Shown piece by piece: positions 1-64,000 of a DNA stretch of 64,000 nucleotides. This DNA is from Neocallimastix sp. 'constans'. Taxonomy: Eukaryota. Both the position numbers and the translations under genes were made by a program. The notes beneath the pieces are model-generated. The model saw nothing but the letters and a program-made list of their open reading frames with translations. It was not told the origin of the DNA and did not search any database. The stretch covers positions 186,001 to 250,000 of the forward strand of contig JBODTK010000127.1 of the NCBI GenBank assembly GCA_050613775.1. Reading direction: 5' to 3'. Numbering within the stretch: the stretch's first letter is position 1; each line of letters starts with the position of its first letter.

Positions 1-918
1 TTTCTTCTATAATGGCTTGTAGTTTGGGACAATGTTGTTGATAATGTCCAGGTTCCTTACAGAAGAAACAGGTTTTGACGGTAGAGTTTCTTGGTCCACG
101 TGTAAGGTTCTCCCTTTCACTTTCATCAGAAACTTTCCTATTGTCCCTGTTTTCATAAGTATTTCTTGGTGGTGAACTACGACTCTTATTATAATTATTA
201 TTATTATTGTTGGAAACATTTCTATTAGGACTTGGTACACGATGTAACCTCACAGCAAGTCTATCCACTTTTTCTGCAATTTCATAAGTTTGAAAGTGGT
301 ATATCATCAATTAAAGTTACTCTTTTCCAGGCCTCAATATTATTCTCAAGTGCATCAGCATAGTCCAAGATACTGATTTGTTTTTTTGTGAGTTTTATCT
401 AATTTTAAATATAATGTCCGATATCTTTTATTAAAATCCCTTACTTTTTCATTTCTACCAATTTTAAGAGCACGCAATTCCCTTAATAAGGTATTCTGAT
501 CTTCCTTTGCCCCATAGAATACTTCAAGAGCGTTGACGATCTCGACAAAAGAAGGATAACGGTTAGTTCTAACACTATCATTACTAGAACTACTTGAACT
601 AGTAGAGCTACTGGTGCTAGATCCTGACATCTCATCAGTATCAGTGGAACCATTCAATTCTACATCTTCTTCTGCTGTAGTAGCAGGTAGTTCTAATTCT
701 TGGATAATTTGTCTTGGTTCACCAGTAGACGTTAATAGGCAAGCAACAAAAATAGTTTTTGGATCAGTGATATTTTGTAATTGAATCCATAACTCAATTT
801 CAGAAGCCCAAGATTTTATATCCAAATGGTCCTTGTTTAATTTATCAACATATTTTAGTTCCTTTTTAAGATCTTTAAATGAAGGAACATTAGTAGTATC
901 ATTAGTAACTGAAGCCAT
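1..918 (-). pseudogene. gag: Gag of element A with two frameshifts (~385 and ~288)
   Basis: ATG at 918 (MASVTNDTT...). Capsid-like motif LRALKIGRNEKVRDFNKRY. Two frame changes are needed to reach the zinc knuckle; the first is in an A-run and could be a sequencing error. Confidence 0.75.
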
Positions 919-1258
919 ATTTCTTGAGTAGAAATTATACAGTAATATAGGTAAAATATTCAAAATAAAAATAATAATATTTTTTTTTTTTTTTTTTTTT
1001 TTTTATGTGTGTGTGAGTATGTTATAGATATATATAATATAGTATTAGAATTTATAAGTTTACAAACACTTCAGAGATTAAAAAAAAATTGGTAAGTTTA
1101 CAAACACTTCAGAGATTAAAAAAAATAAGTAAAAATTTTTTTTTTTTTTTTTTTTGTTTTTTTTTTTTTTTTTTTTGTTTTGTTTTATTTTGATATCCAA
1201 GATTAAAATATTTTATAATTATTGTTTATTAAATTATATCTTTATAGTTATTTATATG

Positions 1259-1466
1259 AGGTTCGAAATACACTTCGACCACCTACAAGAAATATATTTT
1301 TAGGTTCGAATAACACTCGACCACCTAAGGAAATTTTATATTATTGGTTCGAATACCTTTCGATCACCAATAGAAGATATAATTATATTAAGGTTATAAG
1401 CTCGAATGACACTTCGACCACTTATAATGATAATTATTTGGTTCAAGATACACCTCGACAACCAAA
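1259..1466. repeat. Five dispersed ~24-nt hairpin repeats (GGTTCGAA-N-TTCGACCACC) in the leader of A
   Basis: Copies at ~1260, 1303, 1346, 1399 and 1440, separated by AT-rich spacers. Confidence 0.85.
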
Positions 1467-1550
1467 TCAAACAGGTAGTAAAAAAAAAAATATAGTAGTC
1501 TTTCTTCTTTGGCTCAATTTCACTTAACCACAGAGTAAGAACAGTAAACA

Positions 1551-1597
<47 letters not shown>

Positions 1598-2466
1598 GAA
1601 TTCAGTACACTAGAATTTCTTATATGTAGCACGGAATAAATTAATTGCTAAATTAAAAAAATTAATATGGAAAATTTATAAATATTTCTTATATATATAT
1701 TATTAGCTTTATATTATTTTCGGATCCGCAGATTCTTTACAGGGCCGTTCGACCTCCACTATTGAACCGTCAGAATAGTGAATATAACAGAGTAGTGTGT
1801 GCCTGTACGAACACGGGACCTTACCACTTTTTCTATTCTGTTATCACTTGTATCACTAAACCTTATTCAATAATGCTCTACTACCTCCCTATGTGTAAAG
1901 CAATCCTTCTCCTATTCTCTAATATAAACGTCTAATTTTTATATCTATATATATCAACAGTCTTGGTATCAATATATAGATACTATATATATGTATATAT
2001 TTATAAATTTGAATTTATAATTTCAATTATAATATAATTTAGTCGATAATATAAATACGAATTACTATATACACTTAATTGTAACAAAGCCTTAAGCTAA
2101 GGAGTTTTTCATCCAACAGCCGCCGATTACAATAAGTTATAAATTGTATAAAAGTATTCTTATATTAATGAATAAATGTATAATATAATTAAATTATTAT
2201 TCTTACTAATTAGTACTTGACAGGAATAAATATTTCAAAGTTTTATATCACACTGTTTCTCTTGCACAAACAGAAATATAACAACTTTGTTGAATGAAAT
2301 TATTTATCCAACTAATATAGTAAGGACGTAGGTGCTACTTTAAATTATTAATATTTATTTATGTATATATTATATTTCTATATTATTGTAAAAAAAAATT
2401 TTTTTTTTTTTTTTTTAATTAAATAAAATTATTGTGTATGTTTTAATATTAGTTTTTAATTTTGAA

Positions 2467-2485
2467 ATCCCCGATATCTCCACCA
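2467..2485 (-). promoter_or_regulatory. Primer binding site of A (tRNA-Ala 3' end)
   Basis: Minus strand reads TGGTGGAGATATCGGGGAT, complementary to a ...UCUCCACCA tRNA-Ala end; 7 nt from the LTR. Confidence 0.75.
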
Positions 2486-2492
2486 AACTTTA

Positions 2493-3628
2493 TGTTATGG
2501 TTCGAGGAATTCAAAAAAAAAAATTATATAATATTAAAACACAAAAAAAATTTTATTCTTTCACAATAATTTTTATTTATTTATTATATTTTTATTTTAA
2601 TTTTTATTTTATTTTTATTATTATTTTTATTTATTTATTTTATTTTTATTTTATTTTTATTATTATTTTTATTTATTTATTTTATTTTTATTTTATTTTT
2701 ATTATTATTTTTATTTATTTATTTTATTTTTATTTTATTTTTATTATTATTTTTATTTATTTATTTTATTTTTATTTTATTTTTATTATTATTTTTATTT
2801 ATTTATTTTATTTTTATTTTATTTTTATTATTATTTTTATTTATTTATTTTATTTTTATTTTATTTTTATTATTATTTTTATTTATTTTTTTCTCTCCCC
2901 TAAAAAGGGGTTCCAAGGTAGTCAATTTATATCTTTTTGAAGATATAAAAGTAGCAAAGCCTCTGGAAGTAGTTGAAGAGATGGAAAAACAATAGATTTT
3001 TAAATCTTATTGATTATTTCCTTATTGTAATAAATAGAAATTTTATTATTTCCTAATATTCAAATTAACCAAAATAAATCTATAATATAAAAGATGCATT
3101 ATAGATAAGAATTAAACAAAAAAAAGAGAAGCAGTATTACAATAAAATTGAATACTTTAACTTAATTTTGATACTAATTTAATATGTAATCTTATATATT
3201 AATTTGAATGACATAATAGAAAATAAAATACATTTATTAATATATGAAAAATCTTTTACAATTTTAAATACAGGAAATTTTATTTTATTTATTTCTTTCA
3301 TTTCAATTATTTCTTAATTCGAAAGACAGAAATATTGATAAAGTTATTTAAGTTGTTTATATACAGGAATTATTCCTTATTTAGAAAAATAATACTAAAA
3401 GTAATTAGTACTATGTTATTGCTAAACTCTCATAAATTTAATTTACCTTTATAAGGAATGAACATAAATTTAAATTAAATTTTATGTATAAACTTAAATT
3501 TTCAGATCAAATAATATAGTAAAATTATTAATGTAAAGAATACATAAATTTATTAATATTTTAAAAATCACCTTGACTATATTAAAAGGTTTTTAATAAG
3601 AATCAATTTATTACTTCATTCTTTATCA
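2493..3628 (-). repeat. 5' LTR of A, containing a 42-bp tandem repeat at ~2570-2890
   Basis: TG start next to the PBS; CA end followed by GAGT. The partner LTR is outside the window, so the right end is inferred. Confidence 0.55.
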
Positions 3629-3632
3629 GAGT

Positions 3633-4650
3633 TGGTAGACTCGGGGTTGACACTTAGATATTTAAAATCAAGCAGGGGGGGACGGGTATTACCCTGCTTT
3701 GATTTTAAAAAAAATAAATCTTTCTTTATTAAAAATTATTTATTTTTTTTATTAATATAAAAGTTTTTTTTTTATTTAAAGTACACATATTTAATTTTTA
3801 AGAAATTGTTACAATATTTATATTTTTTTATAAATTTAAAGTATAATTAATTGTTTATAATTTAAGTAATTTTATAGAATTATTGAATTAATTTTATATC
3901 AATAATTCATTTTTGTTTTAATTTTTATAAATATAATAATATAATATTCAAATATAATTTAATTAAAAATAATTATAAAATAAATATATAGAAAATAGTT
4001 TTTACTATTTTCTTTAATATTTTTAAGTTAAATAAATTGTTTTTAAAGATTAATATAATAAATTTAATAATCTTTAATTATTTTAAATAATACTTGTAAT
4101 TATTTTCAAAATAAAATAAAATTTTTATAATATTTAATTAATAAATTTGATAATATTTAAATAATAATTTTTATAATAAGTAATAATTTTTAATAATAAT
4201 TTTTAATAATAAATTTAATTAATAATCTTAATAATTTTATAATAATATTTAATAGTTATAATAAATAAATTTTTATAATAATATTTAATAATTTTAATAA
4301 TTTTATAATATTAATAATTTATAATAATTTTTAGAATAATATTTAATTAATAATTTTAATAATTTTATAATAATTTTTATAATAATATTTAATTAATATT
4401 TTTAATAATTTAGTATCTTAAAAGTATAATTTTAATATTTACAATTGTATTTTAATATATACATATATTTAATAATATAACAATAAAGTGATTAATTAAA
4501 ATTTATTTACATTATTTACAAATTAAAATTAATTTATATCAAAATAAATTAAATTTACAATGAGGTTTAGGTTATGAAGAATATAGGAAAGTACAATTTA
4601 GTAAAGAATTATTAATAATAAAATAAAGGTTATTAATTCATTCTTTACCA
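3633..4650. mobile_element. Solo LTR 'X' (1018 bp)
   Basis: TGGTA...TACCA terminal inverted repeat flanked by GAGT on both sides (3629-3632, 4651-4654); no ORF; termini resemble the A LTR termini. Confidence 0.75.
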
Positions 4651-4887
4651 GAGTTGATAAATTTTAGAAATTATCTTAATTTTAATATAGAATTAAAAAG
4701 TGATAATTTCAATTTATTTTAATAATAACTGTATAAGTTATTTATGAATTAAAAATGTTTTATTAAAAATAACACTAAAAATTTGATTTATTAGAACACT
4801 TGTTTTCTAATATTTTATTTTATAAATCTTTTATTGAAATTTATTAAACATTATAAAAATTAAAAGTGATTATTAAAATTATAAAAT

Positions 4888-4919
<32 letters not shown>

Positions 4920-5437
4920 TACATGAAATATTTACAAGTATTTATATTTTTCTTTAAAATTAAACTATTTATAATTTATAAATAAAAAGAATAATTAAAT
5001 AAAATAAAAGTAATAAAATTAATAATAAAATAAATAATTAATAATAAAATAAATAAATTTGTTTATTATAAAAATAATTAAAAATATTTTGTTATTTAAA
5101 TTAATTAATTTTGTTATTATAAAAATATTATTTAATTATAAAATTAATTATAAAAATTATTATAAAACTAATTATAAAAATTAATTATTTTATTTTAAAT
5201 TTAATCTTAATATTTTTATTTTGAAAAATATATAATATTTCTTTCATATCTGAGTATTAATGTAATTTTTAAGTGTAATTTATTTGTTTTATTTAATTAA
5301 TTAATTAATTAATTTTTAAATTTTTTTTTTTTTTATTTTATTAAATTATTATTAAACTTGGCTAAGGTTAGTTTCGATTTTATGTATAATATATTTTTAA
5401 GATTTATTAATTTTGTTATTTATCAATTCATCGGCGG

Positions 5438-8400
5438 TTAAGATTGAACTTCGTCCCTTGAAGTTAATTCTTTTTCTGGAATGATATAAGGAAAAACATT
5501 TTTAATATGTACATTTCGATCAAGAAGTTTTCCTGTTTGAGGATCCTCGAGGACAACTGTATTGAATTTTTGTTTGTTAACTACTTTATATGGTCCATAA
5601 AAGTAAGGATTTAATTTACTTCTTCCAATTAATCTTATCATCACGTAATCTCCGGGTTTATAATTTTTCTTTAGTGATTTCGATAGTCCAATGCGATGTT
5701 CCCAATATTGATTTGCGTAATCCGAATATTCTGTTGCTTGTTTCACCCAATTCTGATGTCTTAGGAATCTTCTAAAAATATATTCTTCATCTGTTTCATT
5801 TGGATCTTTGTAAATATCTGGAAACATTACTTCTAATGGCCAGGTGTCTTTTCTCCCATAAAGTAATTCAAAGCTGCTAAATTTTGTTTTGGAATTTTTT
5901 GTTGTTCTAAGAGCCCAAAGTGCGGATGGTAAATATTCATCCCATTCACTTTCGTTTTCAACTAAGAGTCTTAAAATTTTCTCTACTTCTCTATTACGGT
6001 TTTCAATCATACCATTTGATTCTGGATGATGTGGAGATACAAAGTGCACCCATGACCCATAAAGATCGATCATCATTTTAGTAATATCTGATGCGAACGA
6101 ACTTCCATTATCTGTAACAATTATTTCTGGAGGACCATGTCTTGATATAACTTCAGTTAAAAATTTTATAACTTCTTCAGTCTTTGTGTTTGGAATGGCT
6201 TTAGCTTCAACCCATTTTGTGAAGTAGTCAACCAATGTAATAATATACATATTTCCATTTTTAGTAATTGGAAGAGGACCAATCGTATCAAGTCCAACAC
6301 GAGTAAATGGTTGTTCAACTGGTGTTACATTATCTGCAGTGTTTTTCGGGATTGGTTTTGGTCTACAAAGTTGACATTTTCTGCAAGATTTGATCCACAT
6401 CCTAACGTCATTCCAAATGCCGGGCCAATAATATGAATTTAGTATTCTGTTTACAGTTTTTTCGGCTCCTTCATGTCCTACAGAATGAGCACGATTAATT
6501 ATATCCTTTTTGTCTTCATCACGGTAGATAACTTTTAAATAAGTATCATCTTTCTTATAATATAAGGTGTTATCAACAACTTGATAATTCTTAGTGAAGT
6601 ATTTGATTATTCCTTCTGGTAGGTTTAAATCTTTTGGATTAAGATCAGCTAAAATTGTATTAATACATTTTATAATATCTTCGCTGTCTTTTGAAGGTAG
6701 TCTTGAAAGAGCGTCTGCGAAAACATTTTTCTTTCCTTTTTCATATTTTAGTTCAATTTTATATTTGTTAAATTCTTCTATCCAACGCATGTGTCTTCCT
6801 TTATTTGGAATAGTATTTTTGTAAAATCCTAAGAGTGGTTTATGATCCGTAATGAATATAGTTGGTTTCTTGTTACTAATTAAGTACTGACGGAATTTTT
6901 GGATTGCGTAATTAATAGCCAAACCTTCAAGATCAGTTACAGAGTAATTTCTTTCTGGAGGTGATAAAGTACGACTTACACAACAAATTGGGTGTTCTAA
7001 TTTGTCTTCCTCCACCTGTAAGAGGACAGCACCGATACCTTGAGTAGAGGCGTCTGTTCTAACAATAAATTCTTTATCAAAGTCAGGATAACATAATATA
7101 GGGTCAGACAATAAACAGTGACGTATGTCATCAAAAGCTTCATTATGATCAGAAGTCCATATATATGGTTGATTTTTCTTAAGTAGTTTAAAAAGAGAGT
7201 CAGCTCTTATAGAGAAATTTTGTATAAATTTTCTGTAATAACTAGCAAGACCAAGGAAGGACCTGAGCTCATTAACATTTTTGGGAGCTTCCCAAAGGGC
7301 TATACTTTGAACTTTAGAAGGAACAGTTTTTAAACCATTAGGGGTAAGAACATGACCTAAGACTTCAATTGATTCTTGGAAAAATTTGCATTTTTGAAGA
7401 TTGAGGGAGAGATTATACTTGGAGAATATTTCAAATACTTGTTTTAAATGTTCAAGATGTTCTTCAATAGAAGTAGAATATACAACTATGTCATCGATGT
7501 AAACGAATAAGCATTTACCAATGAGGGGTAAAAGGATTCTGTTCATCTCCCTTTGAAAGGTAGCGGGAGCATTAGTTAAACCGAAAGGCATAACAACAAA
7601 ATTATAGTTTCCAAATTTTGTTGTGAAAGAAGTTTTTTCGATATCTCTGGGATTCATTGGGATTTGGTGATAACCCGAATATAAGTCAAGGGCTGAAAAT
7701 ATTTTAGCACCTCTAACTGAAGAGACAAGTTCATCGATGAAAGGAAGTGCATATGAATCTTTAATAGTGATTTCATTAAGCCTTCTGTAATCTATACATA
7801 GTCTCCATTTCCCATTTTTCTTTCTGACTAATAAAACAGGAAATGACCAAGGAGAATGCGAGGGAATAATTAAGCCTTTATTAAGTAAGGATATAATTTC
7901 TTCTTTTAGAATATCAGAATGCTCTTTTGATAATTTATAAGGTTTTAGCTTAATAGGTTTTTCCGTAGTAGTAATTATTGAATGTGGTTCAAGGTTAGCA
8001 GTTGTTAGCTGACTTAGTGATGTTGCCATACAATTTTTGTATTGATTAATAAGATTTTCAAATTTTGATTTAACTTTATCTGGAACAGAATTGAGAATTT
8101 CGTTTAAGGTAGAGTTAAATTCACGAATTTCTTCATCTTCTTTAGATACATAAATAGCATTCATTAAGGGAATATTATTTGTGTTATTTGAGTTAATTAT
8201 CTGGATTATCTTTTTAAGACCTTTTCTTGTTTTCTGATATATGAAATCATCATCTGGATCAATAAGTAATCTATATTTCTTTTGGATACTTCTTCCAAAA
8301 ATAATATCAAAGTATGGATTATCTTGATTTATAATATAAAATTTTTCATAAATGTTGCAAGAATCATTAATGTTAATTTTCAATGGAACATAGTATTTAG

Positions 8401-9313
8401 TAGGTACTGTAGATCCATTTGCTAAAGTAATATTTTGTTCTATTATATCTTCTTCAATTTTCACATCATTAAATTTATTTAAACATCCTGTTGTTATAAC
8501 ATTTACATTTGCTCCTGTATCGTAAAGAATTTTTAAAAATACTTCTTTCGTTTTTCCAATGAAGATTGGAATAGGAATATTATAAAGAGAGCATAATACA
8601 TTTTCTATCTTTGGCTTACAACCTTGTCCTAATTCCTTCCTAAGAGTAGGACTAATAAAAAGTAATTGTGCAAGACTAATTTTCGGAAACAAGTTGTTGG
8701 CTTCCTTAATTATACTAAATTTATTACCTGATTCTAACATTTGTATATCTGTCATACTTCTTTTTCTGGTTTGTTTAGTTTGACTGAGAGATTGACTATG
8801 TGTTAGAACGTCTTTGGTATTATTTTCATTATTTATTTTTCTATGTTCATCAATTATGTTAATTACATTATTTTTATTATTTCCATTATTACTTTCATTA
8901 TTATTTCCATTATTGATTTCTGAATTATTTTTCATTTCAGAATCTTTTGTATTTTCCTTTGTATTATATGGTTCATCAATAATAATTTCCTCATTATCAT
9001 TTAATTCATGGTCATTTTGTTTTTCATTATTAAGTTCTTCACTTATTTTTCTTCTTCTTGTATTCCTAATTGCTTTCTTTTGTTGTTTAACTTTCTTAAT
9101 ATTTGGTTGATTGAGAATGGATGGTTTAACTATACTTTTATTATTTTGAGAGATTTTATTCTTATCCAAAGTACTTGTAGGCACTTTCTTTTTCTGGGCT
9201 ACATTAATTTGAGGGATTTGATTTTTTTCGTTATTAAGGTAATTTATTGATTGATTTGATGATGCAATTTTAGTTATTTTGGGAGATTGCTTACTCCCAT
9301 AATTTAATTTAAA
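5438..9313 (-). CDS. pol: Pol of B (PR-RT-RNaseH-IN), expressed by -1 frameshift
   Basis: LYDTGA protease, YIDD RT, RTDAS RNase H, HHCC and DDE integrase, GPY motif; Gypsy domain order. Confidence 0.95.
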   Translation of the reverse strand, partial: FKLNYGSKQSPKITKIASSNQSINYLNNEKNQIPQINVAQKKKVPTSTLDKNKISQNNKSIVKPSILNQPNIKKVKQQKKAIRNTRRRKISEELNNEKQNDHELNDNEEIIIDEPYNTKENTKDSEMKNNSEINNGNNNESNNGNNKNNVINIIDEHRKINNENNTKDVLTHSQSLSQTKQTRKRSMTDIQMLESGNKFSIIKEANNLFPKISLAQLLFISPTLRKELGQGCKPKIENVLCSLYNIPIPIFIGKTKEVFLKILYDTGANVNVITTGCLNKFNDVKIEEDIIEQNITLANGSTVPTKYYVPLKININDSCNIYEKFYIINQDNPYFDIIFGRSIQKKYRLLIDPDDDFIYQKTRKGLKKIIQIINSNNTNNIPLMNAIYVSKEDEEIREFNSTLNEILNSVPDKVKSKFENLINQYKNCMATSLSQLTTANLEPHSIITTTEKPIKLKPYKLSKEHSDILKEEIISLLNKGLIIPSHSPWSFPVLLVRKKNGKWRLCIDYRRLNEITIKDSYALPFIDELVSSVRGAKIFSALDLYSGYHQIPMNPRDIEKTSFTTKFGNYNFVVMPFGLTNAPATFQREMNRILLPLIGKCLFVYIDDIVVYSTSIEEHLEHLKQVFEIFSKYNLSLNLQKCKFFQESIEVLGHVLTPNGLKTVPSKVQSIALWEAPKNVNELRSFLGLASYYRKFIQNFSIRADSLFKLLKKNQPYIWTSDHNEAFDDIRHCLLSDPILCYPDFDKEFIVRTDASTQGIGAVLLQVEEDKLEHPICCVSRTLSPPERNYSVTDLEGLAINYAIQKFRQYLISNKKPTIFITDHKPLLGFYKNTIPNKGRHMRWIEEFNKYKIELKYEKGKKNVFADALSRLPSKDSEDIIKCINTILADLNPKDLNLPEGIIKYFTKNYQVVDNTLYYKKDDTYLKVIYRDEDKKDIINRAHSVGHEGAEKTVNRILNSYYWPGIWNDVRMWIKSCRKCQLCRPKPIPKNTADNVTPVEQPFTRVGLDTIGPLPITKNGNMYIITLVDYFTKWVEAKAIPNTKTEEVIKFLTEVISRHGPPEIIVTDNGSSFASDITKMMIDLYGSWVHFVSPHHPESNGMIENRNREVEKILRLLVENESEWDEYLPSALWALRTTKNSKTKFSSFELLYGRKDTWPLEVMFPDIYKDPNETDEEYIFRRFLRHQNWVKQATEYSDYANQYWEHRIGLSKSLKKNYKPGDYVMIRLIGRSKLNPYFYGPYKVVNKQKFNTVVLEDPQTGKLLDRNVHIKNVFPYIIPEKELTSRDEVQS

Positions 9314-10197
9314 CACTCTTCTTCTAATTCAGGGCAATCATCTTTAACATGACCTATTCTTTGACAATTTAAGCATACATTGATTTTTAAATCAGCAAGT
9401 TTCTGAGTTATTTCTTGTAATTCATCATCTTGAAGTTGTGTAGGTTTCAATGTGACTTTTCTATTTTCAACATTTTGATTAATATAATTATGAGTAGGTT
9501 TTATATTATTATTATATTTTTGGTAATTATTGTTGTGACTATTATTTATATTATTATTCTTATTATTAAATGAATTATTTTTATTATAAGTACTTGTATA
9601 ATATGTTCCATAATTATTTTGAGTGTTAGATTTTATTTTTCTTTTGTTTGATTCTCCTTTATCTTTAGACCTATTTGATTCTACTAATTTATATATCTTC
9701 TCCTTTTTAGACGTTATTTGCATTGCATCTTTTAAGTTTTGCGGTTCTACTTCTAATAAAGCCTCATAGGTTTTAGTTAAAGTCCGAAATGCATTAATAT
9801 AATAAGAGATTATAACTTCCTTATTTAAATCAATTCTAATTTTATTTAAAAGTGTTTCAAACCTTATGTTGAATTCTGCAACACTTTCACCTTTCTTAAT
9901 TGTAGCTGTTGAAAGTTCTAATAACCTTGAATTTTTAGGAAGAGGACCCTTGTAATGTTCCTGTAATTTACTTATAATGGTATCATATTTATCTGGGGTA
10001 GTTTTATTTAATGAATTTATTACTATCTTTCTTGCAATACCAGTAGTAATTGAAATTAAACATTCTATCTTTTCTTCTTCGTCAATTTTATTGGAATTAC
10101 ACCAACGAGTATATGAGAAATTCCAATCATCAAATTCTACAGTCGGTTGACCTAATATAGGAATTCTGTTGAAATTAATTGATTTTAAATCGGACAT
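9304..10197 (-). CDS. gag: Gag of B
   Basis: 297-aa ORF upstream of pol with CLNCQRIGHVKDDC zinc knuckle. Confidence 0.9.
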   Translation of the reverse strand: MSDLKSINFNRIPILGQPTVEFDDWNFSYTRWCNSNKIDEEEKIECLISITTGIARKIVINSLNKTTPDKYDTIISKLQEHYKGPLPKNSRLLELSTATIKKGESVAEFNIRFETLLNKIRIDLNKEVIISYYINAFRTLTKTYEALLEVEPQNLKDAMQITSKKEKIYKLVESNRSKDKGESNKRKIKSNTQNNYGTYYTSTYNKNNSFNNKNNNINNSHNNNYQKYNNNIKPTHNYINQNVENRKVTLKPTQLQDDELQEITQKLADLKINVCLNCQRIGHVKDDCPELEEECLN

Positions 10198-10403
10198 TTT
10201 ACTCTGGAATTTAGAAGTATTTTTGTTTTCTCTTTAATATAATTTATATACTTTATTTTATATAATAATTTATTCGCTAACAAAATATTTATATATTTAA
10301 ATTTAATTATTTAATCAAATTTTTAATTAATTAAAATTTTATATATTCAATTTCAATATATTTATTCATTCACTTATTATACGTTTCTTTAATTAGTTAT
10401 TAT

Positions 10404-10461
<58 letters not shown>

Positions 10462-11175
10462 TTATTTATTTAAGAACCTCGAATTATATATGTAGCAGTA
10501 ATAGATTTTCTTGGCGTTCTGATTATATTTTCGACCTCATTAGACTCTACTTACTCTCTTGTGCTGTTTTCATTCGACTGGTTATAAAGTTTTCCGTTTC
10601 TCTGGATCTCTCACCAAAGTATCGATATAACCAATCAATTACTCTCCAGTACAATTTTCAGTTCTGTCTAACCTCTACTCTCTATAATCAGGACCCAATA
10701 CTCTCTCTTGCTACTCTAATTTATATCTTATTAATCGCGACCTAGAGTCAAGCTCCAATAGTTTATGATTAATAAAATATAAACCTATATAATTCTTTAA
10801 AATTAAAATAGAATTTTTTTTTTTTTTTTTTTTTTTCAAAATATTATCTATCGTTTCCTTTCCTTATATTTGTCGTTCTTTTCCTATTTATTTATTATTT
10901 TCTTCTTAATATAAATGGCTTTCTTCCCAATATTAATTTAATTTCTATTTATTATATTATTATTATATTATTATATATATATACATATATATATATATTT
11001 TATTTTTAATTTTAAATTATGAATTTTTATACTAGTTCATACTCTAGTTTTAATTTTTAATTATTATTATATAATAAATATTATTTATCCTTTATTTTAT
11101 TATTATGAATTTTTATACTAGTTCATACTCTAGTGTTAATAAATAATACTTATTAATAATAAGTTAGCTGCCTCT

Positions 11176-11191
11176 CCGGTTCGAAGGACCA
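11176..11191 (-). promoter_or_regulatory. PBS of B (tRNA-Tyr 3' end)
   Basis: TGGTCCTTCGAACCGG, complementary to the eukaryotic tRNA-Tyr end (...CCGGCUCGAAGGACCA); 1 nt from the LTR. Confidence 0.85.
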
Positions 11192-11425
11192 CTGATAAAT
11201 TTTAGAAATTATCTTAATTTTAATATAGAATTAAAAAGTGATAATTTCAATTTATTTTAATAATAACTGTATAAGTTATTTATGAATTAAAAATGTTTTA
11301 TTAAAAATAACACTAAAAATTTGATTTATTAGAACACTTGTTTTCTAATATTTTATTTTATAAATCTTTTATTGAAATTTATTAAACATTATAAAAATTA
11401 AAAGTGATTATTAAAATTATAAAAT

Positions 11426-11457
<32 letters not shown>

Positions 11458-12681
11458 TACATGAAATATTTACAAGTATTTATATTTTTCTTTAAAATTA
11501 AACTATTTATAATTTATAAATAAAAAGAATAATTAAATAAAATAAAAGTAATAAAATTAATAATAAAATAAATAATTAATAATAAAATAAATAAATTTGT
11601 TTATTATAAAAATAATTAAAAATATTTTGTTATTTAAATTAATTAATTTTGTTATTATAAAAATATTATTTAATTATAAAATTAATTATAAAAATTATTA
11701 TAAAACTAATTATAAAAATTAATTATTTTATTTTAAATTTAATCTTAATATTTTTATTTTGAAAAATATATAATATTTCTTTCATATCTGAGTATTAATG
11801 TAATTTTTAAGTGTAATTTATTTGTTTTATTTAATTAATTAATTAATTAATTTTTAAATTTTTTTTTTTTTTATTTTATTAAATTATTATTAAACTTGGC
11901 TAAGGTTAGTTTCGATTTTATGTATAATATATTTTTAAGATTTATTAATTTTGTTATTTATCAGAGTGATATGGGCACAGATCACACACAATATTTTAAA
12001 AACACAATATTAAATATTATAAATAAATTTTTATTAGTTTAAAAGTATTTTATAAATTTTTATTTTATTTTATTGTCCTTTTCAAAAGAAAGAAAATTTC
12101 TTCCTTTTATAGTTTTTTACATGAATCTTGAATTGAACATTAACATATACATTTATTTATATTATTCTATTATGAATGTTATTTTAATATTAATATATTT
12201 TAAAATTAACCTATTCTAAAGTATCTATTTTAAAATATAGTTGTATAATTATTAATGATTTATTTATATTTAAAATTTTAACTATCTATTCTAATAATGT
12301 TTTAATTTATCAATTAATATATAATTTAATATTCTTGTAAATTATTAATATTATATTCTCATAAAGTTTATTATTGTAAAAAGAATACAGAAAATAATAA
12401 TCTATTTTAGAGAAAACAATAAAAATAATAGTTAGTATTGTCAATCGATTTAATTTTATACAGAATTAAATATTTCTGTATTTATTTTATTAAAAACAAT
12501 TTATAGATAATTATTCTTATTATAAATAATTTTATTATAAATAAATTTTTTTTTTATTATAACTATTTTAATTTTAAATAATTTCATTATTATAAATATT
12601 TTATATTTTTTTTCTTTTTTATCATTTTTATGTATGCTTATTTGAAATAAATAAGCTAGTTCCGGATCAGAATCTCCCCAC

Positions 12682-15600
12682 TTAACTATGGACTTCGTCC
12701 CTTGAAGTCTCATTGTGCCATGTATAATAATGAATTAGGTTTTTCTTATGGACATTTCTATCAGCAATTTCACCAGTAAGTGGGTCACATAATATTGCTG
12801 TATTAAATTCCATCTTGACAATTTTCATAGGTCCAATATAATAAGGATCGAGTTTTTTGCGGGAAAAATTACGGATTAAAACTAAATCTCCTTTTTCAAA
12901 AGTAGATTTCATTGAATCTTTTTGTCTTCGTCTATTTTCCCATAATTTATTAGCATTATTAATATTATTAGTAGCTTCTAAAATCCATCTCCAATGAGTA
13001 GTAAATTTCCTAATTAAATATTCTTCTGTTGTTTCATGAATATGTCTATCATTTATATCTAACGATAACTCGAAAGGTTGAAGATCGGTTCTACCATAAA
13101 GAAGTTCGAAACTACTGAATTTAGTAACTTCACTTTTGCATGTTCTAAGGGCCCAAAGTGCACTTGGTAGAATTTCATCCCAATCCTTCTGATTGTTTCC
13201 CAATAACCTTAAATATTTTCCAATTTCGCGATTTCGGTTTTCAACTTGGCCATTACTTTCAGGGTGATAGGTGCTTGTGTAATGTACATAAACACCATAT
13301 AAATCTAAGAATCCTTTCGTTGTGTCTGAAGTAAATTGAGGTCCATTATCGGTAATTAATACTTCCGGAATACCATGACGTGAAAATACTCTTGTTAAAA
13401 ATTTTATTACATCATTTGATTCAATAGTTATGAGTGGTTCAGCTTCCACCCACTTAGTGAAATAATCAACAAGTACTATAATATATTTGTTTTTTGATTT
13501 GGTTTCAGGGAGGGGACCAATAATATCTAGACCAACTCGACGAAAAGGGGATTCTGGTGTAGTAGCATGATTTTCAGTTCCTATATTAGCTGGTTGAGGT
13601 CTATTCAACTGGCATTGATGACATGTTTTAACTAGAATTTCCACATCTTTGCTCATATTTTCCCAATAGTAATTCTTCTTCAATCTATTATAGGTTTTAT
13701 GAAAACCTTCATGTCCTACGTTATGTGCGGATAATAATAGTTCAATTTTTTCTTCTTTATCGTCAATAACTTTCCTTAATTTATTGTTTTCTTTGTAATA
13801 TTTTACATCATCAATAGTTACAATTTTTCTTTTAAGGAATTCTTTAATTGATTTGCTTAAGTTTATTTCATTATTATTTGTATTAATGGAATTCGTAATT
13901 AGAATTTTTTGATTTTCTTCTTTATTTAATGGTAATCGTGAAAGAGCATCGGCGACCACATTTTTCTTTCCAGGTTCATATTTGACAATGACATTTAGCA
14001 TGCTCAAGGTAACAACCCATCTCATTTGTCTAGCGTTATTAGGTTCTTTGTTATTGTTAAATAACCCGACTAGGGGTTTATGATCGGTAAAAAGAATTGT
14101 TTTAAAATTATTACTATTAAGGTATGATTTAAATTTTTTTGTACAATAGAAAGCAGCAGTTCCTTCGATATCTGTTACGCTATAATTTAATTCATATTTC
14201 TTTAATGTACGACTAACATAAAATATAGGGTGTTCAACTCCTTCATTATCTTTTTGGATTAATACACCACCCAACCCGTCATATGATGCATCTGTTCTTA
14301 TTATAAATTGTTTATCGAAATTTGGAAAACTAAGTATTGGAGCTTTTACTAATTTTTCTTTTAGTTCACGGAAAGCATTTTCTTCTGTCTGGGTCCATTG
14401 AAATTTTGTATTTTTCTTCTGTAATTTATATAATGGTTGAGCAATGCTTGAATAATTTTTAATAAACTTTCTGTAATACCCCACGGCACCCAAAAAAGAA
14501 CGTAATTGAGTTAAATTAGTTGGTGATTTCATAATTTTAATTGAATCAACTTTCTTCTGTACTGTTTTAATGCCTTCAGTAGTTAGAAGATGACCTAAGA
14601 CTTGAACTTCTTTTTTCAAAAAGTGACATTTTGAGAGATTAACTTTAAGACCATTTTCTTTGATAATATTGAAAATATCTTGGAGATTCTTTAAGTGTTC
14701 TTCCAAGCTGCATGAAAAGATTACTAAATCGTCCATGTAGACAAACATACATTTTCCTATTAAAGGTAAAAATATTCTATTCATCTCCCTTTGGAAAGTA
14801 GCGGGAGCATTACATAATCCGAATGGCATTACTTTAAAATTATAATTTCCATAAATGGTAGTAAAACATGTTTTATCCCTATCTTCCTTTTTCATTGGAA
14901 TCTGGTGGAATCCGGAAAATAGATCAAGAGTAGACAGAAATTTTACATCATTACCTACTGAGTATAATATTTCTTCAATATATGGTAATGGGTAGGCATC
15001 CTTCTCTGTGACATCATTGAGCTTCCGATAGTCAACGCACATTCTCCATGTACCATTATTTTTAGGTACAAGAACAACTGGAAAAGACCAAGAAGATTGA
15101 GAAGGCTCGATGAGTCCATTATCTCGGAGTTTTTGAATTTCTTCTCTTAAGATCTCCATTTTCTTTTTGTCAGCAATTCTATATTTCCTCTGCTTAATAG
15201 GTTTTTGATTTGGATTTAACTTAATTTCATGAGCTAATAGTTTCGATTTTCCCAAATCATCAGTGCTGATAGCTAGTAATTCTTCGTTGTTTTCTAATAA
15301 TTGTTTAAGGGCTTGTCTTTTGTCTTCATCTGTTCCCTCAATGATTTCTTCTATTAATTCTTTCTTAGATTTATTCTTATTATCATTAATAAAGATCTTC
15401 TCATATTGATCTTGGGTACATAATAGATATTCTTTAGCTGCTTCATCATTTTCAATATAATTATTATTTAAGAAATTTTCATTTTTCGAATTTATTACAT
15501 TATTTTTATTTATATCAATAAAATCATCATTTGTATTTAAGTTTATATTTATATTAATATCAAAATTTTCATTTGAGTCAATATTATTATTATTATTAGT

Positions 15601-16837
15601 TAAATTTTTATTTTTATCTAAATCAATATCTTCATTTGAATTAAGAGAATTTTTATTGTTATTCAGTTTAATATTTTTGTTGAAGTTCTCATTTTTATTT
15701 ATGCCATTATTTAAACCATTTTCTTTATTGAAATTATTACTTTTATTCAAGTTCTTATTTTTATTCGAATTCTTATTTTTATTTAAACTATTATTTTTGT
15801 TTAAATCATTGTTTTTATTATCACAATATAATTCCTTACTATTATTTCCTTTTAAATAATTTATTTCATTTACATTATCGTTGGAATTTAGATCATTAAA
15901 ATCGTTATTAAATTCCTCGTAACGAAGGGTAGAAACATTTTCAATACTTCCAATTTTTTTAATATCGTCTAATTTTTGATATAAATTGTTGTCTGTAAAA
16001 TCGATAATCAATTTCATATGTCTCAAAGTATCAACACCAATTAATACATTAAATATATCATCCTTTTCAATGAGTCTGAAAATTTCTTTAAGAGTAATAT
16101 CTCCTATAGTTATTTCAATCTCAAAAAGTTTGGAGACTATGGTTTCATTATTGAATGCTTGAAGAAAAGTTTCTTTTATCTGTGATAAAGGACTTATATT
16201 TATGTTATTTTTTATTAGAAAACTTTTAGTAATCAAGTTAATGCTAGAACATGAATCTAAGTATATAATTGTATCAACTCCTTCAACTTTTCCATGAGTT
16301 TTTACTATTTTATCTTGTTTAATAGTTGATAATATATCTTCTTCGTTATAAATGGCTTCATTAATTGTAGTCATCGTTGTTAGCTTAAGAGATTTAGACA
16401 ATTCTGTTCTTAATTTAGGATTCAAATCTAGTAATTGTCCAATTGTTATGTTGGCTACAGTATCTCCTACATCATGTACTATGTCATATCGTTTTTGATC
16501 ACCTATTATTTTTACTTTTTTTATTATATTATTATTGATATCATTATTTTCTTGTTTCTTTTGGCTAGGTAGTTCTATCTCTTTGGCTAATTCAATAATT
16601 TCTTTTGCCCTTTGTTTTTTACCTTTTTGTTTTGTTTTCTGAATAGAAGGTTGACTAATAATAGATGGATCTAAAATTTTTAAGGATTCAGTATTCCCAA
16701 GAATATTTGAATTATAAATGTCGTTGGTATTATTATTGTCTTTATTACTAAAACTAATCGTACTATTATTATTATAATTATCAGTATTATTATTATTATA
16801 ATTATTATTATTATAATTATCAGTATTATTATTATTA

Positions 16838-16872
<35 letters not shown>

Positions 16873-16881
16873 TTTATTATA

Positions 16882-16914
<33 letters not shown>

Positions 16915-17172
16915 TTTATCATTATTAACGTTATCCATTTCCATTTCCATCGTATTATTATTAGCAGGAATTTTAATAGGTTGCGGGTTTGATAATAGGT
17001 TTTCTTTAATCGTTTTTTGATGATAAGGTGTATTATCAATTTTATTTTTTGTTTTTCTAATGGCCGCAGCAACAATTTCCTGTTCAGAAGGGTCTTGTAT
17101 AGTATGAATTATTGGTTGATGTGAATAGGTTTGATTTCTGGGAGTATTCCTTCTCCCATTAATTAGTTTAAA
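12682..17172 (-). CDS. pol: Pol of C (PR-RT-RNaseH-IN) with Asn-rich linkers, -1 frameshift
   Basis: Frame is open from the slippery site (17166-17172) through ORF 12682..16950. YLDSCS protease, YMDD RT, RTDAS, integrase core. Confidence 0.93.
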
Positions 17173-18410
17173 GGCTTATTGTTATTATTAATATTATTGA
17201 TACTAAGCTTTCCTTCTTCTTCCATTATGGCTAATTCACGATAAGAATATGGACAATCTTGTAATTTATGTCCGAATTGATTGCATTTAAAGCATTTTAA
17301 TGTTTTACTATTATTATTAATATAATTGTTATTATTGACATTATTATAATTATTATTTTTAGCTTGTTTATTCAAATTCCTATCATTGTTTACATTGTTT
17401 GTGAGGAATCTTTCGTTATTAATATTATTATTGCTATTACTATTATATCTCGTATTATTGAAGTTATTAATTTTATTAAGATTATTATCATTTTTCAAAT
17501 AATTATTATTGAAATTGTTCCTATAGTAACTGTCAAAACTATTAAAATTATTATTATAATAATTGTTATAAGGGTCATATTGAGAATTGTTATTGTTTAA
17601 TCCGTGATTAAATCGGTTATTGTATTCATTATTATTATAAAAATTAGAATAAGTATTATAATAATTATTATACTTTCTATTATATCTATAATTCATATTT
17701 CCATTGTTATTAGGAATATTGAAGGATTTATTATTAGTATAAAGGACGGGATTTATGTTATTATCAAAAGTGTCATAATAAGGATTATTGTGTAAGAAAT
17801 TAAAAGGAGAGCTATTGGGCATATAATAAGGATTGTATTGAAAACTATTATTTTCATTTCCCAGAGCCATTATTATGTTATTCGGAATGTTTGGTGCTTC
17901 AGTTGCATTTTCGGCTAATTCAGCAATTTGGAGTGCCTCTTCAAGTGTATCTGGTTGAGCAGTAATTACTTGGGTTCTGGCAAAAGGTCTACTTGATATA
18001 GAATTACAATAATCTTTAATTGTGATAAATTCCTGGGATTCAGGGTTTAATGAATTATGTAAGTTATTATATCTCCAATTAAAATCCCTAATAGTTTCGT
18101 TTCTTCTTATTTTGAGTGCCTTTAAATTAAAGCATTTTTCTTGTTGGGTAACCTCCAGATAATCTTCAATAGCAGTTTTCATTTCGTTAATATTGGGATA
18201 AGTAACATCATCACCATCTATAGTCTTAAGGTCTTCGAGTATACCCTTAAGACGTCCCTGAACGCACTCTTTCGCCCACGCGAAAATCCTTTTTGGTTCC
18301 TCAATGTTAGCAAGTTCCATAATTCTTTGGAACTCCTCGGCCCAACTTTCTATATCCCTATCATGATTTCCTAATCTAGGAATCATACGGGAAATTTCAC
18401 TGATTTTCAT
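17163..18410 (-). CDS. gag: Gag of C
   Basis: 415 aa; CFKCNQFGHKLQDC knuckle; N/Y-rich low-complexity region. Confidence 0.9.
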   Translation of the reverse strand: MKISEISRMIPRLGNHDRDIESWAEEFQRIMELANIEEPKRIFAWAKECVQGRLKGILEDLKTIDGDDVTYPNINEMKTAIEDYLEVTQQEKCFNLKALKIRRNETIRDFNWRYNNLHNSLNPESQEFITIKDYCNSISSRPFARTQVITAQPDTLEEALQIAELAENATEAPNIPNNIIMALGNENNSFQYNPYYMPNSSPFNFLHNNPYYDTFDNNINPVLYTNNKSFNIPNNNGNMNYRYNRKYNNYYNTYSNFYNNNEYNNRFNHGLNNNNSQYDPYNNYYNNNFNSFDSYYRNNFNNNYLKNDNNLNKINNFNNTRYNSNSNNNINNERFLTNNVNNDRNLNKQAKNNNYNNVNNNNYINNNSKTLKCFKCNQFGHKLQDCPYSYRELAIMEEEGKLSINNINNNNKPLN

Positions 18411-18615
18411 CTTAAAATAAAATTTTTTTTTTTTTTTTTTTATAAATAAAAGTTATTTAATAATATAAATTTGAGAAAATATATATATATATATATTTTA
18501 TAAAAAGGTTATTTAATAATATAAAATTGAATATATATATTTTTTTATAAAAAAAAAAATATTTAATAATATAAAATTGAGGAAAAAAAATTATTTAATA
18601 ATATAAAATTGAGAA

Positions 18616-18671
<56 letters not shown>

Positions 18672-18709
18672 AAAATAATTATTTAATAATATAAAAATAA
18701 AAAAAATTT

Positions 18710-18752
<43 letters not shown>

Positions 18753-18834
18753 AAAATATTATTTAAAAATATAAAGATTGTGTAACGATATCTTATGCCA
18801 CACAAAATATTTTTATGAGAAAACTAATAAAAAA

Positions 18835-18875
<41 letters not shown>

Positions 18876-19092
18876 AAAAATATAAACGAAAGATTTAATA
18901 AAAAATAAAAAAAAATAAATTAAAATAAGTTTCCTCTGAAACTTTTACAAAAGTAATAAAAATAATAAATTTAAGTTTCCTCTGAAACTTCTTTAAAAAA
19001 AATAAAATCTTTGTTTCCTCTGAAACAAAATATAAAAAAATCTATTCTTTATAATATTAATTTATGTGTTTATTTCATATTTTTGTGTGTGC

Positions 19093-19109
19093 GCCCGGAT
19101 TCTCCACCA
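19093..19109 (-). promoter_or_regulatory. PBS of C (tRNA-Ala)
   Basis: TGGTGGAGAATCCGGGC, 5 nt from the LTR; the same PBS occurs in the second copy at ~60785-60801. Confidence 0.85.
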
Positions 19110-20723
19110 ATTTCTGATATGGGCACAGATCACACACAATATTTTAAAAACACAATATTAAATATTATAAATAAATTTTTATTAGTTTAAAAGTATTTTA
19201 TAAATTTTTATTTTATTTTATTGTCCTTTTCAAAAGAAAGAAAATTTCTTCCTTTTATAGTTTTTTACATGAATCTTGAATTGAACATTAACATATACAT
19301 TTATTTATATTATTCTATTATGAATGTTATTTTAATATTAATATATTTTAAAATTAACCTATTCTAAAGTATCTATTTTAAAATATAGTTGTATAATTAT
19401 TAATGATTTATTTATATTTAAAATTTTAACTATCTATTCTAATAATGTTTTAATTTATCAATTAATATATAATTTAATATTCTTGTAAATTATTAATATT
19501 ATATTCTCATAAAGTTTATTATTGTAAAAAGAATACAGAAAATAATAATCTATTTTAGAGAAAACAATAAAAATAATAGTTAGTATTGTCAATCGATTTA
19601 ATTTTATACAGAATTAAATATTTCTGTATTTATTTTATTAAAAACAATTTATAGATAATTATTCTTATTATAAATAATTTTATTATAAATAAATTTTTTT
19701 TTTATTATAACTATTTTAATTTTAAATAATTTCATTATTATAAATATTTTATATTTTTTTTCTTTTTTATCATTTTTATGTATGCTTATTTGAAATAAAT
19801 AAGCTAGTTCCGGATCAAGAGTGTAAGAATCTATAATTATTTGTTAGCAAATAATTATATTTTCTTAGTTAAGTTATTATAACTATAACTTTATTTAATT
19901 ACATATAATATTTATTAAATTTATTTAATTTAATTTTAAATATTCATTAATTTAACAAAATTTATTTAATAATTTTAAATAATATATTTACAATATGTTA
20001 AATTCTCTACTGTAACTAATGTATTTTGTATTGTATTTTATTCTGTATTTTATAATGTATTCTGTATTTTATAATGTATTCTGTATTTTATAATGTATTC
20101 TGTATTTTATTAACTATTTAATTTTATATTTTTAATATAAGGATAAATTATATGATCGAAATATCTTTTATTATTTTATTCTTTTATTTTCGATCATTAG
20201 ATTAGATTAGAAAATCGGTTAATTAAGATTTTTTCCAATTACTTTTTAGAAGTAATCGGTTTTACTTAATTAATGCGATGATCGATATGGATAGAATATC
20301 GATCGAAAACTTATCTAGGTTTTTCTATCTAATCTTTTCCTAGATAAGAGATTTGTTAAGATTAGAAAACCCTTTCTTATTTAATCTTATTTTCATAAAA
20401 AAATATAAATAAGGCTCTTGAGTTCTCTTTGAGAAATCAAGAGTTATTATTATAAAAAAACATAGTTATAATAGTAACATTTTTATATTTTTAACTTTAA
20501 TAAATTAATAAAAATATTTTATTCAAAAACATATTTTTAAGATCAATTTATACAAACAATTCTTCTCTTACATTTTGCGTTATTATTATAATTAATTTTA
20601 TAATAAACTCTACATTAAAGGTAAAAAAAATTTATTTTATTTTATTTTCTCAACTTAATGAATTAGTCGTTAAGTTGTAGTTAATAATTCTATTTTGAGT
20701 TAGTTCTTAATAGAATTATTACA

Positions 20724-20735
20724 ATAATAACTCTT
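20724..20735 (+). promoter_or_regulatory. Self-priming PBS of D (ATAATAACTCTT)
   Basis: No TGG tRNA-type PBS. Exact complement AAGAGTTATTAT lies in the LTR at 20439-20450, ~30 nt after TATAAATAAG (~20404). Confidence 0.85.
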
Positions 20736-20869
20736 CTTAGATTAGCTTAGGGTTAGATAAAATGTGAAAAAATTTTAGAATAGTGTAACATTGGAAATTT
20801 TATTAGTGAATTAGTCTATTGAAATTATATATATTAGAATACAATAATAATATATAGCTAGAGTGGCAC

Positions 20870-20901
<32 letters not shown>

Positions 20902-21187
20902 TTTTATTAGCAATTTTGATTGAAAAAAAAAAAAAAAATTATATTAAAAAAAAAAAAAAAAAATTTATATTAAAAAAAAAAAATTTTTTTTAATAGTTAA
21001 TAATAGAATAATAAATTAATATTATAGAATAGTTTTAGATTATAATAATTTAATTAAAATAATTTTAGAATAAATATAATAATATATAATAGATTAGAAT
21101 TATTTTAATAATTTAGAATTAATAGTATTATAGAATAATAAATAATTTTAGATAATATAATTAAGAATAGAAAGAATAATTTAAAAT

Positions 21188-21241
<54 letters not shown>

Positions 21242-22057
21242 ATAATAATAATAAATAAATAAAGAAATAAATAAAAACATTAAAAAATAAATTAAAAATA
21301 ACAAACTGAGAAGGTAATAATACCTTCATATATAGAGTTAGCCATCTAATTGGGGATGGTGAGTACATTTTTAGGTAGTAATAAAGGAAAGGTCTCCTTT
21401 TCCTATACCGTAGCGGTTTGTACTGTACGGAAATGCAGTATTTCACGTGAAAGTATAGGTTATCCGAATGTAGCTCTAGCGAATAAGGAACTCTTGGTCA
21501 CCGAAGGCCTCGAGGTTCTTCAATATTATGTATTGAAGTAAAATTATATAGTTTTAATTTTAATAATGGGTTTTAACAGTTTGTTTATCCCAAACAAAAT
21601 TGGTTATAGCAGTTATGTTTTTTTATGCTTGATTATATAAAACTGCTATGGAAAACATAAAATATTTTTTTTATGTTTTAATGGATCACTTTTGCCGGTT
21701 TTTGAATGTTGTAAGGCATAAGAAAGTGATATTGAATTTTAATTAAAATAATACTAAATATTGTATTTATGCAGAAGTTTATAATAAAGGATAAGTTTAT
21801 AATAATATTTTGTTAATCATTTTAATTTAATTTCCAAGTACGTAGTTGACCGTTACTGGTAGGCTGTAACATTAGACCTACACCTCAGCCTTTTGGTTGA
21901 TAAACCAAATGAACGGTAACACGGGAAGGAAGAAATTAAAGTGTATTCTATAAAATATTTATTAATCAAAATCCTTATTATAATTCTTAATTTTGTGTAA
22001 TAAAAATGTCCATTTTGTTAACTCTATCCTATTTTTATCTATACTAAAGGCACAAAA

Positions 22058-25000
22058 ATGGATTTCAATAGTAATAAACAAGCAATTTCCTCAAGTGAAG
22101 TTAATAATTCCTATCTCCATGATGAAAATGCATCCAAACTTATTACTGCAATTGCTGACTTCATTCCTGCTTTCTTTTCTCCTAATGGTGTCCTCCAAAA
22201 GGAAAATGAAAGCAATAAACTAAATATATTAGAAATTTTAATTCAAAGTGAAGATTTCTTTAAGGAGCATCCAAATTCTTTTCAAAAGGATGAACTAAAA
22301 AGTTCTTTTGTTATTAATAAACTTACTGGTACCGCCAGAAAATGGGGTCTTTCTCTTTTAACTGATGGTACTCTAAAGAACCTTGAATTTAGTAAGTTTA
22401 AGAAGCTCTTACTGGATAACTTTGATATTGGGAATGAAAGGAAGCAAAAATATGTCATCATGGAAAAGTTATGGAAATTGAAACAACTTCAACTAGGAAA
22501 TGTTGCTGAATATACTATTGAATTTCGGAGATTGGCTGGACGTTTAGGATGGCCCGACGAAGTTTTAATTGATATAATCGGTAAGGGTCTACTTGACAAA
22601 GTCCGCGAAGAGTTTGATAAACTCGAAAAGCCATCTACTCTTTTTGAAGCTACCAACATTATTATTGGAATTGATAAGAAGTGTTTTTTGGAAAGTCGTC
22701 TACGCCACAATCAAAAAAATAAATTTAATGGAAAAATGTCGTTTCATAGGAAGAGAAACGATTTACTAAAATCAGAAAAGAATTCTAAACATTCTCATTT
22801 CAGAAAAAATAAGTCTAAAAACGACATACTTTCAGCAAATTACACCCCGAATATTAAAACAACAATCACAACTACCTTCTACCTTGATATTAATGGAAGA
22901 AATATTAAGGCAAATCTATTAATTGATTCGGGTTCTGCCAGAAGTTTTATTTGTAAAAACTTCGCAAATTCTAATAGATTACCTGTGTTAGGACTCAATT
23001 CCCAAATCAACATCCAACTTCCTAATGGGAAAAGTATGAATATCAGACAAACTACTAAGCCCCTTAAATTAAAATTTATGGATCATAAGGAAACTTTTGA
23101 ATTCTGCATTGCTAATCTATCTCTTCAGGGCATTAATGGTATTCTTGGAAGGGATTGGTTATCCGTTCACAATCCTTTCATCGATTATAAAAATAATAGA
23201 ATCTACTTCCTTGGTAGATACTGTGGCTCACATTGCCCATCCTCCAAAAGTAATAAGTTTTTTAATCAAAATAAAAATATTACTGCTTCAATGTTGGAGA
23301 ATTCAGAAGAAGATTCAGTATTACCAAATTCGGCTTTCGATACAGATATCTCAGATTCTGATTTATGTGCTGCAATGATTAATTCAGAAGAAGTAAACAC
23401 TGACGTTCAGGGAAAAGAAGAGATTATTAATAAATACTATTCGGATCTTAAAATAGTATTTGAAAAGAAACAAGCTGAGAACTTACCACCTCATCGTGAC
23501 TATGATATTGCTATTGAGCTTATTCCTGGTGGACAACTTTATTTTGGTCCAATATACTCTCTTACTGTACAAGAACTTAAAGCTTTAAAGGATTATATTA
23601 AGGAAAACTTAAAAAAGAAATTCATTAGGAAGTCAAAATCACCAGCAGGTGCTCCTATATTATTTGTAATGAAACGCGATGGTACCCTTAGACTCTGTGT
23701 AGATTATCGCCGATTAAATGCTATCACAATCCGTAATAGCTACCCAATTCCAAGAATAAATGACTTGATTGAATCCTTTCAAGGAGCTAAGATATTTACT
23801 CGTCTTGACCTTAGATCTGCTTATAACCTAATCAGAGTTAAAGAAGGTCACGAATATCTTACTGCTTTTAGAACCCCTTTAGGACATTTCGAGTATCTCG
23901 TTATGCCTTTTGGTCTTCGAAATGCCCCTTCGGTTTTTCAACGTTTTGTACAAGATATCTTCAGTGATATCATTGGTTCTTTCATGCAAGTCTATCTGGA
24001 CGACATCATTATTTACTCTAACAACGAAGAAGAACATATTAAACATGTTAGGATCGTTCTTCAACTTCTCATCAACAATGGATTATATGCTAAATTAGAG
24101 AAATGTGACTTCCATGTTACTAAAACCACTTTCTTAGGCTTCACTGTTTCTGTAGATGGTCTCACTATGGATAAGGATAAGGTAAAATCTGTTCTGGATT
24201 GGCCTATTCCGAAGAATCAAAAGGAATTACAAAGTTTTCTAGGCTTATGTAATTTCTATAGAAAGTTTATCAATAATTTTGCCAAAAATATGGAACCTCT
24301 TCGTCGACTTTTAAGGAAAAATACTACATTTAATTGGGATGAATCAGCAAATGAAGCTTTTAATAAATTAAAAGAATCTTTTAAAGCTGATGAAGTGCTC
24401 ATTTTTCCTAATCCAGAGAAAGAATTCATCGTTGAAACAGATGCTAGCGACTTTGCTGTCGGTTGCATACTTTCTCAGGTTAGTGACACTGATAACTTAT
24501 TGCATCCCGTAGCCTTCCATTCTAGATCCCTCAATAAAGCAGAAGTCAATTATACTATATATGATAAAGAACTTCTTGCTATAATTACTGCGTTTGAAAC
24601 TTGGAGGCATCATTTAGAAGGCGCAAAATTTCCTGTTCAAGTAATAACAGACCACAAGAACTTATTGTATTTTAAGAAACCCCAACATTTAAATCAAAGA
24701 CAAATTCGTTGGAGTCTCTTTTTATCAAAGTTTGACTATAGGATTGCATTCAGATCAGGCGCTAAAAGTGGCAAACCAGATGCTCTTTCAAGACGCCCAG
24801 ATTTTAAATCTGACTCTTCATCTGAATCACAACCTGTAATTAACAATAATGCTTTCTGTTGTGCTATAAATGACAATATTAGTAGTCTTATTGAAGCACA
24901 GAAAGCTGATAATTATTGTAAAAATATCCTCTTAAAAATAAGGGATAAGTCAAACAACATCAAAAGTTCTTTATTTTCCTTCGTCGATGGCGTACTTCAC

Positions 25001-26101
25001 TTTCAGAAGCGTATTATTATCCCTTCCAGTCTCAGGGCTAGACTTTTAAAGTCTTTCCATGATGCACCCACTAGTGGCCATCAGGGGGTAGATAGGACCT
25101 TTGAAAAACTCAGAAGGAACTACTGGTGGCCTAATATGAAAAAAGATATTTCAAATTATGTGGCTTCTTGTGATGTTTGTTGTAGAAATAAAATCCGTCG
25201 TCATAAACCTTATGGTAAACTAATACCACTTCCTACTCCTACAAAACCCTGGGAAGTTATTGGCGTCGATTTTATTGTTTCATTGCCTTCTTCACAAGAT
25301 TGCACTTGTATCATGGTTGTTTCTGATCATTTAACCAAAATGATTCATTTAGTACCCTGCTCCGATGTTCCTTCTGCCGACTTAACTGCCAAGCTCTTAC
25401 TTTTCCAAGTCTTTAAGTATCATGGTTTTCCTAAAGTGATTGTGTCTGATCATGGTTCCCAATTCTCTTCTCAATTTTGGACTTCGTTGTGCGATGCTAT
25501 TCGTGCTAAACCAAGACTTGCTACTGCTCACCACCAACAATCAAATGGTCAGGTTGAACGGGCTAATGCTGTAATAGAGCAATATCTTCGCTGCTATTGT
25601 TCTTCTGCTCAAAACGAATGGTGTTTCTACCTCCCTTTATGTGAAATGTCCTACAACAACTCCATTCACAAATCAATAGCTCAAACTCCTTTTCATGCTA
25701 ACTATGGATTTGACCCAAATTGTGTTATTGATTCACCACCGATTCTGCTAAAAGATAGTGCTTCTGTTCTTACTAGGGATTGGTCTTCACATTTCAATGC
25801 CCTTCGTCAACATCTAGTTAAAGCCAAAGAAGATTTTAAGAAATATGCTGACAATAAAAAATCTGTAGGACCTGACTTTAAGGTAAATGATTTGGTTATG
25901 CTTAGAAGATACTACTTTACGAATGAACCCTCTAGAAAATTATCCACTCAATATCTTGGACCTTTTAAAATCATCGAGAAAAGGGAAAGAATGAATTACC
26001 GTTTGGAACTTCCAGAGAACTTACATCTCCATCCGGTATTTCATATCTCACAATTGGAACCATATACTAAAAGAAATGAAGACTTAATGGAAACATCATA
26101 A
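22058..26101 (+). CDS. Gag-Pol polyprotein of D (Tf1/Tf2-like, no chromodomain)
   Basis: 1347 aa; LIDSGS, LPPHRDYD, YLDD, ETDASD, integrase ending in GPF...HPVFHISQLEPY. Confidence 0.95.
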   Translation: MDFNSNKQAISSSEVNNSYLHDENASKLITAIADFIPAFFSPNGVLQKENESNKLNILEILIQSEDFFKEHPNSFQKDELKSSFVINKLTGTARKWGLSLLTDGTLKNLEFSKFKKLLLDNFDIGNERKQKYVIMEKLWKLKQLQLGNVAEYTIEFRRLAGRLGWPDEVLIDIIGKGLLDKVREEFDKLEKPSTLFEATNIIIGIDKKCFLESRLRHNQKNKFNGKMSFHRKRNDLLKSEKNSKHSHFRKNKSKNDILSANYTPNIKTTITTTFYLDINGRNIKANLLIDSGSARSFICKNFANSNRLPVLGLNSQINIQLPNGKSMNIRQTTKPLKLKFMDHKETFEFCIANLSLQGINGILGRDWLSVHNPFIDYKNNRIYFLGRYCGSHCPSSKSNKFFNQNKNITASMLENSEEDSVLPNSAFDTDISDSDLCAAMINSEEVNTDVQGKEEIINKYYSDLKIVFEKKQAENLPPHRDYDIAIELIPGGQLYFGPIYSLTVQELKALKDYIKENLKKKFIRKSKSPAGAPILFVMKRDGTLRLCVDYRRLNAITIRNSYPIPRINDLIESFQGAKIFTRLDLRSAYNLIRVKEGHEYLTAFRTPLGHFEYLVMPFGLRNAPSVFQRFVQDIFSDIIGSFMQVYLDDIIIYSNNEEEHIKHVRIVLQLLINNGLYAKLEKCDFHVTKTTFLGFTVSVDGLTMDKDKVKSVLDWPIPKNQKELQSFLGLCNFYRKFINNFAKNMEPLRRLLRKNTTFNWDESANEAFNKLKESFKADEVLIFPNPEKEFIVETDASDFAVGCILSQVSDTDNLLHPVAFHSRSLNKAEVNYTIYDKELLAIITAFETWRHHLEGAKFPVQVITDHKNLLYFKKPQHLNQRQIRWSLFLSKFDYRIAFRSGAKSGKPDALSRRPDFKSDSSSESQPVINNNAFCCAINDNISSLIEAQKADNYCKNILLKIRDKSNNIKSSLFSFVDGVLHFQKRIIIPSSLRARLLKSFHDAPTSGHQGVDRTFEKLRRNYWWPNMKKDISNYVASCDVCCRNKIRRHKPYGKLIPLPTPTKPWEVIGVDFIVSLPSSQDCTCIMVVSDHLTKMIHLVPCSDVPSADLTAKLLLFQVFKYHGFPKVIVSDHGSQFSSQFWTSLCDAIRAKPRLATAHHQQSNGQVERANAVIEQYLRCYCSSAQNEWCFYLPLCEMSYNNSIHKSIAQTPFHANYGFDPNCVIDSPPILLKDSASVLTRDWSSHFNALRQHLVKAKEDFKKYADNKKSVGPDFKVNDLVMLRRYYFTNEPSRKLSTQYLGPFKIIEKRERMNYRLELPENLHLHPVFHISQLEPYTKRNEDLMETS

Positions 26102-27021
26102 TTAAACAGAGCAATGTAAGAATCTATAATTATTTGTTAGCAAATAATTATATTTTCTTAGTTAAGTTATTATAACTATAACTTTATTTAATTACATATA
26201 ATATTTATTAAATTTATTTAATTTAATTTTAAATATTCATTAATTTAACAAAATTTATTTAATAATTTTAAATAATATATTTACAATATGTTAAATTCTC
26301 TACTGTAACTAATGTATTTTGTATTGTATTTTATTCTGTATTTTATAATGTATTCTGTATTTTATAATGTATTCTGTATTTTATAATGTATTCTGTATTT
26401 TATTAACTATTTAATTTTATATTTTTAATATAAGGATAAATTATATGATCGAAATATCTTTTATTATTTTATTCTTTTATTTTCGATCATTAGATTAGAT
26501 TAGAAAATCGGTTAATTAAGATTTTTTCCAATTACTTTTTAGAAGTAATCGGTTTTACTTAATTAATGCGATGATCGATATGGATAGAATATCGATCGAA
26601 AACTTATCTAGGTTTTTCTATCTAATCTTTTCCTAGATAAGAGATTTGTTAAGATTAGAAAACCCTTTCTTATTTAATCTTATTTTCATAAAAAAATATA
26701 AATAAGGCTCTTGAGTTCTCTTTGAGAAATCAAGAGTTATTATTATAAAAAAACATAGTTATAATAGTAACATTTTTATATTTTTAACTTTAATAAATTA
26801 ATAAAAATATTTTATTCAAAAACATATTTTTAAGATCAATTTATACAAACAATTCTTCTCTTACATTTTGCGTTATTATTATAATTAATTTTATAATAAA
26901 CTCTACATTAAAGGTAAAAAAAATTTATTTTATTTTATTTTCTCAACTTAATGAATTAGTCGTTAAGTTGTAGTTAATAATTCTATTTTGAGTTAGTTCT
27001 TAATAGAATTATTACAAAGAG

Positions 27022-30000
27022 TGTAAAGAATTAAATTTAAACTTAATTAAATTTAACCCTTTTCTACAATTAATACTAATATTAATCGAGAAATTAAAAA
27101 AAAAGAAAATACTTAACGAAACTTAAAATAGGGTAGGAGTTTATTATAAGAGATTAGTTCAAATAAAATTTTTATTAAAATATTTTTTATTAAAAATAAT
27201 TTTTATTTAGATTTTGTTATTTTTAAAAAATTAAAAATTTATTTTGTTTATTATTATAATTATATTCTTATAATAATAACTCTTGATTTTCAAAATAAAG
27301 AAAATCAAGAATTATTTATAGTAAAGTTCCAAATCTTAATGAATAACTTTTTAGGAAAAGATTTGGGAGAAAAACCTAAAAAGTTTAATGATCAATTATT
27401 AATAAAATTGATCATATGTTAATTGAATAAAAACCGATATTTTCCAATCGGAAAACTTCAATTAACATTTGTTTTATTTAAACAATGTCAATTATACATG
27501 ACATTGTTTTATTTTAATTAATTTTTTAAATATTAATTATTCTTTTTTCATTTGATTTGTTACATTATGATTTTAATATAATTTTATAATTATTTCTAAA
27601 TTATAATTCTATAATTTATATTAGATTTGTTTAAAATTATATTAATGTAACAATTATTTAAATTAAAACTTAACATATAATTATCAAATGAATTTTAACA
27701 AATATAAAAAATATTAATGTTTAATTATTTTAATATTATTAATTAATACAATGATAAAGAATAATAATTTTACAATATTAATTTTAAATTATTAATAATA
27801 ATTTTATATTAAAAATATTTTATAATAAAGTTAATAAATTTTATTAAATAATTATTATTTTATTTAATAAAGATTAATAATTATTTTTTATTTTAATAAA
27901 GATTAATAATTATTTTTTATTTTAATAAAAATTAATTATTATTCTTTACATTGCACCCTTTAGGATGTGTTCCCATAATTGGAATGCTCTTTTAAATCTT
28001 GATTTCTTTCAACGTAGGGTTCCAATTGGGAGATGTGGAATATTGGATGTAAGTGTAAATTACTTGGAAGTTCCAACCGGTAATTCATGCGTTTTAATTT
28101 TTCCGTTATTCTGAATGGACCTAAGTATTGTGAAGCTAGCTTCTTCGCCGGCTCGTTGGTGAAATAATATCTTTTTAACCACACTTTATTGTTAATATTA
28201 AAATTTGGACCATGTTGTTTCTTGAGGTCATTATACTTTTTGAAATCTTCTTTAGCTTTGACCAGATGAGCTTGAAGAGATTGAAAATGGGCCGACCAGT
28301 CTCTTGTAAGAACTGAAGCATTATCCTTCAAAAGAATTGGAGGGGAATCAATAATACTATTTGGATTAAATCCAAAATTGGCATAGAAGGGAGAGACACC
28401 AATAGACTGATGGAGCGAATTATTATAGGCAAATTCACATAAAGGCAGGTAATAACACCATTCATTTTGTGCTGAAGAGCAGTAGCAGCGAAGATATTGT
28501 TCCACAACGGCATTTGCACGTTCAATTTGGCCATTAGACTGTTGGTGGTGAGCAGTGGCGAGATTAGGCTGAATATGCAAAGCAGAACAAAGAGAAGTCC
28601 AAAATTCCGAAGAAAATTGACTACCATGATCGGAAACGATCGTTTTAGGGAACCCGTGATATCTAAAAACGTTGAAAAGAAGAAGCTTAGCAGTAAGATC
28701 TGCTGAAGGAACATCCGAACAGGGAACCAAATGGATCATTTTGGTGAGGTGATCCGAAACAACCATGATACACGAGCAATCTTGAGAACTTGGCAATGAG
28801 ACAATAAAGTCAACACCGATAATCTCCCATGGTTTTTTAGGAACCGGGAGAGGAAGAAGTTTACCATAAGGCTTATGTCTTCTGGTTTTGCATCTTCCGC
28901 AAGTTTCACAAGATAGGATGTAGTTTTCAACATCCTTCCTCATGTTAGGCCACCAATAATAACGTTTTAATTTATCCATAGTTTTATGGATTCCTTGGTG
29001 ACCGCCTAAAGGGGAGTCATGAAAAGATTGTAAAATCTTTGTTCTAAGAAGAGATGGCACTATTATTCGTCCTTGGAAGTGTAGAACACCACGAATAAGA
29101 CTAAACAATGAGCTTTTGATTTCTTTTGATTTAGATTTTAGTTTGCTCATTGTTTCTTTGCAGAATTTGTCTTGTTTTTGTAAATCGATTAATTTATCAA
29201 TTTTTTCATAAGCTGTACAGCATATTGGGTTGTCATTGGGAATGGCACATGCTATTGGGAAATTATTTTCTTGATAATCCGGCCTTCTTGATAAGGAATC
29301 TGGCTTTCCACTTTTAGTTCCAGGTCTGTAGGAAATACGAAAATCAAATTTAGATAAGAAGAGACTCCATCGTATTTGTCGTTGATTTAAATGTTGTGGT
29401 TTCTTTAAGTACAACAAGTTTTTGTGGTCCGTTATAACTTGAATTGGATACTTCGCACCTTCTAAATGGTGCCTCCATACGTCAAAGGCTGTTATAACGG
29501 CAAGGAGTTCCTTATCATAAATTGTATAGTTCTTTTCATTCGAGTTAAGAGACCTTGAGTAGAACGCAATAGGATGAAGTAGCTGATCATTTTCTGAGAT
29601 TTGAGATAAGACACAACCAATAGCATAGTTGCTTGCGTCTGTTTCGACAATAAATTCTTTGTTATAGTCTGGAAAGATAAGGATTTCATTGGATAAAAAA
29701 GATTTTTTGAGATTTTTGAAAGCATTTTCGGCTTGATCATTCCAGATATATTCACTATTTTTCTTCAAAAGTATGCGGAGAGGTTCCATAATTTCGGCAA
29801 AATTTTTTATAAATCTTCGATAGAAATTACAAAGTCCAAGGAAACTTTGTAATTCCTTAACATTCTTAGGAGTTGGCCATTCAATTATCGATTTTACTTT
29901 ATTTTGATCCATTGTGAGGCCGTTAACCGAAATTGTAAATCCAAGGAAAGTTGTTTCTTTAACATGGAATTCGCATTTTTCTTTCTTAACATATAGGCCA

Positions 30001-32105
30001 TTTTTTATTAATAACGAAAGCACATTTTTAACATGAACGATATGATCTTCAAGATTATTTGAGTAAATAATTATATCATCCAAGTAAACTTGGACGTGAT
30101 CACCAATAAGTTCACCAAGGACATCTTGAATAAAATGCTGGAATACGGACGGAGCATTTCTTAATCCGAAGGGCATCACCAAGTATTCGAAATGGCCGAT
30201 GGGAGTTCTGAATGCTGTGAGATATTCATGGCCTTCTTTAACCCTAACAAGATTGTAGGCCGATCTTAGGTCTAACTTTGAAAATATTTTGGATCCCTTA
30301 AAGGCTTCAATCAAGTCATTAATTCTTGGTAGAGGATAGCTATTTCTAATAGTTACTGCGTTTAGCCTCCGATAATCAACACAAAGTCTGAGGGTTCCAT
30401 CTGGTTTTCTTACAAATAAAATTGGAGCACCAGCGGGTGATCTGGATTTTCTTATGAATCCTTTAATAATATTTTCTTTGATATAATCTTTAAGTGCACT
30501 CATTTCGACTTGTGACAATGAGTAAATTGGACCAAAATAGAGTTGACTTCCAGGGATAAGATCAATGGATATGTCGTATGGCCTATGTGGAGGCAATTTG
30601 TCAGCCTCCTGTTTTTTAAACACAAGAGTTAGATATTTGTAATATTTGTTAATTATTTTTTCTGTCCTTGAAAGTTCTTTTTTAATTTCGGGCATAGCTC
30701 CGCATATATCATTTTCGTAAAGTTCATCTTCTGAAATGGAAGAAGGAATTATTGAATCAGTAGTATCGTCAACCATTGGCGCGGCTACTTCAGAGGAATG
30801 AAAAACAAATTTGTTTCCTTTTGCTGAAGGACAATGATTACTACAGAAACATTCTAAGAAATATATCTTGTTATTTTTAAAATCGATATAAGGATTGTGC
30901 TTAGAAAGCCAATCTCTTCCGAGGATTCCACTAATTCCATTAAGCTGTAAGTTTCCCACAAGAAATTCATATTTCTCTTCGTGATCTAAGAATTTAATTT
31001 TTACTGGTTTTGTTACTTGCTTAATAGTCATACTCTTACTATTAGGCAATTGGATGTTTATGGGGGAAGTAAGTCCTGAAGTCGGGATCCTATTAGCAAT
31101 TATGAAGTTCTTACACATAAAGCTTTTGGCTGATCCAGAATCAATAAGAAAGTTTATTTTTTGTTTTCGTTCGTTTAAAAGAATTACAAACGTAGTAACC
31201 ATAGTAGTTGACTTGTCCGGAGTGTAGTTTGCAGAGAGGACTTCTTTCTTCTGTTTATTGTTAAATTTTGATTTAAAGAAGTTTTTATTACTTGTCTTAT
31301 TTAACTCATATTTCTTTCTTCCAAAAGTTTTACTTTTTCTTCTAGGATCTTCAGAGCTACAACCTCTTAAACTATTTTCGATGTAGCATTTCTTATCAAT
31401 GTTTATTATTATATTGGTTGCCTCAAATAAAGTCTTTGGGTTTTTTACTTTATCAAATTCATCTCTGACTTGATCTATTAGTCCCTTTCCAATAATATCT
31501 ATAAAGACACTATCTGGCCATCCCAGTCTTGAAGCAATTTTTCTAAATTCGATGGTATATTCTGCGGCTTTCCCCAACTTTTGTTGTTGTAAGTTTATAA
31601 GTTTATTTATAAGAATATATTTTTGTTTCTTTTCGTTTCCGGAGTCAAAATTTTCAAGTAAGAGATTTTTGAATTCTTCATACTTTAAAGTGCTCAGGGT
31701 ACCATCCACAAGCAAAGATAACCCCCATTTCTTTGCAAGTCCTCCTAACTTATTAATTACATAAGTATTTTTGGTTTCATCTGACAGGAAAGAATTTGGA
31801 TGGTCGGCAAAGAAATTTTCGCTCTGTATAATTGTTTCTAAAACACTTCCATTGTTCTTCTTCTCACTTTCCTTTAGTAGCATCCCTCCAGGTGAGAAAA
31901 AGGTAGGAACGAACTCTGTTATAGCCTCAATGAACTTAGAAGCATCCACATTTTTATTTATTTTGCTTATTTCTTCCTTTTGGTTCTCAGTAGTTTCCAT
32001 ATCTTATAATTATATATTTTTTTTTTTTTGAAATTAATTATTTATTAATTTATTTATCTAGATTCAAAATTATCTAAAATATATTGTTAGAGCAGTATAT
32101 TATAT

Positions 32106-32156
<51 letters not shown>

Positions 32157-33198
32157 TATTATTATTATAATTATTACTATTTTATCTATTATTATTACTA
32201 TTATTATTACTATTTCTATTATTATTATTACTATATATTTTTTTTTTTTTTATAAATAAGAGTTATTATTGTAAAGAATTAAATTTAAACTTAATTAAAT
32301 TTAACCCTTTTCTACAATTAATACTAATATTAATCGAGAAATTAAAAAAAAAGAAAATACTTAACGAAACTTAAAATAGGGTAGGAGTTTATTATAAGAG
32401 ATTAGTTCAAATAAAATTTTTATTAAAATATTTTTTATTAAAAATAATTTTTATTTAGATTTTGTTATTTTTAAAAAATTAAAAATTTATTTTGTTTATT
32501 ATTATAATTATATTCTTATAATAATAACTCTTGATTTTCAAAATAAAGAAAATCAAGAATTATTTATAGTAAAGTTCCAAATCTTAATGAATAACTTTTT
32601 AGGAAAAGATTTGGGAGAAAAACCTAAAAAGTTTAATGATCAATTATTAATAAAATTGATCATATGTTAATTGAATAAAAACCGATATTTTCCAATCGGA
32701 AAACTTCAATTAACATTTGTTTTATTTAAACAATGTCAATTATACATGACATTGTTTTATTTTAATTAATTTTTTAAATATTAATTATTCTTTTTTCATT
32801 TGATTTGTTACATTATGATTTTAATATAATTTTATAATTATTTCTAAATTATAATTCTATAATTTATATTAGATTTGTTTAAAATTATATTAATGTAACA
32901 ATTATTTAAATTAAAACTTAACATATAATTATCAAATGAATTTTAACAAATATAAAAAATATTAATGTTTAATTATTTTAATATTATTAATTAATACAAT
33001 GATAAAGAATAATAATTTTACAATATTAATTTTAAATTATTAATAATAATTTTATATTAAAAATATTTTATAATAAAGTTAATAAATTTTATTAAATAAT
33101 TATTATTTTATTTAATAAAGATTAATAATTATTTTTTATTTTAATAAAGATTAATAATTATTTTTTATTTTAATAAAAATTAATTATTATTCTTTACA
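27022..33198 (-). mobile_element. Full-length Tf1/sushi-like Gypsy element 'E' (self-priming)
   Basis: 929-bp LTRs at 27022-27950 and 32270-33198, apparently identical. TSD AAGAG. PBS at 32258-32269 complementary to an LTR-internal 12-mer. Confidence 0.95.
27960..32000 (-). CDS. Gag-Pol polyprotein of E
   Basis: 1346 aa, clearly homologous to the D polyprotein; DSG, YLDD, TDAS, integrase; no chromodomain. Confidence 0.95.
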   Translation of the reverse strand: METTENQKEEISKINKNVDASKFIEAITEFVPTFFSPGGMLLKESEKKNNGSVLETIIQSENFFADHPNSFLSDETKNTYVINKLGGLAKKWGLSLLVDGTLSTLKYEEFKNLLLENFDSGNEKKQKYILINKLINLQQQKLGKAAEYTIEFRKIASRLGWPDSVFIDIIGKGLIDQVRDEFDKVKNPKTLFEATNIIINIDKKCYIENSLRGCSSEDPRRKSKTFGRKKYELNKTSNKNFFKSKFNNKQKKEVLSANYTPDKSTTMVTTFVILLNERKQKINFLIDSGSAKSFMCKNFIIANRIPTSGLTSPINIQLPNSKSMTIKQVTKPVKIKFLDHEEKYEFLVGNLQLNGISGILGRDWLSKHNPYIDFKNNKIYFLECFCSNHCPSAKGNKFVFHSSEVAAPMVDDTTDSIIPSSISEDELYENDICGAMPEIKKELSRTEKIINKYYKYLTLVFKKQEADKLPPHRPYDISIDLIPGSQLYFGPIYSLSQVEMSALKDYIKENIIKGFIRKSRSPAGAPILFVRKPDGTLRLCVDYRRLNAVTIRNSYPLPRINDLIEAFKGSKIFSKLDLRSAYNLVRVKEGHEYLTAFRTPIGHFEYLVMPFGLRNAPSVFQHFIQDVLGELIGDHVQVYLDDIIIYSNNLEDHIVHVKNVLSLLIKNGLYVKKEKCEFHVKETTFLGFTISVNGLTMDQNKVKSIIEWPTPKNVKELQSFLGLCNFYRRFIKNFAEIMEPLRILLKKNSEYIWNDQAENAFKNLKKSFLSNEILIFPDYNKEFIVETDASNYAIGCVLSQISENDQLLHPIAFYSRSLNSNEKNYTIYDKELLAVITAFDVWRHHLEGAKYPIQVITDHKNLLYLKKPQHLNQRQIRWSLFLSKFDFRISYRPGTKSGKPDSLSRRPDYQENNFPIACAIPNDNPICCTAYEKIDKLIDLQKQDKFCKETMSKLKSKSKEIKSSLFSLIRGVLHFQGRIIVPSLLRTKILQSFHDSPLGGHQGIHKTMDKLKRYYWWPNMRKDVENYILSCETCGRCKTRRHKPYGKLLPLPVPKKPWEIIGVDFIVSLPSSQDCSCIMVVSDHLTKMIHLVPCSDVPSADLTAKLLLFNVFRYHGFPKTIVSDHGSQFSSEFWTSLCSALHIQPNLATAHHQQSNGQIERANAVVEQYLRCYCSSAQNEWCYYLPLCEFAYNNSLHQSIGVSPFYANFGFNPNSIIDSPPILLKDNASVLTRDWSAHFQSLQAHLVKAKEDFKKYNDLKKQHGPNFNINNKVWLKRYYFTNEPAKKLASQYLGPFRITEKLKRMNYRLELPSNLHLHPIFHISQLEPYVERNQDLKEHSNYGNTS

Positions 33199-33214
33199 AA
33201 GAGTTAGTAAAATT

Positions 33215-33303
33215 GTTATTGTAGCCTGGTGGTAATACAACATGACAATGAAGCCGAACTTCTTAGGTTCGACTCACACCCTTTCCCAATCTAAATTATT
33301 TTT
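33215..33303 (+). promoter_or_regulatory. tRNA-like RNA polymerase III internal promoter (A-box/B-box-like) without a cloverleaf
   Basis: TAGCCTGGTGG at 33222 and GGTTCGACTCA at 33266 (44-nt offset, as T8 to G52 in tRNA); T5 run at 33299-33303. Acceptor and T stems do not pair. Confidence 0.45.
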
Positions 33304-33707
33304 AGTTAATTAATTAAATTATTGTAGAAAGTTCTAGAGTTTCTTTGGTTAATATTATATAACTAAATGAAACAAGAAAGTTCTATTTTAATGATTATTT
33401 TATCATTTTTCTATAAGATTCATTTTCTAGAAAGAAAACTTAATTTTTCGAACTTTCGTTAATATTAACTTTTTCCGAAACTGTTTTTCCGAAAAAGTAT
33501 AAATAAGCGTGAATTTCTCAACAAAAAATAATTTTTCTTTGTGCTTTTATTAACTAGTTAAAAGTAATTCGAAATATTACAATAACTAATTAATAATAAA
33601 AAATAATAATAAATTTTATATTTTAATAAAAAATATTAATAAAACAAATTTTTTTTAAGAAAACGAATTACTTATTAGTGTAGACCTATTGGGTGTAAAC
33701 CGTTACA
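33220..33707. mobile_element. Possible solo LTR or SINE-like unit (TGTA...TACA)
   Basis: TGTA/TACA ends, internal palindromes and TATAAATAAG at ~33498. Its right end abuts the truncated pol frame of F. Flanks do not form a TSD. Confidence 0.4.
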
Positions 33708-36700
33708 ATAAATAATATTAGTAATCCTATCCAAAATAATAATTCCACTGATAATATTATAAATAACAAACGAATTATTAAACCTACGAGAAGAATAAAT
33801 AAAAAAGTCCTTAACAATAATATTAAAATTGATAATAATAATGAAAATAAAAATAAAAAAAATGAAGTTCATAATAACGCACAGCAAAGAGAAAGAATTA
33901 AGAATAAAATTAATGATAATGATTCAAGTAATAAAATTAATAATATGAAGACAGTTAATAATGTTAATAATATGGACAAAATGAAGAATAAAAATTTAAC
34001 GGAAAAAGAAAAGAAACAAAAACCTACCATACAGATGATGAGAAACCGCGAGCAATATAATATTTGCGAAGATTTATTAAATATTCCAGCAAATATTACA
34101 ATTGGACAACTCCTTAACATTTCAAAAATTTCTAAAGATGAATTAATTAAAGGTATTAAGAATTCAAAGCAAAATAATGAAAATATCATTAATGCTGCTA
34201 ATTCTACTATAGATAATAACTATAATAATAACGATAATAGTAGTAACAATGAAAATTATAGTGATATTAATTATAATAGTAAAATAGCTAATAATTTAAA
34301 TAATAATAATATTGTACACGAACATGATGTTGCAGTTGTACGTGGATATATTAATGGCTATCCTGCTTCAATTTTTATAGACGCGTGTAGTAATGCAAAT
34401 TTAATATCACGTAAATTTTTAAATAAATTTGTTAAAAATTATAAAATTATTGGCCATGATAAAAGTACAATTAGACAAGCGATGGTTGATGATATAAGTC
34501 GTGTTTATGATATTGTTCGCTTAGCTGTTAAACTTGGTTCTGTTGAATTTATTACTGATTTTAAAATTTCCGATAAAGACGATCCTTTTTATGATGCAAT
34601 TATTTCTCTTAAAACACAATCTGATAACAGGATTCTTATTGACACAATTCATAAAGTTCTTGCGTATATGAATATGGACGATAAATTAGTACCTATTAGT
34701 AATATAGAAGATATAAATACCTTCCGTTCTCAGTCTTTATTATGTGTTTCTCCTGAACCAAAAATTGATATTGTTGAGGCTACTTTATTTGTTGATGCTA
34801 ATGAACCTAATTCTAATATTAGTGCTAAAGAAAAAGACGATGTAATTAATTCTATTATTAATCAATTAAAATTTAAAAATAAAAAAGATTATAAAAAATT
34901 TTGTAGATTATAAAAAAAATTTGATGATATTATTGCCATTTCTTCTGATGATTTGGAACCTTCTAAATTATTTCCTCATCATATTATTTTAGAAGAAAAC
35001 TCTATGCCAATTAAACAAAAGGCGTATAAAATTTCTCAGGTTCAATCTAATGCTTTAAAGGAAGAACTTCGTAAATTATTGGAGAAAAAGTTAATTGAAC
35101 CTTCTCATTCTCCATGGGCTTCTCCTGTTGTTTTAGTTTTAAAGAAAAATGGTAAATGGCGTCTTTGTGTTGATTTTAGGAAGTTGAATGATATTACTAT
35201 TAAAGATGCCTATGCACTCCCAAAAATTCGTGAAATCTTTGATGCTTTGAAAGATGCAAAAATATTTTCTTCTATTGATTTATTTAGTGGTTACCATCAA
35301 ATTCCTATGTGGGCTGAAGATATGGAAAAGACTTCTTTTACAACAAAATTTGGTAATTACTATTTTAAAGTTATGCCCTTTGGTTTAACTAACGCGCCTG
35401 CTACCTTCCAGCGTGAAATGAATAGAATCTTCTTTGATTTAATTAATGATTGCGTTCAAATATACTTAGATGATATTATTATTTATTCCGATAGTTTTGA
35501 AAATCATCTAATTCATCTTTCCAAAGTTTTTAATATTTTAAGAAAATATAATTTAAAATTAAACATAGAAAAATGTCATTTCTGTCAAACAGAAATTGAA
35601 GCTTTAGGTCATAAAGTTACTACTGATGGTTTACTTCCTCTAGATAAGAAAACGCTTTCCATTATGAATATGACACCTCCTACTAATGTATCCGAACTTC
35701 GTTCTTTTCTAGGCATGACTGGTTATTATAGAAATTTCATTGACAATTACTCTGCTAAATCTGCACCTCTTTGTTCTTTGTTAAGGAAGAATACTCCATT
35801 TGTTTGGACTGATTCTCAAAACAATAGCTTTCAATTATTAAAGAATTGTTTAATCAGTGCCCCTATCCTCTGTTACCCTAAATTTGATATTCCATTTATT
35901 ATTCGTTCCGATGCTTGTGGTTATGGTATTGGTGGTGTTCTTTTACAGCTTTATGATGATAATATTGAACACCCTATTTATTTTGTTAGTAGAAGTTTAA
36001 AAAAATCTGTGAAAAATTATACTACAACTGAACTTGAAGGCACTACTGCTTATTATTGCTTAGTCCAATTCGAACATTATATTTTAGGTAATCCATTCAA
36101 AACAATTCTATATACTGATCACAAACCTTTAGTTTCTATTATTAAAAGTTGTGAGCCGAATACTCTTAAACATCAACGTTGGTGTGATAAATTTAGTAAA
36201 CTTCAAGTTGATATTGTTTATCACCCTGGTAAAGCTAATTTGATTGCTGATGCATTGTCTAGAGTTGTTCGTAAAGACTTCTCTGTTACTAATGTTTGTA
36301 TTAGTTCTAATTCTCTTCTTAATAGCGATATTCTGTTCACTTCTGTCAACAATTCTAATAGTTCCATTGATTCCTCCATTGTTAATAATTCACCTATTGA
36401 TAGCTCCATTCTCACCCAGAAGGAGAACGAAAAATTCATTTCTGAATTTATGTATAAATTTTTAACCGAAAAAATAGTTAAAATTGATAATAAATTATAT
36501 TTTAGAGATGATAATAAATTAAGAAAAATTATTGATGATCCCTATGAAAAAATTAAAATTATTACTAAAGAACATAGAGTGGGTCATGAAGGTATTCAGA
36601 AAACTTACGAAAGAATAAAAGAAAAGTATTATTGGAAAAATTTAATAATAGATGTAAAAAAATATATTTCGCTATGCAAAATATGTCAACTAAATCGTTC

Positions 36701-37589
36701 TGAGCCATTGCCGAAACCAACAGAAAAATATGGAACTCCTGTAGAAGCTCCTTTTGTTAGAGTTGGTTTAGATATTATTGGACCCCTAAAAGAAACACAA
36801 CAAGGTAATAAATATATTATTGTTTGCGTAGATTATTTTACAAAGTGGGTAGAAGCTAAACCACTTCGTACTACTACTTCACAGGACGTAACAAATTTCT
36901 TAGTAGAAGTTTTTAGTAGACATGGTATACCAGAACTAATTATTACAGATAATGGTGTACAGTTTACTGCTGATTATACTAAAATATTTTTAGATCTATA
37001 TGATGTGTACGTTCATTTTGTTAGTACATATCATCCAGAATCAAATGGATTAGTGGAAAACAGAAATAGAGAAATAGGAAAGCAATTAAGAAATTTCTCG
37101 AATGATAACAAACATTGGGATATTTTGTTACCGCTGGCTTTATGGGCTTTAAGAACCAGTAAATCTGCTGTAACGGGTTATTCAAGTTTTGAACTTTTAT
37201 ATGGACGTAAGGAATTACTACCTATAGATATAAATTTAAGAAATTCAATTTTGGAAGATAATAGTAGAACTATGGACGAAATATTAATGGAAAGGTTCGT
37301 TGAGCATGCTAAATGGGTTGAAAAAGCAGCAAAAAAAATGCTTGGAACAATCCATTATTGGAAAACTCGAAGACAAGCTCAACAAAGTATGGAAAATAAG
37401 AAAAATTTTAAAATTGGTGATTTAGTAAAAATAAGAAATCACCAACGAACTAAACTTGAACCGTATTTCCTTGGTCCATATATAATTAAGGACATATCTT
37501 GGAATACAGTTCAATTACAGGATGCTATGGACGGTACAAAATTGGAAAGAAACGTCCATATTAAAAATATATTACCTTTTAATGAATGA
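33708..37589 (+). pseudogene. pol: Pol of F with one in-frame stop (34911-34913)
   Basis: ORFs 33945..34913 and 34953..37589 are in the same frame; FIDACS protease, YLDD, RSDAC, integrase, GPY. Confidence 0.85.
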
Positions 37590-38351
37590 AATTTCAAATT
37601 GAAATTTCAAAAATCTTTAATTTCTTTATATATAAAAAAAAAAATTTTTTTATTATTAAAATTTTATTATAAAAATTTTCAAAAATTTCATTTTTTTTTA
37701 TTATTAAATTTAATATAAATTAATATAAAATTTTTAATCTAAATTATTATAAATTTAATTTCACTAATTTCTTGCGAAATTAAGTTCAATTCTAGCAGGG
37801 AAGTTTCTGATATAAAACAAATATGTGTAGCAACATATTTGTATATTTGAATATTTGTATATTCAGATATTAAATTTATATCTTATTATTTATAATAATT
37901 TATATTATTATATATTTTATATTATTATGTATATTTTATATTATTTATATTTTGTATATATTATTTATATTCCTTATATATATTTCTTAAATATTAAATT
38001 ATACTTCTTATTTTAAATTATTAAAGTTTATAATTATTAAAGTATATATAATTAATATAATAGTTTATATTATTTATATATTATTCATATTAAAATATTA
38101 TTATTTATTTATATATATATTATATTTATATATATATATTTATTTATAATAATTATATATTATTAATACTTTACAGTATAATTAATATTAACTCTTATTC
38201 TTGTTTTTGTTTTTCTTTAGTAGAAATAATATTGTAATTATAAAATAAATATTAATAAAAATTATTAATAACTCAAATACACTTATTAAACCAGCTACAA
38301 CATAAAGAATATCACATTATAAATTATTGCACATAAAAGTCCCGCATATCA
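33708..38351 (+). mobile_element. 5'-truncated Gypsy element 'F' (pol plus 3' LTR)
   Basis: Pol frame open from 33708. PPT AGCAGGGAAG then TGATAT at 37808. LTR end is ATATCA at either 38314 or 38351. No gag or 5' LTR. Confidence 0.8.
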
Positions 38352-38384
38352 CTATAATATTCACGTGTATCTTTCTCTTAACAT

Positions 38385-38386
38385 AT

Positions 38387-38485
<99 letters not shown>

Positions 38486-38486
38486 T
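38385..38486. repeat. (TATT)n microsatellite
   Basis: About 25 tandem TATT/ATTT units. Confidence 0.9.
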
Positions 38487-38643
38487 TATAATTTTTTTTT
38501 TTTATTAATTATATGATTTAATAACTTTTTTTCTTTTTTAAAATTTATTTTTTATTATTTTTAAATTAAAATAAGTATATTTAATAAAGCAAAATTAACA
38601 GGACCAATTATATAAAAAATTATTTTTATTTTTTATATTTATT

Positions 38644-40210
<1,567 letters not shown>

Positions 40211-41133
40211 TTTTTTGAAAATACTGAATTAAAATAATTTATTTTTAATATTAAAAATTTAAAAAACTTTTTAAAATTTTAGTATTTTTTTTTTTTATTT
40301 GTGTAGAGAATTAATATAATTTTTTTATTAAACAATTTTTTATTTATGTAAAGAATTAATATAATTTTTTTTTTATTAAATAATATATATACATAAAAAA
40401 ATAAAATAAAGATTTTTTCATTATCTTTTTATATTATTCTATACATGTATAATTTATATTTTAATATTTTATATTAAAAATTTAATTAATAATTGTTTTT
40501 TTTTTTTTTTTTTTTTTTTTTTTGCGGAAGAACTAAAATACCCAAATCCTTAATATAAATGAATTTTATTTACTTATAATTATTTTTCAAAAGTACAAAT
40601 TAACTATTTCAAAAAAAACATATTTTAATTTCTTTTATATGAATAAATAAAAAGATTCTTATATTTATTATTAATTATTAGTAATAATTATATATTTATT
40701 TTAAATAACTATATTAATTAAACTTATATATAACATTAGAAGATTTTGTAATTTTTTTTGTTTTTTAATAATTATAAATATTTTATATATGAAAATATTA
40801 ATAATAATTTTTGTGAGAATTCTACATATGGCAATAATTAATTTTTGAAATTTCAAAATATCAATAAAATATTTGCAATTTATAATTAGTTAATATAAAA
40901 TCCCATATTAATAAATAAATAATATTTTTCAATTATAATTGTAATTTTCTATGAATAAAAATTTTATTAATTAATTAATGTACATAATGTTGTACAATAC
41001 AATTAATATGTGATTGGTATAATGAAATATGTTCATATATTAATAGATTAAAAATATATATATTTTTTTGGAAATATATATATTAAGTTATATCCTTCAA
41101 TTTTAGAATTCCTCTTTCAATTGAGTATTAAAA

Positions 41134-41790
41134 ATGGTGTGTGTAGAAATTCATATGTATTTGAAAAAGAAATATAATATAGTTAAATTAAATATGAAAT
41201 TAGGAAAAATTTAATTATAGTACTTAATAATTAATAGATTTGAAAGTGATATTTGAATATTTATATATAAAATTTTATGTAAATAATACTAATAAATATG
41301 GATGGAAATTTAATTAATTAATATAATGAAATGAATAGATATTAAATTAAAAAATATTATATTAATGTAATATTTAAAATTAAATAAAAATAAAAAGGCT
41401 CCAGATAAGGCAGCAAAAGCCGCAGCAGCTAAAGCCGGTGGTAAGGCCAAAAAGAAGGTATGTAAAATATCATTAAAATAGGTTTTAGTTTGGATTGAAA
41501 TTTAAAAATTAATATAATCTTTGTTTAATGTTTAATAGAAGTGGTCTAAGGGAAAAGTTAAGGATAAGGCTAATAATGCAGTAACTTTCAATCAAGAAAC
41601 TTATGATAGACTTTTCAAAGAAGTACCAACTTACAAGTTAATTACTCCATCCCAATTAGTTGATCGTCTTAAGATTAATGCTTCTTTAGCTCGTGCTGCT
41701 CTAAAGGAACTTGAACATAAAGGCTTAATCCGTTTAATTTCTTCCCATAAATCTCAACTTATTTACACTAGAGCTACTTTAGAACAGTAA
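41134..41790 (+). CDS. RPS25: 40S ribosomal protein eS25, 3 exons, 104 aa
   Basis: Exons ATG 41134-41136 (inferred), 41398-41457, 41539-41790. Translation [36 protein letters not shown]...[12 protein letters not shown]...QLIYTRAT. Pyrimidine tract CCTCTTTC at 41111. Confidence 0.95.
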
Positions 41791-42353
41791 ATAAAGGAAA
41801 ATGAAGAAATGAAAAAGCAATTCAGAATGAAATGTGTCAATTTGAATAAAAATTATATTCTTAATAAATAGTAATATTATTAAGGGTATAGAGCATTTCC
41901 CTAAAATAAAGCTCTTGAAAATTAAAAATATTACGGTTTTTTTAATATATTGTTTTACCGATAATTTATGCTCATGTTGAAAAATTTGAATTTTTGCATT
42001 TTAATAAAATTCATTTTTATTTAAATAAAATAAATGAAATGATGCCAGTTTTAAAGTATTTATTATGATTTATTTTATATACATATATATTTGTTTTTTT
42101 ATTTATTTTTTTATTTATTTATTTAATGAAATAATATTTAAACATGTTTAACATTTGTCTTTTGGATTTAATCAATTAAAGAATATAATATAAATAGTTA
42201 TTTATATAATTAGTTAAAATTTATTATTATTATTATTATTTTACTGATTTTTTCTATATTTATGATTTGTTGTTAATATTATTAAAATTAAAATTACAAA
42301 ATAATTTTAAAGAAGAAATTATTTATATAATATTTTTACTATTATAAAATTAT

Positions 42354-45300
42354 GGGGAAGTTGCATTACGCCAATTTTTCACGTGATATATATAAATTTG
42401 TGGCTATAGCTATATTATACTACATAATATTATTTTATTGTATTATTTTGTTATTTCAATTTTTAAATTAATTATTAAGTGAATAATTAAATAAATCATA
42501 TAATGGTTAGATTTTTTGATTTTAATTCTTTTTTTTAATAATAATTCTTTTATTTAAATGTTATTAAAAATATAAATATTATTAATTATTTTACTTAAAT
42601 GTTATTAATAAAAAAAACACATAAAAATATAAATGTTATTAATAATAATTCTTCTTTTATTTAAATGCTATTAAAAATATAAATATTATTAATTATTTTA
42701 CTTAAATGTTAATAAAAAAAAACATATAAAAATATAAATGTTATTAATAATAATTCTTTTACTTAAATGTTATTAAAAATATAAAACTAATAATAATAAT
42801 TTTTTATTTAAATTTTATTAATAAAAAATTATATAAAATTACAAATGTTATTAAAAATATAAATTTTATTAATAATAATTCTTTTCTTTTAAAAATTATT
42901 AAGCGAAATAATAATTATAATGATAAAACTATAAATTATACATTGTATTTGAATATTTATTAAAACTGTATAAATTTAATATGCTTTATAAATTAAATTA
43001 TTGAATGACAGAATTCTGATTATTTCATTTGGTCATTCCTCATTTCTTAATTATTTATTATAAAGTAATATTTATATTATATTATTTAAATTAGTTAAAC
43101 AATCAAACCACAAATTAATAATTTTATTTCTATCACATTTAGCATCAATTAACTTGGCTTCAATACTTTTGAAGCGTTCAATTAAGACACTGATTTCATT
43201 AGCTTTATTTATTGCTCTTTTTTTTATTTTCCAAATTCCTCTTATTTTTCTTTGATAATCATAATATGATAAATGTTCAAGTTCATTTAATTTATCTATT
43301 AATTCATAAAAAGATGGTTTTGTTGGAAATAAATTATTTAAATAATTATTGAGTGATTCTGAGGCATTGTTTGTTATATGTTCTATATTATTATAATAAT
43401 TCCAAATTTTCATATCATAATCAATTAAATATGTTTTATAAAAATATTCTAAAAATTTTAAAAATTGACAATAATTATTTTTAATGGATTTAATTTTAAT
43501 TATAACATAAATATCAAATATATATTCAGGATTTATAAATGGTAAATTTGAAATAGCTTTATAATAAATAAATATATTATTATTATTTTTTACTTCATTA
43601 TAGCATAATTTATTTTTTTTAATTTCTAGTGATTTTTTATAATGCCAAATGCAATATTTAATATTTGTATTAGGAAATATTGTTTTTGCTGCTTTAGATA
43701 TGGTCCTTTCAAAATCACAATGCAAATTTTTTGGTTCAATTCTAATATTATTGTTACATGTATTAGCATTTTTTTTCAATTTTTCAAATAACATTTTATA
43801 TGTTTCTTGTTCTTTATTTTTTAATATTGCAAAAGAAGTAGTGTAAAAACTATCTAATTCTTTAGCATAAGTTCTTGTAATAAATACTTGATAACTAAAT
43901 TTAGGGGCAATAAAAAATGTACCATCAACAAATATATCATTATTATATTCCCTAAATAATTTTGCTTGAAAAGGGGATTTAAAAATTATTAAATTAGAAT
44001 TTTTGAATATCATAAAATTTTCACCTCGCTTTGTTTTATAATATTCAGATTCACTTGGAATTTCAGCAAATGTTGTTACATTGGATGGTAGTTTTTTATT
44101 TAAATTTCTTGATATTTGGGATTTAATTGAATTATATTCTGGACATATAAGTCCCATTTCTTTAGAAATTTTATTATATAGGGGTTTTATTTTTATACCA
44201 AAAGGAATTGAACTTTTTTCAATTCCATCTTTAATTTTATGTTTCATAATAGATAGGGATACATCGTATTCATTTTCAGGATGATTATGTGAACTATTAT
44301 ACTTTAAAATTTCTTTCTTATCATTTAAAATAATAAAAGATTTACATTTATTTATTTTTTTATATTCTGTACATTTATACACTTTGGAATTATCTTTTCT
44401 TTTATATGAAAAATTAAATTTATATTTTTTATTAATAATAATTTGTTCTTTTCCTTTGTTGGAATTACTTATATCAATAATTAAATTTTCTTCCATTTCT
44501 ATATTTTTATAAATATTTTTTAATTATATAATTATAATTATTATATTAATTGTCCAATATTATTCGTAATATTAATTTTGAAAAATTAGTTTTTCAATTA
44601 TTTGTAAAATAAATAAATAAATAAATAAAGAATGTAATAATATAAGTACAAGTATATAAAATAAAATAAATATTAAATGTAATATTATAAAAGTACAAGT
44701 ATATATAATAAAATAAATATTTATTATTTTTTTTTATTAAAGAATATTAAAGACAATTTATTTTTAAAAATAAAATGTTTTATTTAATTATATATGTTAG
44801 AAAGCAAAAAATCATTTATATTTAATGAGATTATTAACTACCAATAATATTAAACTACATCATTAATTGAATATAATAAAAATGTAAAAAATTTTCATTT
44901 CGAAAACATTGATCTTTAATATTCTTTAATAAAAATTAATAATAGATATTTATTTTATTTTATTTTATTTTATTTTATTTTATTCAATCTGTACTTTATT
45001 TTTAATATTCTACTATTTATTTTATTTTATTTTATTTTATTTTATTTTATTTTATTTTTATTAATACTTTATTCTTTTATACTACTTCATTATTTATTTT
45101 ATTTTATTTTATTTTATTTTATTTTTATTAATATTTTATTCTTTTATATTACTTCATTATTTATTTTATTTTATTTTATTCAATCTGTACTTATATTTAT
45201 ATTCACATTCTACTATTTATTTTATTTTATTTTATTAAATATGTACTTTATATTCATATTCTACTATTTATTTTATTTTATTTTATTAAATATGTACTTT

Positions 45301-45615
45301 ATATTCATATTCTACTATTTATTTTATTTTATTTTATATTATTTTATTTTATTCAATCTGTACTTTATATTCATATTCTACTATTTATTTTATTTTATTT
45401 TATTTTATATATTTTTTTTATTATATTCTTTATTTATTTATCTATTTATTTATTAATTTATACATTTATTTATTTTAAAATTAATTGTATTATAATTTTT
45501 TATGGCGTTAACAAAAAATTTTACAAGCCATTAAAAATAAATGGCGTATTGAAAATTTGTATTTTAAAAATTGGCGAAATGTACCACATTCATTATGTCG
45601 AAATGCAAAACTCCC
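42354..45615 (-). mobile_element. Mutator-like (MULE) DNA transposon
   Basis: Imperfect TIRs GGGGAAGTTGCATTACGCCA / TGTCGAAATGCAAAACTCCC, subterminal CGCCAATTTTT motifs, AT-rich internal repeats. TSD not cleanly resolved. Confidence 0.75.
43072..44496 (-). CDS. MULE transposase
   Basis: 474 aa; N-terminal YKC...C...HNH zinc motif; FVDGTF, HCDFE, CIWH and TNNASES (D, D, CxxH, E). Confidence 0.88.
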   Translation of the reverse strand: MEENLIIDISNSNKGKEQIIINKKYKFNFSYKRKDNSKVYKCTEYKKINKCKSFIILNDKKEILKYNSSHNHPENEYDVSLSIMKHKIKDGIEKSSIPFGIKIKPLYNKISKEMGLICPEYNSIKSQISRNLNKKLPSNVTTFAEIPSESEYYKTKRGENFMIFKNSNLIIFKSPFQAKLFREYNNDIFVDGTFFIAPKFSYQVFITRTYAKELDSFYTTSFAILKNKEQETYKMLFEKLKKNANTCNNNIRIEPKNLHCDFERTISKAAKTIFPNTNIKYCIWHYKKSLEIKKNKLCYNEVKNNNNIFIYYKAISNLPFINPEYIFDIYVIIKIKSIKNNYCQFLKFLEYFYKTYLIDYDMKIWNYYNNIEHITNNASESLNNYLNNLFPTKPSFYELIDKLNELEHLSYYDYQRKIRGIWKIKKRAINKANEISVLIERFKSIEAKLIDAKCDRNKIINLWFDCLTNLNNII

Positions 45616-45742
45616 ATTAAAAATAAATTAAAAATGCATTAACATAGATTTATGTTATGCAAAACATTGAAAATTATAATAAATAAATAAATGAATAAAA
45701 TAGATAAATAAATGGGTAGTTCACATTTATTATTATTATTAT

Positions 45743-48700
45743 TGTTGACTGCACTCATAATTTAACTATATATTTAATTTATTTATTTATAGTATTTATT
45801 TATATTTATGTGTATTTATTTATTTATATTTAATGATTACTTAAATGTATTATGATCTATCGTCTTGTATAAATCTATGTTAATTATCTTTTAATATTTA
45901 TTTAATTAATTTTTAATTTATTTTATGTTATGGAAAACGCATGTTGTAACATGTGACTTTATTACTTATTTAAAGCCGAAAGATAGATCATACACTTATT
46001 TCCCTTGTATACCATATTCCATAAGGAATATTATTATAGATCTAAATTTAATAAAGCTAACAGATTAAGAGTCTTAGTTGACTCATATCATTTATTATTA
46101 AAAGTACTTAATTAATACGCTTCACCGCTCCGAAATCATGCAAGACTTTAACTTAGCTAAGGACCAACGCCTCCATGGAAAATCCAACTTTAATGAGTGG
46201 AAATTCCTTATTGACAATGCCGCTAAACGTCAAGGTATTAAGGAATTCATGGAAGTCGACGTCATTGGAAAACTTAATGATGTAGGTTTTGATTACAACC
46301 CCAATGTCAACGATGTTATCAACAAGGTAATTACTAAATTAATTACCAAAATGTTACCGCAAGCTCCTGCCGAACCTATTCGAAACAATAATGCTGAGGT
46401 TAATCGAAACAATAATGTTGATATCAATACTCAGCTAACTAACTTTTTTGGTAATCCTCTTAATCATATCAGATTAGTTGAGGAAGCAGAAAGGATCGAT
46501 GCTGACATGATACTCATGATCAGTAAGAATGTCGATGATTCTGTTTTAAGAGAAATCAGCAGACTTAATAATGGTTTCCGTATAATGGAAAGACTCAAAT
46601 CAAAATATGGAAATTCAAATGCTGATATGGAATACTGGCTTAAAAGATTAAGAAGTATTAAAGCCAGAGATAGAAATCAAATCATCGAAAAGCTAGAACT
46701 TATGAAAGAAACTTTCGATGATATGGAAGAACAACATGTGGAGATCACTGATAAGGAAAAATTAAAATATCTCTATAACGTACTACCGGATGATTATAAA
46801 AATATCATTCAAATTAATTTGAATAGTGACCCTAATGTATATATTAATAATCTCAAAAGTTTTATTTATGCAAAATCTTACCTAGAAAATTGGGAAGATA
46901 ACAAAACCATTGAAAAAGATGATCCAATGGATCTAGATTTTATCAGTAGAGGAAGAAGAACTAGTAATTCCTCAAAGAAAAATGAACACAACAACCATAA
47001 TAACAAAGGCTCTAACTCTAAGAAAAGAGGAAAGCAAAATGGTAACCAATATAACAATAATAATAAAGATAATAGTAACAAAGACAATAATAATAAATCA
47101 TATTGTCACATTTGTGAAGTTAAAGGACACTCTACCAGAAACTGCATATATAATATGAAGACGAAGTCAAATCATAATAAAGGGAGGCAAGAAAAGCTTC
47201 AAGTAAAGACCACATTAAATGATCATCCAAAGAAGTCTTTACATTTAATAAGTAAAATTTCTGATCCAGACAGTGCCAGTAGTTATGACGATAATTTTGA
47301 TTTTGAAGACGCAAGGGCACTGATAGAAAAACAAGAAGAAATAAACATTAACAATAAGGTTAAATTTTCTGGATTAATTGAATACGTGAATGATAGTTCT
47401 ATTATTCCAAAGGAGATAACAATTCCTAATAAAAAAGAGGAATTATATGTAAACAACATCAATTATTATGAAGAAAATGATAAGACTAGTGAATGGTTAT
47501 ATGATACTGGTGCTGGAGAACATATAACTAATGATTTTAATTTGCTAAATAATTTTATTCACTGCAAAATAAAGTTAAGATGTGCCAATGGGACAATGTG
47601 TAGCTTCGAAGGATATGGTACTTACGAATGTTACATTAATGGAATATATTTACGACTAGACAAGGTATTATATTCAAAATCTGCAACTAAAAATCTTATT
47701 AGTGGAATAGAACTGGCCAAAATAGGATATAGAGTCATTATTGACACTGATGATTATACACGTGGTAGATTTAACTTATGGGGTCCAAATAATGTATATA
47801 TAGGAACTTATTATTCTACAAATGATAATCAATTCTTAGTAAATACTTACAAGATTAATAAAAACTTTGAAGAAAAGGATAAAAATATTATGGCTTTAAA
47901 CGAAGTTGATGAAAAAAGCCTTGAAATTTGGCATAGAAGACTAGGTCATTATTACCTAGAAAACATAAACAAATATCTAAGTTTACACCAAATAAAAACT
48001 CCTAAATGCATAGAATGTAAAATAGCTAAAATGTCAAGGAAATCACACGGAGGAAAAACACCAAAAGCTACGAAAATATTAGAAATAATACATTCAGACA
48101 TTTCAGGTCCATACAATTCATCTATCAATAATAAAAAATACTTTATTACATTCATGGATGAATTCTCAAGAAAAGTATGGATATATACTTTAAAATCTAA
48201 AGCCGAAGCCCCCGAATTAATTGTGGAATTCTTCAAGTACTTAAATAACCAATTTGAAGAATATAATATTAAAATATTTAAATCAGATGGAGGAAAGGAA
48301 TTTAAAAATAAAACAGTTAATAAATACTGTAAAGAAAATGGAATAGAAAAAACCTATTCTCCTCCAGGTTGTCCTGAAGTTAATGGAAAAGCTGAAAGAA
48401 TAAACAGAACTCTTAGAAATTCAGCTAAAACTCTTCTATATTGGGCAGAATTATCAGAAAACTTTTGGAATTTCGCCATAAAACAGGCATGCTACATATA
48501 TAACTTAATTCCCCATTCAGGAAATAAATTTTTAATACCCAATGAAGTATTTTACAACAAAAAGGTAGAGTTAACACATTTAAAAACCTTTGGTTGTGTG
48601 TGTTATTACAGGGATGATACACAACACAAATCAAAATTTTTACCAAATGCTAAGAAGGGCGTATTCTTGGGATTTGATGATAAAAAATATTCATATATTA

Positions 48701-51700
48701 TCATGGATATTGAAAATAATAAAATACATTATACTAACGATGTAGAATTCGTTGAAGAAGAGCCTAGTAAACACTAATACGAAACAAGCAATTATAAAGA
48801 CTCTTACTTCTCATTTATGAAAGACAACAATAGAAAAGATATGAATCCAGAAGATAATATTATAAATGAAGATAATAATATAAATGAAGATAATAATATG
48901 AACAATGAAAATAATTTTAATGGAAGAAACATCTTAAATGAAGAAAACAGTTTAAATGAAAATATTAATAATGAAAGGACTACTAATACAGAACATAAAA
49001 GTAATTACATTAAAAATAAGCATGTCAATAATATATCGTTAAATGAAGAAAATCAAGAATTTGATAATAAAGATATAAACCAGAAAAATAACCATAATTT
49101 AAATAAAGATGTTGAAATTAATTCTAAAATTAATCCTGAAATTAAAAATAAAAATAATTGTGAATTTAAATTGAAATTCAATTTCAACAATGTTGACAAA
49201 AATAATTATGAAAATAATTATTTGAATGAGATAAATAGAAATTTAGAAATAATATATAAAAATTATAATAAAAAGTTTAGAAATAATACTAAGAATACCA
49301 ATTTTAATTCTAACATTATTGAAAAATATAAACCAGAAGATCCTGCTTACGCCGCCTCAACTTCCAGCAGGAACAAAGGAAAAGAATAAATAACCGAATT
49401 TGAAAATTTTGATAAAAATAAAATATTTTTAAATAATGAAAAATCAAGCCAAAATTTACAGAATTTTACAATAAATAATAATAATATGAAAAAAAATTTT
49501 AATAATAAAAATTTTTCAAAAAATGATGAAAAAATTCAAGAAAATCTATTGGCTGAAGCAAAATCACATTCATATCATATCAAAAAATTTTCAAATAATT
49601 CAATAATTTCAAATAACACTAATGAATCACATATTACATATGACAACAATAATGATTCACATAAATCTATTAATAATTCAAATAAATCAATGAATATCAA
49701 AAATTTTCCAAAAAATGATCAAAATTTTATTAATAAAAATTTTTTATCGAAAAATAATAAATTAATTCAACAAAATTCAAAATCCAGCGACTCTATGAAG
49801 AAAAACTATAATTTCTCCACTCCTACAATAGATATCAATTATATTCCTTCAGATAATAAAAATACGGTAATGGAAAATCTTAAAAATATAACTCTTCCAT
49901 ATAATATTAATCAGAATTTACCTTTAATAACCGATTCTTCAACCAACCAAATTTCTCAAAAAACAGACGAAATTTCACTTACTAATAATAACGAAATAAA
50001 TAATAAATTTAACAACAATAATATAGTAAATAAAGAAAATTATGCCCACAAATCTCTTATAGATGCATCAAGTGTTATTGATTTTAATAATGATGAAATT
50101 ATGGATGACATTGTAGCCAATACAGAATATGGCAATATCCATAAAAGACCACTTAGTCCAAAATATAAAGAGACTGCACCTACTAATATTAGTTCTCGTA
50201 GAAAACTAGACCAAATCAACGACATTATTATTGCTTCTATATTTTGTCACATTCCTAATACGTATGAAGAAGCAATAAACAGTGAAGACAAAAATAACTG
50301 GATTGAGGCTATTAATGATGAACTTAATAACCTTTATTCTAATAATATTATGACTTTTGTTAAAAATGTACCTAAAAACAAGAACATCATTACCACAAAA
50401 TGGGTTTTCAACACTAAACGTGATTCAAATAATAATATTTATAAATATAAAGCTCGTTTAGTTGCTCGTGGATTTAAACAAAAATGGGGAATCGATTATG
50501 AATTAACTTTTTCTCCTACTCTAAACATTGATGGTCTTAAATTAATATTCGCTATTTCTGCTGCTCTTAAGTGGAATATTTTCCAGCTAGATATAAAGGC
50601 CGCTTACCTTAATGCTCCGCTTGATAAAGATATTTATACTACTATTCCTAAAGGCGATACGCGCTTTGGGCGGGGATATTGGAAGCTCAACAAAGCTTTG
50701 TATGGCCTTAAGCAATCTGGTAGACAATGGTATAATACCATTAGAAAATTTCTAATAAAAAATAAGTTCATTCAAATTAAATCCGAACAATGTATTTTCA
50801 AATGTACAAAAAATAATATAACAAAATGCATTATCGGCTTGTACGTGGACGACATGGTCATCGCTGGAGAAAACGAATACATTAAACAAATAATAAATAA
50901 AATAAAATCAAAATTTAAAATATCTAAATGTGATCCAATTGAATACATATTAGGAATTGAAGTAAAGAAAGAAAATAATTCATATATTATTTCACAGAAA
51001 AATTTTATAAATAATATGTTATATAAATTTAATATTGATAATACAAAGAAAAGAAAAACACCATGTACTGGTGATAATAAAATATCAGAAAACAATAAAC
51101 CTTTCGATAAAACAATCTACAAAAGCGCAATAGGTTCCTTAATATACCTTTCGAAATGTACTAGACCTGACATAGCTTTCGCTGTAAATAAAGCTTCAAG
51201 AAAATGTGAAAATCCAACTATATCGGATTGGAACAAAATAATAAATATTCTAAAATATATTAATAGTACCAAAGAATTTAAGATAGAATATAATGGAAAG
51301 GGGGAGCTTGTTGCATATACCGACTCTGACTTTGCCGGCTGTTTGGAAGATAGAAAATCTACCTCAGGAGGAATAATACTTATGGGAACAAGTCCGATAT
51401 GCTGGTTGTCCAAGAAACAAACAAGTGTTGCTACGTCTACTGCTGAAGCAGAGTACATAAGCACTTCCGAAAATATAAAGAAAATATTATGGATTAGAAA
51501 TATAATAAAAGAAATTTTAAACAAATGGATAACTGTTAAAATCTATACAGATAATCAAGCAAGTAAGAAAATAATGGAGAACGGAGAAATAAATACAAAA
51601 TTAAAGCATATAAGTGTAAGATATCATTTCAACAGGGACAATATTGCAAAGAAGAAAGTAAAATTAGAATATATTGATACTGAAAACATGCTAGCGGACA

Positions 51701-52102
51701 TATTAACCAAGGACTCAAATGGACCAAAGATACAAAAATTTACAAACAACATTTTTATCTAAAAATATTATTTGAGGGGGAGTGTTGACTGCACTCATAA
51801 TTTAACTATATATTTAATTTATTTATTTATAGTATTTATTTATATTTATGTGTATTTATTTATTTATATTTAATGATTACTTAAATGTATTATGATCTAT
51901 CGTCTTGTATAAATCTATGTTAATTATCTTTTAATATTTATTTAATTAATTTTTAATTTATTTTATGTTATGGAAAACGCATGTTGTAACATGTGACTTT
52001 ATTACTTATTTAAAGCCGAAAGATAGATCATACACTTATTTCCCTTGTATACCATATTCCATAAGGAATATTATTATAGATCTAAATTTAATAAAGCTAA
52101 CA
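45743..52102 (+). mobile_element. Ty1/Copia element 'G'
   Basis: 320-bp LTRs at 45743-46062 and 51783-52102, apparently identical. TSD ATTAT. PBS 46062-46074. PPT GAGGGGGAG 51774-51782. Confidence 0.95.
46138..51762 (+). pseudogene. Copia Gag-PR-IN-RT-RNaseH of G, single frame with two TAA stops (48775-48777, 49387-49389)
   Basis: CHICEVKGHSTRNC, WLYDTGA, WHRRLGH, HSD/SDGG/AER integrase, KARLVARG, YVDD, AYTDSD. All three ORFs share one frame. Confidence 0.9.
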
Positions 52103-52151
<49 letters not shown>

Positions 52152-52173
52152 TATTATTATTATTATTATTATT

Positions 52174-58843
<6,670 letters not shown>

Positions 58844-59076
58844 GTTATCCATTTCCATTTCCATCGTATTATTATTAGCAGGAATTTTAATAGGTTGCGG
58901 GTTTGAGAATAAGTTTTCTTTAGTTGTTTTTTGACGATAAGGTGTGTTATCAATTTTATTTTTTGTTTTCCTAATGGCCGCAGCAACAATTTTCTGTTCA
59001 GAAGGGTCTTGTATAGTATGAATTATTGGTTGATGTGAATAGGTTTGATTTCTGGGAGTATTCCTTCTCCCATTAA

Positions 59077-60327
59077 TTAGTTTAAAGGCTTATTGTTATT
59101 ATTAATATTATTGATACTAAGATTTCCTTCTTCTTCCATTATGGCTAATTCACGATAAGAATATGGACAATCTTGTAATTTATGTCCGAATTGATTGCAT
59201 TTAAAACATTTTAATGTTTTACTATTATTATTAATATAATTGTTATTATTGACATTATTATAATTATTATTTTTAGCTTGTTTATTCAAATTCCTATCAT
59301 TGTTTACATTGTTTGTGAGGAATCTTTCATTATTAATATTATTATTGCTATTACTATTATATCTCGTATTATTGAAGTTATTAATTTTATTAAAATTATT
59401 ATTATCATTTTTCAAATAATTATTATTGAAATTGTTCCTATTGTAACTGTCAAAATTATTAAAATTATTATTATGATAATTGTTATAAGGGTCATATTGA
59501 GAATTGTTATTGTTTAATCCGTGGTTAAATCGGTTATTGTATTCATTATTATTATAAAGATTAGAACAAGCATTATAATAATTATTATACTTTCTATTAT
59601 ATCTAAAATTCATATTTCCATAGTTATTAGGAATATTGAAGGATTTATTATTAGTATAAAGGAAGGGATTTATGTTATTATCAAAAGTGTCATAATAAGG
59701 ATTATTGTGTAAGAAATTAAAAGGAGAGCTATTGGGCATATAATAAGGATTGTATTGAAAACTATTATTTTCATTTCCCAGAGCCATTATTATGTTATTC
59801 GTAATGTTTGGTACTTCAGTTGCATTTTCGGCTAATTCAGCAATTTGGAGTGCCTCTTCAAGTGTGTCTGGTTGAGCAGTAATTATTTGGGTTCTGGCAA
59901 AAGGTCTACTTGATATAGAATTACAATAATCTTTAATTGTGATAAATTCCTGAGATTCAGGGTTTAATGAATTATGTAAGTTATTATATCTCCAATTAAA
60001 ATCCCTAATAGTTTCGTTTCTTCTTATTTTAAGTGCTTTTAAATTAAAGCATTTTTCTTGTTGGGTAACCTCCAGATAATCTTCAATAGCAGTTTTCATT
60101 TCGTTAATATAAGGATAGGTAACATCATCACCATCTATAGTCTTAAGGTCTTCGAGTATACCCTTTAGACGTCCCTGAACGCACTCTTTTGCCCCCGCGA
60201 AAATCCTTTTTGGTTCCTCAATGTTAGCAAGTTCCATAATTCTTTGGAACTCCTCGGCCCAACTTTCTATATCCCTATCATGATTTCCTAACCTAGGAAT
60301 TATATGGGAAATTTCACTGATTTTCAT
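59077..60327 (-). CDS. gag: Gag of C2
   Basis: 416-aa open paralog of 17163..18410. Confidence 0.85.
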   Translation of the reverse strand: MKISEISHIIPRLGNHDRDIESWAEEFQRIMELANIEEPKRIFAGAKECVQGRLKGILEDLKTIDGDDVTYPYINEMKTAIEDYLEVTQQEKCFNLKALKIRRNETIRDFNWRYNNLHNSLNPESQEFITIKDYCNSISSRPFARTQIITAQPDTLEEALQIAELAENATEVPNITNNIIMALGNENNSFQYNPYYMPNSSPFNFLHNNPYYDTFDNNINPFLYTNNKSFNIPNNYGNMNFRYNRKYNNYYNACSNLYNNNEYNNRFNHGLNNNNSQYDPYNNYHNNNFNNFDSYNRNNFNNNYLKNDNNNFNKINNFNNTRYNSNSNNNINNERFLTNNVNNDRNLNKQAKNNNYNNVNNNNYINNNSKTLKCFKCNQFGHKLQDCPYSYRELAIMEEEGNLSINNINNNNKPLN

Positions 60328-60963
60328 CTTAAAATAAAATTTTTTTTTTTATAACTAAAAGTTATTTAATAATATAAAATTGAGAAAAAAAATATATATT
60401 TTATAAAAAGGTTATTTAATAATATAAAATTGAATATATATATATATATATATATTTTATAAAAAAAATATTTAATAATATAAAATTGAATATATATATA
60501 TATATATTTTATAAAAAAAATATTTAATAATATAAAATTGAAGAAAAAAATTATTTAATAATATAAAATTGAGAAAAAAATTTTTTTTTTTTTTTTTTTA
60601 TATAAAAATAATAATTTAATAATATAAAAATAAAAAAAATTTTTTTTTTTTTTTTTTTATAAAAAATATTTCCTCTGAAACTTCTTTAAAAAAAAATAAA
60701 ATCTTTGTTTCCTCAGAAACAAAATAAAAAAAATCTATTATTTTAATATTAATTTAAGTGTTTATTTCATATTTTTGTGTGTGCGCCCGGATTCTCCACC
60801 AATTTCTGATATGGGCATAGATCACACACAATATTTAAAAAACACAATATTAAATATTATAAATAAATTTTTATTAGTTTAAAAGTATTTTATAAATTCT
60901 TATTTTATTTTATTGTCTTTATGTATGCTTATTTGAAGTAAATAAGTTAGTTACGGATCACGA

Positions 60964-61967
60964 TGTAATAATTTAATTAAAAAATTATAATTAAATTATT
61001 AATCATTAATATTAGCTCTAACTGCTAATATTAAAGGTTTAGAAAAGAATCATACTTACCTATGGTTCTTTCTAATTATCGAGTTTATTATAACGAATTA
61101 TAACAGACGAAACACTAAAATTGATAAAGAAAAGTTTTAATTATAAAATTTGTTTTTAAAATAATTTGTTTTATTAATTATTAGAAACTTTAAATGTTAA
61201 AACTATTATTATTATTATTATTATTATTATATTATAATTGTTATAATAATAATTCTTGATTTCTCAAAGAGAACTCAAGAGCCTTATTTATACTTTTTTG
61301 TCAAAATAAGGTTAAAATCAAAAGGGGTTCTAATATTAACAAATTTCTTATCTAGGAAAAGACTAGAAGAAAAACCTAGATAAGTTTTTGATCGATATTC
61401 TATCCATATCGATCATCTCGTAAATTAAGTAAAACCGATTACTTTTAAGAAATAATTGGAAAAACCTTAATTAACCGATTACTTAATCTAATATAATGAT
61501 CAAAAATAAAAGAGTAAAATAATGAAAATTATTTCGATCATAAATTTTAAAATTTAATTTATTTAGTTCTATTTTATAGAACTTTACATAAAAATATAAA
61601 ACAATACATTAATAATAAAAATACATGATTAATAAAATACAGAATACATGATAGAATACAGAATACATGATAAAATACAGAATAGTGTTTTAGTTTATGA
61701 TTTAATAAGTAAGAGAAAACTAAAACTAATAAATTTAATAATAAAGTGAATAATTAAATAAATTTAATATTATTTTAAATGTATAAAAATTATTTAATTA
61801 AATAAAATTTTAATATTAAACTAAATAAATTTTTAATATGTAATTAAATAAATTATTAATTATAATTAAGTGTATAAATGAAATATGAGTTAAATAAAAG
61901 TTATATTAATTATAACTTAACTAAGAAAATATAATTATTTTGTTGAAAATAATTATATTTTCTTACA
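60964..61967 (-). mobile_element. Solo LTR of a D-related self-priming family ('D2')
   Basis: Reverse-complement similarity to the D LTR (e.g. TCTTGATTTCTCAAAGAGAACTCAAGAGCCTTATTTATA); TGTAA...TTACA ends; TSD CACGA at 60959-60963 and 61968-61972. Confidence 0.9.
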
Positions 61968-61974
61968 CACGAAT

Positions 61975-64000
61975 TGGGACGTAATGCTCTTATAAATTAT
62001 AAAATTTTATATTCAAAAGAAAAAAAAATTTATTCTTTATTACACTATATTAATAAATAATAATATTATTGATTATCTATATATAATCCTATAATATTAT
62101 TATTCTTCCCTTTTTTATTTTTTTTATAACTTTATTTTATTTTTTTTTATAAAATTTTTCTTCCCCCTTTTCCAAAAAAAAAAAAAAAAATATTTTTTTT
62201 TCTATTTGTATATTATTTTTTTTATTATATATATAATGTTTATAATTTATTTTTAAGAACATATTTCATATTTTTAAATAATTTTATATACTTTAATTAC
62301 ATATTAATTAAAAATAATAATTTTATACTTTAAATATAACTTAGAAATTTTTAACTATTTAATTTACTATTTACAATAATAATAATAATAATATTATTTT
62401 TTTTTTTTTTATAACTAGAAATATAATTTAATTTAATAATTTAATTGTTTGTTGATAAAATTTTATTAATTTGTTTGCTTTAGATTGTTTTAATTAAAAC
62501 CTAAATAATTTTTTTTTTTTTAATTAATTAATTTCTTTCCGAAAATTTTAGGAATTTCATATTTTTCTGAACACAACGTTCCAAGACGTCCCCCTCTAGA
62601 AGAAGGCTTCGTCCCTTGAAGTCCACGTTAATCAGCTATAATCTAGAAAAATAGGGGATAACGTTCTTTAAATGAACATTCCTTTCCGCAATTTCTCCTG
62701 AAATGGGATCACAAACTGTAATTGTATTAAACTCCTTCTTGACTATTTTTAGCGGTCCAGTGAAATATGGATCTCTTCTCAGGCTACCACCAAGTACCGA
62801 TGTACACAGAAGACCAAGATATAACTTGCTTTACGACGCTCTATGGAAATTATAATTTCAAAGTCATGCCCTTCGGATTGTGTAACGCACCTGCGACCTT
62901 CCAAAGGGAGATGAATAGAATTTTCTTCGACCTAATTGGAGAATGTGTTTTTATCTATATTGATGATTTAGTAGTATTTTCGCCCTCTTATGAACAACAC
63001 ATTAGGGATCTTGCAAACGTTTTCACTGTACTTTAAGAAAACGGATTAAAATTAAATTTAGAAAAATGTCATTTCTTCCAAGAGGAAGTGGAACTGCTAG
63101 GCCATATCCTATCTACTAAAGGTATTAAGCCTATACCAGAGAAGGTAAAGACAATTTTTCATTGGCTTCCCCCGAATAATGTATCTAAGCTTCATTCATT
63201 TTTAGGAGCGGTGGGATACTACCGGAAGCTTATTAAGGACTTCGCCCAAATCGCAAACCCTCTCTTTAAACTGTTAAAGAAAAATTCAACGTTCGAGTGG
63301 ACTTCGGAAGCCGACTTAGCTTTTAAGACTTTGAAGGAACGATTAGTACAAACTCCAATCTTGGTACCACCTGATTTTGGTAAGCCATTCATTATAAGGA
63401 ATGATGCCTCTCGGAGTGGAATAGGAGGTGTCATTATGCAAAAGGATGATAAGGGAGTTGAAAGACCAATCCATTATATCAGTCGAGCGCTTAAGAAAGC
63501 CGAGAACAAATATAGTGTCACTGACTTAGAGGGGACTGCAGCCTTGTATTGCATCAAGAAATTTAAGCATTACATATTAGGGAACAATTTTGGTACTACC
63601 TTGTTAACTGATCACAAGCCATTAGTTGGGATCTGTAATAACACGGAGCCTTCCAATAATCGACATGCAAAGTGGATAACCACATTAAGTGCGCTTCAGG
63701 TTAAAGTTCGATTTGAGGAAGGAAAGAAAAATGTAATTGCGGATGCACTATCTAGGATGGAAACCAAAAATATGATTGTGGAAGAATTGGAGAAAGAGAA
63801 CAACGAAGTGGTATTGATTTCTCAAAATATTGAAGACTTTATTAATCAAAGAATTATAGAGATCTTCTCCTGTTTTAGCTTCTCTTAGTTCTTTAAGCCG
63901 CTCTACTTTATTTCTCTGTTTGACTGGTTCTATTCTTTTCTCGGCTAAATACGATAGATCTAAGTGATCCAACCGCGAAGTATTGGAATGGTTATTTTGA
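61975..64000 (-). mobile_element. Rearranged Gypsy element 'J': 3' LTR, PPT, integrase tail, inverted RT/RNaseH fragment
   Basis: LTR 61975-62583 (TGGGACGT...ACGTTCCA). PPT AGAGGGGGA at ~62589-62597. Minus-strand DPYFTGPLKIVKKEFNT...NVHLKN at 62636-62773. Confidence 0.75.
62770..63864 (+). pseudogene. pol: Inverted RT-RNaseH fragment (Gypsy)
   Basis: DLFSGYHQ...YIDD...RNDAS...ADALSR with an internal stop at 63034-63036; bounded by GATC at both ends. Confidence 0.85.

What the first reader, a model, noticed from the sequence alone, without database searches (positions are those of the whole stretch)
1621..10714. Covarying structured RNA motif shared by the 5' leaders of divergent elements A and B
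Seen: both leaders contain a GC-richer island (A ~1620-2340, B ~10470-10790) with an identical two-stranded core. On the sense strand this is AGUAGAG (A 1876-1882, B 10673-10679) opposite GAGGUCGAA (A 1748-1756, B 10530-10538). The adjoining helix has different sequence but still pairs (A CAUUAUUGAA/UUCAAUAGUG, B GUUAGAC/GUCUAAU). Both also have UGCUACAUAUA (A 1621-1631, B 10487-10497) pairing with an upstream GUAGCA (A 2332-2338, B 10709-10714). Known: AGUA/GAA is the loop E / bulged-G motif. A and B differ in primer tRNA, LTR and Gag. Inference: an undescribed structured cis-RNA (IRES, packaging/dimerisation element or ribozyme-like fold).
Basis: partly seen in the sequence, partly recalled or inferred. 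Interest (0 to 1): 0.78.

Follow-up and report, generated by a model that had tools for sequence, protein, structure and literature searches.

The report
Shared folded RNA in retrotransposon leaders
Two distantly related jumping genes in a very AT-rich gut microbe carry the same 16-letter internal loop held between stems that differ in sequence yet still pair; this is likely an undescribed RNA signal, predicted to help package the element's RNA, but only two examples could be found.

Summary
Two minus-strand Ty3/gypsy elements share an identical two-stranded loop, AGUAGAG / GAGGUCGAA, in their long 5' leaders. Element A is cut by the window start. Element B spans 4655-11963.

- **Helices.** The inner helix P2 is 11 bp in A and 7 bp in B. 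Six of the 7 comparable pairs are changed on both sides and still pair. An outer helix P1 and a closing helix P0 (GUAGCA/UGCUAC) appear in every minimum-energy fold.
- **Controls.** None of 123 random two-word matches had an adjacent helix longer than 4 bp. None of 150 shuffles reached the candidate's information score.
- **Strand.** The sense strand folds about 11-12 kcal/mol better than the antisense. Both leaders are depleted of AUGs on the sense strand only.
- **Novelty.** Rfam has no match, and four literature searches found no description.

The covariation rests on two sequences. Both families are internally uniform, and no third family could be retrieved. A model built from A alone did not find B.

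The likeliest role is a cis-acting genomic-RNA signal, most likely a Gag/nucleocapsid docking (packaging) site. The AUG depletion argues against an IRES. The function is untested.

The parts
1620..2340 (-). Element A leader island, a GC-richer folded domain
   Evidence: It is 26% GC against 6-21% in the flanks. The 764-nt fold has -165 kcal/mol and z -3.75, closed by P0 and containing the core.
2332..2338 (-). A P0 5' strand, GUAGCAC
   Evidence: It pairs with 1626-1632 in the minimum-energy fold of the whole island.
1626..1632 (-). A P0 3' strand, GUGCUAC. It lies within the shared word UGCUACAUAUA at 1621-1631.
1887..1892 (-). A P1 5' strand, AUAGGG
   Evidence: It pairs with CCCUGU at 1739-1744 in the folds.
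1876..1882 (-). A loop strand 1, AGUAGAG, identical in B
1865..1875 (-). A P2 5' strand, CAUUAUUGAAU
   Evidence: It forms an 11-bp helix directly next to the loop words.
1757..1767 (-). A P2 3' strand, GUUCAAUAGUG
1748..1756 (-). A loop strand 2, GAGGUCGAA, identical in B
1739..1744 (-). A P1 3' strand, CCCUGU
2469..2494 (-). A putative primer-binding site, TGGTGGAGATATCGGGGA...
   Evidence: Read from the sequence. It shares TGGTGGAGA with element C's site next to its LTR end. This is inferred, because A's LTR is not delimited.
355..917 (-). A gag, N-terminal part. The frame breaks near 310-355 and continues to the window start with a CCHC knuckle.
10479..10799 (-). Element B leader island
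   Evidence: It is 33% GC against 10-12% in the flanks. Its fold has -89.2 kcal/mol and z -5.9. The same fold is kept in the whole 967-nt leader.
10709..10714 (-). B P0 5' strand, GUAGCA
   Evidence: It pairs with 10492-10497.
10683..10691 (-). B P1 5' strand, CUGAUUAUA
   Evidence: It forms a 9-bp helix with 10519-10527. Of 123 random controls, 0 had an outer helix of 9 bp or more.
10673..10679 (-). B loop strand 1, AGUAGAG
10666..10672 (-). B P2 5' strand, GUUAGAC
10539..10545 (-). B P2 3' strand, GUCUAAU
10530..10538 (-). B loop strand 2, GAGGUCGAA
10519..10527 (-). B P1 3' strand, UAUAAUCAG
10492..10497 (-). B P0 3' strand, UGCUAC. It lies within the shared word UGCUACAUAUA at 10487-10497.
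11193..11963 (-). B 5' LTR. The 3' LTR is at 4655-5424.
   Evidence: The repeat pair is 100% identical over the 300 nt shown. The ends are TG...CA and the 4-bp target duplication is GAGT.
11167..11191 (-). B putative primer-binding site, TGGTCCTTCGAACCGGAGAGG...
   Evidence: It lies one base after the LTR end. This is inferred.
9304..10197 (-). B gag, 297 aa with a CCHC knuckle. The pol ORF is at 5438-9316.

Best explanation
The 5' leaders of two Ty3/gypsy retrotransposons share a sense-strand RNA domain: a closing helix (P0), an outer helix (P1), a two-stranded loop identical in both (AGUAGAG / GAGGUCGAA) and an inner helix (P2) that differs in sequence but still pairs. It likely acts in cis on the element's genomic RNA, most likely as a docking site for Gag/nucleocapsid (a packaging signal).

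Shown:
- The words, the helices and their compensated differences.
- The preference for the sense strand.
- The position in B between the primer-binding site and gag. In A the same position is inferred.
- The absence of any Rfam family.

Inferred:
- The loop is a purine-rich platform with unpaired G residues. It can be drawn as a sarcin-ricin-type AGUA/GAA module, then two pairs (GA/UC), then a 1x4 loop (G/GAGG).
- The CCHC zinc knuckles carried by both Gags would recognise it, so that full-length RNA is selected for particles.
- The surrounding helices only need to present the loop, which is why they are free to covary.
For: Anatomy and position.
- B is a complete element with identical LTRs. 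Its island lies between the putative primer-binding site and the gag AUG.
- In A the island lies between the gag AUG at 917 and a putative primer-binding site at 2469-2494.

Conserved loop with compensated helix.
- 16 of 16 loop letters are identical.
- In P2, 6 of the 7 comparable pairs are changed on both sides and 1 on one side, and all still pair.

Controls: with the figures given in the observation check.

Stability of the fold.
- P0, P1 and P2 appear in the minimum-energy folds of the cores, the islands and the whole B leader. The z-scores are -2.6 (A core), -5.9 (B core), -5.9 (B island), -3.75 (A island) and -8.4 (whole B leader).

Sense strand.
- The G-U pairs make the sense strand fold better than the antisense: -45.8 against -33.3 kcal/mol in B and -42.9 against -31.9 in A.
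- Upstream AUGs are depleted on the sense strand only. A has 1 against 24.2 +/- 3.5 expected (0 of 500 shuffles as low). B has 6 against 13.1 +/- 2.3 (fraction 0.002). The antisense control is not depleted.

Gag.
- Both Gags carry CCHC knuckles.
- They have no direct BLASTP similarity, yet both hit the same Gag ORFs elsewhere. The loop is therefore far better conserved than the proteins.

Other points.
- AGUA/GAA is the canonical sarcin-ricin sequence (PMC1865062 passages).
- The B island stands uncut in a 354-letter contig of an RNA library. That library may contain DNA.
- Structured packaging signals between the primer-binding site and gag, and nucleocapsid binding to exposed G-rich loops, are established retrovirus biology. 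I recall this; it was not checked here.
Against: - There are only two sequences, so no statistical covariation test (R-scape) is possible.
- Within each family the island is uniform in the runs laid, so there is no independent variation.
- No third family was found. The window holds none. The leaders of related elements on L127, L128, L130 and L164 lack it. Four MAGs that hold such contigs have none.
- A covariance model built from A alone did not recover B.
- A crude look-elsewhere statistic is met in 30 of 300 shuffles.
- Nothing here tests binding or packaging.
- No palindromic dimerisation loop was seen.
- Very different Gags sharing one exact loop could point to a host factor instead.
- The sarcin-ricin drawing rests on sequence only.
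Confidence: 0.4

Rival explanations
1. Host-factor docking element. The invariant loop would bind a cellular protein for nuclear export, stability or localisation of the unspliced RNA, in the manner of a constitutive transport element. The helices would serve only as scaffolds.
For: The loop is letter-perfect between elements whose Gags show no direct similarity. This fits a common, slowly evolving host partner better than fast-evolving Gag. Sarcin-ricin-type modules are typical protein-binding platforms (PMC1865062 abstract and passages, plus recalled knowledge).
Against: Related elements with short leaders lack the motif, so it is not a general requirement. Known transport elements lie near the 3' end and have paired symmetric loops (recalled).
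Confidence: 0.15
2. Translation-control element. The folded island would act as an IRES, a ribosome-shunt structure or a scanning barrier that sets Gag output from a 1-1.5 kb leader.
For: The leaders are very long, 967 and 1551 nt. They contain a very stable domain followed by a 42-60-nt A run.
Against: Upstream AUGs are strongly depleted on the sense strand through the whole leader, island included. The A island has 1 AUG against 12.9 expected. This is the signature of linear scanning. It is not expected of an IRES or of a bypassed shunt region, which tolerate AUGs (recalled knowledge of picornavirus and caulimovirus leaders).
Confidence: 0.12
3. Reverse-transcription or dimerisation helper. 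GAGGUCGAA would pair in cis or in trans with UUCGAACC words near the primer-binding site (B) or in the five hairpin repeats (A), or would contact the primer.
For: On the minus strand UUCGAACC occurs only four times in the window. Three copies are in A's leader repeats and one is inside B's putative primer-binding site. GGUCGAA occurs five times, four of them in the two leaders. In A's repeats the two words pair with each other in hairpins.
Against: The pairing needs a bulge and is short. The two elements have different primer-binding sites. In every fold the loop strands stay local. No covariation supports a long-range contact.
Confidence: 0.1
4. Neutral remnant or coincidence. A and B would have inherited a leader patch from a common ancestor, or share words by chance, and AT-rich sequence readily forms hairpins, so no function attaches to the fold.
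For: There are only two instances. Each shared word alone is near chance expectation for the search space. The crude statistic is met in 30 of 300 shuffles. The model built from A did not find B.
Against: Neutral decay would not keep 16 of 16 loop letters while changing 6 of 7 helix pairs on both sides and preserving pairing. The controls also argue against it, as do the sense-strand energy advantage and the outer helices in both elements.
Confidence: 0.15
5. Self-cleaving ribozyme or other catalytic fold in the leader.
For: The architecture is a conserved internal loop between two helices. Ribozymes are known in other retroelements (recalled).
Against: No Rfam ribozyme family matches, even at E up to 10. 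A contig of an RNA library runs uncut through the core (weak evidence). There is no second conserved loop for docking.
Confidence: 0.03

Closest known systems
Packaging and dimerisation structures in retroviral and LTR-retrotransposon leaders (HIV-1 psi stem-loops, MLV psi, Ty1/Ty3 5' structures). Recalled, not fetched.
   Same: It lies between the primer-binding site and gag. It has stable stem-loops presenting unpaired purine/G-rich letters. Both elements encode CCHC nucleocapsid knuckles.
   Different: There is no sequence or Rfam relation. No palindromic kissing loop was seen. The leaders are far longer and more AT-rich. Binding and packaging are untested.
Sarcin-ricin / loop E (bulged-G) motif
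   Same: The letters AGUA and GAA lie on opposite strands with a short Watson-Crick step (GA/UC) on the hairpin side, as in the canonical AGUA/GAA form (PMC1865062 passages; the layout is recalled).
   Different: This rests on sequence only. Extra loop letters (G against GAGG, and 3-4 against 2-3 letters next to P1) are not part of the motif. There are no 3D or probing data.
Constitutive transport element of simian type D retroviruses (recalled)
   Same: It also has invariant internal-loop letters flanked by helices that vary, and it is read by a host protein.
   Different: That element lies near the 3' end and has two symmetric loops. No sequence likeness was seen. This was not tested beyond Rfam.
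Ribozymes of retroelements (hammerhead in retrozymes/Penelope-like elements, HDV-like in R2). Recalled.
   Same: They are structured RNA in a retroelement transcript.
   Different: No match to any Rfam ribozyme model. The core letters differ.

Membership tests
Any Rfam 15 family | Score at or above the family's gathering threshold | tested here: not met
   There were 0 matches in the whole window. At E up to 10 the only hit was a chance msr match of 18.4 bits against a threshold of 52 in A, outside the core. B had none.
Sarcin-ricin / loop E motif | AGUA on one strand opposite GAA on the other, next to a Watson-Crick pair | tested here: met
   The sequence can be drawn as AGUA-GA...UC-GAA in both A and B. 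AGUA/GAA is the canonical sequence.
Sarcin-ricin / loop E motif | Bulged-G triple and the non-Watson-Crick pair geometry | not testable with these tools
   This needs chemical probing or a solved structure.
Retroelement packaging signal | Lies in the leader between the primer-binding site and gag on the genomic RNA strand | tested here: met
   B is firm. A is likely, because its primer-binding site is putative.
Retroelement packaging signal | Specific binding by Gag/nucleocapsid and a requirement for encapsidation | not testable with these tools
   No assay was possible. Only the presence of CCHC knuckles is shown.
Conserved structured RNA family (covariation standard) | Significant covariation over many independent sequences | tested here: inconclusive
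   With two sequences, 6 of 7 P2 pairs are doubly changed. There is no variation within the families and no third family.
IRES | Leader tolerant of upstream AUGs, with cap-independent entry | tested here: not met
   Upstream AUGs are strongly depleted on the sense strand, within the island too. Activity itself was not assayed.
Self-cleaving ribozymes (hammerhead, HDV-like, hairpin, twister, pistol, hatchet and others in Rfam) | Match to the family's model or core letters | tested here: not met

The most novel reading that the evidence does not exclude
This is a new RNA family of gut-microbe Ty3/gypsy elements. A sarcin-ricin-type purine loop is clamped by freely covarying helices and is kept letter-perfect across lineages whose capsid proteins have diverged beyond direct recognition. 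It is kept because it is the handle by which nucleocapsid or a host protein picks the full-length RNA out of an extremely AT-rich transcriptome.
Probability: 0.3. Interest if true: 0.55.

Novelty: new variant of a known kind. Interest (0 to 1): 0.4.

Why it matters
Cis-acting RNA signals of LTR retrotransposons are known in detail for only a few model elements, and I found none described for this kind of very AT-rich gut eukaryote. An invariant loop between covarying helices gives a compact target for testing how such elements select their genomic RNA. The target is about 160-180 nt and can be mutated.

The near-absence of upstream AUGs in leaders of 1-1.5 kb is a separate clue. It suggests that these mRNAs are scanned from the cap through a very stable fold. 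That is a question in its own right for translation in AT-rich genomes.

Tried and rejected
**Own genome.** None is held.

**Earlier findings.** Three look-ups returned nothing.

**Alignment and covariance model.**
- MAFFT could not put the two cores in register, so no A+B model could be built and the count of structure pairs was not run.
- I built a model from A alone by aligning the same reference with itself. It found only A with default filters. With filters off, 28 matches were listed at E up to 10. B appeared only as a 6.2-bit interior match.

**Searches for a third family.**
- A degenerate scan of the window found only A and B.
- The B Gag query on IMG/VR gave 0 pattern matches.
- The B Gag query on JGI metagenome contigs confirmed 4 of 73 candidates. 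One is a 99% B copy with only 330 nt upstream of gag (L121). Three match the zinc knuckle only.
- A pol alignment of 3 sequences on genome contigs gave 9 loci. Seven of them (L125-L131) are AT-rich gypsy contigs binned into gut MAGs.
- The same alignment on IMG/VR gave 3 loci of 42-48% GC.
- None of these carries the motif.
- The leaders of L127, L128, L130 and L164 were read or folded, and none has the motif.
- Pattern, blastn and Gag-protein searches of the four MAGs gave only AT-rich noise or Gag ORFs with short or truncated leaders.
- Short-read contigs break at the long A runs beside the island, so wider MAG searches were judged futile and were not run.

**Public runs.**
- B's island is identical in X1, X12 and X13.
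- A's island is identical in X12 and X14, and X9 covers it in short pieces.
- Minor variants occur only at 2290, 2294 and 2312, outside the core.
- The RNA library X1 gave no cover of A's island at 1705-2325.

**Ideas considered and dropped.**
- A MITE or foldback insertion flanked by a GAG duplication. Single contigs span the islands, with no separate contigs of the inner hairpin among the listed pieces, and the two interiors are unrelated.
- A 5S rRNA, SRP or snRNA capture. Rfam shows nothing.
- A leader intron. The splice-site likeness is poor.
- A kink-turn. The letters do not fit.

**Literature.** Four searches found nothing on such a motif: 12 papers hold both terms, 11 listed, listing only; 2 papers; listing only; passages of PMC3362945, where the loop E mention is an enterovirus reference. 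One search was rejected for term syntax.
Full report
**Setting.** The window is a nest of retroelements in a very AT-rich eukaryote, with 8-38% GC per kilobase. It holds several Ty3/gypsy elements, two copia elements and a MULE transposase. It has no tRNA genes and no Rfam match. Public runs that hold the stretch are labelled animal feces or sheep gut metagenomes, or carry four coded organism names. Related AT-rich gypsy contigs sit mis-binned in gut MAGs. I infer an anaerobic gut eukaryote, probably a gut fungus. This was not tested.

**The two elements.** Element B is complete and lies on the minus strand at 4655-11963.
- Its LTRs are at 4655-5424 and 11193-11963. They are 100% identical over the 300 nt shown, with TG...CA ends and a GAGT target duplication.
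- A putative primer-binding site starts one base after the 5' LTR.
- The leader is 967 nt. gag runs 10197-9304 and carries a CCHC knuckle. pol runs 9316-5438.

Element A is cut by the window start.
- Its gag begins at 917 on the minus strand, has a frame break near 310-355 and carries a CCHC knuckle.
- A putative primer-binding site at 2469-2494 gives a leader of 1551 nt. A's LTR cannot be delimited.

The two Gags show no direct BLASTP similarity. Both hit the same Gag ORFs on other contigs, so they are remote homologues.

The layout is the same in both elements:

P0 (GUAGCA/UGCUAC), then variable sequence, then P1, 3-4 nt, AGUAGAG, P2, a long irregular hairpin (97 nt in A, 120 nt in B), P2', GAGGUCGAA, 2-3 nt, P1', then variable sequence, then P0' within UGCUACAUAUA, followed by a 42-60-nt A run.

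- P2 is 11 bp in A and 7 bp in B. Counting from the loop, the pairs are C-G, A-U, U-G, U-A, A-U, U-A, U-A in A and G-U, U-A, U-A, A-U, G-C, A-U, C-G in B. Six pairs are changed on both sides and one on one side, and all remain pairs.
- The 16 loop letters are identical.
- P1 is AUAGGG/CCCUGU in A and CUGAUUAUA/UAUAAUCAG in B.
- P0 does not vary, so it says nothing about covariation. It does close the minimum-energy fold of both islands and of the whole B leader.

**Is it more than chance?**
- The two-word pattern at this spacing is common in random DNA. Of 123 such matches, 0 had an adjacent inner helix of 5 bp or more, 14 had an outer helix of 6 bp or more within 8 nt, and 0 had one of 9 bp or more.
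- In the window's own sequence an adjacent helix of 7 bp or more occurs at a rate of 2.4e-3, and one of 11 bp or more at 1.1e-4.
With a plain count, helices of 7 bp or more in both leaders turn up in 30 of 300 shuffles, because AT-only words abound.
- With an information-weighted score the candidate has 59.6 bits. The best score per shuffle averages 41.3 (sd 2.7, maximum 57.5), and 0 of 150 shuffles reach the candidate.
- Shared words of 7 letters or more with at least 3 G/C number 9, against 3.1 expected (1% of 300 shuffles).

I conclude that the shared fold is real. The claim rests on a conjunction of features in two sequences.

**Strand.** The G-U pairs favour the sense strand.
- The B core folds at -45.8 kcal/mol (z -5.9) against -33.3 (z -4.5) for the antisense.
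- The A core folds at -42.9 (z -2.6) against -31.9 (z -1.4).

Independently, both leaders are depleted of AUG on the sense strand. A has 1 against 24.2 +/- 3.5 expected, and 0 of 500 shuffles are as low. B has 6 against 13.1 +/- 2.3, a fraction of 0.002. The antisense control (CAT) is not depleted. The A island alone has 1 AUG against 12.9 expected. So the leaders, islands included, behave as scanned 5' UTRs.

**Search for more examples.**
- The window holds no further copy, even with mismatches allowed.
- Each family is uniform in the public runs. B's island is identical in three runs, one of them an RNA library that may contain DNA. A's is identical in two runs and is covered by short pieces in a third, with minor variants only at 2290, 2294 and 2312.
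- Gypsy contigs from four gut MAGs, with pol 41-77% identical in the best segment to the first query sequence, have short or truncated leaders without the motif.
- The motif is not universal in this clade. It goes with the two very long leaders.

**What it resembles.**
- The loop can be drawn as AGUA opposite GAA, closed on the hairpin side by two pairs (GA/UC), followed by a 1x4 loop (G against GAGG) before P2. AGUA/GAA is the canonical sarcin-ricin sequence (passages of PMC1865062). The geometry cannot be tested here.
- No Rfam family matches, ribozymes included.
- Four literature searches found no description of such a leader motif. I saw listings and passages only, and subscription journals are not covered.

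**Mechanism.** The position between the primer-binding site and gag, the sense-strand fold, the exposed purine/G-rich loop and the CCHC knuckles in both Gags fit a genomic-RNA recognition (packaging) element best. My confidence in this is about 0.4.
- A host-factor docking element is the main rival (0.15). An exact loop shared by very different Gags fits a host partner well.
- Translation control (0.12) is weakened by the AUG depletion.
- A role in priming or dimerisation through GGUCGAA/UUCGAACC pairing is possible (0.1). These words are nearly confined to the two leaders.
- A neutral remnant or coincidence (0.15) and a ribozyme (0.03) remain.

**Verdict.** Its function is untested, and the covariation cannot be assessed statistically with two sequences. 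It is a new variant of a known kind, namely cis-acting leader RNA of LTR retroelements, and is of moderate interest.

Noticed in passing
window 918-2468 and 10198-11164, minus strand: Upstream AUGs are strongly depleted in both long leaders on the sense strand only. A has 1 against about 24 expected and B has 6 against about 13. B's six AUGs open short uORFs, and one AUG sits at the P2'/loop junction (10540).
   Followed up: partly
window 1259-1470, minus strand: A's leader holds about five tandem 43-nt units (Tandem Repeats Finder scores three, at 1259-1387). In the fold, each forms a hairpin in which GGUCGA(A) pairs with UUCGA(A)CC. The outer stems differ between units but still pair (UUGGU/ACCAA, AUAAG/CUUAU, UAGGU/ACCUA). 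The units share GGUCGAA with the conserved loop.
   Followed up: partly
window 10558-10705, minus strand: GAGAGUA occurs four times inside B's island and only once elsewhere on that strand of the window. It may be a repeated purine binding word.
   Followed up: no
window 11167-11191, minus strand: B's putative primer-binding site, TGGTCCTTCGAACC..., places a T-loop-like TTCGAA only 3 nt from the TGG. This does not fit the 3' end of a canonical tRNA, so the primer is unclear.
   Followed up: no
window 4641-4654 and 11964-11970: B is inserted, with a GAGT duplication, at the very end of the LTR of the neighbouring element C (11967-19414). The flank TTCATTCTTTAYCAGAG recurs at 3610-3627, next to a TGGTAGACTCGGGG site and a G-rich hairpin at 3669-3701. 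Insertions are therefore nested.
   Followed up: partly
window 2569-2892: A 42-nt (126-nt) AT-only tandem array of about 7.7 copies lies upstream of A's putative primer-binding site.
   Followed up: no
L125-L131, L133 (genome contigs): AT-rich eukaryotic gypsy retrotransposon contigs are binned into prokaryotic gut MAGs titled Methanosphaera stadtmanae, Erysipelotrichaceae bacterium, Bacilli bacterium and Brevinema sp. This looks like contamination of those MAGs.
   Followed up: partly
L132 (genome contigs): A gypsy-like pol, 32% identical in the best segment, lies inside a chromosome-level record of a Wolbachia endosymbiont of a flea beetle. It could be a host-derived insertion or an assembly artefact.
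   Followed up: no
window 38644-39378 (minus) and 43072-44496 (minus): A fragment of an Old Yellow Enzyme-type NADH:flavin oxidoreductase gene and a MULE transposase with a FLYWCH finger lie among the retroelements.
   Followed up: no
window 18411-19100, minus strand: Element C's leader lacks the island. It carries three copies of a GUUUCAGAGGAAAC hairpin word and several A runs of 28-61 nt.
   Followed up: no

What the first reader, a model, noticed from the sequence alone, without database searches (positions are those of the whole stretch)
3629..33204. Six different LTR elements stacked end to end at a single integration point
Seen junctions: A..TATCA|GAGT|X..TACCA|GAGT|B..TATCA|GAG|C..GATCA|AGAG|D..TTACA|AAGAG|E..TTACA|AAGAG|TTAGT. 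Removing the elements collapses ~30 kb to ...CAGAGTTAGT. TSDs overlap and borrow a neighbour's terminal base: AAGAG needs the last A of C, so D and E came after C. Members differ in primer (Ala, Tyr, self), TSD length (4 vs 5) and orientation, yet none is nested in another. Left members look older (frameshifted A, solo LTR X) while B-E have matching LTRs and intact ORFs. Inference: unrelated Gypsy lineages share a nucleotide-precise docking site and build a possibly polarised chronological array. The order of B vs C and D vs E cannot be fixed from TSDs alone.
Basis: partly seen in the sequence, partly recalled or inferred. Interest (0 to 1): 0.92.

Follow-up and report, generated by a model that had tools for sequence, protein, structure and literature searches.

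The report
Retrotransposon stack at Pol III promoter
In what is likely an anaerobic gut fungus, four intact jumping genes of two distant lineages and at least one remnant sit end to end at one spot, just in front of a tRNA-type promoter motif that likely belongs to another jumping gene, so they likely all home on that promoter as yeast Ty3 homes on tRNA genes.

Summary
The stack is real. B, C, D and E are full-length Gypsy elements with 100% identical LTR pairs, joined by 3-5 bp spacers that nest as overlapping TSDs. X is a probable solo LTR. Element A's LTR could not be tied to the end at 3628, so five elements are solid or probable, not six. It is not a tRNA. It lies in a repeated ~0.5-kb sequence that likely is an LTR (Helenus-like). 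A second stack at 60.8-62.6 kb has a different TSD, which argues against a sequence motif. Insertion order is not fixed by the TSDs: 40 of 120 orders fit, and the fully reversed order also fits. No listed contig bridged the one stack junction tested. This scan noted a two-element stack 16 bp before a tRNA gene in another probable gut fungus (unchecked note). Verdict: new variant of Pol III-start-site targeting.

The parts
355..1002 (-). Element A gag (C-like, 27% identity), reading frame shifts twice before the zinc knuckle; rest of A is off-window
1809..1859 (-). A: TGG-starting primer-site-like stretch and probable left end of its 5' LTR (about 1839); right end of this LTR not established
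3594..3628 (-). LTR-like terminus ending in CA (left-most member of the stack); 80% like the X right end over 44 nt; resembles B-lineage U3 ends; owner unknown
3633..4650 (-). X, probable solo LTR, 1018 bp, 5-bp terminal inverted repeat, TSD GAGT on both sides; strand inferred from likeness of its right end to B-lineage U3 ends
4655..11963 (-). B, full-length Gypsy; LTRs 4655-5425 and 11193-11963; gag 9304-10233 overlapping pol 5438-9328; tRNA-type primer site; 4-bp TSD GAGT
11967..19817 (-). C, full-length Gypsy; LTRs 11967-12669 and 19115-19817; gag 17163-18452, pol 12682-17175; tRNA-type primer site; 4-bp TSD AGAG
19822..27016 (+). D, full-length self-priming Gypsy, single gag-pol ORF 22022-26101, no chromodomain hit; LTRs 19822-20723 and 26115-27016; 5-bp TSD AAGAG
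27022..33198 (-). E, full-length self-priming Gypsy, single ORF 27960-32003, no chromodomain hit; LTRs 27022-27950 and 32270-33198; 5-bp TSD AAGAG
33199..33204 (.). Right-hand TSD and the common integration point (right cuts of C, D, E after 33203; of X, B after the 33204 equivalent)
33204..33707 (.). H: repeated ~0.5-kb sequence, likely an LTR lacking about 13-15 bp at its left tip; ends in CA at 33707, abutting F pol
   Evidence: (depth, one loose end in run X14)
33222..33232 (+). Box A-like motif (1 mismatch to a recalled consensus), 19 nt from the last TSD base
33266..33276 (+). Box B-like motif (1 mismatch), tRNA spacing (T8 to G53 = 45 nt)
33299..33303 (+). First run of five T after box B, candidate Pol III terminator (predicted transcript about 100 nt)
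   Evidence: role inferred
33699..37589 (+). F, 5'-truncated Gypsy pol of the B/C lineage with one stop; H abuts its left end; probable 3' LTR starts about 37808
60807..60960 (-). Second stack: shortened 5' LTR of a second C-family copy (gag 59077-60348)
60964..61967 (-). Second stack: solo LTR related to D (73% over 830 bp), 5-bp TSD CACGA whose left copy uses the terminal CA of the C-family LTR
61975..62583 (-). Second stack: LTR G, 7 bp from the D-like solo LTR, followed by a purine tract and the pol-end motif shared with B and C

Best explanation
Four intact Gypsy elements and a probable solo LTR abut at one point that lies 19 nt upstream of the window's only box A/box B pair, and they likely got there by Ty3-like targeting, in which host TFIIIC/TFIIIB bound to that promoter would tether each incoming integrase at the Pol III start site. 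Shown: the elements, the nested TSDs, the motif pair and its distance, and a second stack with a different TSD. Inferred: (1) the motif pair is a working type-2 Pol III promoter; (2) it is carried by a repeated LTR (H, Helenus-like), so the landing pad is itself a mobile-element part, not a tRNA gene; (3) because the internal promoter stays put and each insertion regenerates the few bases next to it, every new element lands between the promoter and the previous one, giving abutting, non-nested elements with the youngest nearest the promoter; (4) both the tRNA-primed B/C lineage (4-bp TSD) and the self-primed D/E lineage (5-bp TSD, no chromodomain) read the same host complex.
For: One box A/box B pair in 64 kb on both strands (A <=2, B <=1 mismatches, 30-90 nt apart), and 0 pairs at A <=1, B <=1 in 100 block-shuffled windows. 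It has tRNA spacing; E's LTR ends 16 bp before the tRNA +1 equivalent, and by the same arithmetic D 16, C 15, B and X 14 bp when each was adjacent. [quoted passage not shown] Cuts on the promoter side fall within 2 adjacent positions for all five elements. The second stack has TSD CACGA, not GAGT/AAGAG, and again puts a D-type element to the right of a C-type one with a TSD that borrows two of its terminal bases. The most decayed members (solo X, frameshifted A) are farthest from the promoter. H is repeated: contig depth 1240-1871 over 33212-33361 in run X3 against 22 in the bin beyond it (the tool warns this is no copy number; in X4 that last bin is 706). One contig of run X14 continues left of 33202 with a purine-rich or primer-site-like stretch and a 7-bp inverted repeat of H's right end. 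0 of 13 close D/E relatives with a complete integrase C-terminus carry a chromodomain, against 24 of the next 30 hits.
Against: Only one anchor was seen. The second stack has no box A/box B pair beside it in the window; its anchor would have to lie beyond element G, which is rearranged and runs off-window. No transcription start, Pol III occupancy or genome-wide enrichment could be tested (no genome held). H's LTR status rests on one loose end in one run, and its missing left tip is not in the window (one 2-mismatch hit, 1.26 expected by chance). The predicted RNA does not fold better than shuffles (z -1.36). D and E face opposite ways, whereas all 16 Pol III-linked Tj1 inserts shared one orientation. 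TSD geometry alone cannot tell a right-hand anchor from attraction to the neighbour's LTR end. The consensus motifs used are recalled.
Confidence: 0.7

Rival explanations
1. New elements are drawn to the U3 end of a resident LTR (a host factor bound to the LTR, or bendable DNA at its end), so stacks seed themselves wherever a first element lands; the promoter motif is incidental.
For: In both stacks each newcomer's TSD starts within -1 to +2 nt of a neighbour's terminal CA, and every junction can be read as insertion beside a U3 end if E preceded D. The second stack shows no promoter motif.
Against: It leaves unexplained that the only box A/box B pair in 64 kb sits at Ty3 distance and in the right orientation. 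Other LTR ends in the window (both Copia elements, F, H's right end) have no abutting Gypsy neighbour that I could recognise.
Confidence: 0.13
2. The stack formed in front of a real tRNA gene that was later deleted; the deletion fused the last TSD to H by microhomology and removed H's left tip.
For: H lacks about 13-15 bp at its left tip, the missing piece is not in the window, and F next to it is 5'-truncated, so the region has rearranged.
Against: The deletion would have had to place a second box A/box B pair at the same distance as the lost gene. An RNA-run contig matches H back to 33200 and then diverges (piece 15), so the TSD bases AGAG can be native to H.
Confidence: 0.08
3. The integrases recognise a short DNA sequence (GAGTT-like) that each TSD regenerates.
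For: The same AAGAGTTA string occurs in the D/E primer site and transcript start.
Against: The second stack uses CACGA; AGAGTT occurs 32 times in the window on both strands and only the stack sites are used; two lineages about 31-34% identical would have to share the specificity.
Confidence: 0.04
4. Assembly artefact or chance clustering in repeat-rich DNA.
For: No listed contig bridges the E/H junction; LTR pairs that are all 100% identical could reflect polishing.
Against: Neighbours share no overlap an assembler could join; the spacers resolve exactly as 4- and 5-bp TSDs matching each lineage in two separate stacks; chance is about 1e-14 in a rough model.
Confidence: 0.04

Closest known systems
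Ty3 of Saccharomyces cerevisiae and DGLT-A of Dictyostelium discoideum
   Same: Gypsy domain order; Ty3 Gag-Pol is the best solved-structure match for B and E; insertion about 15 bp before a tRNA-type +1 (PMC6101501); either orientation; Ty3 also uses a tRNA relic (PMC5911963).
   Different: The target here is not a tRNA gene but a motif pair inside a likely LTR; several families of two lineages share one point; 4-bp TSDs in B and C; D and E self-prime; a stack of about 30 kb.
Tj1 of Schizosaccharomyces japonicus
   Same: Self-priming, 5-bp TSD, inserts just upstream of Pol III genes (PMC4600332); D and E match on priming and TSD.
   Different: D and E have one gag-pol ORF without a stop and face opposite ways; Tj1 inserted 5-11 bp upstream of mature tRNA ends and in one orientation.
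Helenus / TRIMp3 (LTRs with tRNA-derived Pol III promoter; Cassandra is the 5S analogue)
   Same: H keeps the box A and box B core motifs named for Helenus, with no tRNA cloverleaf (PMC10886601 section 3.5).
   Different: H is about 520 bp against at most 323 bp for Helenus LTRs; its body, second LTR and TSD are unknown; the parts of that paper I read (1-4 of 6) do not describe Helenus as an integration target and its main text does not name Neocallimastix, Piromyces, Anaeromyces or chytrids (supplements not seen).
Double-insertion tandems (R1, P element, jockey in Drosophila)
   Same: Elements separated by a TSD because they entered the same site one after another (10.1101/158386, passages).
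   Different: The passages describe same-family dimers, and LTR tandems there arise by recombination and share an LTR; here different families abut with their own LTRs.

Membership tests
Ty3/Gypsy LTR retrotransposons (B, C, D, E) | Two LTRs with TG..CA ends, TSD, pol order RT-RNase H-integrase | tested here: met
Ty3-type Pol III-start-site targeting | Insertion about 15 bp upstream of the +1 of a box A/box B gene | tested here: met
   14-16 bp at the one anchor seen; n = 1 site
Ty3-type Pol III-start-site targeting | Insertion within 1-4 nt of a mapped Pol III transcription start | tested here: inconclusive
   start not mapped; one RNA-run contig covers 33200-33403 but contigs cannot show a start or prove transcription
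Ty3-type Pol III-start-site targeting | Genome-wide confinement to Pol III genes | not testable with these tools
   no genome held; fetched relatives are collapsed internal regions without flanks
Ty3-type Pol III-start-site targeting | Integrase contact with TFIIIB (Ty3) or RNase H contact with TFIIIC (DGLT-A) | not tested
   no host factor sequence was in hand
Ty3 family proper | tRNA-iMet priming and 5-bp TSD (recalled) | tested here: not met
   B and C have other TGG primer sites and 4-bp TSDs; D and E self-prime; so they work like Ty3 but are not Ty3
Tf1/Tj1-type self-priming elements (D, E) | Primer site complementary to the transcript 5' end inside the LTR | tested here: met
   12-nt perfect complement in both; actual start not mapped
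Chromodomain-bearing chromoviruses (D, E) | Chromodomain at the integrase C-terminus | tested here: not met
   no Pfam chromo hit; 0 of 13 close complete relatives, 24 of the next 30 hits have one
Helenus / TRIMp3 (H) | Box A and box B core motifs without a functional tRNA fold | tested here: met
Helenus / TRIMp3 (H) | The motifs lie inside an LTR | tested here: inconclusive
   right end TG..CA type, repeated, left end inferred from one loose end in run X14
Helenus / TRIMp3 (H) | Short non-coding element with two LTRs, PBS, PPT and 5-bp TSD | not testable with these tools
   only one truncated LTR is in the window
tRNA gene (as anchor) | Cloverleaf recognised by ARAGORN or Rfam | tested here: not met

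The most novel reading that the evidence does not exclude
In anaerobic gut fungi, two deep Gypsy lineages converge on Pol III start sites, and a repeated LTR that carries its own tRNA-type promoter acts as a mobile decoy landing pad: it soaks up other retrotransposons into polarised, time-ordered stacks that record which families were active, newest next to the promoter.
Probability: 0.4. Interest if true: 0.8.

Novelty: new variant of a known kind. Interest (0 to 1): 0.62.

Why it matters
Precise Pol III-start-site integration is described for yeasts and social amoebae (PMC5911963). A case in anaerobic gut fungi with several intact, probably active families would extend it to an early-diverging lineage, show convergence in both a tRNA-primed and a self-primed clade, and offer safe-harbour integration tools for fungi that are hard to engineer (my knowledge, not from a call). 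If the anchor is a transposon-borne promoter, one mobile element redirects others, and each stack is a readable record of transposon activity.

Tried and rejected
tRNA or Rfam RNA as anchor: none. Whole-genome test: no genome held. Viral contigs: no relatives of E, B or the D/E alignment. Metagenome scan with a 20-nt H pattern: 8 of 8 loci were chance matches in 39-50% GC prokaryote-like DNA. Genome-contig scan: 3 loci, plus further contigs from the same two genomes; all were internal regions without LTR flanks, so they say nothing on targets. No second copy of X, A's non-coding part or any LTR among loci L009-L051 at >=78% identity. Reading X as a Pol III gene or as a long-TSD insertion was considered and dropped: no box A/box B pair, and the shared 44 nt are better explained as related LTR ends. 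A-end versus X-end similarity without the TSD is weak alone (6.8% of 500 shuffles reach it). An 8-bp inverted repeat at 3336 could close a 293-bp element ending at 3628 but has no TSD. LTR dating of B-E is impossible (all pairs identical). Folding of the predicted Pol III RNA is not significant. Runs X21-X23 (share 0.00) and unlaid runs were not used as evidence. Not-in-print claim: ten paper searches listed no paper on Pol III targeting or stacks of LTR elements in anaerobic fungi or on LTR-borne promoters as targets; the library lacks most subscription journals, and I recall a 2024 survey of LTR retrotransposons in anaerobic fungi that these searches did not list and that I have not seen.
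Full report
Host and setting. The window is 14-36% GC and full of transposons. The only named close relatives of the E and B polyproteins are gene models labelled Orpsp1 (62% and 44-50% identity), and runs holding the DNA are mostly animal faeces metagenomes. I infer an anaerobic gut fungus (Neocallimastigomycota). No whole genome is held, so genome-wide tests were not possible.

The observation. Self-comparison gives four perfect direct repeats that are the LTR pairs of B (4655-11963), C (11967-19817), D (19822-27016) and E (27022-33198). All four have unbroken pol frames with RT, RNase H and integrase in Gypsy order. Peeling elements off wherever 4-6 flanking bases match on both sides always ends at the same empty site, with 4-bp TSDs for X, B, C and 5-bp TSDs for D, E. 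B and C are 50-52% identical in pol, D and E 67%, and the two pairs 30-34% in full-length alignments: two lineages, four families. D and E carry a 12-nt primer site complementary to a 12-mer in their own LTR, lack a chromodomain hit, and belong to a group in which 0 of 13 complete close relatives have one, against 24 of the next 30 hits. X (3633-4650) has TG..CA ends, a 5-bp inverted repeat and a TSD and is probably a solo LTR. The CA end at 3628 looks like a B-lineage U3 end but could not be tied to element A, whose gag is C-like and frameshifted twice and whose LTR starts near 1839. So: four certain elements, one probable, and a sixth LTR-like end of unknown ownership.

Order. With the left-most CA end present from the start, 40 of the 120 orders of X, B, C, D, E fit, all with C before D and E; strict left-to-right is one of them. 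But every LTR ends in A, so the 'borrowed' base is not proof: inserting E, D, C, B, X, A in that order into a site reading AAGAG regenerates every junction. Three things favour left-old, right-young: the decayed members are on the left; other copies of the right flank diverge from the window at or before 33201 (pieces 7, 15, 30), so AAGAG may not be native; and in the second stack the D-type TSD borrows two bases from C. This is inference, not proof.

The anchor. ARAGORN and Rfam find nothing. A scan with recalled consensus motifs finds a single box A/box B pair in the 64 kb on either strand, at 33222 and 33266 on the + strand, in tRNA spacing, and none in 100 block-shuffled windows. Box A begins 19 nt after the last TSD base; E ends 16 bp before the position equivalent to tRNA +1; a run of five T follows at 33299. 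By the same arithmetic the other elements sat 14-16 bp from +1 when they were adjacent to it. [quoted passage not shown] Tj1 shows that a self-priming element can do the same (PMC4600332, passages).

What carries the promoter. Laying contigs of four runs on 32262-33750 shows the right flank is repeated: depth 1240-1871 over 33212-33361 in X3 against 22 past 33711, 1806-2597 against 706 in X4 (not a copy number). In X14 one contig continues left of 33202 into sequence unlike the window that contains a 7-bp inverted repeat of the end at 33707, preceded by a purine-rich or primer-site-like stretch. I read the flank as an LTR (H, about 520 bp) that has lost 13-15 bp at its left tip to the stack and abuts the 5'-truncated pol of element F. 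That rests on one loose end; the tip is not in the window and would lie beyond A. A tRNA-type promoter without a cloverleaf inside an LTR is the hallmark of Helenus (PMC10886601, parts 1-4 of 6), though H is longer than Helenus LTRs and its body is unknown, so I do not file it there. The contig break at 33202 could reflect a single-base variant among H copies as easily as further insertions.

Second stack. At 60807-62583 a C-family LTR, a D-like solo LTR and LTR G abut with 3- and 7-bp gaps; the solo LTR has a perfect 5-bp TSD CACGA that uses the C-family terminal CA. The TSD differs from the first stack, which argues against a sequence motif. No promoter pair lies beside it; its anchor would be beyond G, which is rearranged and runs out of the window. 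This counts against my reading until checked.

Mechanism. Most likely (0.7): TFIIIC binds the internal boxes and places TFIIIB; incoming intasomes of both lineages are tethered there and cut at the start site; the promoter is untouched, so the next element lands at the same distance, between promoter and predecessor. Shown: anatomy and geometry. Inferred: promoter activity, tethering, polarity, H as an LTR. Rivals: attraction to resident LTR ends (0.13), a lost tRNA gene (0.08), a sequence motif (0.04), artefact or chance (0.04).

Novelty. Pol III-start-site targeting and double-insertion tandems (10.1101/158386, passages) are known. Ten searches listed no paper on this in anaerobic fungi or on LTR-borne promoters as targets, within a library that lacks most subscription journals; supplements of PMC10886601 were not seen and could list further hosts. 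This scan has unchecked notes of a two-element stack 16 bp before a tRNA-Leu gene in a probable gut fungus and of tRNA-targeting Gypsy elements in another early-diverging fungus; they agree but are not independent support. I score it a new variant of a known kind, interest 0.62.

Noticed in passing
window 45725-58700: Two different Copia elements (about 45743-52101 and 52171-58609) both sit in (ATT)n microsatellite runs, 65 bp or so apart, at the point where the second C-family copy is cut off in its poly-Asn stretch; possible microsatellite preference.
   Followed up: partly
window 1250-1460: A's 5' untranslated region holds about five short hairpin repeats whose left arms resemble box B; one scores within 1 mismatch (1346) but has no box A partner.
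   Followed up: partly
window 3660-3712: Strong hairpin near the left end of X (z -3.4 on +, -4.5 on -); role unknown.
   Followed up: no
window 33212-33272: The predicted Pol III RNA in H folds as two hairpins before a T5 run, reminiscent of dumbbell Pol III RNAs in foamy-virus LTRs (recalled); not more stable than shuffles.
   Followed up: partly
window 5438-5460, 12682-12705, 62605-62625: B, C and G share an exact 16-bp motif at the very end of pol, 22-25 nt from the 3' LTR, although their LTRs differ; a B relative (L012) has a variant. Possible cis signal for reverse transcription or packaging.
   Followed up: no
window 62600-64000: Behind LTR G the minus-strand pol end is joined to a plus-strand RT/RNase H fragment, i.e. 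an internal inversion or rearrangement.
   Followed up: no
L009, L010, L011 and other contigs of G001 and G002: Two prokaryote genome bins (titled Erysipelotrichaceae and Methanosphaera MAGs) contain fungal LTR-retrotransposon contigs, one 98.9% identical to E: binning contamination.
   Followed up: partly
window 38644-40210 and 43072-44523: An intron-containing NADH:flavin oxidoreductase gene and a MULE transposase with FLYWCH domain lie between the two stacks.
   Followed up: no

What the first reader, a model, noticed from the sequence alone, without database searches (positions are those of the whole stretch)
33204..33303. Candidate anchor of the stack: a tRNA-spaced A/B-box unit whose predicted start coincides with the insertion point
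Seen: A-box-like TAGCCTGGTGG (33222) and B-box GGTTCGACTC (33266) at tRNA spacing, then T5. The stack ends at 33203/33204, 18-19 nt before the A box. Known: Pol III starts about 18-20 nt upstream of the A box, and yeast Ty3 integrates within 1-2 nt of that start through TFIIIB. The unit does not fold as a tRNA; it forms two hairpins (33212-33249, ~33253-33273) and may be the end of a solo LTR or a SINE head. Inference: a non-tRNA Pol III unit, possibly mobile itself, creates the landing pad.
Basis: partly seen in the sequence, partly recalled or inferred. Interest (0 to 1): 0.75.

Follow-up and report, generated by a model that had tools for sequence, protein, structure and literature searches.

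The report
tRNA-like landing pad inside an LTR
A tRNA-gene-like promoter motif near the start of a repeated retrotransposon end-piece (an LTR) sits exactly where six other retrotransposons have landed one after another, likely because those elements home in on RNA polymerase III start sites as yeast Ty3 does.

Summary
A-box-like TAGCCTGGTGG (33222), B-box GGTTCGACTC (33266; spacing 44) and T5 (33299-33303) are there. Such a pair is expected 0.001 times per shuffled window. It is not a tRNA.

The unit is not free-standing. Contigs of other copies show it is bases 18-117 of a ~521-base multi-copy LTR ("X"). X has a 13-base head, then AGAG, and ends at 33707 with a 7-base terminal inverted repeat.

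The stack is larger than described: E(-1), solo LTR E0, and four intact Gypsy elements E1-E4 with 100% identical LTR pairs. They are separated only by GAGT, GAG, AGAG or AAGAG. One history explains every junction: six successive insertions next to X's body, cutting at 33203|33204 or 33204|33205, 10-11 bases before box-derived tRNA position 1.

This matches Ty3-type integration at Pol III start sites, and X resembles Helenus-type LTRs with tRNA-derived promoters. Pol III activity is untested. A second LTR abutment (60960-61967) has no boxes beside it. No other genomic copy could be fetched. Verdict: a new variant of known kinds, confidence about 0.5.

The parts
33204..33303 (+). tRNA-gene-like module: predicted start about 33204-33207, A-box-like 33222-33232, B-box 33266-33275/6, T5 33299-33303. 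It equals bases 18-117 of LTR X.
   Evidence: motifs, spacing, chance. (no tRNA, no Rfam family, fold not significant).
33200..33707 (+). Body of LTR X (AGAG plus bases 18-521). Its 13-base head is not in the window. HSE-like GAAnnTTC motifs lie at 33327-33339 and 33426-33437, and TATAAATA at 33498-33505. The tail ...CCGTTACA ends at 33707.
   Evidence: contigs of X14 and X3 continue leftwards from 33202/33200 with the same purine-rich tract, CCA and a TG-start head. Contig breaks lie at 33708 and 33712. Contig depth is 1570-1873 against 507-661 for the neighbouring interior in X5; the tail; the head is absent from the window.
33199..33203 (.). AAGAG, right copy of the 5-base target duplication of E4. 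The left copy is 27017-27021, which also serves as the right copy of E3.
27022..33198 (-). E4: intact Ty3/Tf1-like Gypsy element. LTRs 27022-27950 and 32270-33198 are 929 of 929 identical. One ORF of 1347 aa (27960-32003).
   Evidence: Its integrase is closest to Ty3 integrase (7q5b, E 8e-56) among solved structures.
19822..27016 (+). E3: intact Ty3/Tf1-like Gypsy element. The LTR pair 19822-20723/4 and 26115-27016/7 is 100% identical. ORF of 1359 aa. The AAGAG duplication has E2's terminal A as its first left base.
11967..19817 (-). E2: Gypsy element. LTRs are 703 of 703 identical. It has a tRNA-3'-end-type primer binding site left of 19115. ORFs of 1497 and 429 aa. Target duplication AGAG.
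4655..11963 (-). E1: Gypsy element. LTRs are 771 of 771 identical. ORFs of 1296 and 309 aa. Target duplication GAGT; the right copy is GAG plus the first T of E2, or the old flank.
3633..4650 (.). E0: solo LTR of 1018 bases (TG...CA), flanked by GAGT (3629-3632) and GAGT (4651-4654).
1..3628 (-). E(-1): right part of a further Gypsy element that runs off the window. Gag with a CCHC knuckle lies at 2-1002 on the minus strand. The LTR tail ...CTTTATCA ends at 3628. The inner LTR border is unresolved (about 2494-2924).
   Evidence: The boundary is inferred from the CA end, the repeated GAGT, and the likeness of its last 18 bases to E0's tail.
33708..37589 (+). E5: interior of another Gypsy element lying right behind LTR X. 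Gag (33699-34913) and pol (34914-37589) are in one frame, separated by one stop codon. It is probably not X's own interior.
   Evidence: other copies of this interior have a different sequence before 33708, and other copies of X have a different sequence behind 33712.

Best explanation
The 33204-33303 unit is bases 18-117 of a ~521-base multi-copy LTR and carries an A box, a B box and a T5 run at tRNA-gene spacing without a tRNA fold. It likely binds the Pol III factors TFIIIC and TFIIIB, which would guide Ty3-like integrases to its predicted start site, where six elements inserted in turn.

Shown:
- The motifs and their spacing.
- The LTR context.
- The six abutting elements and their shared target bases.

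Inferred from the junction bases: the order E(-1), E0, E1, E2, E3, E4. Each new element lands between the previous one and X's body and re-duplicates the same few bases. The X-side cut is at 33204|33205 for the first three and 33203|33204 for the last three.

Inferred from known biology: Ty3 integrase is positioned by TFIIIB bound at -15 to -32, so that strand transfer falls within a few bases of the Pol III start. That start lies 10-13 bases before the mature tRNA 5' end. Here the cuts lie 10-11 bases before the position that the A box defines as tRNA position 1.

The module itself is most like the tRNA-derived promoters in LTRs of Helenus elements. Because T5 follows the B box by 23 bases, any Pol III transcript would be about 100 bases long and could not serve as the element's genome. 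The module would act as a factor-binding site, and as a landing pad.
For: 1. An A+B pair this good is expected 0.001 times per window, and 1 is seen, on the strand that points away from the stack. T5 follows.

2. It meets the box signature reported for Helenus LTRs: TRGCY...YGG and GGTTC (compared).

3. The junctions read ...CA GAGT [E0] GAGT [E1] GAG [E2] AGAG [E3] AAGAG [E4] AAGAG T.... A single left-to-right history with 4-base duplications (E0, E1, E2) and 5-base duplications (E3, E4) reproduces every base.

4. The reverse order would need an A five bases before 33204 in the original LTR. Both other copies seen (2 of 2, runs X14 and X3) have T there. The left members are a solo LTR and a partly unresolved element; the right four are intact with identical LTRs.

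5. At least four unrelated LTR sequences (E1, E2, E3, E4, plus E0) of two Gypsy lineages hit the same 1-base window. This points to a host-defined site.

6. The geometry matches the literature. Ty3 integrates 1-4 bases from the start site, which lies about 10 bases before the mature tRNA. Tj1, Tyl3, Ylt1, Tyl6 and Tca8 in other fungi behave alike (passages). Yeast leaders are 10-12 bases and hotspots lie within 1 base of the start site (section 7). TFIIIB binds at -15 to -32 and contacts the integrase C-terminal domains (passages).

7. E4's integrase is closest to Ty3's among solved structures, E 8e-56 over residues 16-400 of the 413 submitted.
Against: - No transcript or factor-occupancy data exist. 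The one RNA contig over the unit (X15, 268 bases, depth 5) runs on leftwards past 33200, so it looks like read-through into an LTR and says nothing about Pol III.
- The A-box-like motif has G where the recalled consensus has A. None of the four tRNA stems can form.
- The window holds no tRNA gene. Hence none of these families is seen at a real Pol III gene.
- A second abutment exists: an E2-like LTR (60807-60960) directly followed by an E3-like solo LTR (60964-61967). The E3-like LTR's CACGA duplication overlaps the E2-like LTR's last two bases. It has no A/B box within 800 bases to its right.
- The left end of the stack and X's 13-base head lie outside the window, so an anchor on the left cannot be excluded.
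- X appears multi-copy, and it is not explained why this copy took six hits.
- E2's integrase is closer to a spumavirus integrase (E 9e-34) than to Ty3's (4e-25).
- No listed contig bridges 33198/33204, so the junction rests on the assembly alone (only part of the pieces were listed).
Confidence: 0.5

Rival explanations
1. LTR-end-directed integration. These Gypsy integrases, or a factor bound to LTR termini, would prefer the boundary of an LTR already in the chromosome. Any first insertion would then seed a growing head-to-tail pile, and the A/B boxes would be bystanders.
For: All six junctions of the main stack lie within 0-2 bases of an existing LTR terminus. So does the independent E2-like/E3-like junction at 60960-60964, where no box motif is nearby. 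Re-duplication of the old target bases follows from this model as well.
Against: It does not explain the founding insertion, which lies 13-17 bases inside LTR X rather than at its end. It also does not explain why the founding site falls at the start predicted from an A/B pair expected 0.001 times per window. Other LTR termini in the window have no abutting element: the X tail at 33707, both Copia elements, and the right end of the E3-like solo LTR. I know of no precedent (recalled; not searched specifically).
Confidence: 0.25
2. Another sequence-specific DNA-binding host protein, in the manner of Sap1 guiding Tf1 in fission yeast, would bind the 5' region of LTR X. A candidate site is the imperfect palindrome 33212-33249. 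It would fix the integration point a set distance away.
For: E3 and E4 carry the Tf2-type SH3 domain. Single-base-precise, Sap1-guided Tf1 integration is recalled from the literature; only a search listing was seen. The insertion point lies about 8 bases before the palindromic stem.
Against: E1 and E2 lack that domain and belong to another lineage, yet hit the same base. The palindrome's fold is no better than shuffles. This model leaves the A-box, B-box and T5 arrangement and its exact tRNA spacing as coincidence.
Confidence: 0.15
3. There is no targeting. The pile would be an ordinary nest in a transposon-rich region, or an assembly artefact, and the motif a decayed tRNA-derived remnant of no consequence.
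For: The whole window is transposon-rich. No contig shown bridges the E4/X junction. Perfectly identical LTR pairs could partly reflect assembly polishing.
Against: Six elements separated only by the same 3-5 bases, each with matching duplications, cannot arise from random nesting. Five of the six junction-flanking LTR sequences are unrelated, so mis-joining of repeats is unlikely.
Confidence: 0.07

Closest known systems
Ty3 of Saccharomyces cerevisiae and other fungal Ty3/Gypsy elements that integrate at Pol III start sites (Tj1, Tyl3, Ylt1, Tyl6, Tca8/beta)
   Same: Integration falls within a 1-base window about 10-11 bases before box-derived tRNA position 1. E3 and E4 make 5-base duplications. 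Both orientations occur. Repeated hits at one target leave stacked elements and solo LTRs. E4's integrase is closest to Ty3's among solved structures.
   Different: The target here is not a tRNA gene but a tRNA-like module inside another element's LTR. At least two Gypsy lineages use the site, three elements with 4-base duplications. The host is a very AT-rich eukaryote. It may be an anaerobic gut fungus; that is an inference only. Dependence on TFIIIB is untested.
Helenus (TRIMp3): non-autonomous LTR retrotransposons with a tRNA-derived sequence in their LTRs (Kojima 2024, PMC10886601)
   Same: It is an LTR with TG...CA ends that carries conserved box A (TRGCY...YGG) and box B (GGTTC) without encoding a usable tRNA. 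It is multi-copy and occurs in a fungus-like host.
   Different: Known Helenus LTRs are at most 323 bases and the elements at most 1263 bases. Fungal ones are reported only from Pucciniales and a few Agaricomycetes and are linked to Copia. X is about 521 bases. Its ends resemble the Ty3/Tf1-like E3 and E4 LTRs. It also has a TATA box and a T5 run right after the module. Its interior was not seen, so TRIM status is unknown. No role as an integration target is described in the parts of that paper I read.
Cassandra: plant TRIMs with a 5S rRNA-derived Pol III promoter in the LTR
   Same: A Pol III-type internal promoter is carried inside an LTR (as described in PMC10886601; listing).
   Different: Cassandra has a type 1 (5S) promoter, not a type 2. 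It is a plant element, and its Pol III transcript is thought to serve the element. Here T5 would end transcription after about 100 bases.
Tf1 and Sap1 in Schizosaccharomyces pombe
   Same: A Tf-type element is positioned with single-base precision by a DNA-bound host protein. LTRs themselves carry the binding site (recalled; only the listing was seen).
   Different: No Sap1-like motif was tested here. The nearby motif is a Pol III-type one.
tRNA-derived SINE
   Same: An A/B-box head derived from a tRNA gene, without a tRNA fold, and mobile.
   Different: The repeat runs on for about 400 more bases to an inverted-repeat LTR end. In other copies it is preceded by a polypurine tract. No LINE-type tail or A-rich end is present.

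Membership tests
tRNA gene (Rfam RF00005 / ARAGORN) | Cloverleaf with four stems and an anticodon loop | tested here: not met
   ARAGORN finds 0 genes in the window, also with introns allowed. Only poor calls appear at 60-80% thresholds. There is no Rfam match even at E<=10. With box-based numbering, 3 of 7 acceptor pairs and 2 of 5 T-stem pairs can form (read).
Type 2 (tRNA-type) Pol III transcription unit | Internal A box and B box at 30-60 base spacing | tested here: met
   A box matches 8 of 9 and B box 9 of 10 specified positions of the recalled consensus; spacing is 44. Expected 0.001 per window.
Type 2 (tRNA-type) Pol III transcription unit | Run of four or more T as terminator shortly after the B box | tested here: met
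   TTTTT at 33299-33303, 23 bases after the B-box match. T runs are common in DNA this AT-rich, so this is weak on its own.
Type 2 (tRNA-type) Pol III transcription unit | Bound by TFIIIC/TFIIIB and transcribed by Pol III | not testable with these tools
   Only contigs of RNA runs were available. They cannot show starts, ends or the polymerase.
Helenus / TRIMp3 | tRNA-derived sequence with conserved box A (TRGCY, YGG) and box B (GGTTC) inside an LTR | tested here: met
   TAGCC...TGG and GGTTC are present, matching the criterion. LTR status comes from the head, polypurine tract and contig breaks and the 7-base terminal inverted repeat.
Helenus / TRIMp3 | Miniature non-coding element: two short LTRs with a short interior carrying a primer binding site and polypurine tract (311-1263 bases in all) | tested here: inconclusive
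   The LTR is about 521 bases, longer than any reported (at most 323). The interior is not in the window. Only about 30 bases on each side are visible.
Ty3-like integration at Pol III start sites | Insertion within a few bases of the start site, about 10-13 bases before the mature 5' end | tested here: met
   Cuts at 33203|33204 and 33204|33205 lie 11 and 10 bases before box-derived position 1 (33215) (compared). The start site itself is predicted, not measured.
Ty3-like integration at Pol III start sites | Family members generally lie next to Pol III genes | tested here: not met
   There are no tRNA genes in the window. The other E2-like and E3-like copies (58641-61967) have no A/B box beside them. 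The whole genome was not available.
Ty3-like integration at Pol III start sites | Integrase contacts TFIIIB (TBP/Brf1) through its C-terminal domains | not tested
   Only sequence likeness of E4's integrase to Ty3's was seen. No complex was modelled.
tRNA-derived SINE | Short element (100-700 bases) with a tRNA-like head and a LINE-related or A-rich tail | tested here: not met
   The repeat ends in an LTR-type inverted repeat at 33707. In other copies it follows a polypurine tract.

The most novel reading that the evidence does not exclude
A retrotransposon LTR carries a decoy tRNA-gene promoter that recruits the Pol III machinery. Wherever it spreads, it creates new high-affinity landing pads for several families of start-site-homing Gypsy elements. 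One mobile element would thus seed self-growing transposon piles and steer other elements away from real genes.
Probability: 0.35. Interest if true: 0.8.

Novelty: new variant of a known kind. Interest (0 to 1): 0.6.

Why it matters
Pol III start-site targeting is the textbook case of a transposon choosing a safe site, but the known targets are host genes. If an LTR-borne tRNA-like module is used as a target, the target itself is mobile. That would help explain how transposon-dense islands form in a compact, very AT-rich genome. It would extend Helenus-type LTRs to a new host group and give them a possible role as factor-binding sites. It would also show two Gypsy lineages converging on one base.

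The six-step stack is a rare natural record of repeated integration at single-base resolution. Its order of events can be read from the duplicated bases.

Tried and rejected
- Whole genome: none is held, so the proposed copy census could not be run.
- Other copies or relatives in public collections: a 20-base stretch of the unit gave 0 matches in metagenome contigs and in viral contigs.
- Protein-guided scans: with E4's polyprotein in viral contigs, 13 pattern matches and 0 confirmed. With E5's pol in metagenome contigs, 94 pattern matches and 0 confirmed.
Only 33000-34600 was laid. All runs were contigs, so depth, RNA starts and strand are not informative. No listed contig bridges 33198/33204, which proves nothing because 4548 pieces and 676 loose ends were not listed.
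- The RNA contig over 33200-33403 (X15) cannot tell Pol III transcription from read-through.
- ARAGORN at 60-85% thresholds gives calls over the region and 45 calls in the window with kilobase 'introns'. I rejected these as noise.
- Rfam at E<=10 gave two irrelevant weak matches.
- Hairpin structure: not better than shuffles.
- Searches in the window for X's head, for the polypurine-tract context and for X's presumed interior start gave no true match.
- Earlier notes of this scan: none for this genome or sequence.
- Reading the unit as a primer binding site or a retro-copied tRNA 3' end: rejected, because the distance from the T-loop motif to the nearest CCA is off by two bases and no LTR start follows (read).
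- E5 as X's own interior: rejected, because other copies diverge at 33708/33712 and E5 has a different LTR-like start after its own purine tract near 37812.
- No complex prediction, structure prediction or large protein search was run.

Full report
**Setting.** The window is very AT-rich: 14-36% G+C in 2-kb steps. It is full of retrotransposons. Pfam finds Gypsy-type RT, RNase H and integrase in eight long frames, Copia-type domains in five, a MULE/FLYWCH transposase, and one fragment of an old-yellow-enzyme gene. No whole genome is held. Runs that share 33204-39500 are labelled animal-faeces metagenomes and metatranscriptomes, plus coded organisms A and B (20 of the 23 listed runs; the 3 runs of organism C, listed for sharing a sample, hold next to none of its words). 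An anaerobic gut fungus is my guess from that and from the base composition, nothing more.

**The observation.**
- TAGCCTGGTGG lies at 33222, GGTTCGACTC at 33266 (44 bases from start to start), and TTTTT at 33299-33303.
- The B-box pattern occurs once in the window against 0.08 expected.
- An A+B pair with at most one mismatch each and tRNA-like spacing occurs once. The mean is 0.001 per window in 2000 block shuffles that keep local composition.
- The unit is not a tRNA. ARAGORN finds nothing in the window, with or without introns. Rfam finds nothing at gathering scores and nothing relevant at E<=10 around the unit. Calls at relaxed ARAGORN thresholds are noise.
- With numbering taken from the boxes, only 3 of 7 acceptor pairs and 2 of 5 T-stem pairs could form.

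**The stack.** Self-comparison shows four complete Gypsy elements:

| Element | Coordinates | Strand | LTR pair identity |
|---|---|---|---|
| E1 | 4655-11963 | - | 771 of 771 |
| E2 | 11967-19817 | - | 703 of 703 |
| E3 | 19822-27016 | + | 100% |
| E4 | 27022-33198 | - | 929 of 929 |

- E3 and E4 are Ty3/Tf1-like, with a capsid domain, a Tf2-type SH3 domain and a single frame. E1 and E2 belong to another lineage.
- To the left lies a 1018-base solo LTR, E0 (3633-4650).
- Left of E0 is the right end of a further element, E(-1). Its gag runs off the window.
- Between neighbours there are only 3-5 bases: GAGT, GAGT, GAG, AGAG, AAGAG. AAGAG also precedes base 33204.
- The five LTR sequences are unrelated apart from their last few bases.

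**Order of events.** One history reproduces every base. E(-1), E0 and E1 each duplicated GAGT. E2 duplicated AGAG, whose A is E1's last base. E3 duplicated AAGAG, whose first A is E2's last base. E4 duplicated that same AAGAG. In this history every insertion went between the previous element and the sequence to the right. The right-hand cut was at 33204|33205 three times and at 33203|33204 three times.

The mirror history, with an anchor on the left and E4 first, needs an A five bases before 33204 in the original sequence. The two other copies seen both have T there. The leftmost members being a solo LTR and an unresolved element also fits left = oldest. All four intact elements have identical LTRs, so LTR divergence gives no order.

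**What the unit belongs to.** Contigs of four runs were laid on 33000-34600.
- In runs X14 and X3, contigs that match from 33202 or 33200 rightwards continue leftwards with the same sequence: a purine-rich tract, CCA, then a TG-start head of 13 bases, then AGAG (or AAAG). That is the layout of a polypurine tract followed by the start of a 3' LTR.
- The head (TGTAACG...) is the inverted complement of ...CGTTACA ending at 33707.
- At 33708 and 33712 the contigs of other copies part ways in both directions.
- So 33204-33707 is bases 18-521 of an LTR, which I call X. The stack sits between its bases 17 and 18.
- X's head resembles the heads of the E3 and E4 LTRs.
- Contig depth over the unit is 1570 in X5 and 1201 in X3, against 507-661 and 355-462 for the neighbouring interior. 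It is about equal in X14 (18.5 against 14.8-16.4). The tool warns that depth is a poor copy-number measure. The different flanks are the firmer sign of several copies.
- The head is not in the window, so the left end of the stack lies beyond base 1.
- The Gypsy interior behind X (E5, 33708-37589) seems not to be X's own. Other copies of each have other neighbours. E5 is followed by its own purine tract and a different LTR-like start near 37812.

**Mechanism.** The cuts lie 10-11 bases before the base that the A box defines as tRNA position 1 (33215).
- In yeast, tRNA leaders are 10-12 bases. Ty3 hotspots lie within one base of the start site, and 36 tRNA genes carry earlier Ty3 insertions (section 7 of PMC6673722).
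- A review lists Ty3 at 1-4 bases from the start. It lists five further fungal Gypsy elements within about 5-30 bases upstream of the start site or of the mature tRNA sequence (passages of PMC5911963).
- The Ty3 intasome structure shows TFIIIB at -15 to -32 holding the integrase through its C-terminal domains (passages of PMC8632968).
- E4's integrase is closest to Ty3's among solved structures (E 8e-56). E2's is closer to a spumavirus integrase.
- I therefore think the module likely binds TFIIIC and TFIIIB, and that these integrases are placed by TFIIIB. This step is inferred, not shown.
- Two earlier notes of this scan describe stacked solo LTRs at tRNA starts in budding yeasts. They are leads that agree, not evidence.

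**Known relatives of the module.** Kojima (2024, PMC10886601; abstract, Results part 1, Discussion and legends read) describes Helenus. These are miniature LTR elements whose LTRs hold a tRNA-derived sequence with conserved TRGCY...YGG and GGTTC and no usable tRNA. They are found in rusts, a few mushrooms, animals and one plant. X meets the box signature. It differs in that its LTR is longer (about 521 against at most 323 bases), it has a TATA box (33498-33505) and heat-shock-like motifs, and T5 follows the boxes. Its interior is unseen. The parts of that paper I read say nothing about such LTRs being integration targets. The listings show no such report either (titles and abstract starts only).

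**Against the Pol III reading.**
- A second abutment exists. An E2-like LTR (60807-60960) is followed after CGA by an E3-like solo LTR in reverse (60964-61967). The solo LTR's CACGA duplication overlaps the last two bases of the E2-like LTR. No A or B box lies in the 800 bases to the right.
- Either its anchor was lost (the E2-like element is broken by two Copia insertions), or LTR ends themselves attract insertions. That rival does not explain why the founding insertion lies 13-17 bases inside X at the predicted start.
- No tRNA gene is in the window.
- No expression or occupancy data could be had.
- No other genomic copy could be fetched.

**Verdict.** My confidence in the Pol III landing-pad mechanism is about 0.5.

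Noticed in passing
window 60807-61972: Second tight abutment. A shortened E2-like LTR (60807-60960) is followed by CGA and an E3-like solo LTR in reverse (60964-61967), with a CACGA duplication that includes the last two bases of the E2-like LTR. No box motif lies beside it.
   Followed up: partly
window 45743-58609: Two Copia elements lie back to back: 45743-52106 (+), LTRs 99.7% alike, and 52171-58609 (-), LTRs 98.4% alike. Both are inserted in (ATT)n and are 64 bases of (ATT)n apart. This hints at microsatellite-directed insertion. The tract matches the Asn-rich repeat of an E2-like gag (58641-60658 is 93% like 16728-18725).
   Followed up: partly
window 1259-1470 and 2499: A 43-base tandem array inside E(-1) repeats a GGTTCGAA...TCGACC motif. 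The B-box core GGTTCGA occurs 6 times in the window against 1.65 expected, all on the + strand: three in this array, one at 2499, one in E1's primer-binding region (11178), and one in the unit.
   Followed up: partly
window 20724-20745, 32245-32269, 38176-38200: E3, E4 and an LTR remnant ending at 38175 have no tRNA-type primer binding site. Instead they share an ATAATAAC/AACTCTTATT-like stretch right after the LTR. This may mean self-priming as in Tf1 (inference).
   Followed up: no
window 11168-11192: E1's primer-binding region is complementary to a T-loop-like GGTTCGAA stretch rather than to a normal tRNA 3' end. The primer may be an internal tRNA region.
   Followed up: no
window 34911-34913: Gag and pol of E5 lie in one frame, separated by a single stop codon. 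The review describes the same for Tj1.
   Followed up: no
window 33240: Contigs of all four runs laid read C where the window has A. This is a private change of this copy, between the two boxes.
   Followed up: no
window 33327-33339, 33426-33437, 33498-33505: LTR X carries heat-shock-element-like GAAnnTTC motifs and a TATAAATA box downstream of the tRNA-like module. This looks like an ordinary Pol II promoter in the same LTR.
   Followed up: no
window 38384-38487 and 38644-39420, 43072-44523: An (ATTT)n microsatellite of about 100 bases, a 258-aa fragment of an NADH:flavin oxidoreductase (old yellow enzyme) gene on the minus strand, and a MULE transposase with a FLYWCH finger.
   Followed up: no

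What the first reader, a model, noticed from the sequence alone, without database searches (positions are those of the whole stretch)
60955..62583. Second end-to-end stack (C2, D2 solo LTR, J) at a different target sequence
Seen: C2..GGATCA|CGA|D2..TTACA|CACGA|AT|TGGGACGT..J. The D2 TSD CACGA includes the terminal CA of C2, so D2 came later. Without D2, only CGAAT separates C2 and J. The same family pairing (C followed by a D-type element) recurs, but the core is CGAAT rather than GAGT. Inference: independent replication of stacking, with the site set by position or by element ends rather than a DNA consensus. Any anchor would be outside the window.
Basis: partly seen in the sequence, partly recalled or inferred. 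Interest (0 to 1): 0.78.

Follow-up and report, generated by a model that had tools for sequence, protein, structure and literature searches.

The report
Retrotransposon pile-up at one insertion spot
Three Ty3/gypsy-type retrotransposon ends lie within 15 bases of each other in a very AT-rich eukaryotic genome, and this is likely the ordinary scar of repeated insertion just upstream of a tRNA-type gene that would lie beyond the broken last element.

Summary
C2 is the 5' LTR end of a truncated minus-strand Ty3/gypsy element and ends at 60960. D2 (60964-61967) is a full-length solo LTR flanked by CACGA on both sides. J starts at 61975 and is the 3' LTR (to 62583) of another minus-strand element. 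Without D2, only CGAAT separates C2 and J.

The likely cause is position-directed integration upstream of an RNA polymerase III gene, as in Ty3 and DGLT-A, not attraction to LTR ends or to a DNA consensus. Two results support this:
- **First stack (B, C, D, E; all with 100% identical LTRs):** their overlapping target duplications show new elements were added on the right. Sixteen bases to the right lies a tRNA-like A-box/B-box pair at exact tRNA spacing.
- **Outside the window:** the one informative D2-family LTR end found in metagenomes lies 15 bases upstream of a canonical tRNA-Ala gene.

For the second stack no anchor could be seen. J is broken about 0.8 kb in, and no tRNA or Rfam hit lies to its right. 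The order C2, D2, J is inferred. This is a new member of a known kind, of moderate interest.

The parts
58641..60806 (-). C2 body. It is a truncated Ty3/gypsy element of the C family: a pol N-terminal fragment, the gag ORF (59077-60348), the leader, and the PBS (60783-60801 as seen on the + strand).
   Evidence: blastn shows 93% identity to C 16728-18726 and 96% to C 18976-19229. tblastn gives Cgag 95% and Cpol residues 1-86 at 94%. The PBS is identical to C's. The left part is lost in an (ATT)n tract next to copia element H.
60807..60960 (-). C2 5' LTR, 154 bp (TGATATGGG...ACGGATCA on the + strand). Its outer edge is the left member of the stack.
   Evidence: Alignment with C's LTR shows both ends conserved and an internal gap of about 549 bp.
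60959..60963 (.). Left copy of the D2 target-site duplication, CACGA. The first two bases are the terminal CA of C2.
   Evidence: Direct reading.
60964..61967 (-). D2, a solo LTR (1004 bp, TGTAA...TTACA) of the D/E lineage, inverted relative to D.
   Evidence: It aligns end to end with D's LTR. Contigs of four runs start exactly at 60964. Summed contig depth is about 10^4-10^5, against tens to hundreds on the J side.
61968..61972 (.). Right copy of the D2 target-site duplication, CACGA.
   Evidence: Direct reading.
61971..61974 (.). GAAT, the predicted left target-site duplication of J. A 4-bp duplication is expected because B and C of the same lineage make 4-bp duplications. The prediction is untested.
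   Evidence: Inference from the TSDs of B (GAGT) and C (AGAG). J's other end is not in the window.
61975..62583 (-). J 3' LTR (609 bp), with the inverted repeat TGGGACGT / ACGTTCCA.
   Evidence: X3 contig 61940-62088 spans its outer edge with 0 differences.
62584..62794 (-). J inner flank: a purine tract (62589-62597), the pol stop (62596-98), and the last ~60 codons of pol, which carry a frameshift.
   Evidence: tblastn maps Cpol 1443-1485 to 62773-62645 on the minus strand.
62767..63864 (+). A plus-strand RT/RNase H fragment joined directly to the minus-strand J pol end. This is the break that hides J's far end.
   Evidence: tblastn maps Cpol 750-1121 at 59% identity. Pfam finds RT_RNaseH domains. 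Contigs of three runs end at 63864.
11967..33198 (.). Context: three of the four first-stack elements, C (11967-19817, -), D (19822-27016, +) and E (27022-33198, -). Each has 100% identical LTRs. The spacers are AGAG and AAGAG. B (4655-11963, -) lies to the left, separated from C by GAG.
33215..33287 (+). Context: a tRNA-like relic 16 nt to the right of E. It has an A-box-like TAGCCTGGTGG (33222-32) and a B-box-like GGTTCGACTCA (33266-76) at tRNA spacing, with a T5 run at 33299. It has no cloverleaf.
   Evidence: It is not called as a tRNA by ARAGORN or Rfam.

Best explanation
The C2 / D2 / J junction is the scar of three separate Ty3/gypsy integrations into the same window of about 7 bp, and that window was likely fixed by an RNA polymerase III initiation complex on a tRNA-type gene that would lie to the right of J, as for Ty3 and DGLT-A.

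Proposed mechanism:
- Each integration duplicates 4 bp (B/C/J lineage) or 5 bp (D/E lineage).
- This leaves the same few bases next to the anchor and pushes older elements away.
- Neighbouring elements therefore end up separated only by overlapping duplications. A newcomer can also use the last A or CA of the resident LTR.

Shown: the three termini, the CACGA duplication, and C2 before D2.
Inferred: the order C2 then D2 then J; the anchor itself; and that the integrase reads TFIIIB.
For: 1. The junction anatomy is confirmed.
2. In the first stack, all complete elements allow the TSD logic to be tested. The TSDs are B GAGT, C AGAG (using B's last A), and D and E AAGAG (D's left copy using C's last A). 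Only the order B, C, then D/E, with additions on the right, satisfies every duplication. The opposite order fails for D (CAGAG against AAGAG).
3. The targets lie at 33199-33204, which is -16 to -11 from position +1 (33215) of a tRNA-like unit. That unit is the only A-box/B-box pair in the window. With at most 1 mismatch there are 6 A-like and 2 B-like sites on both strands, and the expected number of pairs at spacing 42-46 is 0.0005. With looser settings, 20 of 300 shuffles gave any pair anywhere.
4. The metagenome scan with the D2 terminus gave 3 loci. Only L001 is a true D2-family LTR end (more than 50 nt match). It ends 15 nt before a canonical tRNA-Ala(TGC) followed by a T run. It aligns in register with the first-stack flank.
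5. The distances match published ones: DGLT-A at 13-33 bp (mean 15) and Ty3 at about 15 bp upstream of the mature tRNA. Several elements at one tRNA gene are noted (PMC5006619, passages read; PMC5911963, passages).
6. D's polyprotein is a close Ty3 relative (7q5b, E 2e-140).
Against: - No tRNA, tRNA-like A/B pair or Rfam family lies to the right of D2 or J in the window.
- J is broken, so the key prediction is untested.
- The first-stack 'anchor' is not a tRNA by ARAGORN or Rfam, even at E up to 10. Its fold is no better than shuffles (z -1.25). Whether Pol III uses it is unknown.
- Only one external LTR-tRNA junction was found.
- D and E end 8 residues after the SH3 domain, so they lack the chromodomain that Ty3 uses to contact Brf1.
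- If D2 was in fact the last insertion, it went in with J already lying between it and any anchor on the right.
Confidence: 0.6

Rival explanations
1. LTR-end-directed integration. The integrases (or a host factor bound at LTR ends) would steer new copies to the outer edge of a resident 5' LTR, with no Pol III gene involved. D2 would then have gone in last, between C2 and J.
For: In both stacks a D-type LTR abuts the 5' end of a C-type element, and its TSD uses the C element's last A or CA. C's TSD likewise uses B's last A. No anchor is seen for stack 2.
Against: The first stack has a tRNA-like module at the Ty3 distance. The D2-family copy in L001 sits next to a tRNA gene, with no second LTR between them. 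Flanks of other D2-family copies at this terminus are heterogeneous and are not C-type ends (loose ends, agreement 0.55-0.71). All additions in stack 1 are on one side only.
Confidence: 0.17
2. No targeting. This is a transposon graveyard where nesting, deletions and rearrangements happened to bring three LTR ends together.
For: The region is scrambled. C2 is truncated in an (ATT)n tract beside two copia elements. J is broken and joined to an inverted RT fragment. The D2 family is extremely abundant.
Against: All three termini are intact to the last base. D2 has a perfect 5-bp TSD. Only 5 bp would separate C2 and J. The same architecture occurs with four intact elements 27 kb away.
Confidence: 0.13
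3. Assembly artefact. The junctions would be chimeric joins between repeat copies.
For: Both C2 and D2 belong to repeated families. No contig bridging C2|D2 was listed. One X5 contig fits only from 61972 rightwards, with 29 letters on its left that do not fit D2.
Against: An X3 contig (149 nt, 0 differences, single-copy-like depth) spans the end of D2, the TSD and the J start. There is depth across the C2|D2 bins in X1, X2 and X3. A perfect TSD that includes C2's CA would not arise from a chimeric join.
Confidence: 0.05

Closest known systems
Ty3 of Saccharomyces cerevisiae (Ty3/gypsy; integrates at Pol III transcription start sites through integrase-TFIIIB contacts)
   Same: D's polyprotein matches Ty3 Gag-Pol from RT through the integrase CTD (7q5b, E 2e-140) and has a Ty3_capsid match. 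It makes a 5-bp TSD. Insertions sit about 11-16 nt upstream of a tRNA(-like) 5' end, in both orientations. Pile-ups of elements and solo LTRs at one target are ordinary for Ty elements (my own knowledge; PMC5911963, passages read).
   Different: D and E have no chromodomain after the SH3 CTD; Ty3's lies at IN 446-511 and contacts Brf1 (preprint 10.1101/2021.07.27.453949, passages read). LTRs are 0.9-1.0 kb against sigma's roughly 340 bp (sigma length recalled). The host is a very AT-rich eukaryote. TFIIIB dependence is untested.
DGLT-A of dictyostelid amoebae (Ty3/gypsy, 13-33 bp upstream of tRNA genes)
   Same: It has a single gag-pol ORF and no C-terminal chromodomain extension. It has the same distance window, in an AT-rich genome. 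Multiple tRNA-specific elements at the same tRNA gene are noted (PMC5006619, passages read).
   Different: No sequence comparison with DGLT-A was made here. This window also shows a second, deeply diverged gypsy lineage (B, C, J; separate gag and pol ORFs, 4-bp TSD; 36-37% RT identity to D/E) using the same spot.
Tj1 (Schizosaccharomyces japonicus) and Tca8/beta, Tyl3, Ylt1, Tyl6 of other yeasts
   Same: [quoted passage not shown]
   Different: They are all ascomycete yeasts. No comparison was made beyond the literature.

Membership tests
Ty3/gypsy (Metaviridae) LTR retrotransposons | Pol domain order PR-RT-RNase H-IN, with an integrase zinc finger and core | tested here: met
   Pfam finds RVT_1, RT_RNaseH, Integrase_H2C2 and rve, in that order, in B, C, D, E and F. 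D and E also have RVP_2, Ty3_capsid and SH3_Tf2-1. J has only the pol C-terminus and an adjoining RT/RH fragment. C2 has only gag and the start of pol.
Ty3/gypsy (Metaviridae) LTR retrotransposons | LTRs ending TG...CA with short inverted repeats and a 4-6 bp target duplication | tested here: met
   The D2 TSD is CACGA on both sides. The TSDs of C2 and J cannot be read, because one end of each is missing.
Pol III-targeting retrotransposons (Ty3 / DGLT-A type) | Several independent copies at a similar short distance upstream of different tRNA genes (criterion used in PMC5006619) | tested here: inconclusive
   One of one informative external copy (L001) lies 15 nt from tRNA-Ala. Four stacked elements lie 11-16 nt from a tRNA-like relic. 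No genome was available for a tally.
Pol III-targeting retrotransposons (Ty3 / DGLT-A type) | A Pol III gene next to the newest element of this particular stack (C2/D2/J) | not testable with these tools
   J is broken at 62767-62794 and the window ends at 64000. No tRNA or Rfam hit lies in 60700-64000.
Pol III-targeting retrotransposons (Ty3 / DGLT-A type) | Integrase contacts TFIIIB (TBP/Brf1) | not testable with these tools
   This needs biochemistry or genetics.
Ty3 proper | Vestigial chromodomain C-terminal to the integrase SH3 domain | tested here: not met
   The alignment of D to 7q5b ends at Ty3 residue 1447, and D ends 8 residues later. The Pfam SH3_Tf2-1 domain is the last domain. The Ty3 chromodomain is at IN 446-511. 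The offset between IN and Gag-Pol numbering is my estimate.
tRNA gene (for the first-stack anchor at 33215-33287) | Cloverleaf recognised by tRNA finders or the Rfam tRNA model | tested here: not met
   ARAGORN finds none at default settings or with -ps. Rfam gives no tRNA hit at E up to 10.
tRNA gene (for the first-stack anchor at 33215-33287) | Internal A and B boxes at canonical spacing | tested here: met
   The A box matches 10 of 11 and the B box 10 of 11, with T8-to-T54 spacing of 46 nt, in register with a real tRNA-Ala. The consensus motifs are recalled, not taken from a tool.

The most novel reading that the evidence does not exclude
Two deeply diverged Ty3/gypsy lineages home to the outer edge of resident 5' LTRs themselves, cutting into the last one or two bases of the resident element. 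Retrotransposon trains would then grow without any Pol III gene. The tRNA-like relic beside the first stack would be incidental.
Probability: 0.12. Interest if true: 0.75.

Novelty: new member of a known kind. Interest (0 to 1): 0.33.

Why it matters
If the Pol III reading is right, this AT-rich eukaryote carries at least two active gypsy lineages that use tRNA-type genes as safe landing sites. Four stacked elements have identical LTRs, and the D2 family is very abundant. The organism is probably gut-dwelling, because the sequence occurs in many animal faeces metagenomes.

That would add one more independent case to the convergent evolution of Pol III targeting (yeasts, dictyostelids). Here the integrase lacks the chromodomain that Ty3 needs.

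The first stack also suggests that an A/B-box relic that is no longer a tRNA can still attract insertions. That would be a simple natural test of what the integrase reads.

My four literature searches found no paper on such elements in anaerobic gut fungi. The organism's identity is itself only an inference.

Tried and rejected
- **Whole genome:** none is held for this window, so no genome-wide tally of tRNA to LTR distances and no extension beyond 64000 was possible.
- **tRNA and Rfam scans:** ARAGORN on the window found 0 genes. With thresholds lowered to 80% it gave 37 calls, or 117 with introns allowed, which are noise. Rfam at gathering threshold on the whole window gave 0 hits. Rfam at E up to 10 on 33150-33400 and E up to 1 on 60700-64000 gave only chance hits.
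- **Collection scans:**
  - Viral contigs with the D2 terminus and with a D/D2-conserved 28-mer: 0 and 0.
  - Prokaryote genome contigs with the 28-mer: 0.
  - Metagenome scan: 3 loci. L002 and L003 share only about 24-26 nt and are treated as chance matches. L003 has 50% GC and lies beside the 3' end of a tRNA-Leu.
- **Read laying:**
  - No contig bridging C2|D2 was listed.
  - X5 record 27 fits only from 61972 rightwards. It could be another J-type LTR copy (for example J's own 5' LTR beside its PBS) or a strain difference. This is not resolved.
- **Sensitive self-blast of the flanks:** it drowned in AT-rich chance matches. A short-word search found only a 10-nt match between the relic's B box and a hairpin repeat at 1250-1470, so the idea that the relic is part of a repeated element was dropped.
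- **Protein atlas:** it gave no taxa for the gypsy polyprotein. For the flavin oxidoreductase fragment it gave only bacterial clusters.
- **Earlier findings of this scan:** there was nothing for this genome or for the D2 sequence.
- **Element A:** its right end at 4650 could not be verified, because the second LTR copy lies outside the window.
Full report
**What the window is.** The sequence is extremely AT-rich (14-36% G+C per 2 kb). It reads with the standard code into polyproteins of 1300-1500 aa.

Self-comparison and Pfam show a dense field of LTR retrotransposons:
- B (4655-11963) and C (11967-19817), Ty3/gypsy.
- D (19822-27016) and E (27022-33198), Ty3/gypsy. B, C, D and E each have 100% identical LTRs.
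- F, a 5'-truncated gypsy element (about 33.7-38.4 kb).
- G and H, two Ty1/copia elements lying in (ATT)n tracts.
- The three pieces of this finding, at the right end of the window.

B, C, F and J form one lineage, with separate gag and pol ORFs. D and E form another, with a single ORF, Ty3_capsid and SH3_Tf2-1 domains, and 36-37% RT identity to the first lineage.

No whole genome is held. The stretch 60700-62300 occurs in runs of three coded organisms and in many animal faeces metagenomes. I therefore infer, from my own knowledge only, a gut-dwelling AT-rich eukaryote such as an anaerobic fungus. This is not shown.

**The observation.**
- C2 ends ...ACGGATCA at 60960. The last 154 bp (60807-60960) align with both ends of C's 703-bp LTR across an internal gap of about 549 bp. 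Just inside lie the same PBS as in C (60783-60801) and a gag ORF 95% identical to C's. C2 is therefore a minus-strand element whose 5' LTR faces right. Its left part is lost in an (ATT)n tract next to copia element H.
- D2 (60964-61967, TGTAA...TTACA) aligns end to end with D's LTR in reverse orientation, with 671 identical columns of 1023. It is flanked by CACGA at 60959-60963 and 61968-61972.
- Contigs of four public runs start exactly at 60964, with unlike sequence before it. This independently marks 60964 as the terminus of a repeat. Summed contig depth over D2 is about 10^4-10^5, against tens to hundreds on the J side. This is only a rough sign that the family is very abundant.
- J begins TGGGACGT at 61975. 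Its LTR ends ...ACGTTCCA at 62583, a 7 of 8 inverted repeat. Next come a purine tract and the stop codon of a minus-strand pol whose end (...TSRDEAFF*) matches those of B and C (...TSRDEVQS*...TSRDEVHS*).

J is thus the 3' LTR of a minus-strand element. Only about 60 codons of its pol remain, with a frameshift. At 62767-62794 it is joined to a plus-strand RT/RNase H fragment.

**Read support.** One X3 contig (149 nt, 61940-62088, 0 differences) spans the J start with 35 and 114 letters on the two sides. It reaches only 28 letters into D2. The C2|D2 bins have depth in X1, X2 and X3, but no bridging contig was listed. One X5 contig fits only from 61972 rightwards, and this is unexplained.

**What the intact first stack teaches.** The junctions read cca GAGT [B] GAG [C] AGAG [D] AAGAG [E] AAGAG ttagtaaaa. 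The duplications are:
- B: GAGT.
- C: AGAG, with the left copy using B's last A.
- D and E: AAGAG, with D's left copy using C's last A.

Only the order B, then C, then D/E, with each newcomer added on the right, satisfies all of them. The reverse order fails for D (CAGAG against AAGAG). All targets fall in 33199-33204.

Sixteen bases to the right of E, a tRNA-like unit starts at 33215. It has TAGCCTGGTGG at 33222 (10 of 11 of the A-box consensus) and GGTTCGACTCA at 33266 (10 of 11 of the B-box consensus). The T8-to-T54 spacing is exactly that of a tRNA, and a T5 run lies at 33299.

It is the only such pair in the window:
- With at most one mismatch there are 6 A-like and 2 B-like sites on both strands.
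- That gives 0.0005 expected pairs at spacing 42-46.
- With looser settings, 20 of 300 shuffles gave a pair anywhere.

It is not a tRNA by ARAGORN or Rfam, and it folds no better than shuffles. I read it as a decayed tRNA gene or tRNA-derived unit that keeps its internal promoter. Whether Pol III uses it is unknown.

**Outside evidence.** A metagenome scan with the 24-base D2 terminus gave three loci.
- Two share only about 24-26 bases and are treated as chance.
- The third, L001, carries more than 50 bases of a D2-family LTR end. It stops 15 bases before a canonical tRNA-Ala(TGC) gene followed by a T run.
- L001 aligns in register with the first-stack flank.
- The same tRNA-Ala 3' end, plus CCA, is the PBS of the element at the window's left edge (2468-2485). 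L001 therefore comes from a related organism.

These distances match published ones. DGLT-A lies 13-33 bp (mean 15) upstream of the mature tRNA and Ty3 about 15 bp. The same paper notes several tRNA-specific elements at one tRNA gene (PMC5006619, passages read). PMC5911963 tabulates other fungal gypsy elements with this habit (passages read).

**Reading of the second stack.** By analogy, C2, D2 and J are three integrations into one small window (CACGAAT). It is likely held in place by a Pol III initiation complex to the right.
- Predicted targets: C2 at CGAA, D2 at CA+CGA, and J at GAAT.
- Inferred order: C2, then D2, then J.
- C2 before D2 follows from the duplication using C2's CA. The opposite order needs a 1-in-16 coincidence.
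- D2 before J is required by the model but not shown.

All three members are decayed: one is truncated, one is a solo LTR, and one is frameshifted and broken. This fits an older stack whose anchor may also have decayed. No tRNA, A/B pair or Rfam hit lies in 60700-64000.

**Rivals.** Four readings were weighed.
- LTR-end-directed integration is the most interesting reading that remains open. The recurrent C-then-D pairing, and the use of the resident element's last bases, fit it. Three things speak against it: the relic beside stack 1, the L001 junction, and the heterogeneous flanks of other D2 copies.
- Pure chance in a scrambled region is unlikely, given intact termini and a perfect duplication.
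- An assembly artefact is unlikely, given the X3 contig and the duplication. Long reads would settle it.
- A shared DNA consensus is excluded, because the two stacks use unlike sequences.

**Comparison with the known.** D's polyprotein matches Ty3 Gag-Pol from RT to the end of the integrase SH3 domain (7q5b, E 2e-140). It stops 8 residues later. By my estimate of the numbering offset, it lacks the chromodomain (Ty3 IN 446-511) that contacts Brf1 (preprint 10.1101/2021.07.27.453949, passages read). In this respect it resembles DGLT-A, described as lacking that extension.

The elements therefore work like Ty3/DGLT-A. They cannot be filed as using Ty3's exact contacts.

Stacks of LTRs at tRNA genes are ordinary in yeasts. 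Earlier notes of this scan on other genomes say the same (untested here).

**Verdict.** This is a new member of a known kind, in an organism where my searches found no such report. Interest is moderate.

Noticed in passing
4655-33198: Four full-length Ty3/gypsy elements of two deep lineages (B, C; D, E) lie end to end, separated by only 3-5 bp. Each has 100% identical LTRs and long open reading frames, so they are probably recent and possibly active.
   Followed up: yes
33215-33305: A tRNA-like relic with A and B boxes at exact tRNA spacing and a T5 run, but no cloverleaf. It lies 16 nt from the last stacked element.
   Followed up: yes
1250-1470: Five tandem units of a small hairpin (GGTTCGAA...TTCGACC) lie in the leader region of the leftmost element, between its gag ORF and its PBS. 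Their function is unknown.
   Followed up: no
2468-2485: A PBS complementary to the 3' end of tRNA-Ala plus CCA. The same 15 nt are found in the tRNA-Ala gene of metagenome contig L001. The B element's PBS region (about 11165-11190) instead contains a T-loop-like GGTTCGAA close to CCA, which is unusual.
   Followed up: partly
45743-58609: Two Ty1/copia elements (G 45743-52106, LTRs 99.7% identical; H 52171-58609, LTRs 98.4% identical) lie in opposite orientation inside (ATT)n microsatellite tracts. G has an apparent ATTAT duplication. This may reflect a preference for the microsatellite.
   Followed up: no
38644-39420 (-): A fragment of an NADH:flavin oxidoreductase (Old Yellow Enzyme family). 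Its nearest atlas clusters are 89-100% bacterial, so it may be a gene of bacterial origin in this eukaryote.
   Followed up: no
43072-44523 (-): An intact ORF with FLYWCH zinc-finger and MULE transposase domains. It is a DNA transposon or a domesticated transposase.
   Followed up: no
62767-62794 and 63864: The end of a minus-strand pol is joined head-on to a plus-strand RT/RNase H fragment. Contigs of three runs stop at 63864, where the sequence changes again. These are rearrangement breakpoints of unknown origin.
   Followed up: partly
61972 (run X5): A 146-nt contig matches J's LTR from 61972 rightwards, but its other 29 letters do not fit the end of D2. It may be another J-type LTR copy or a strain difference at this very junction.
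   Followed up: no
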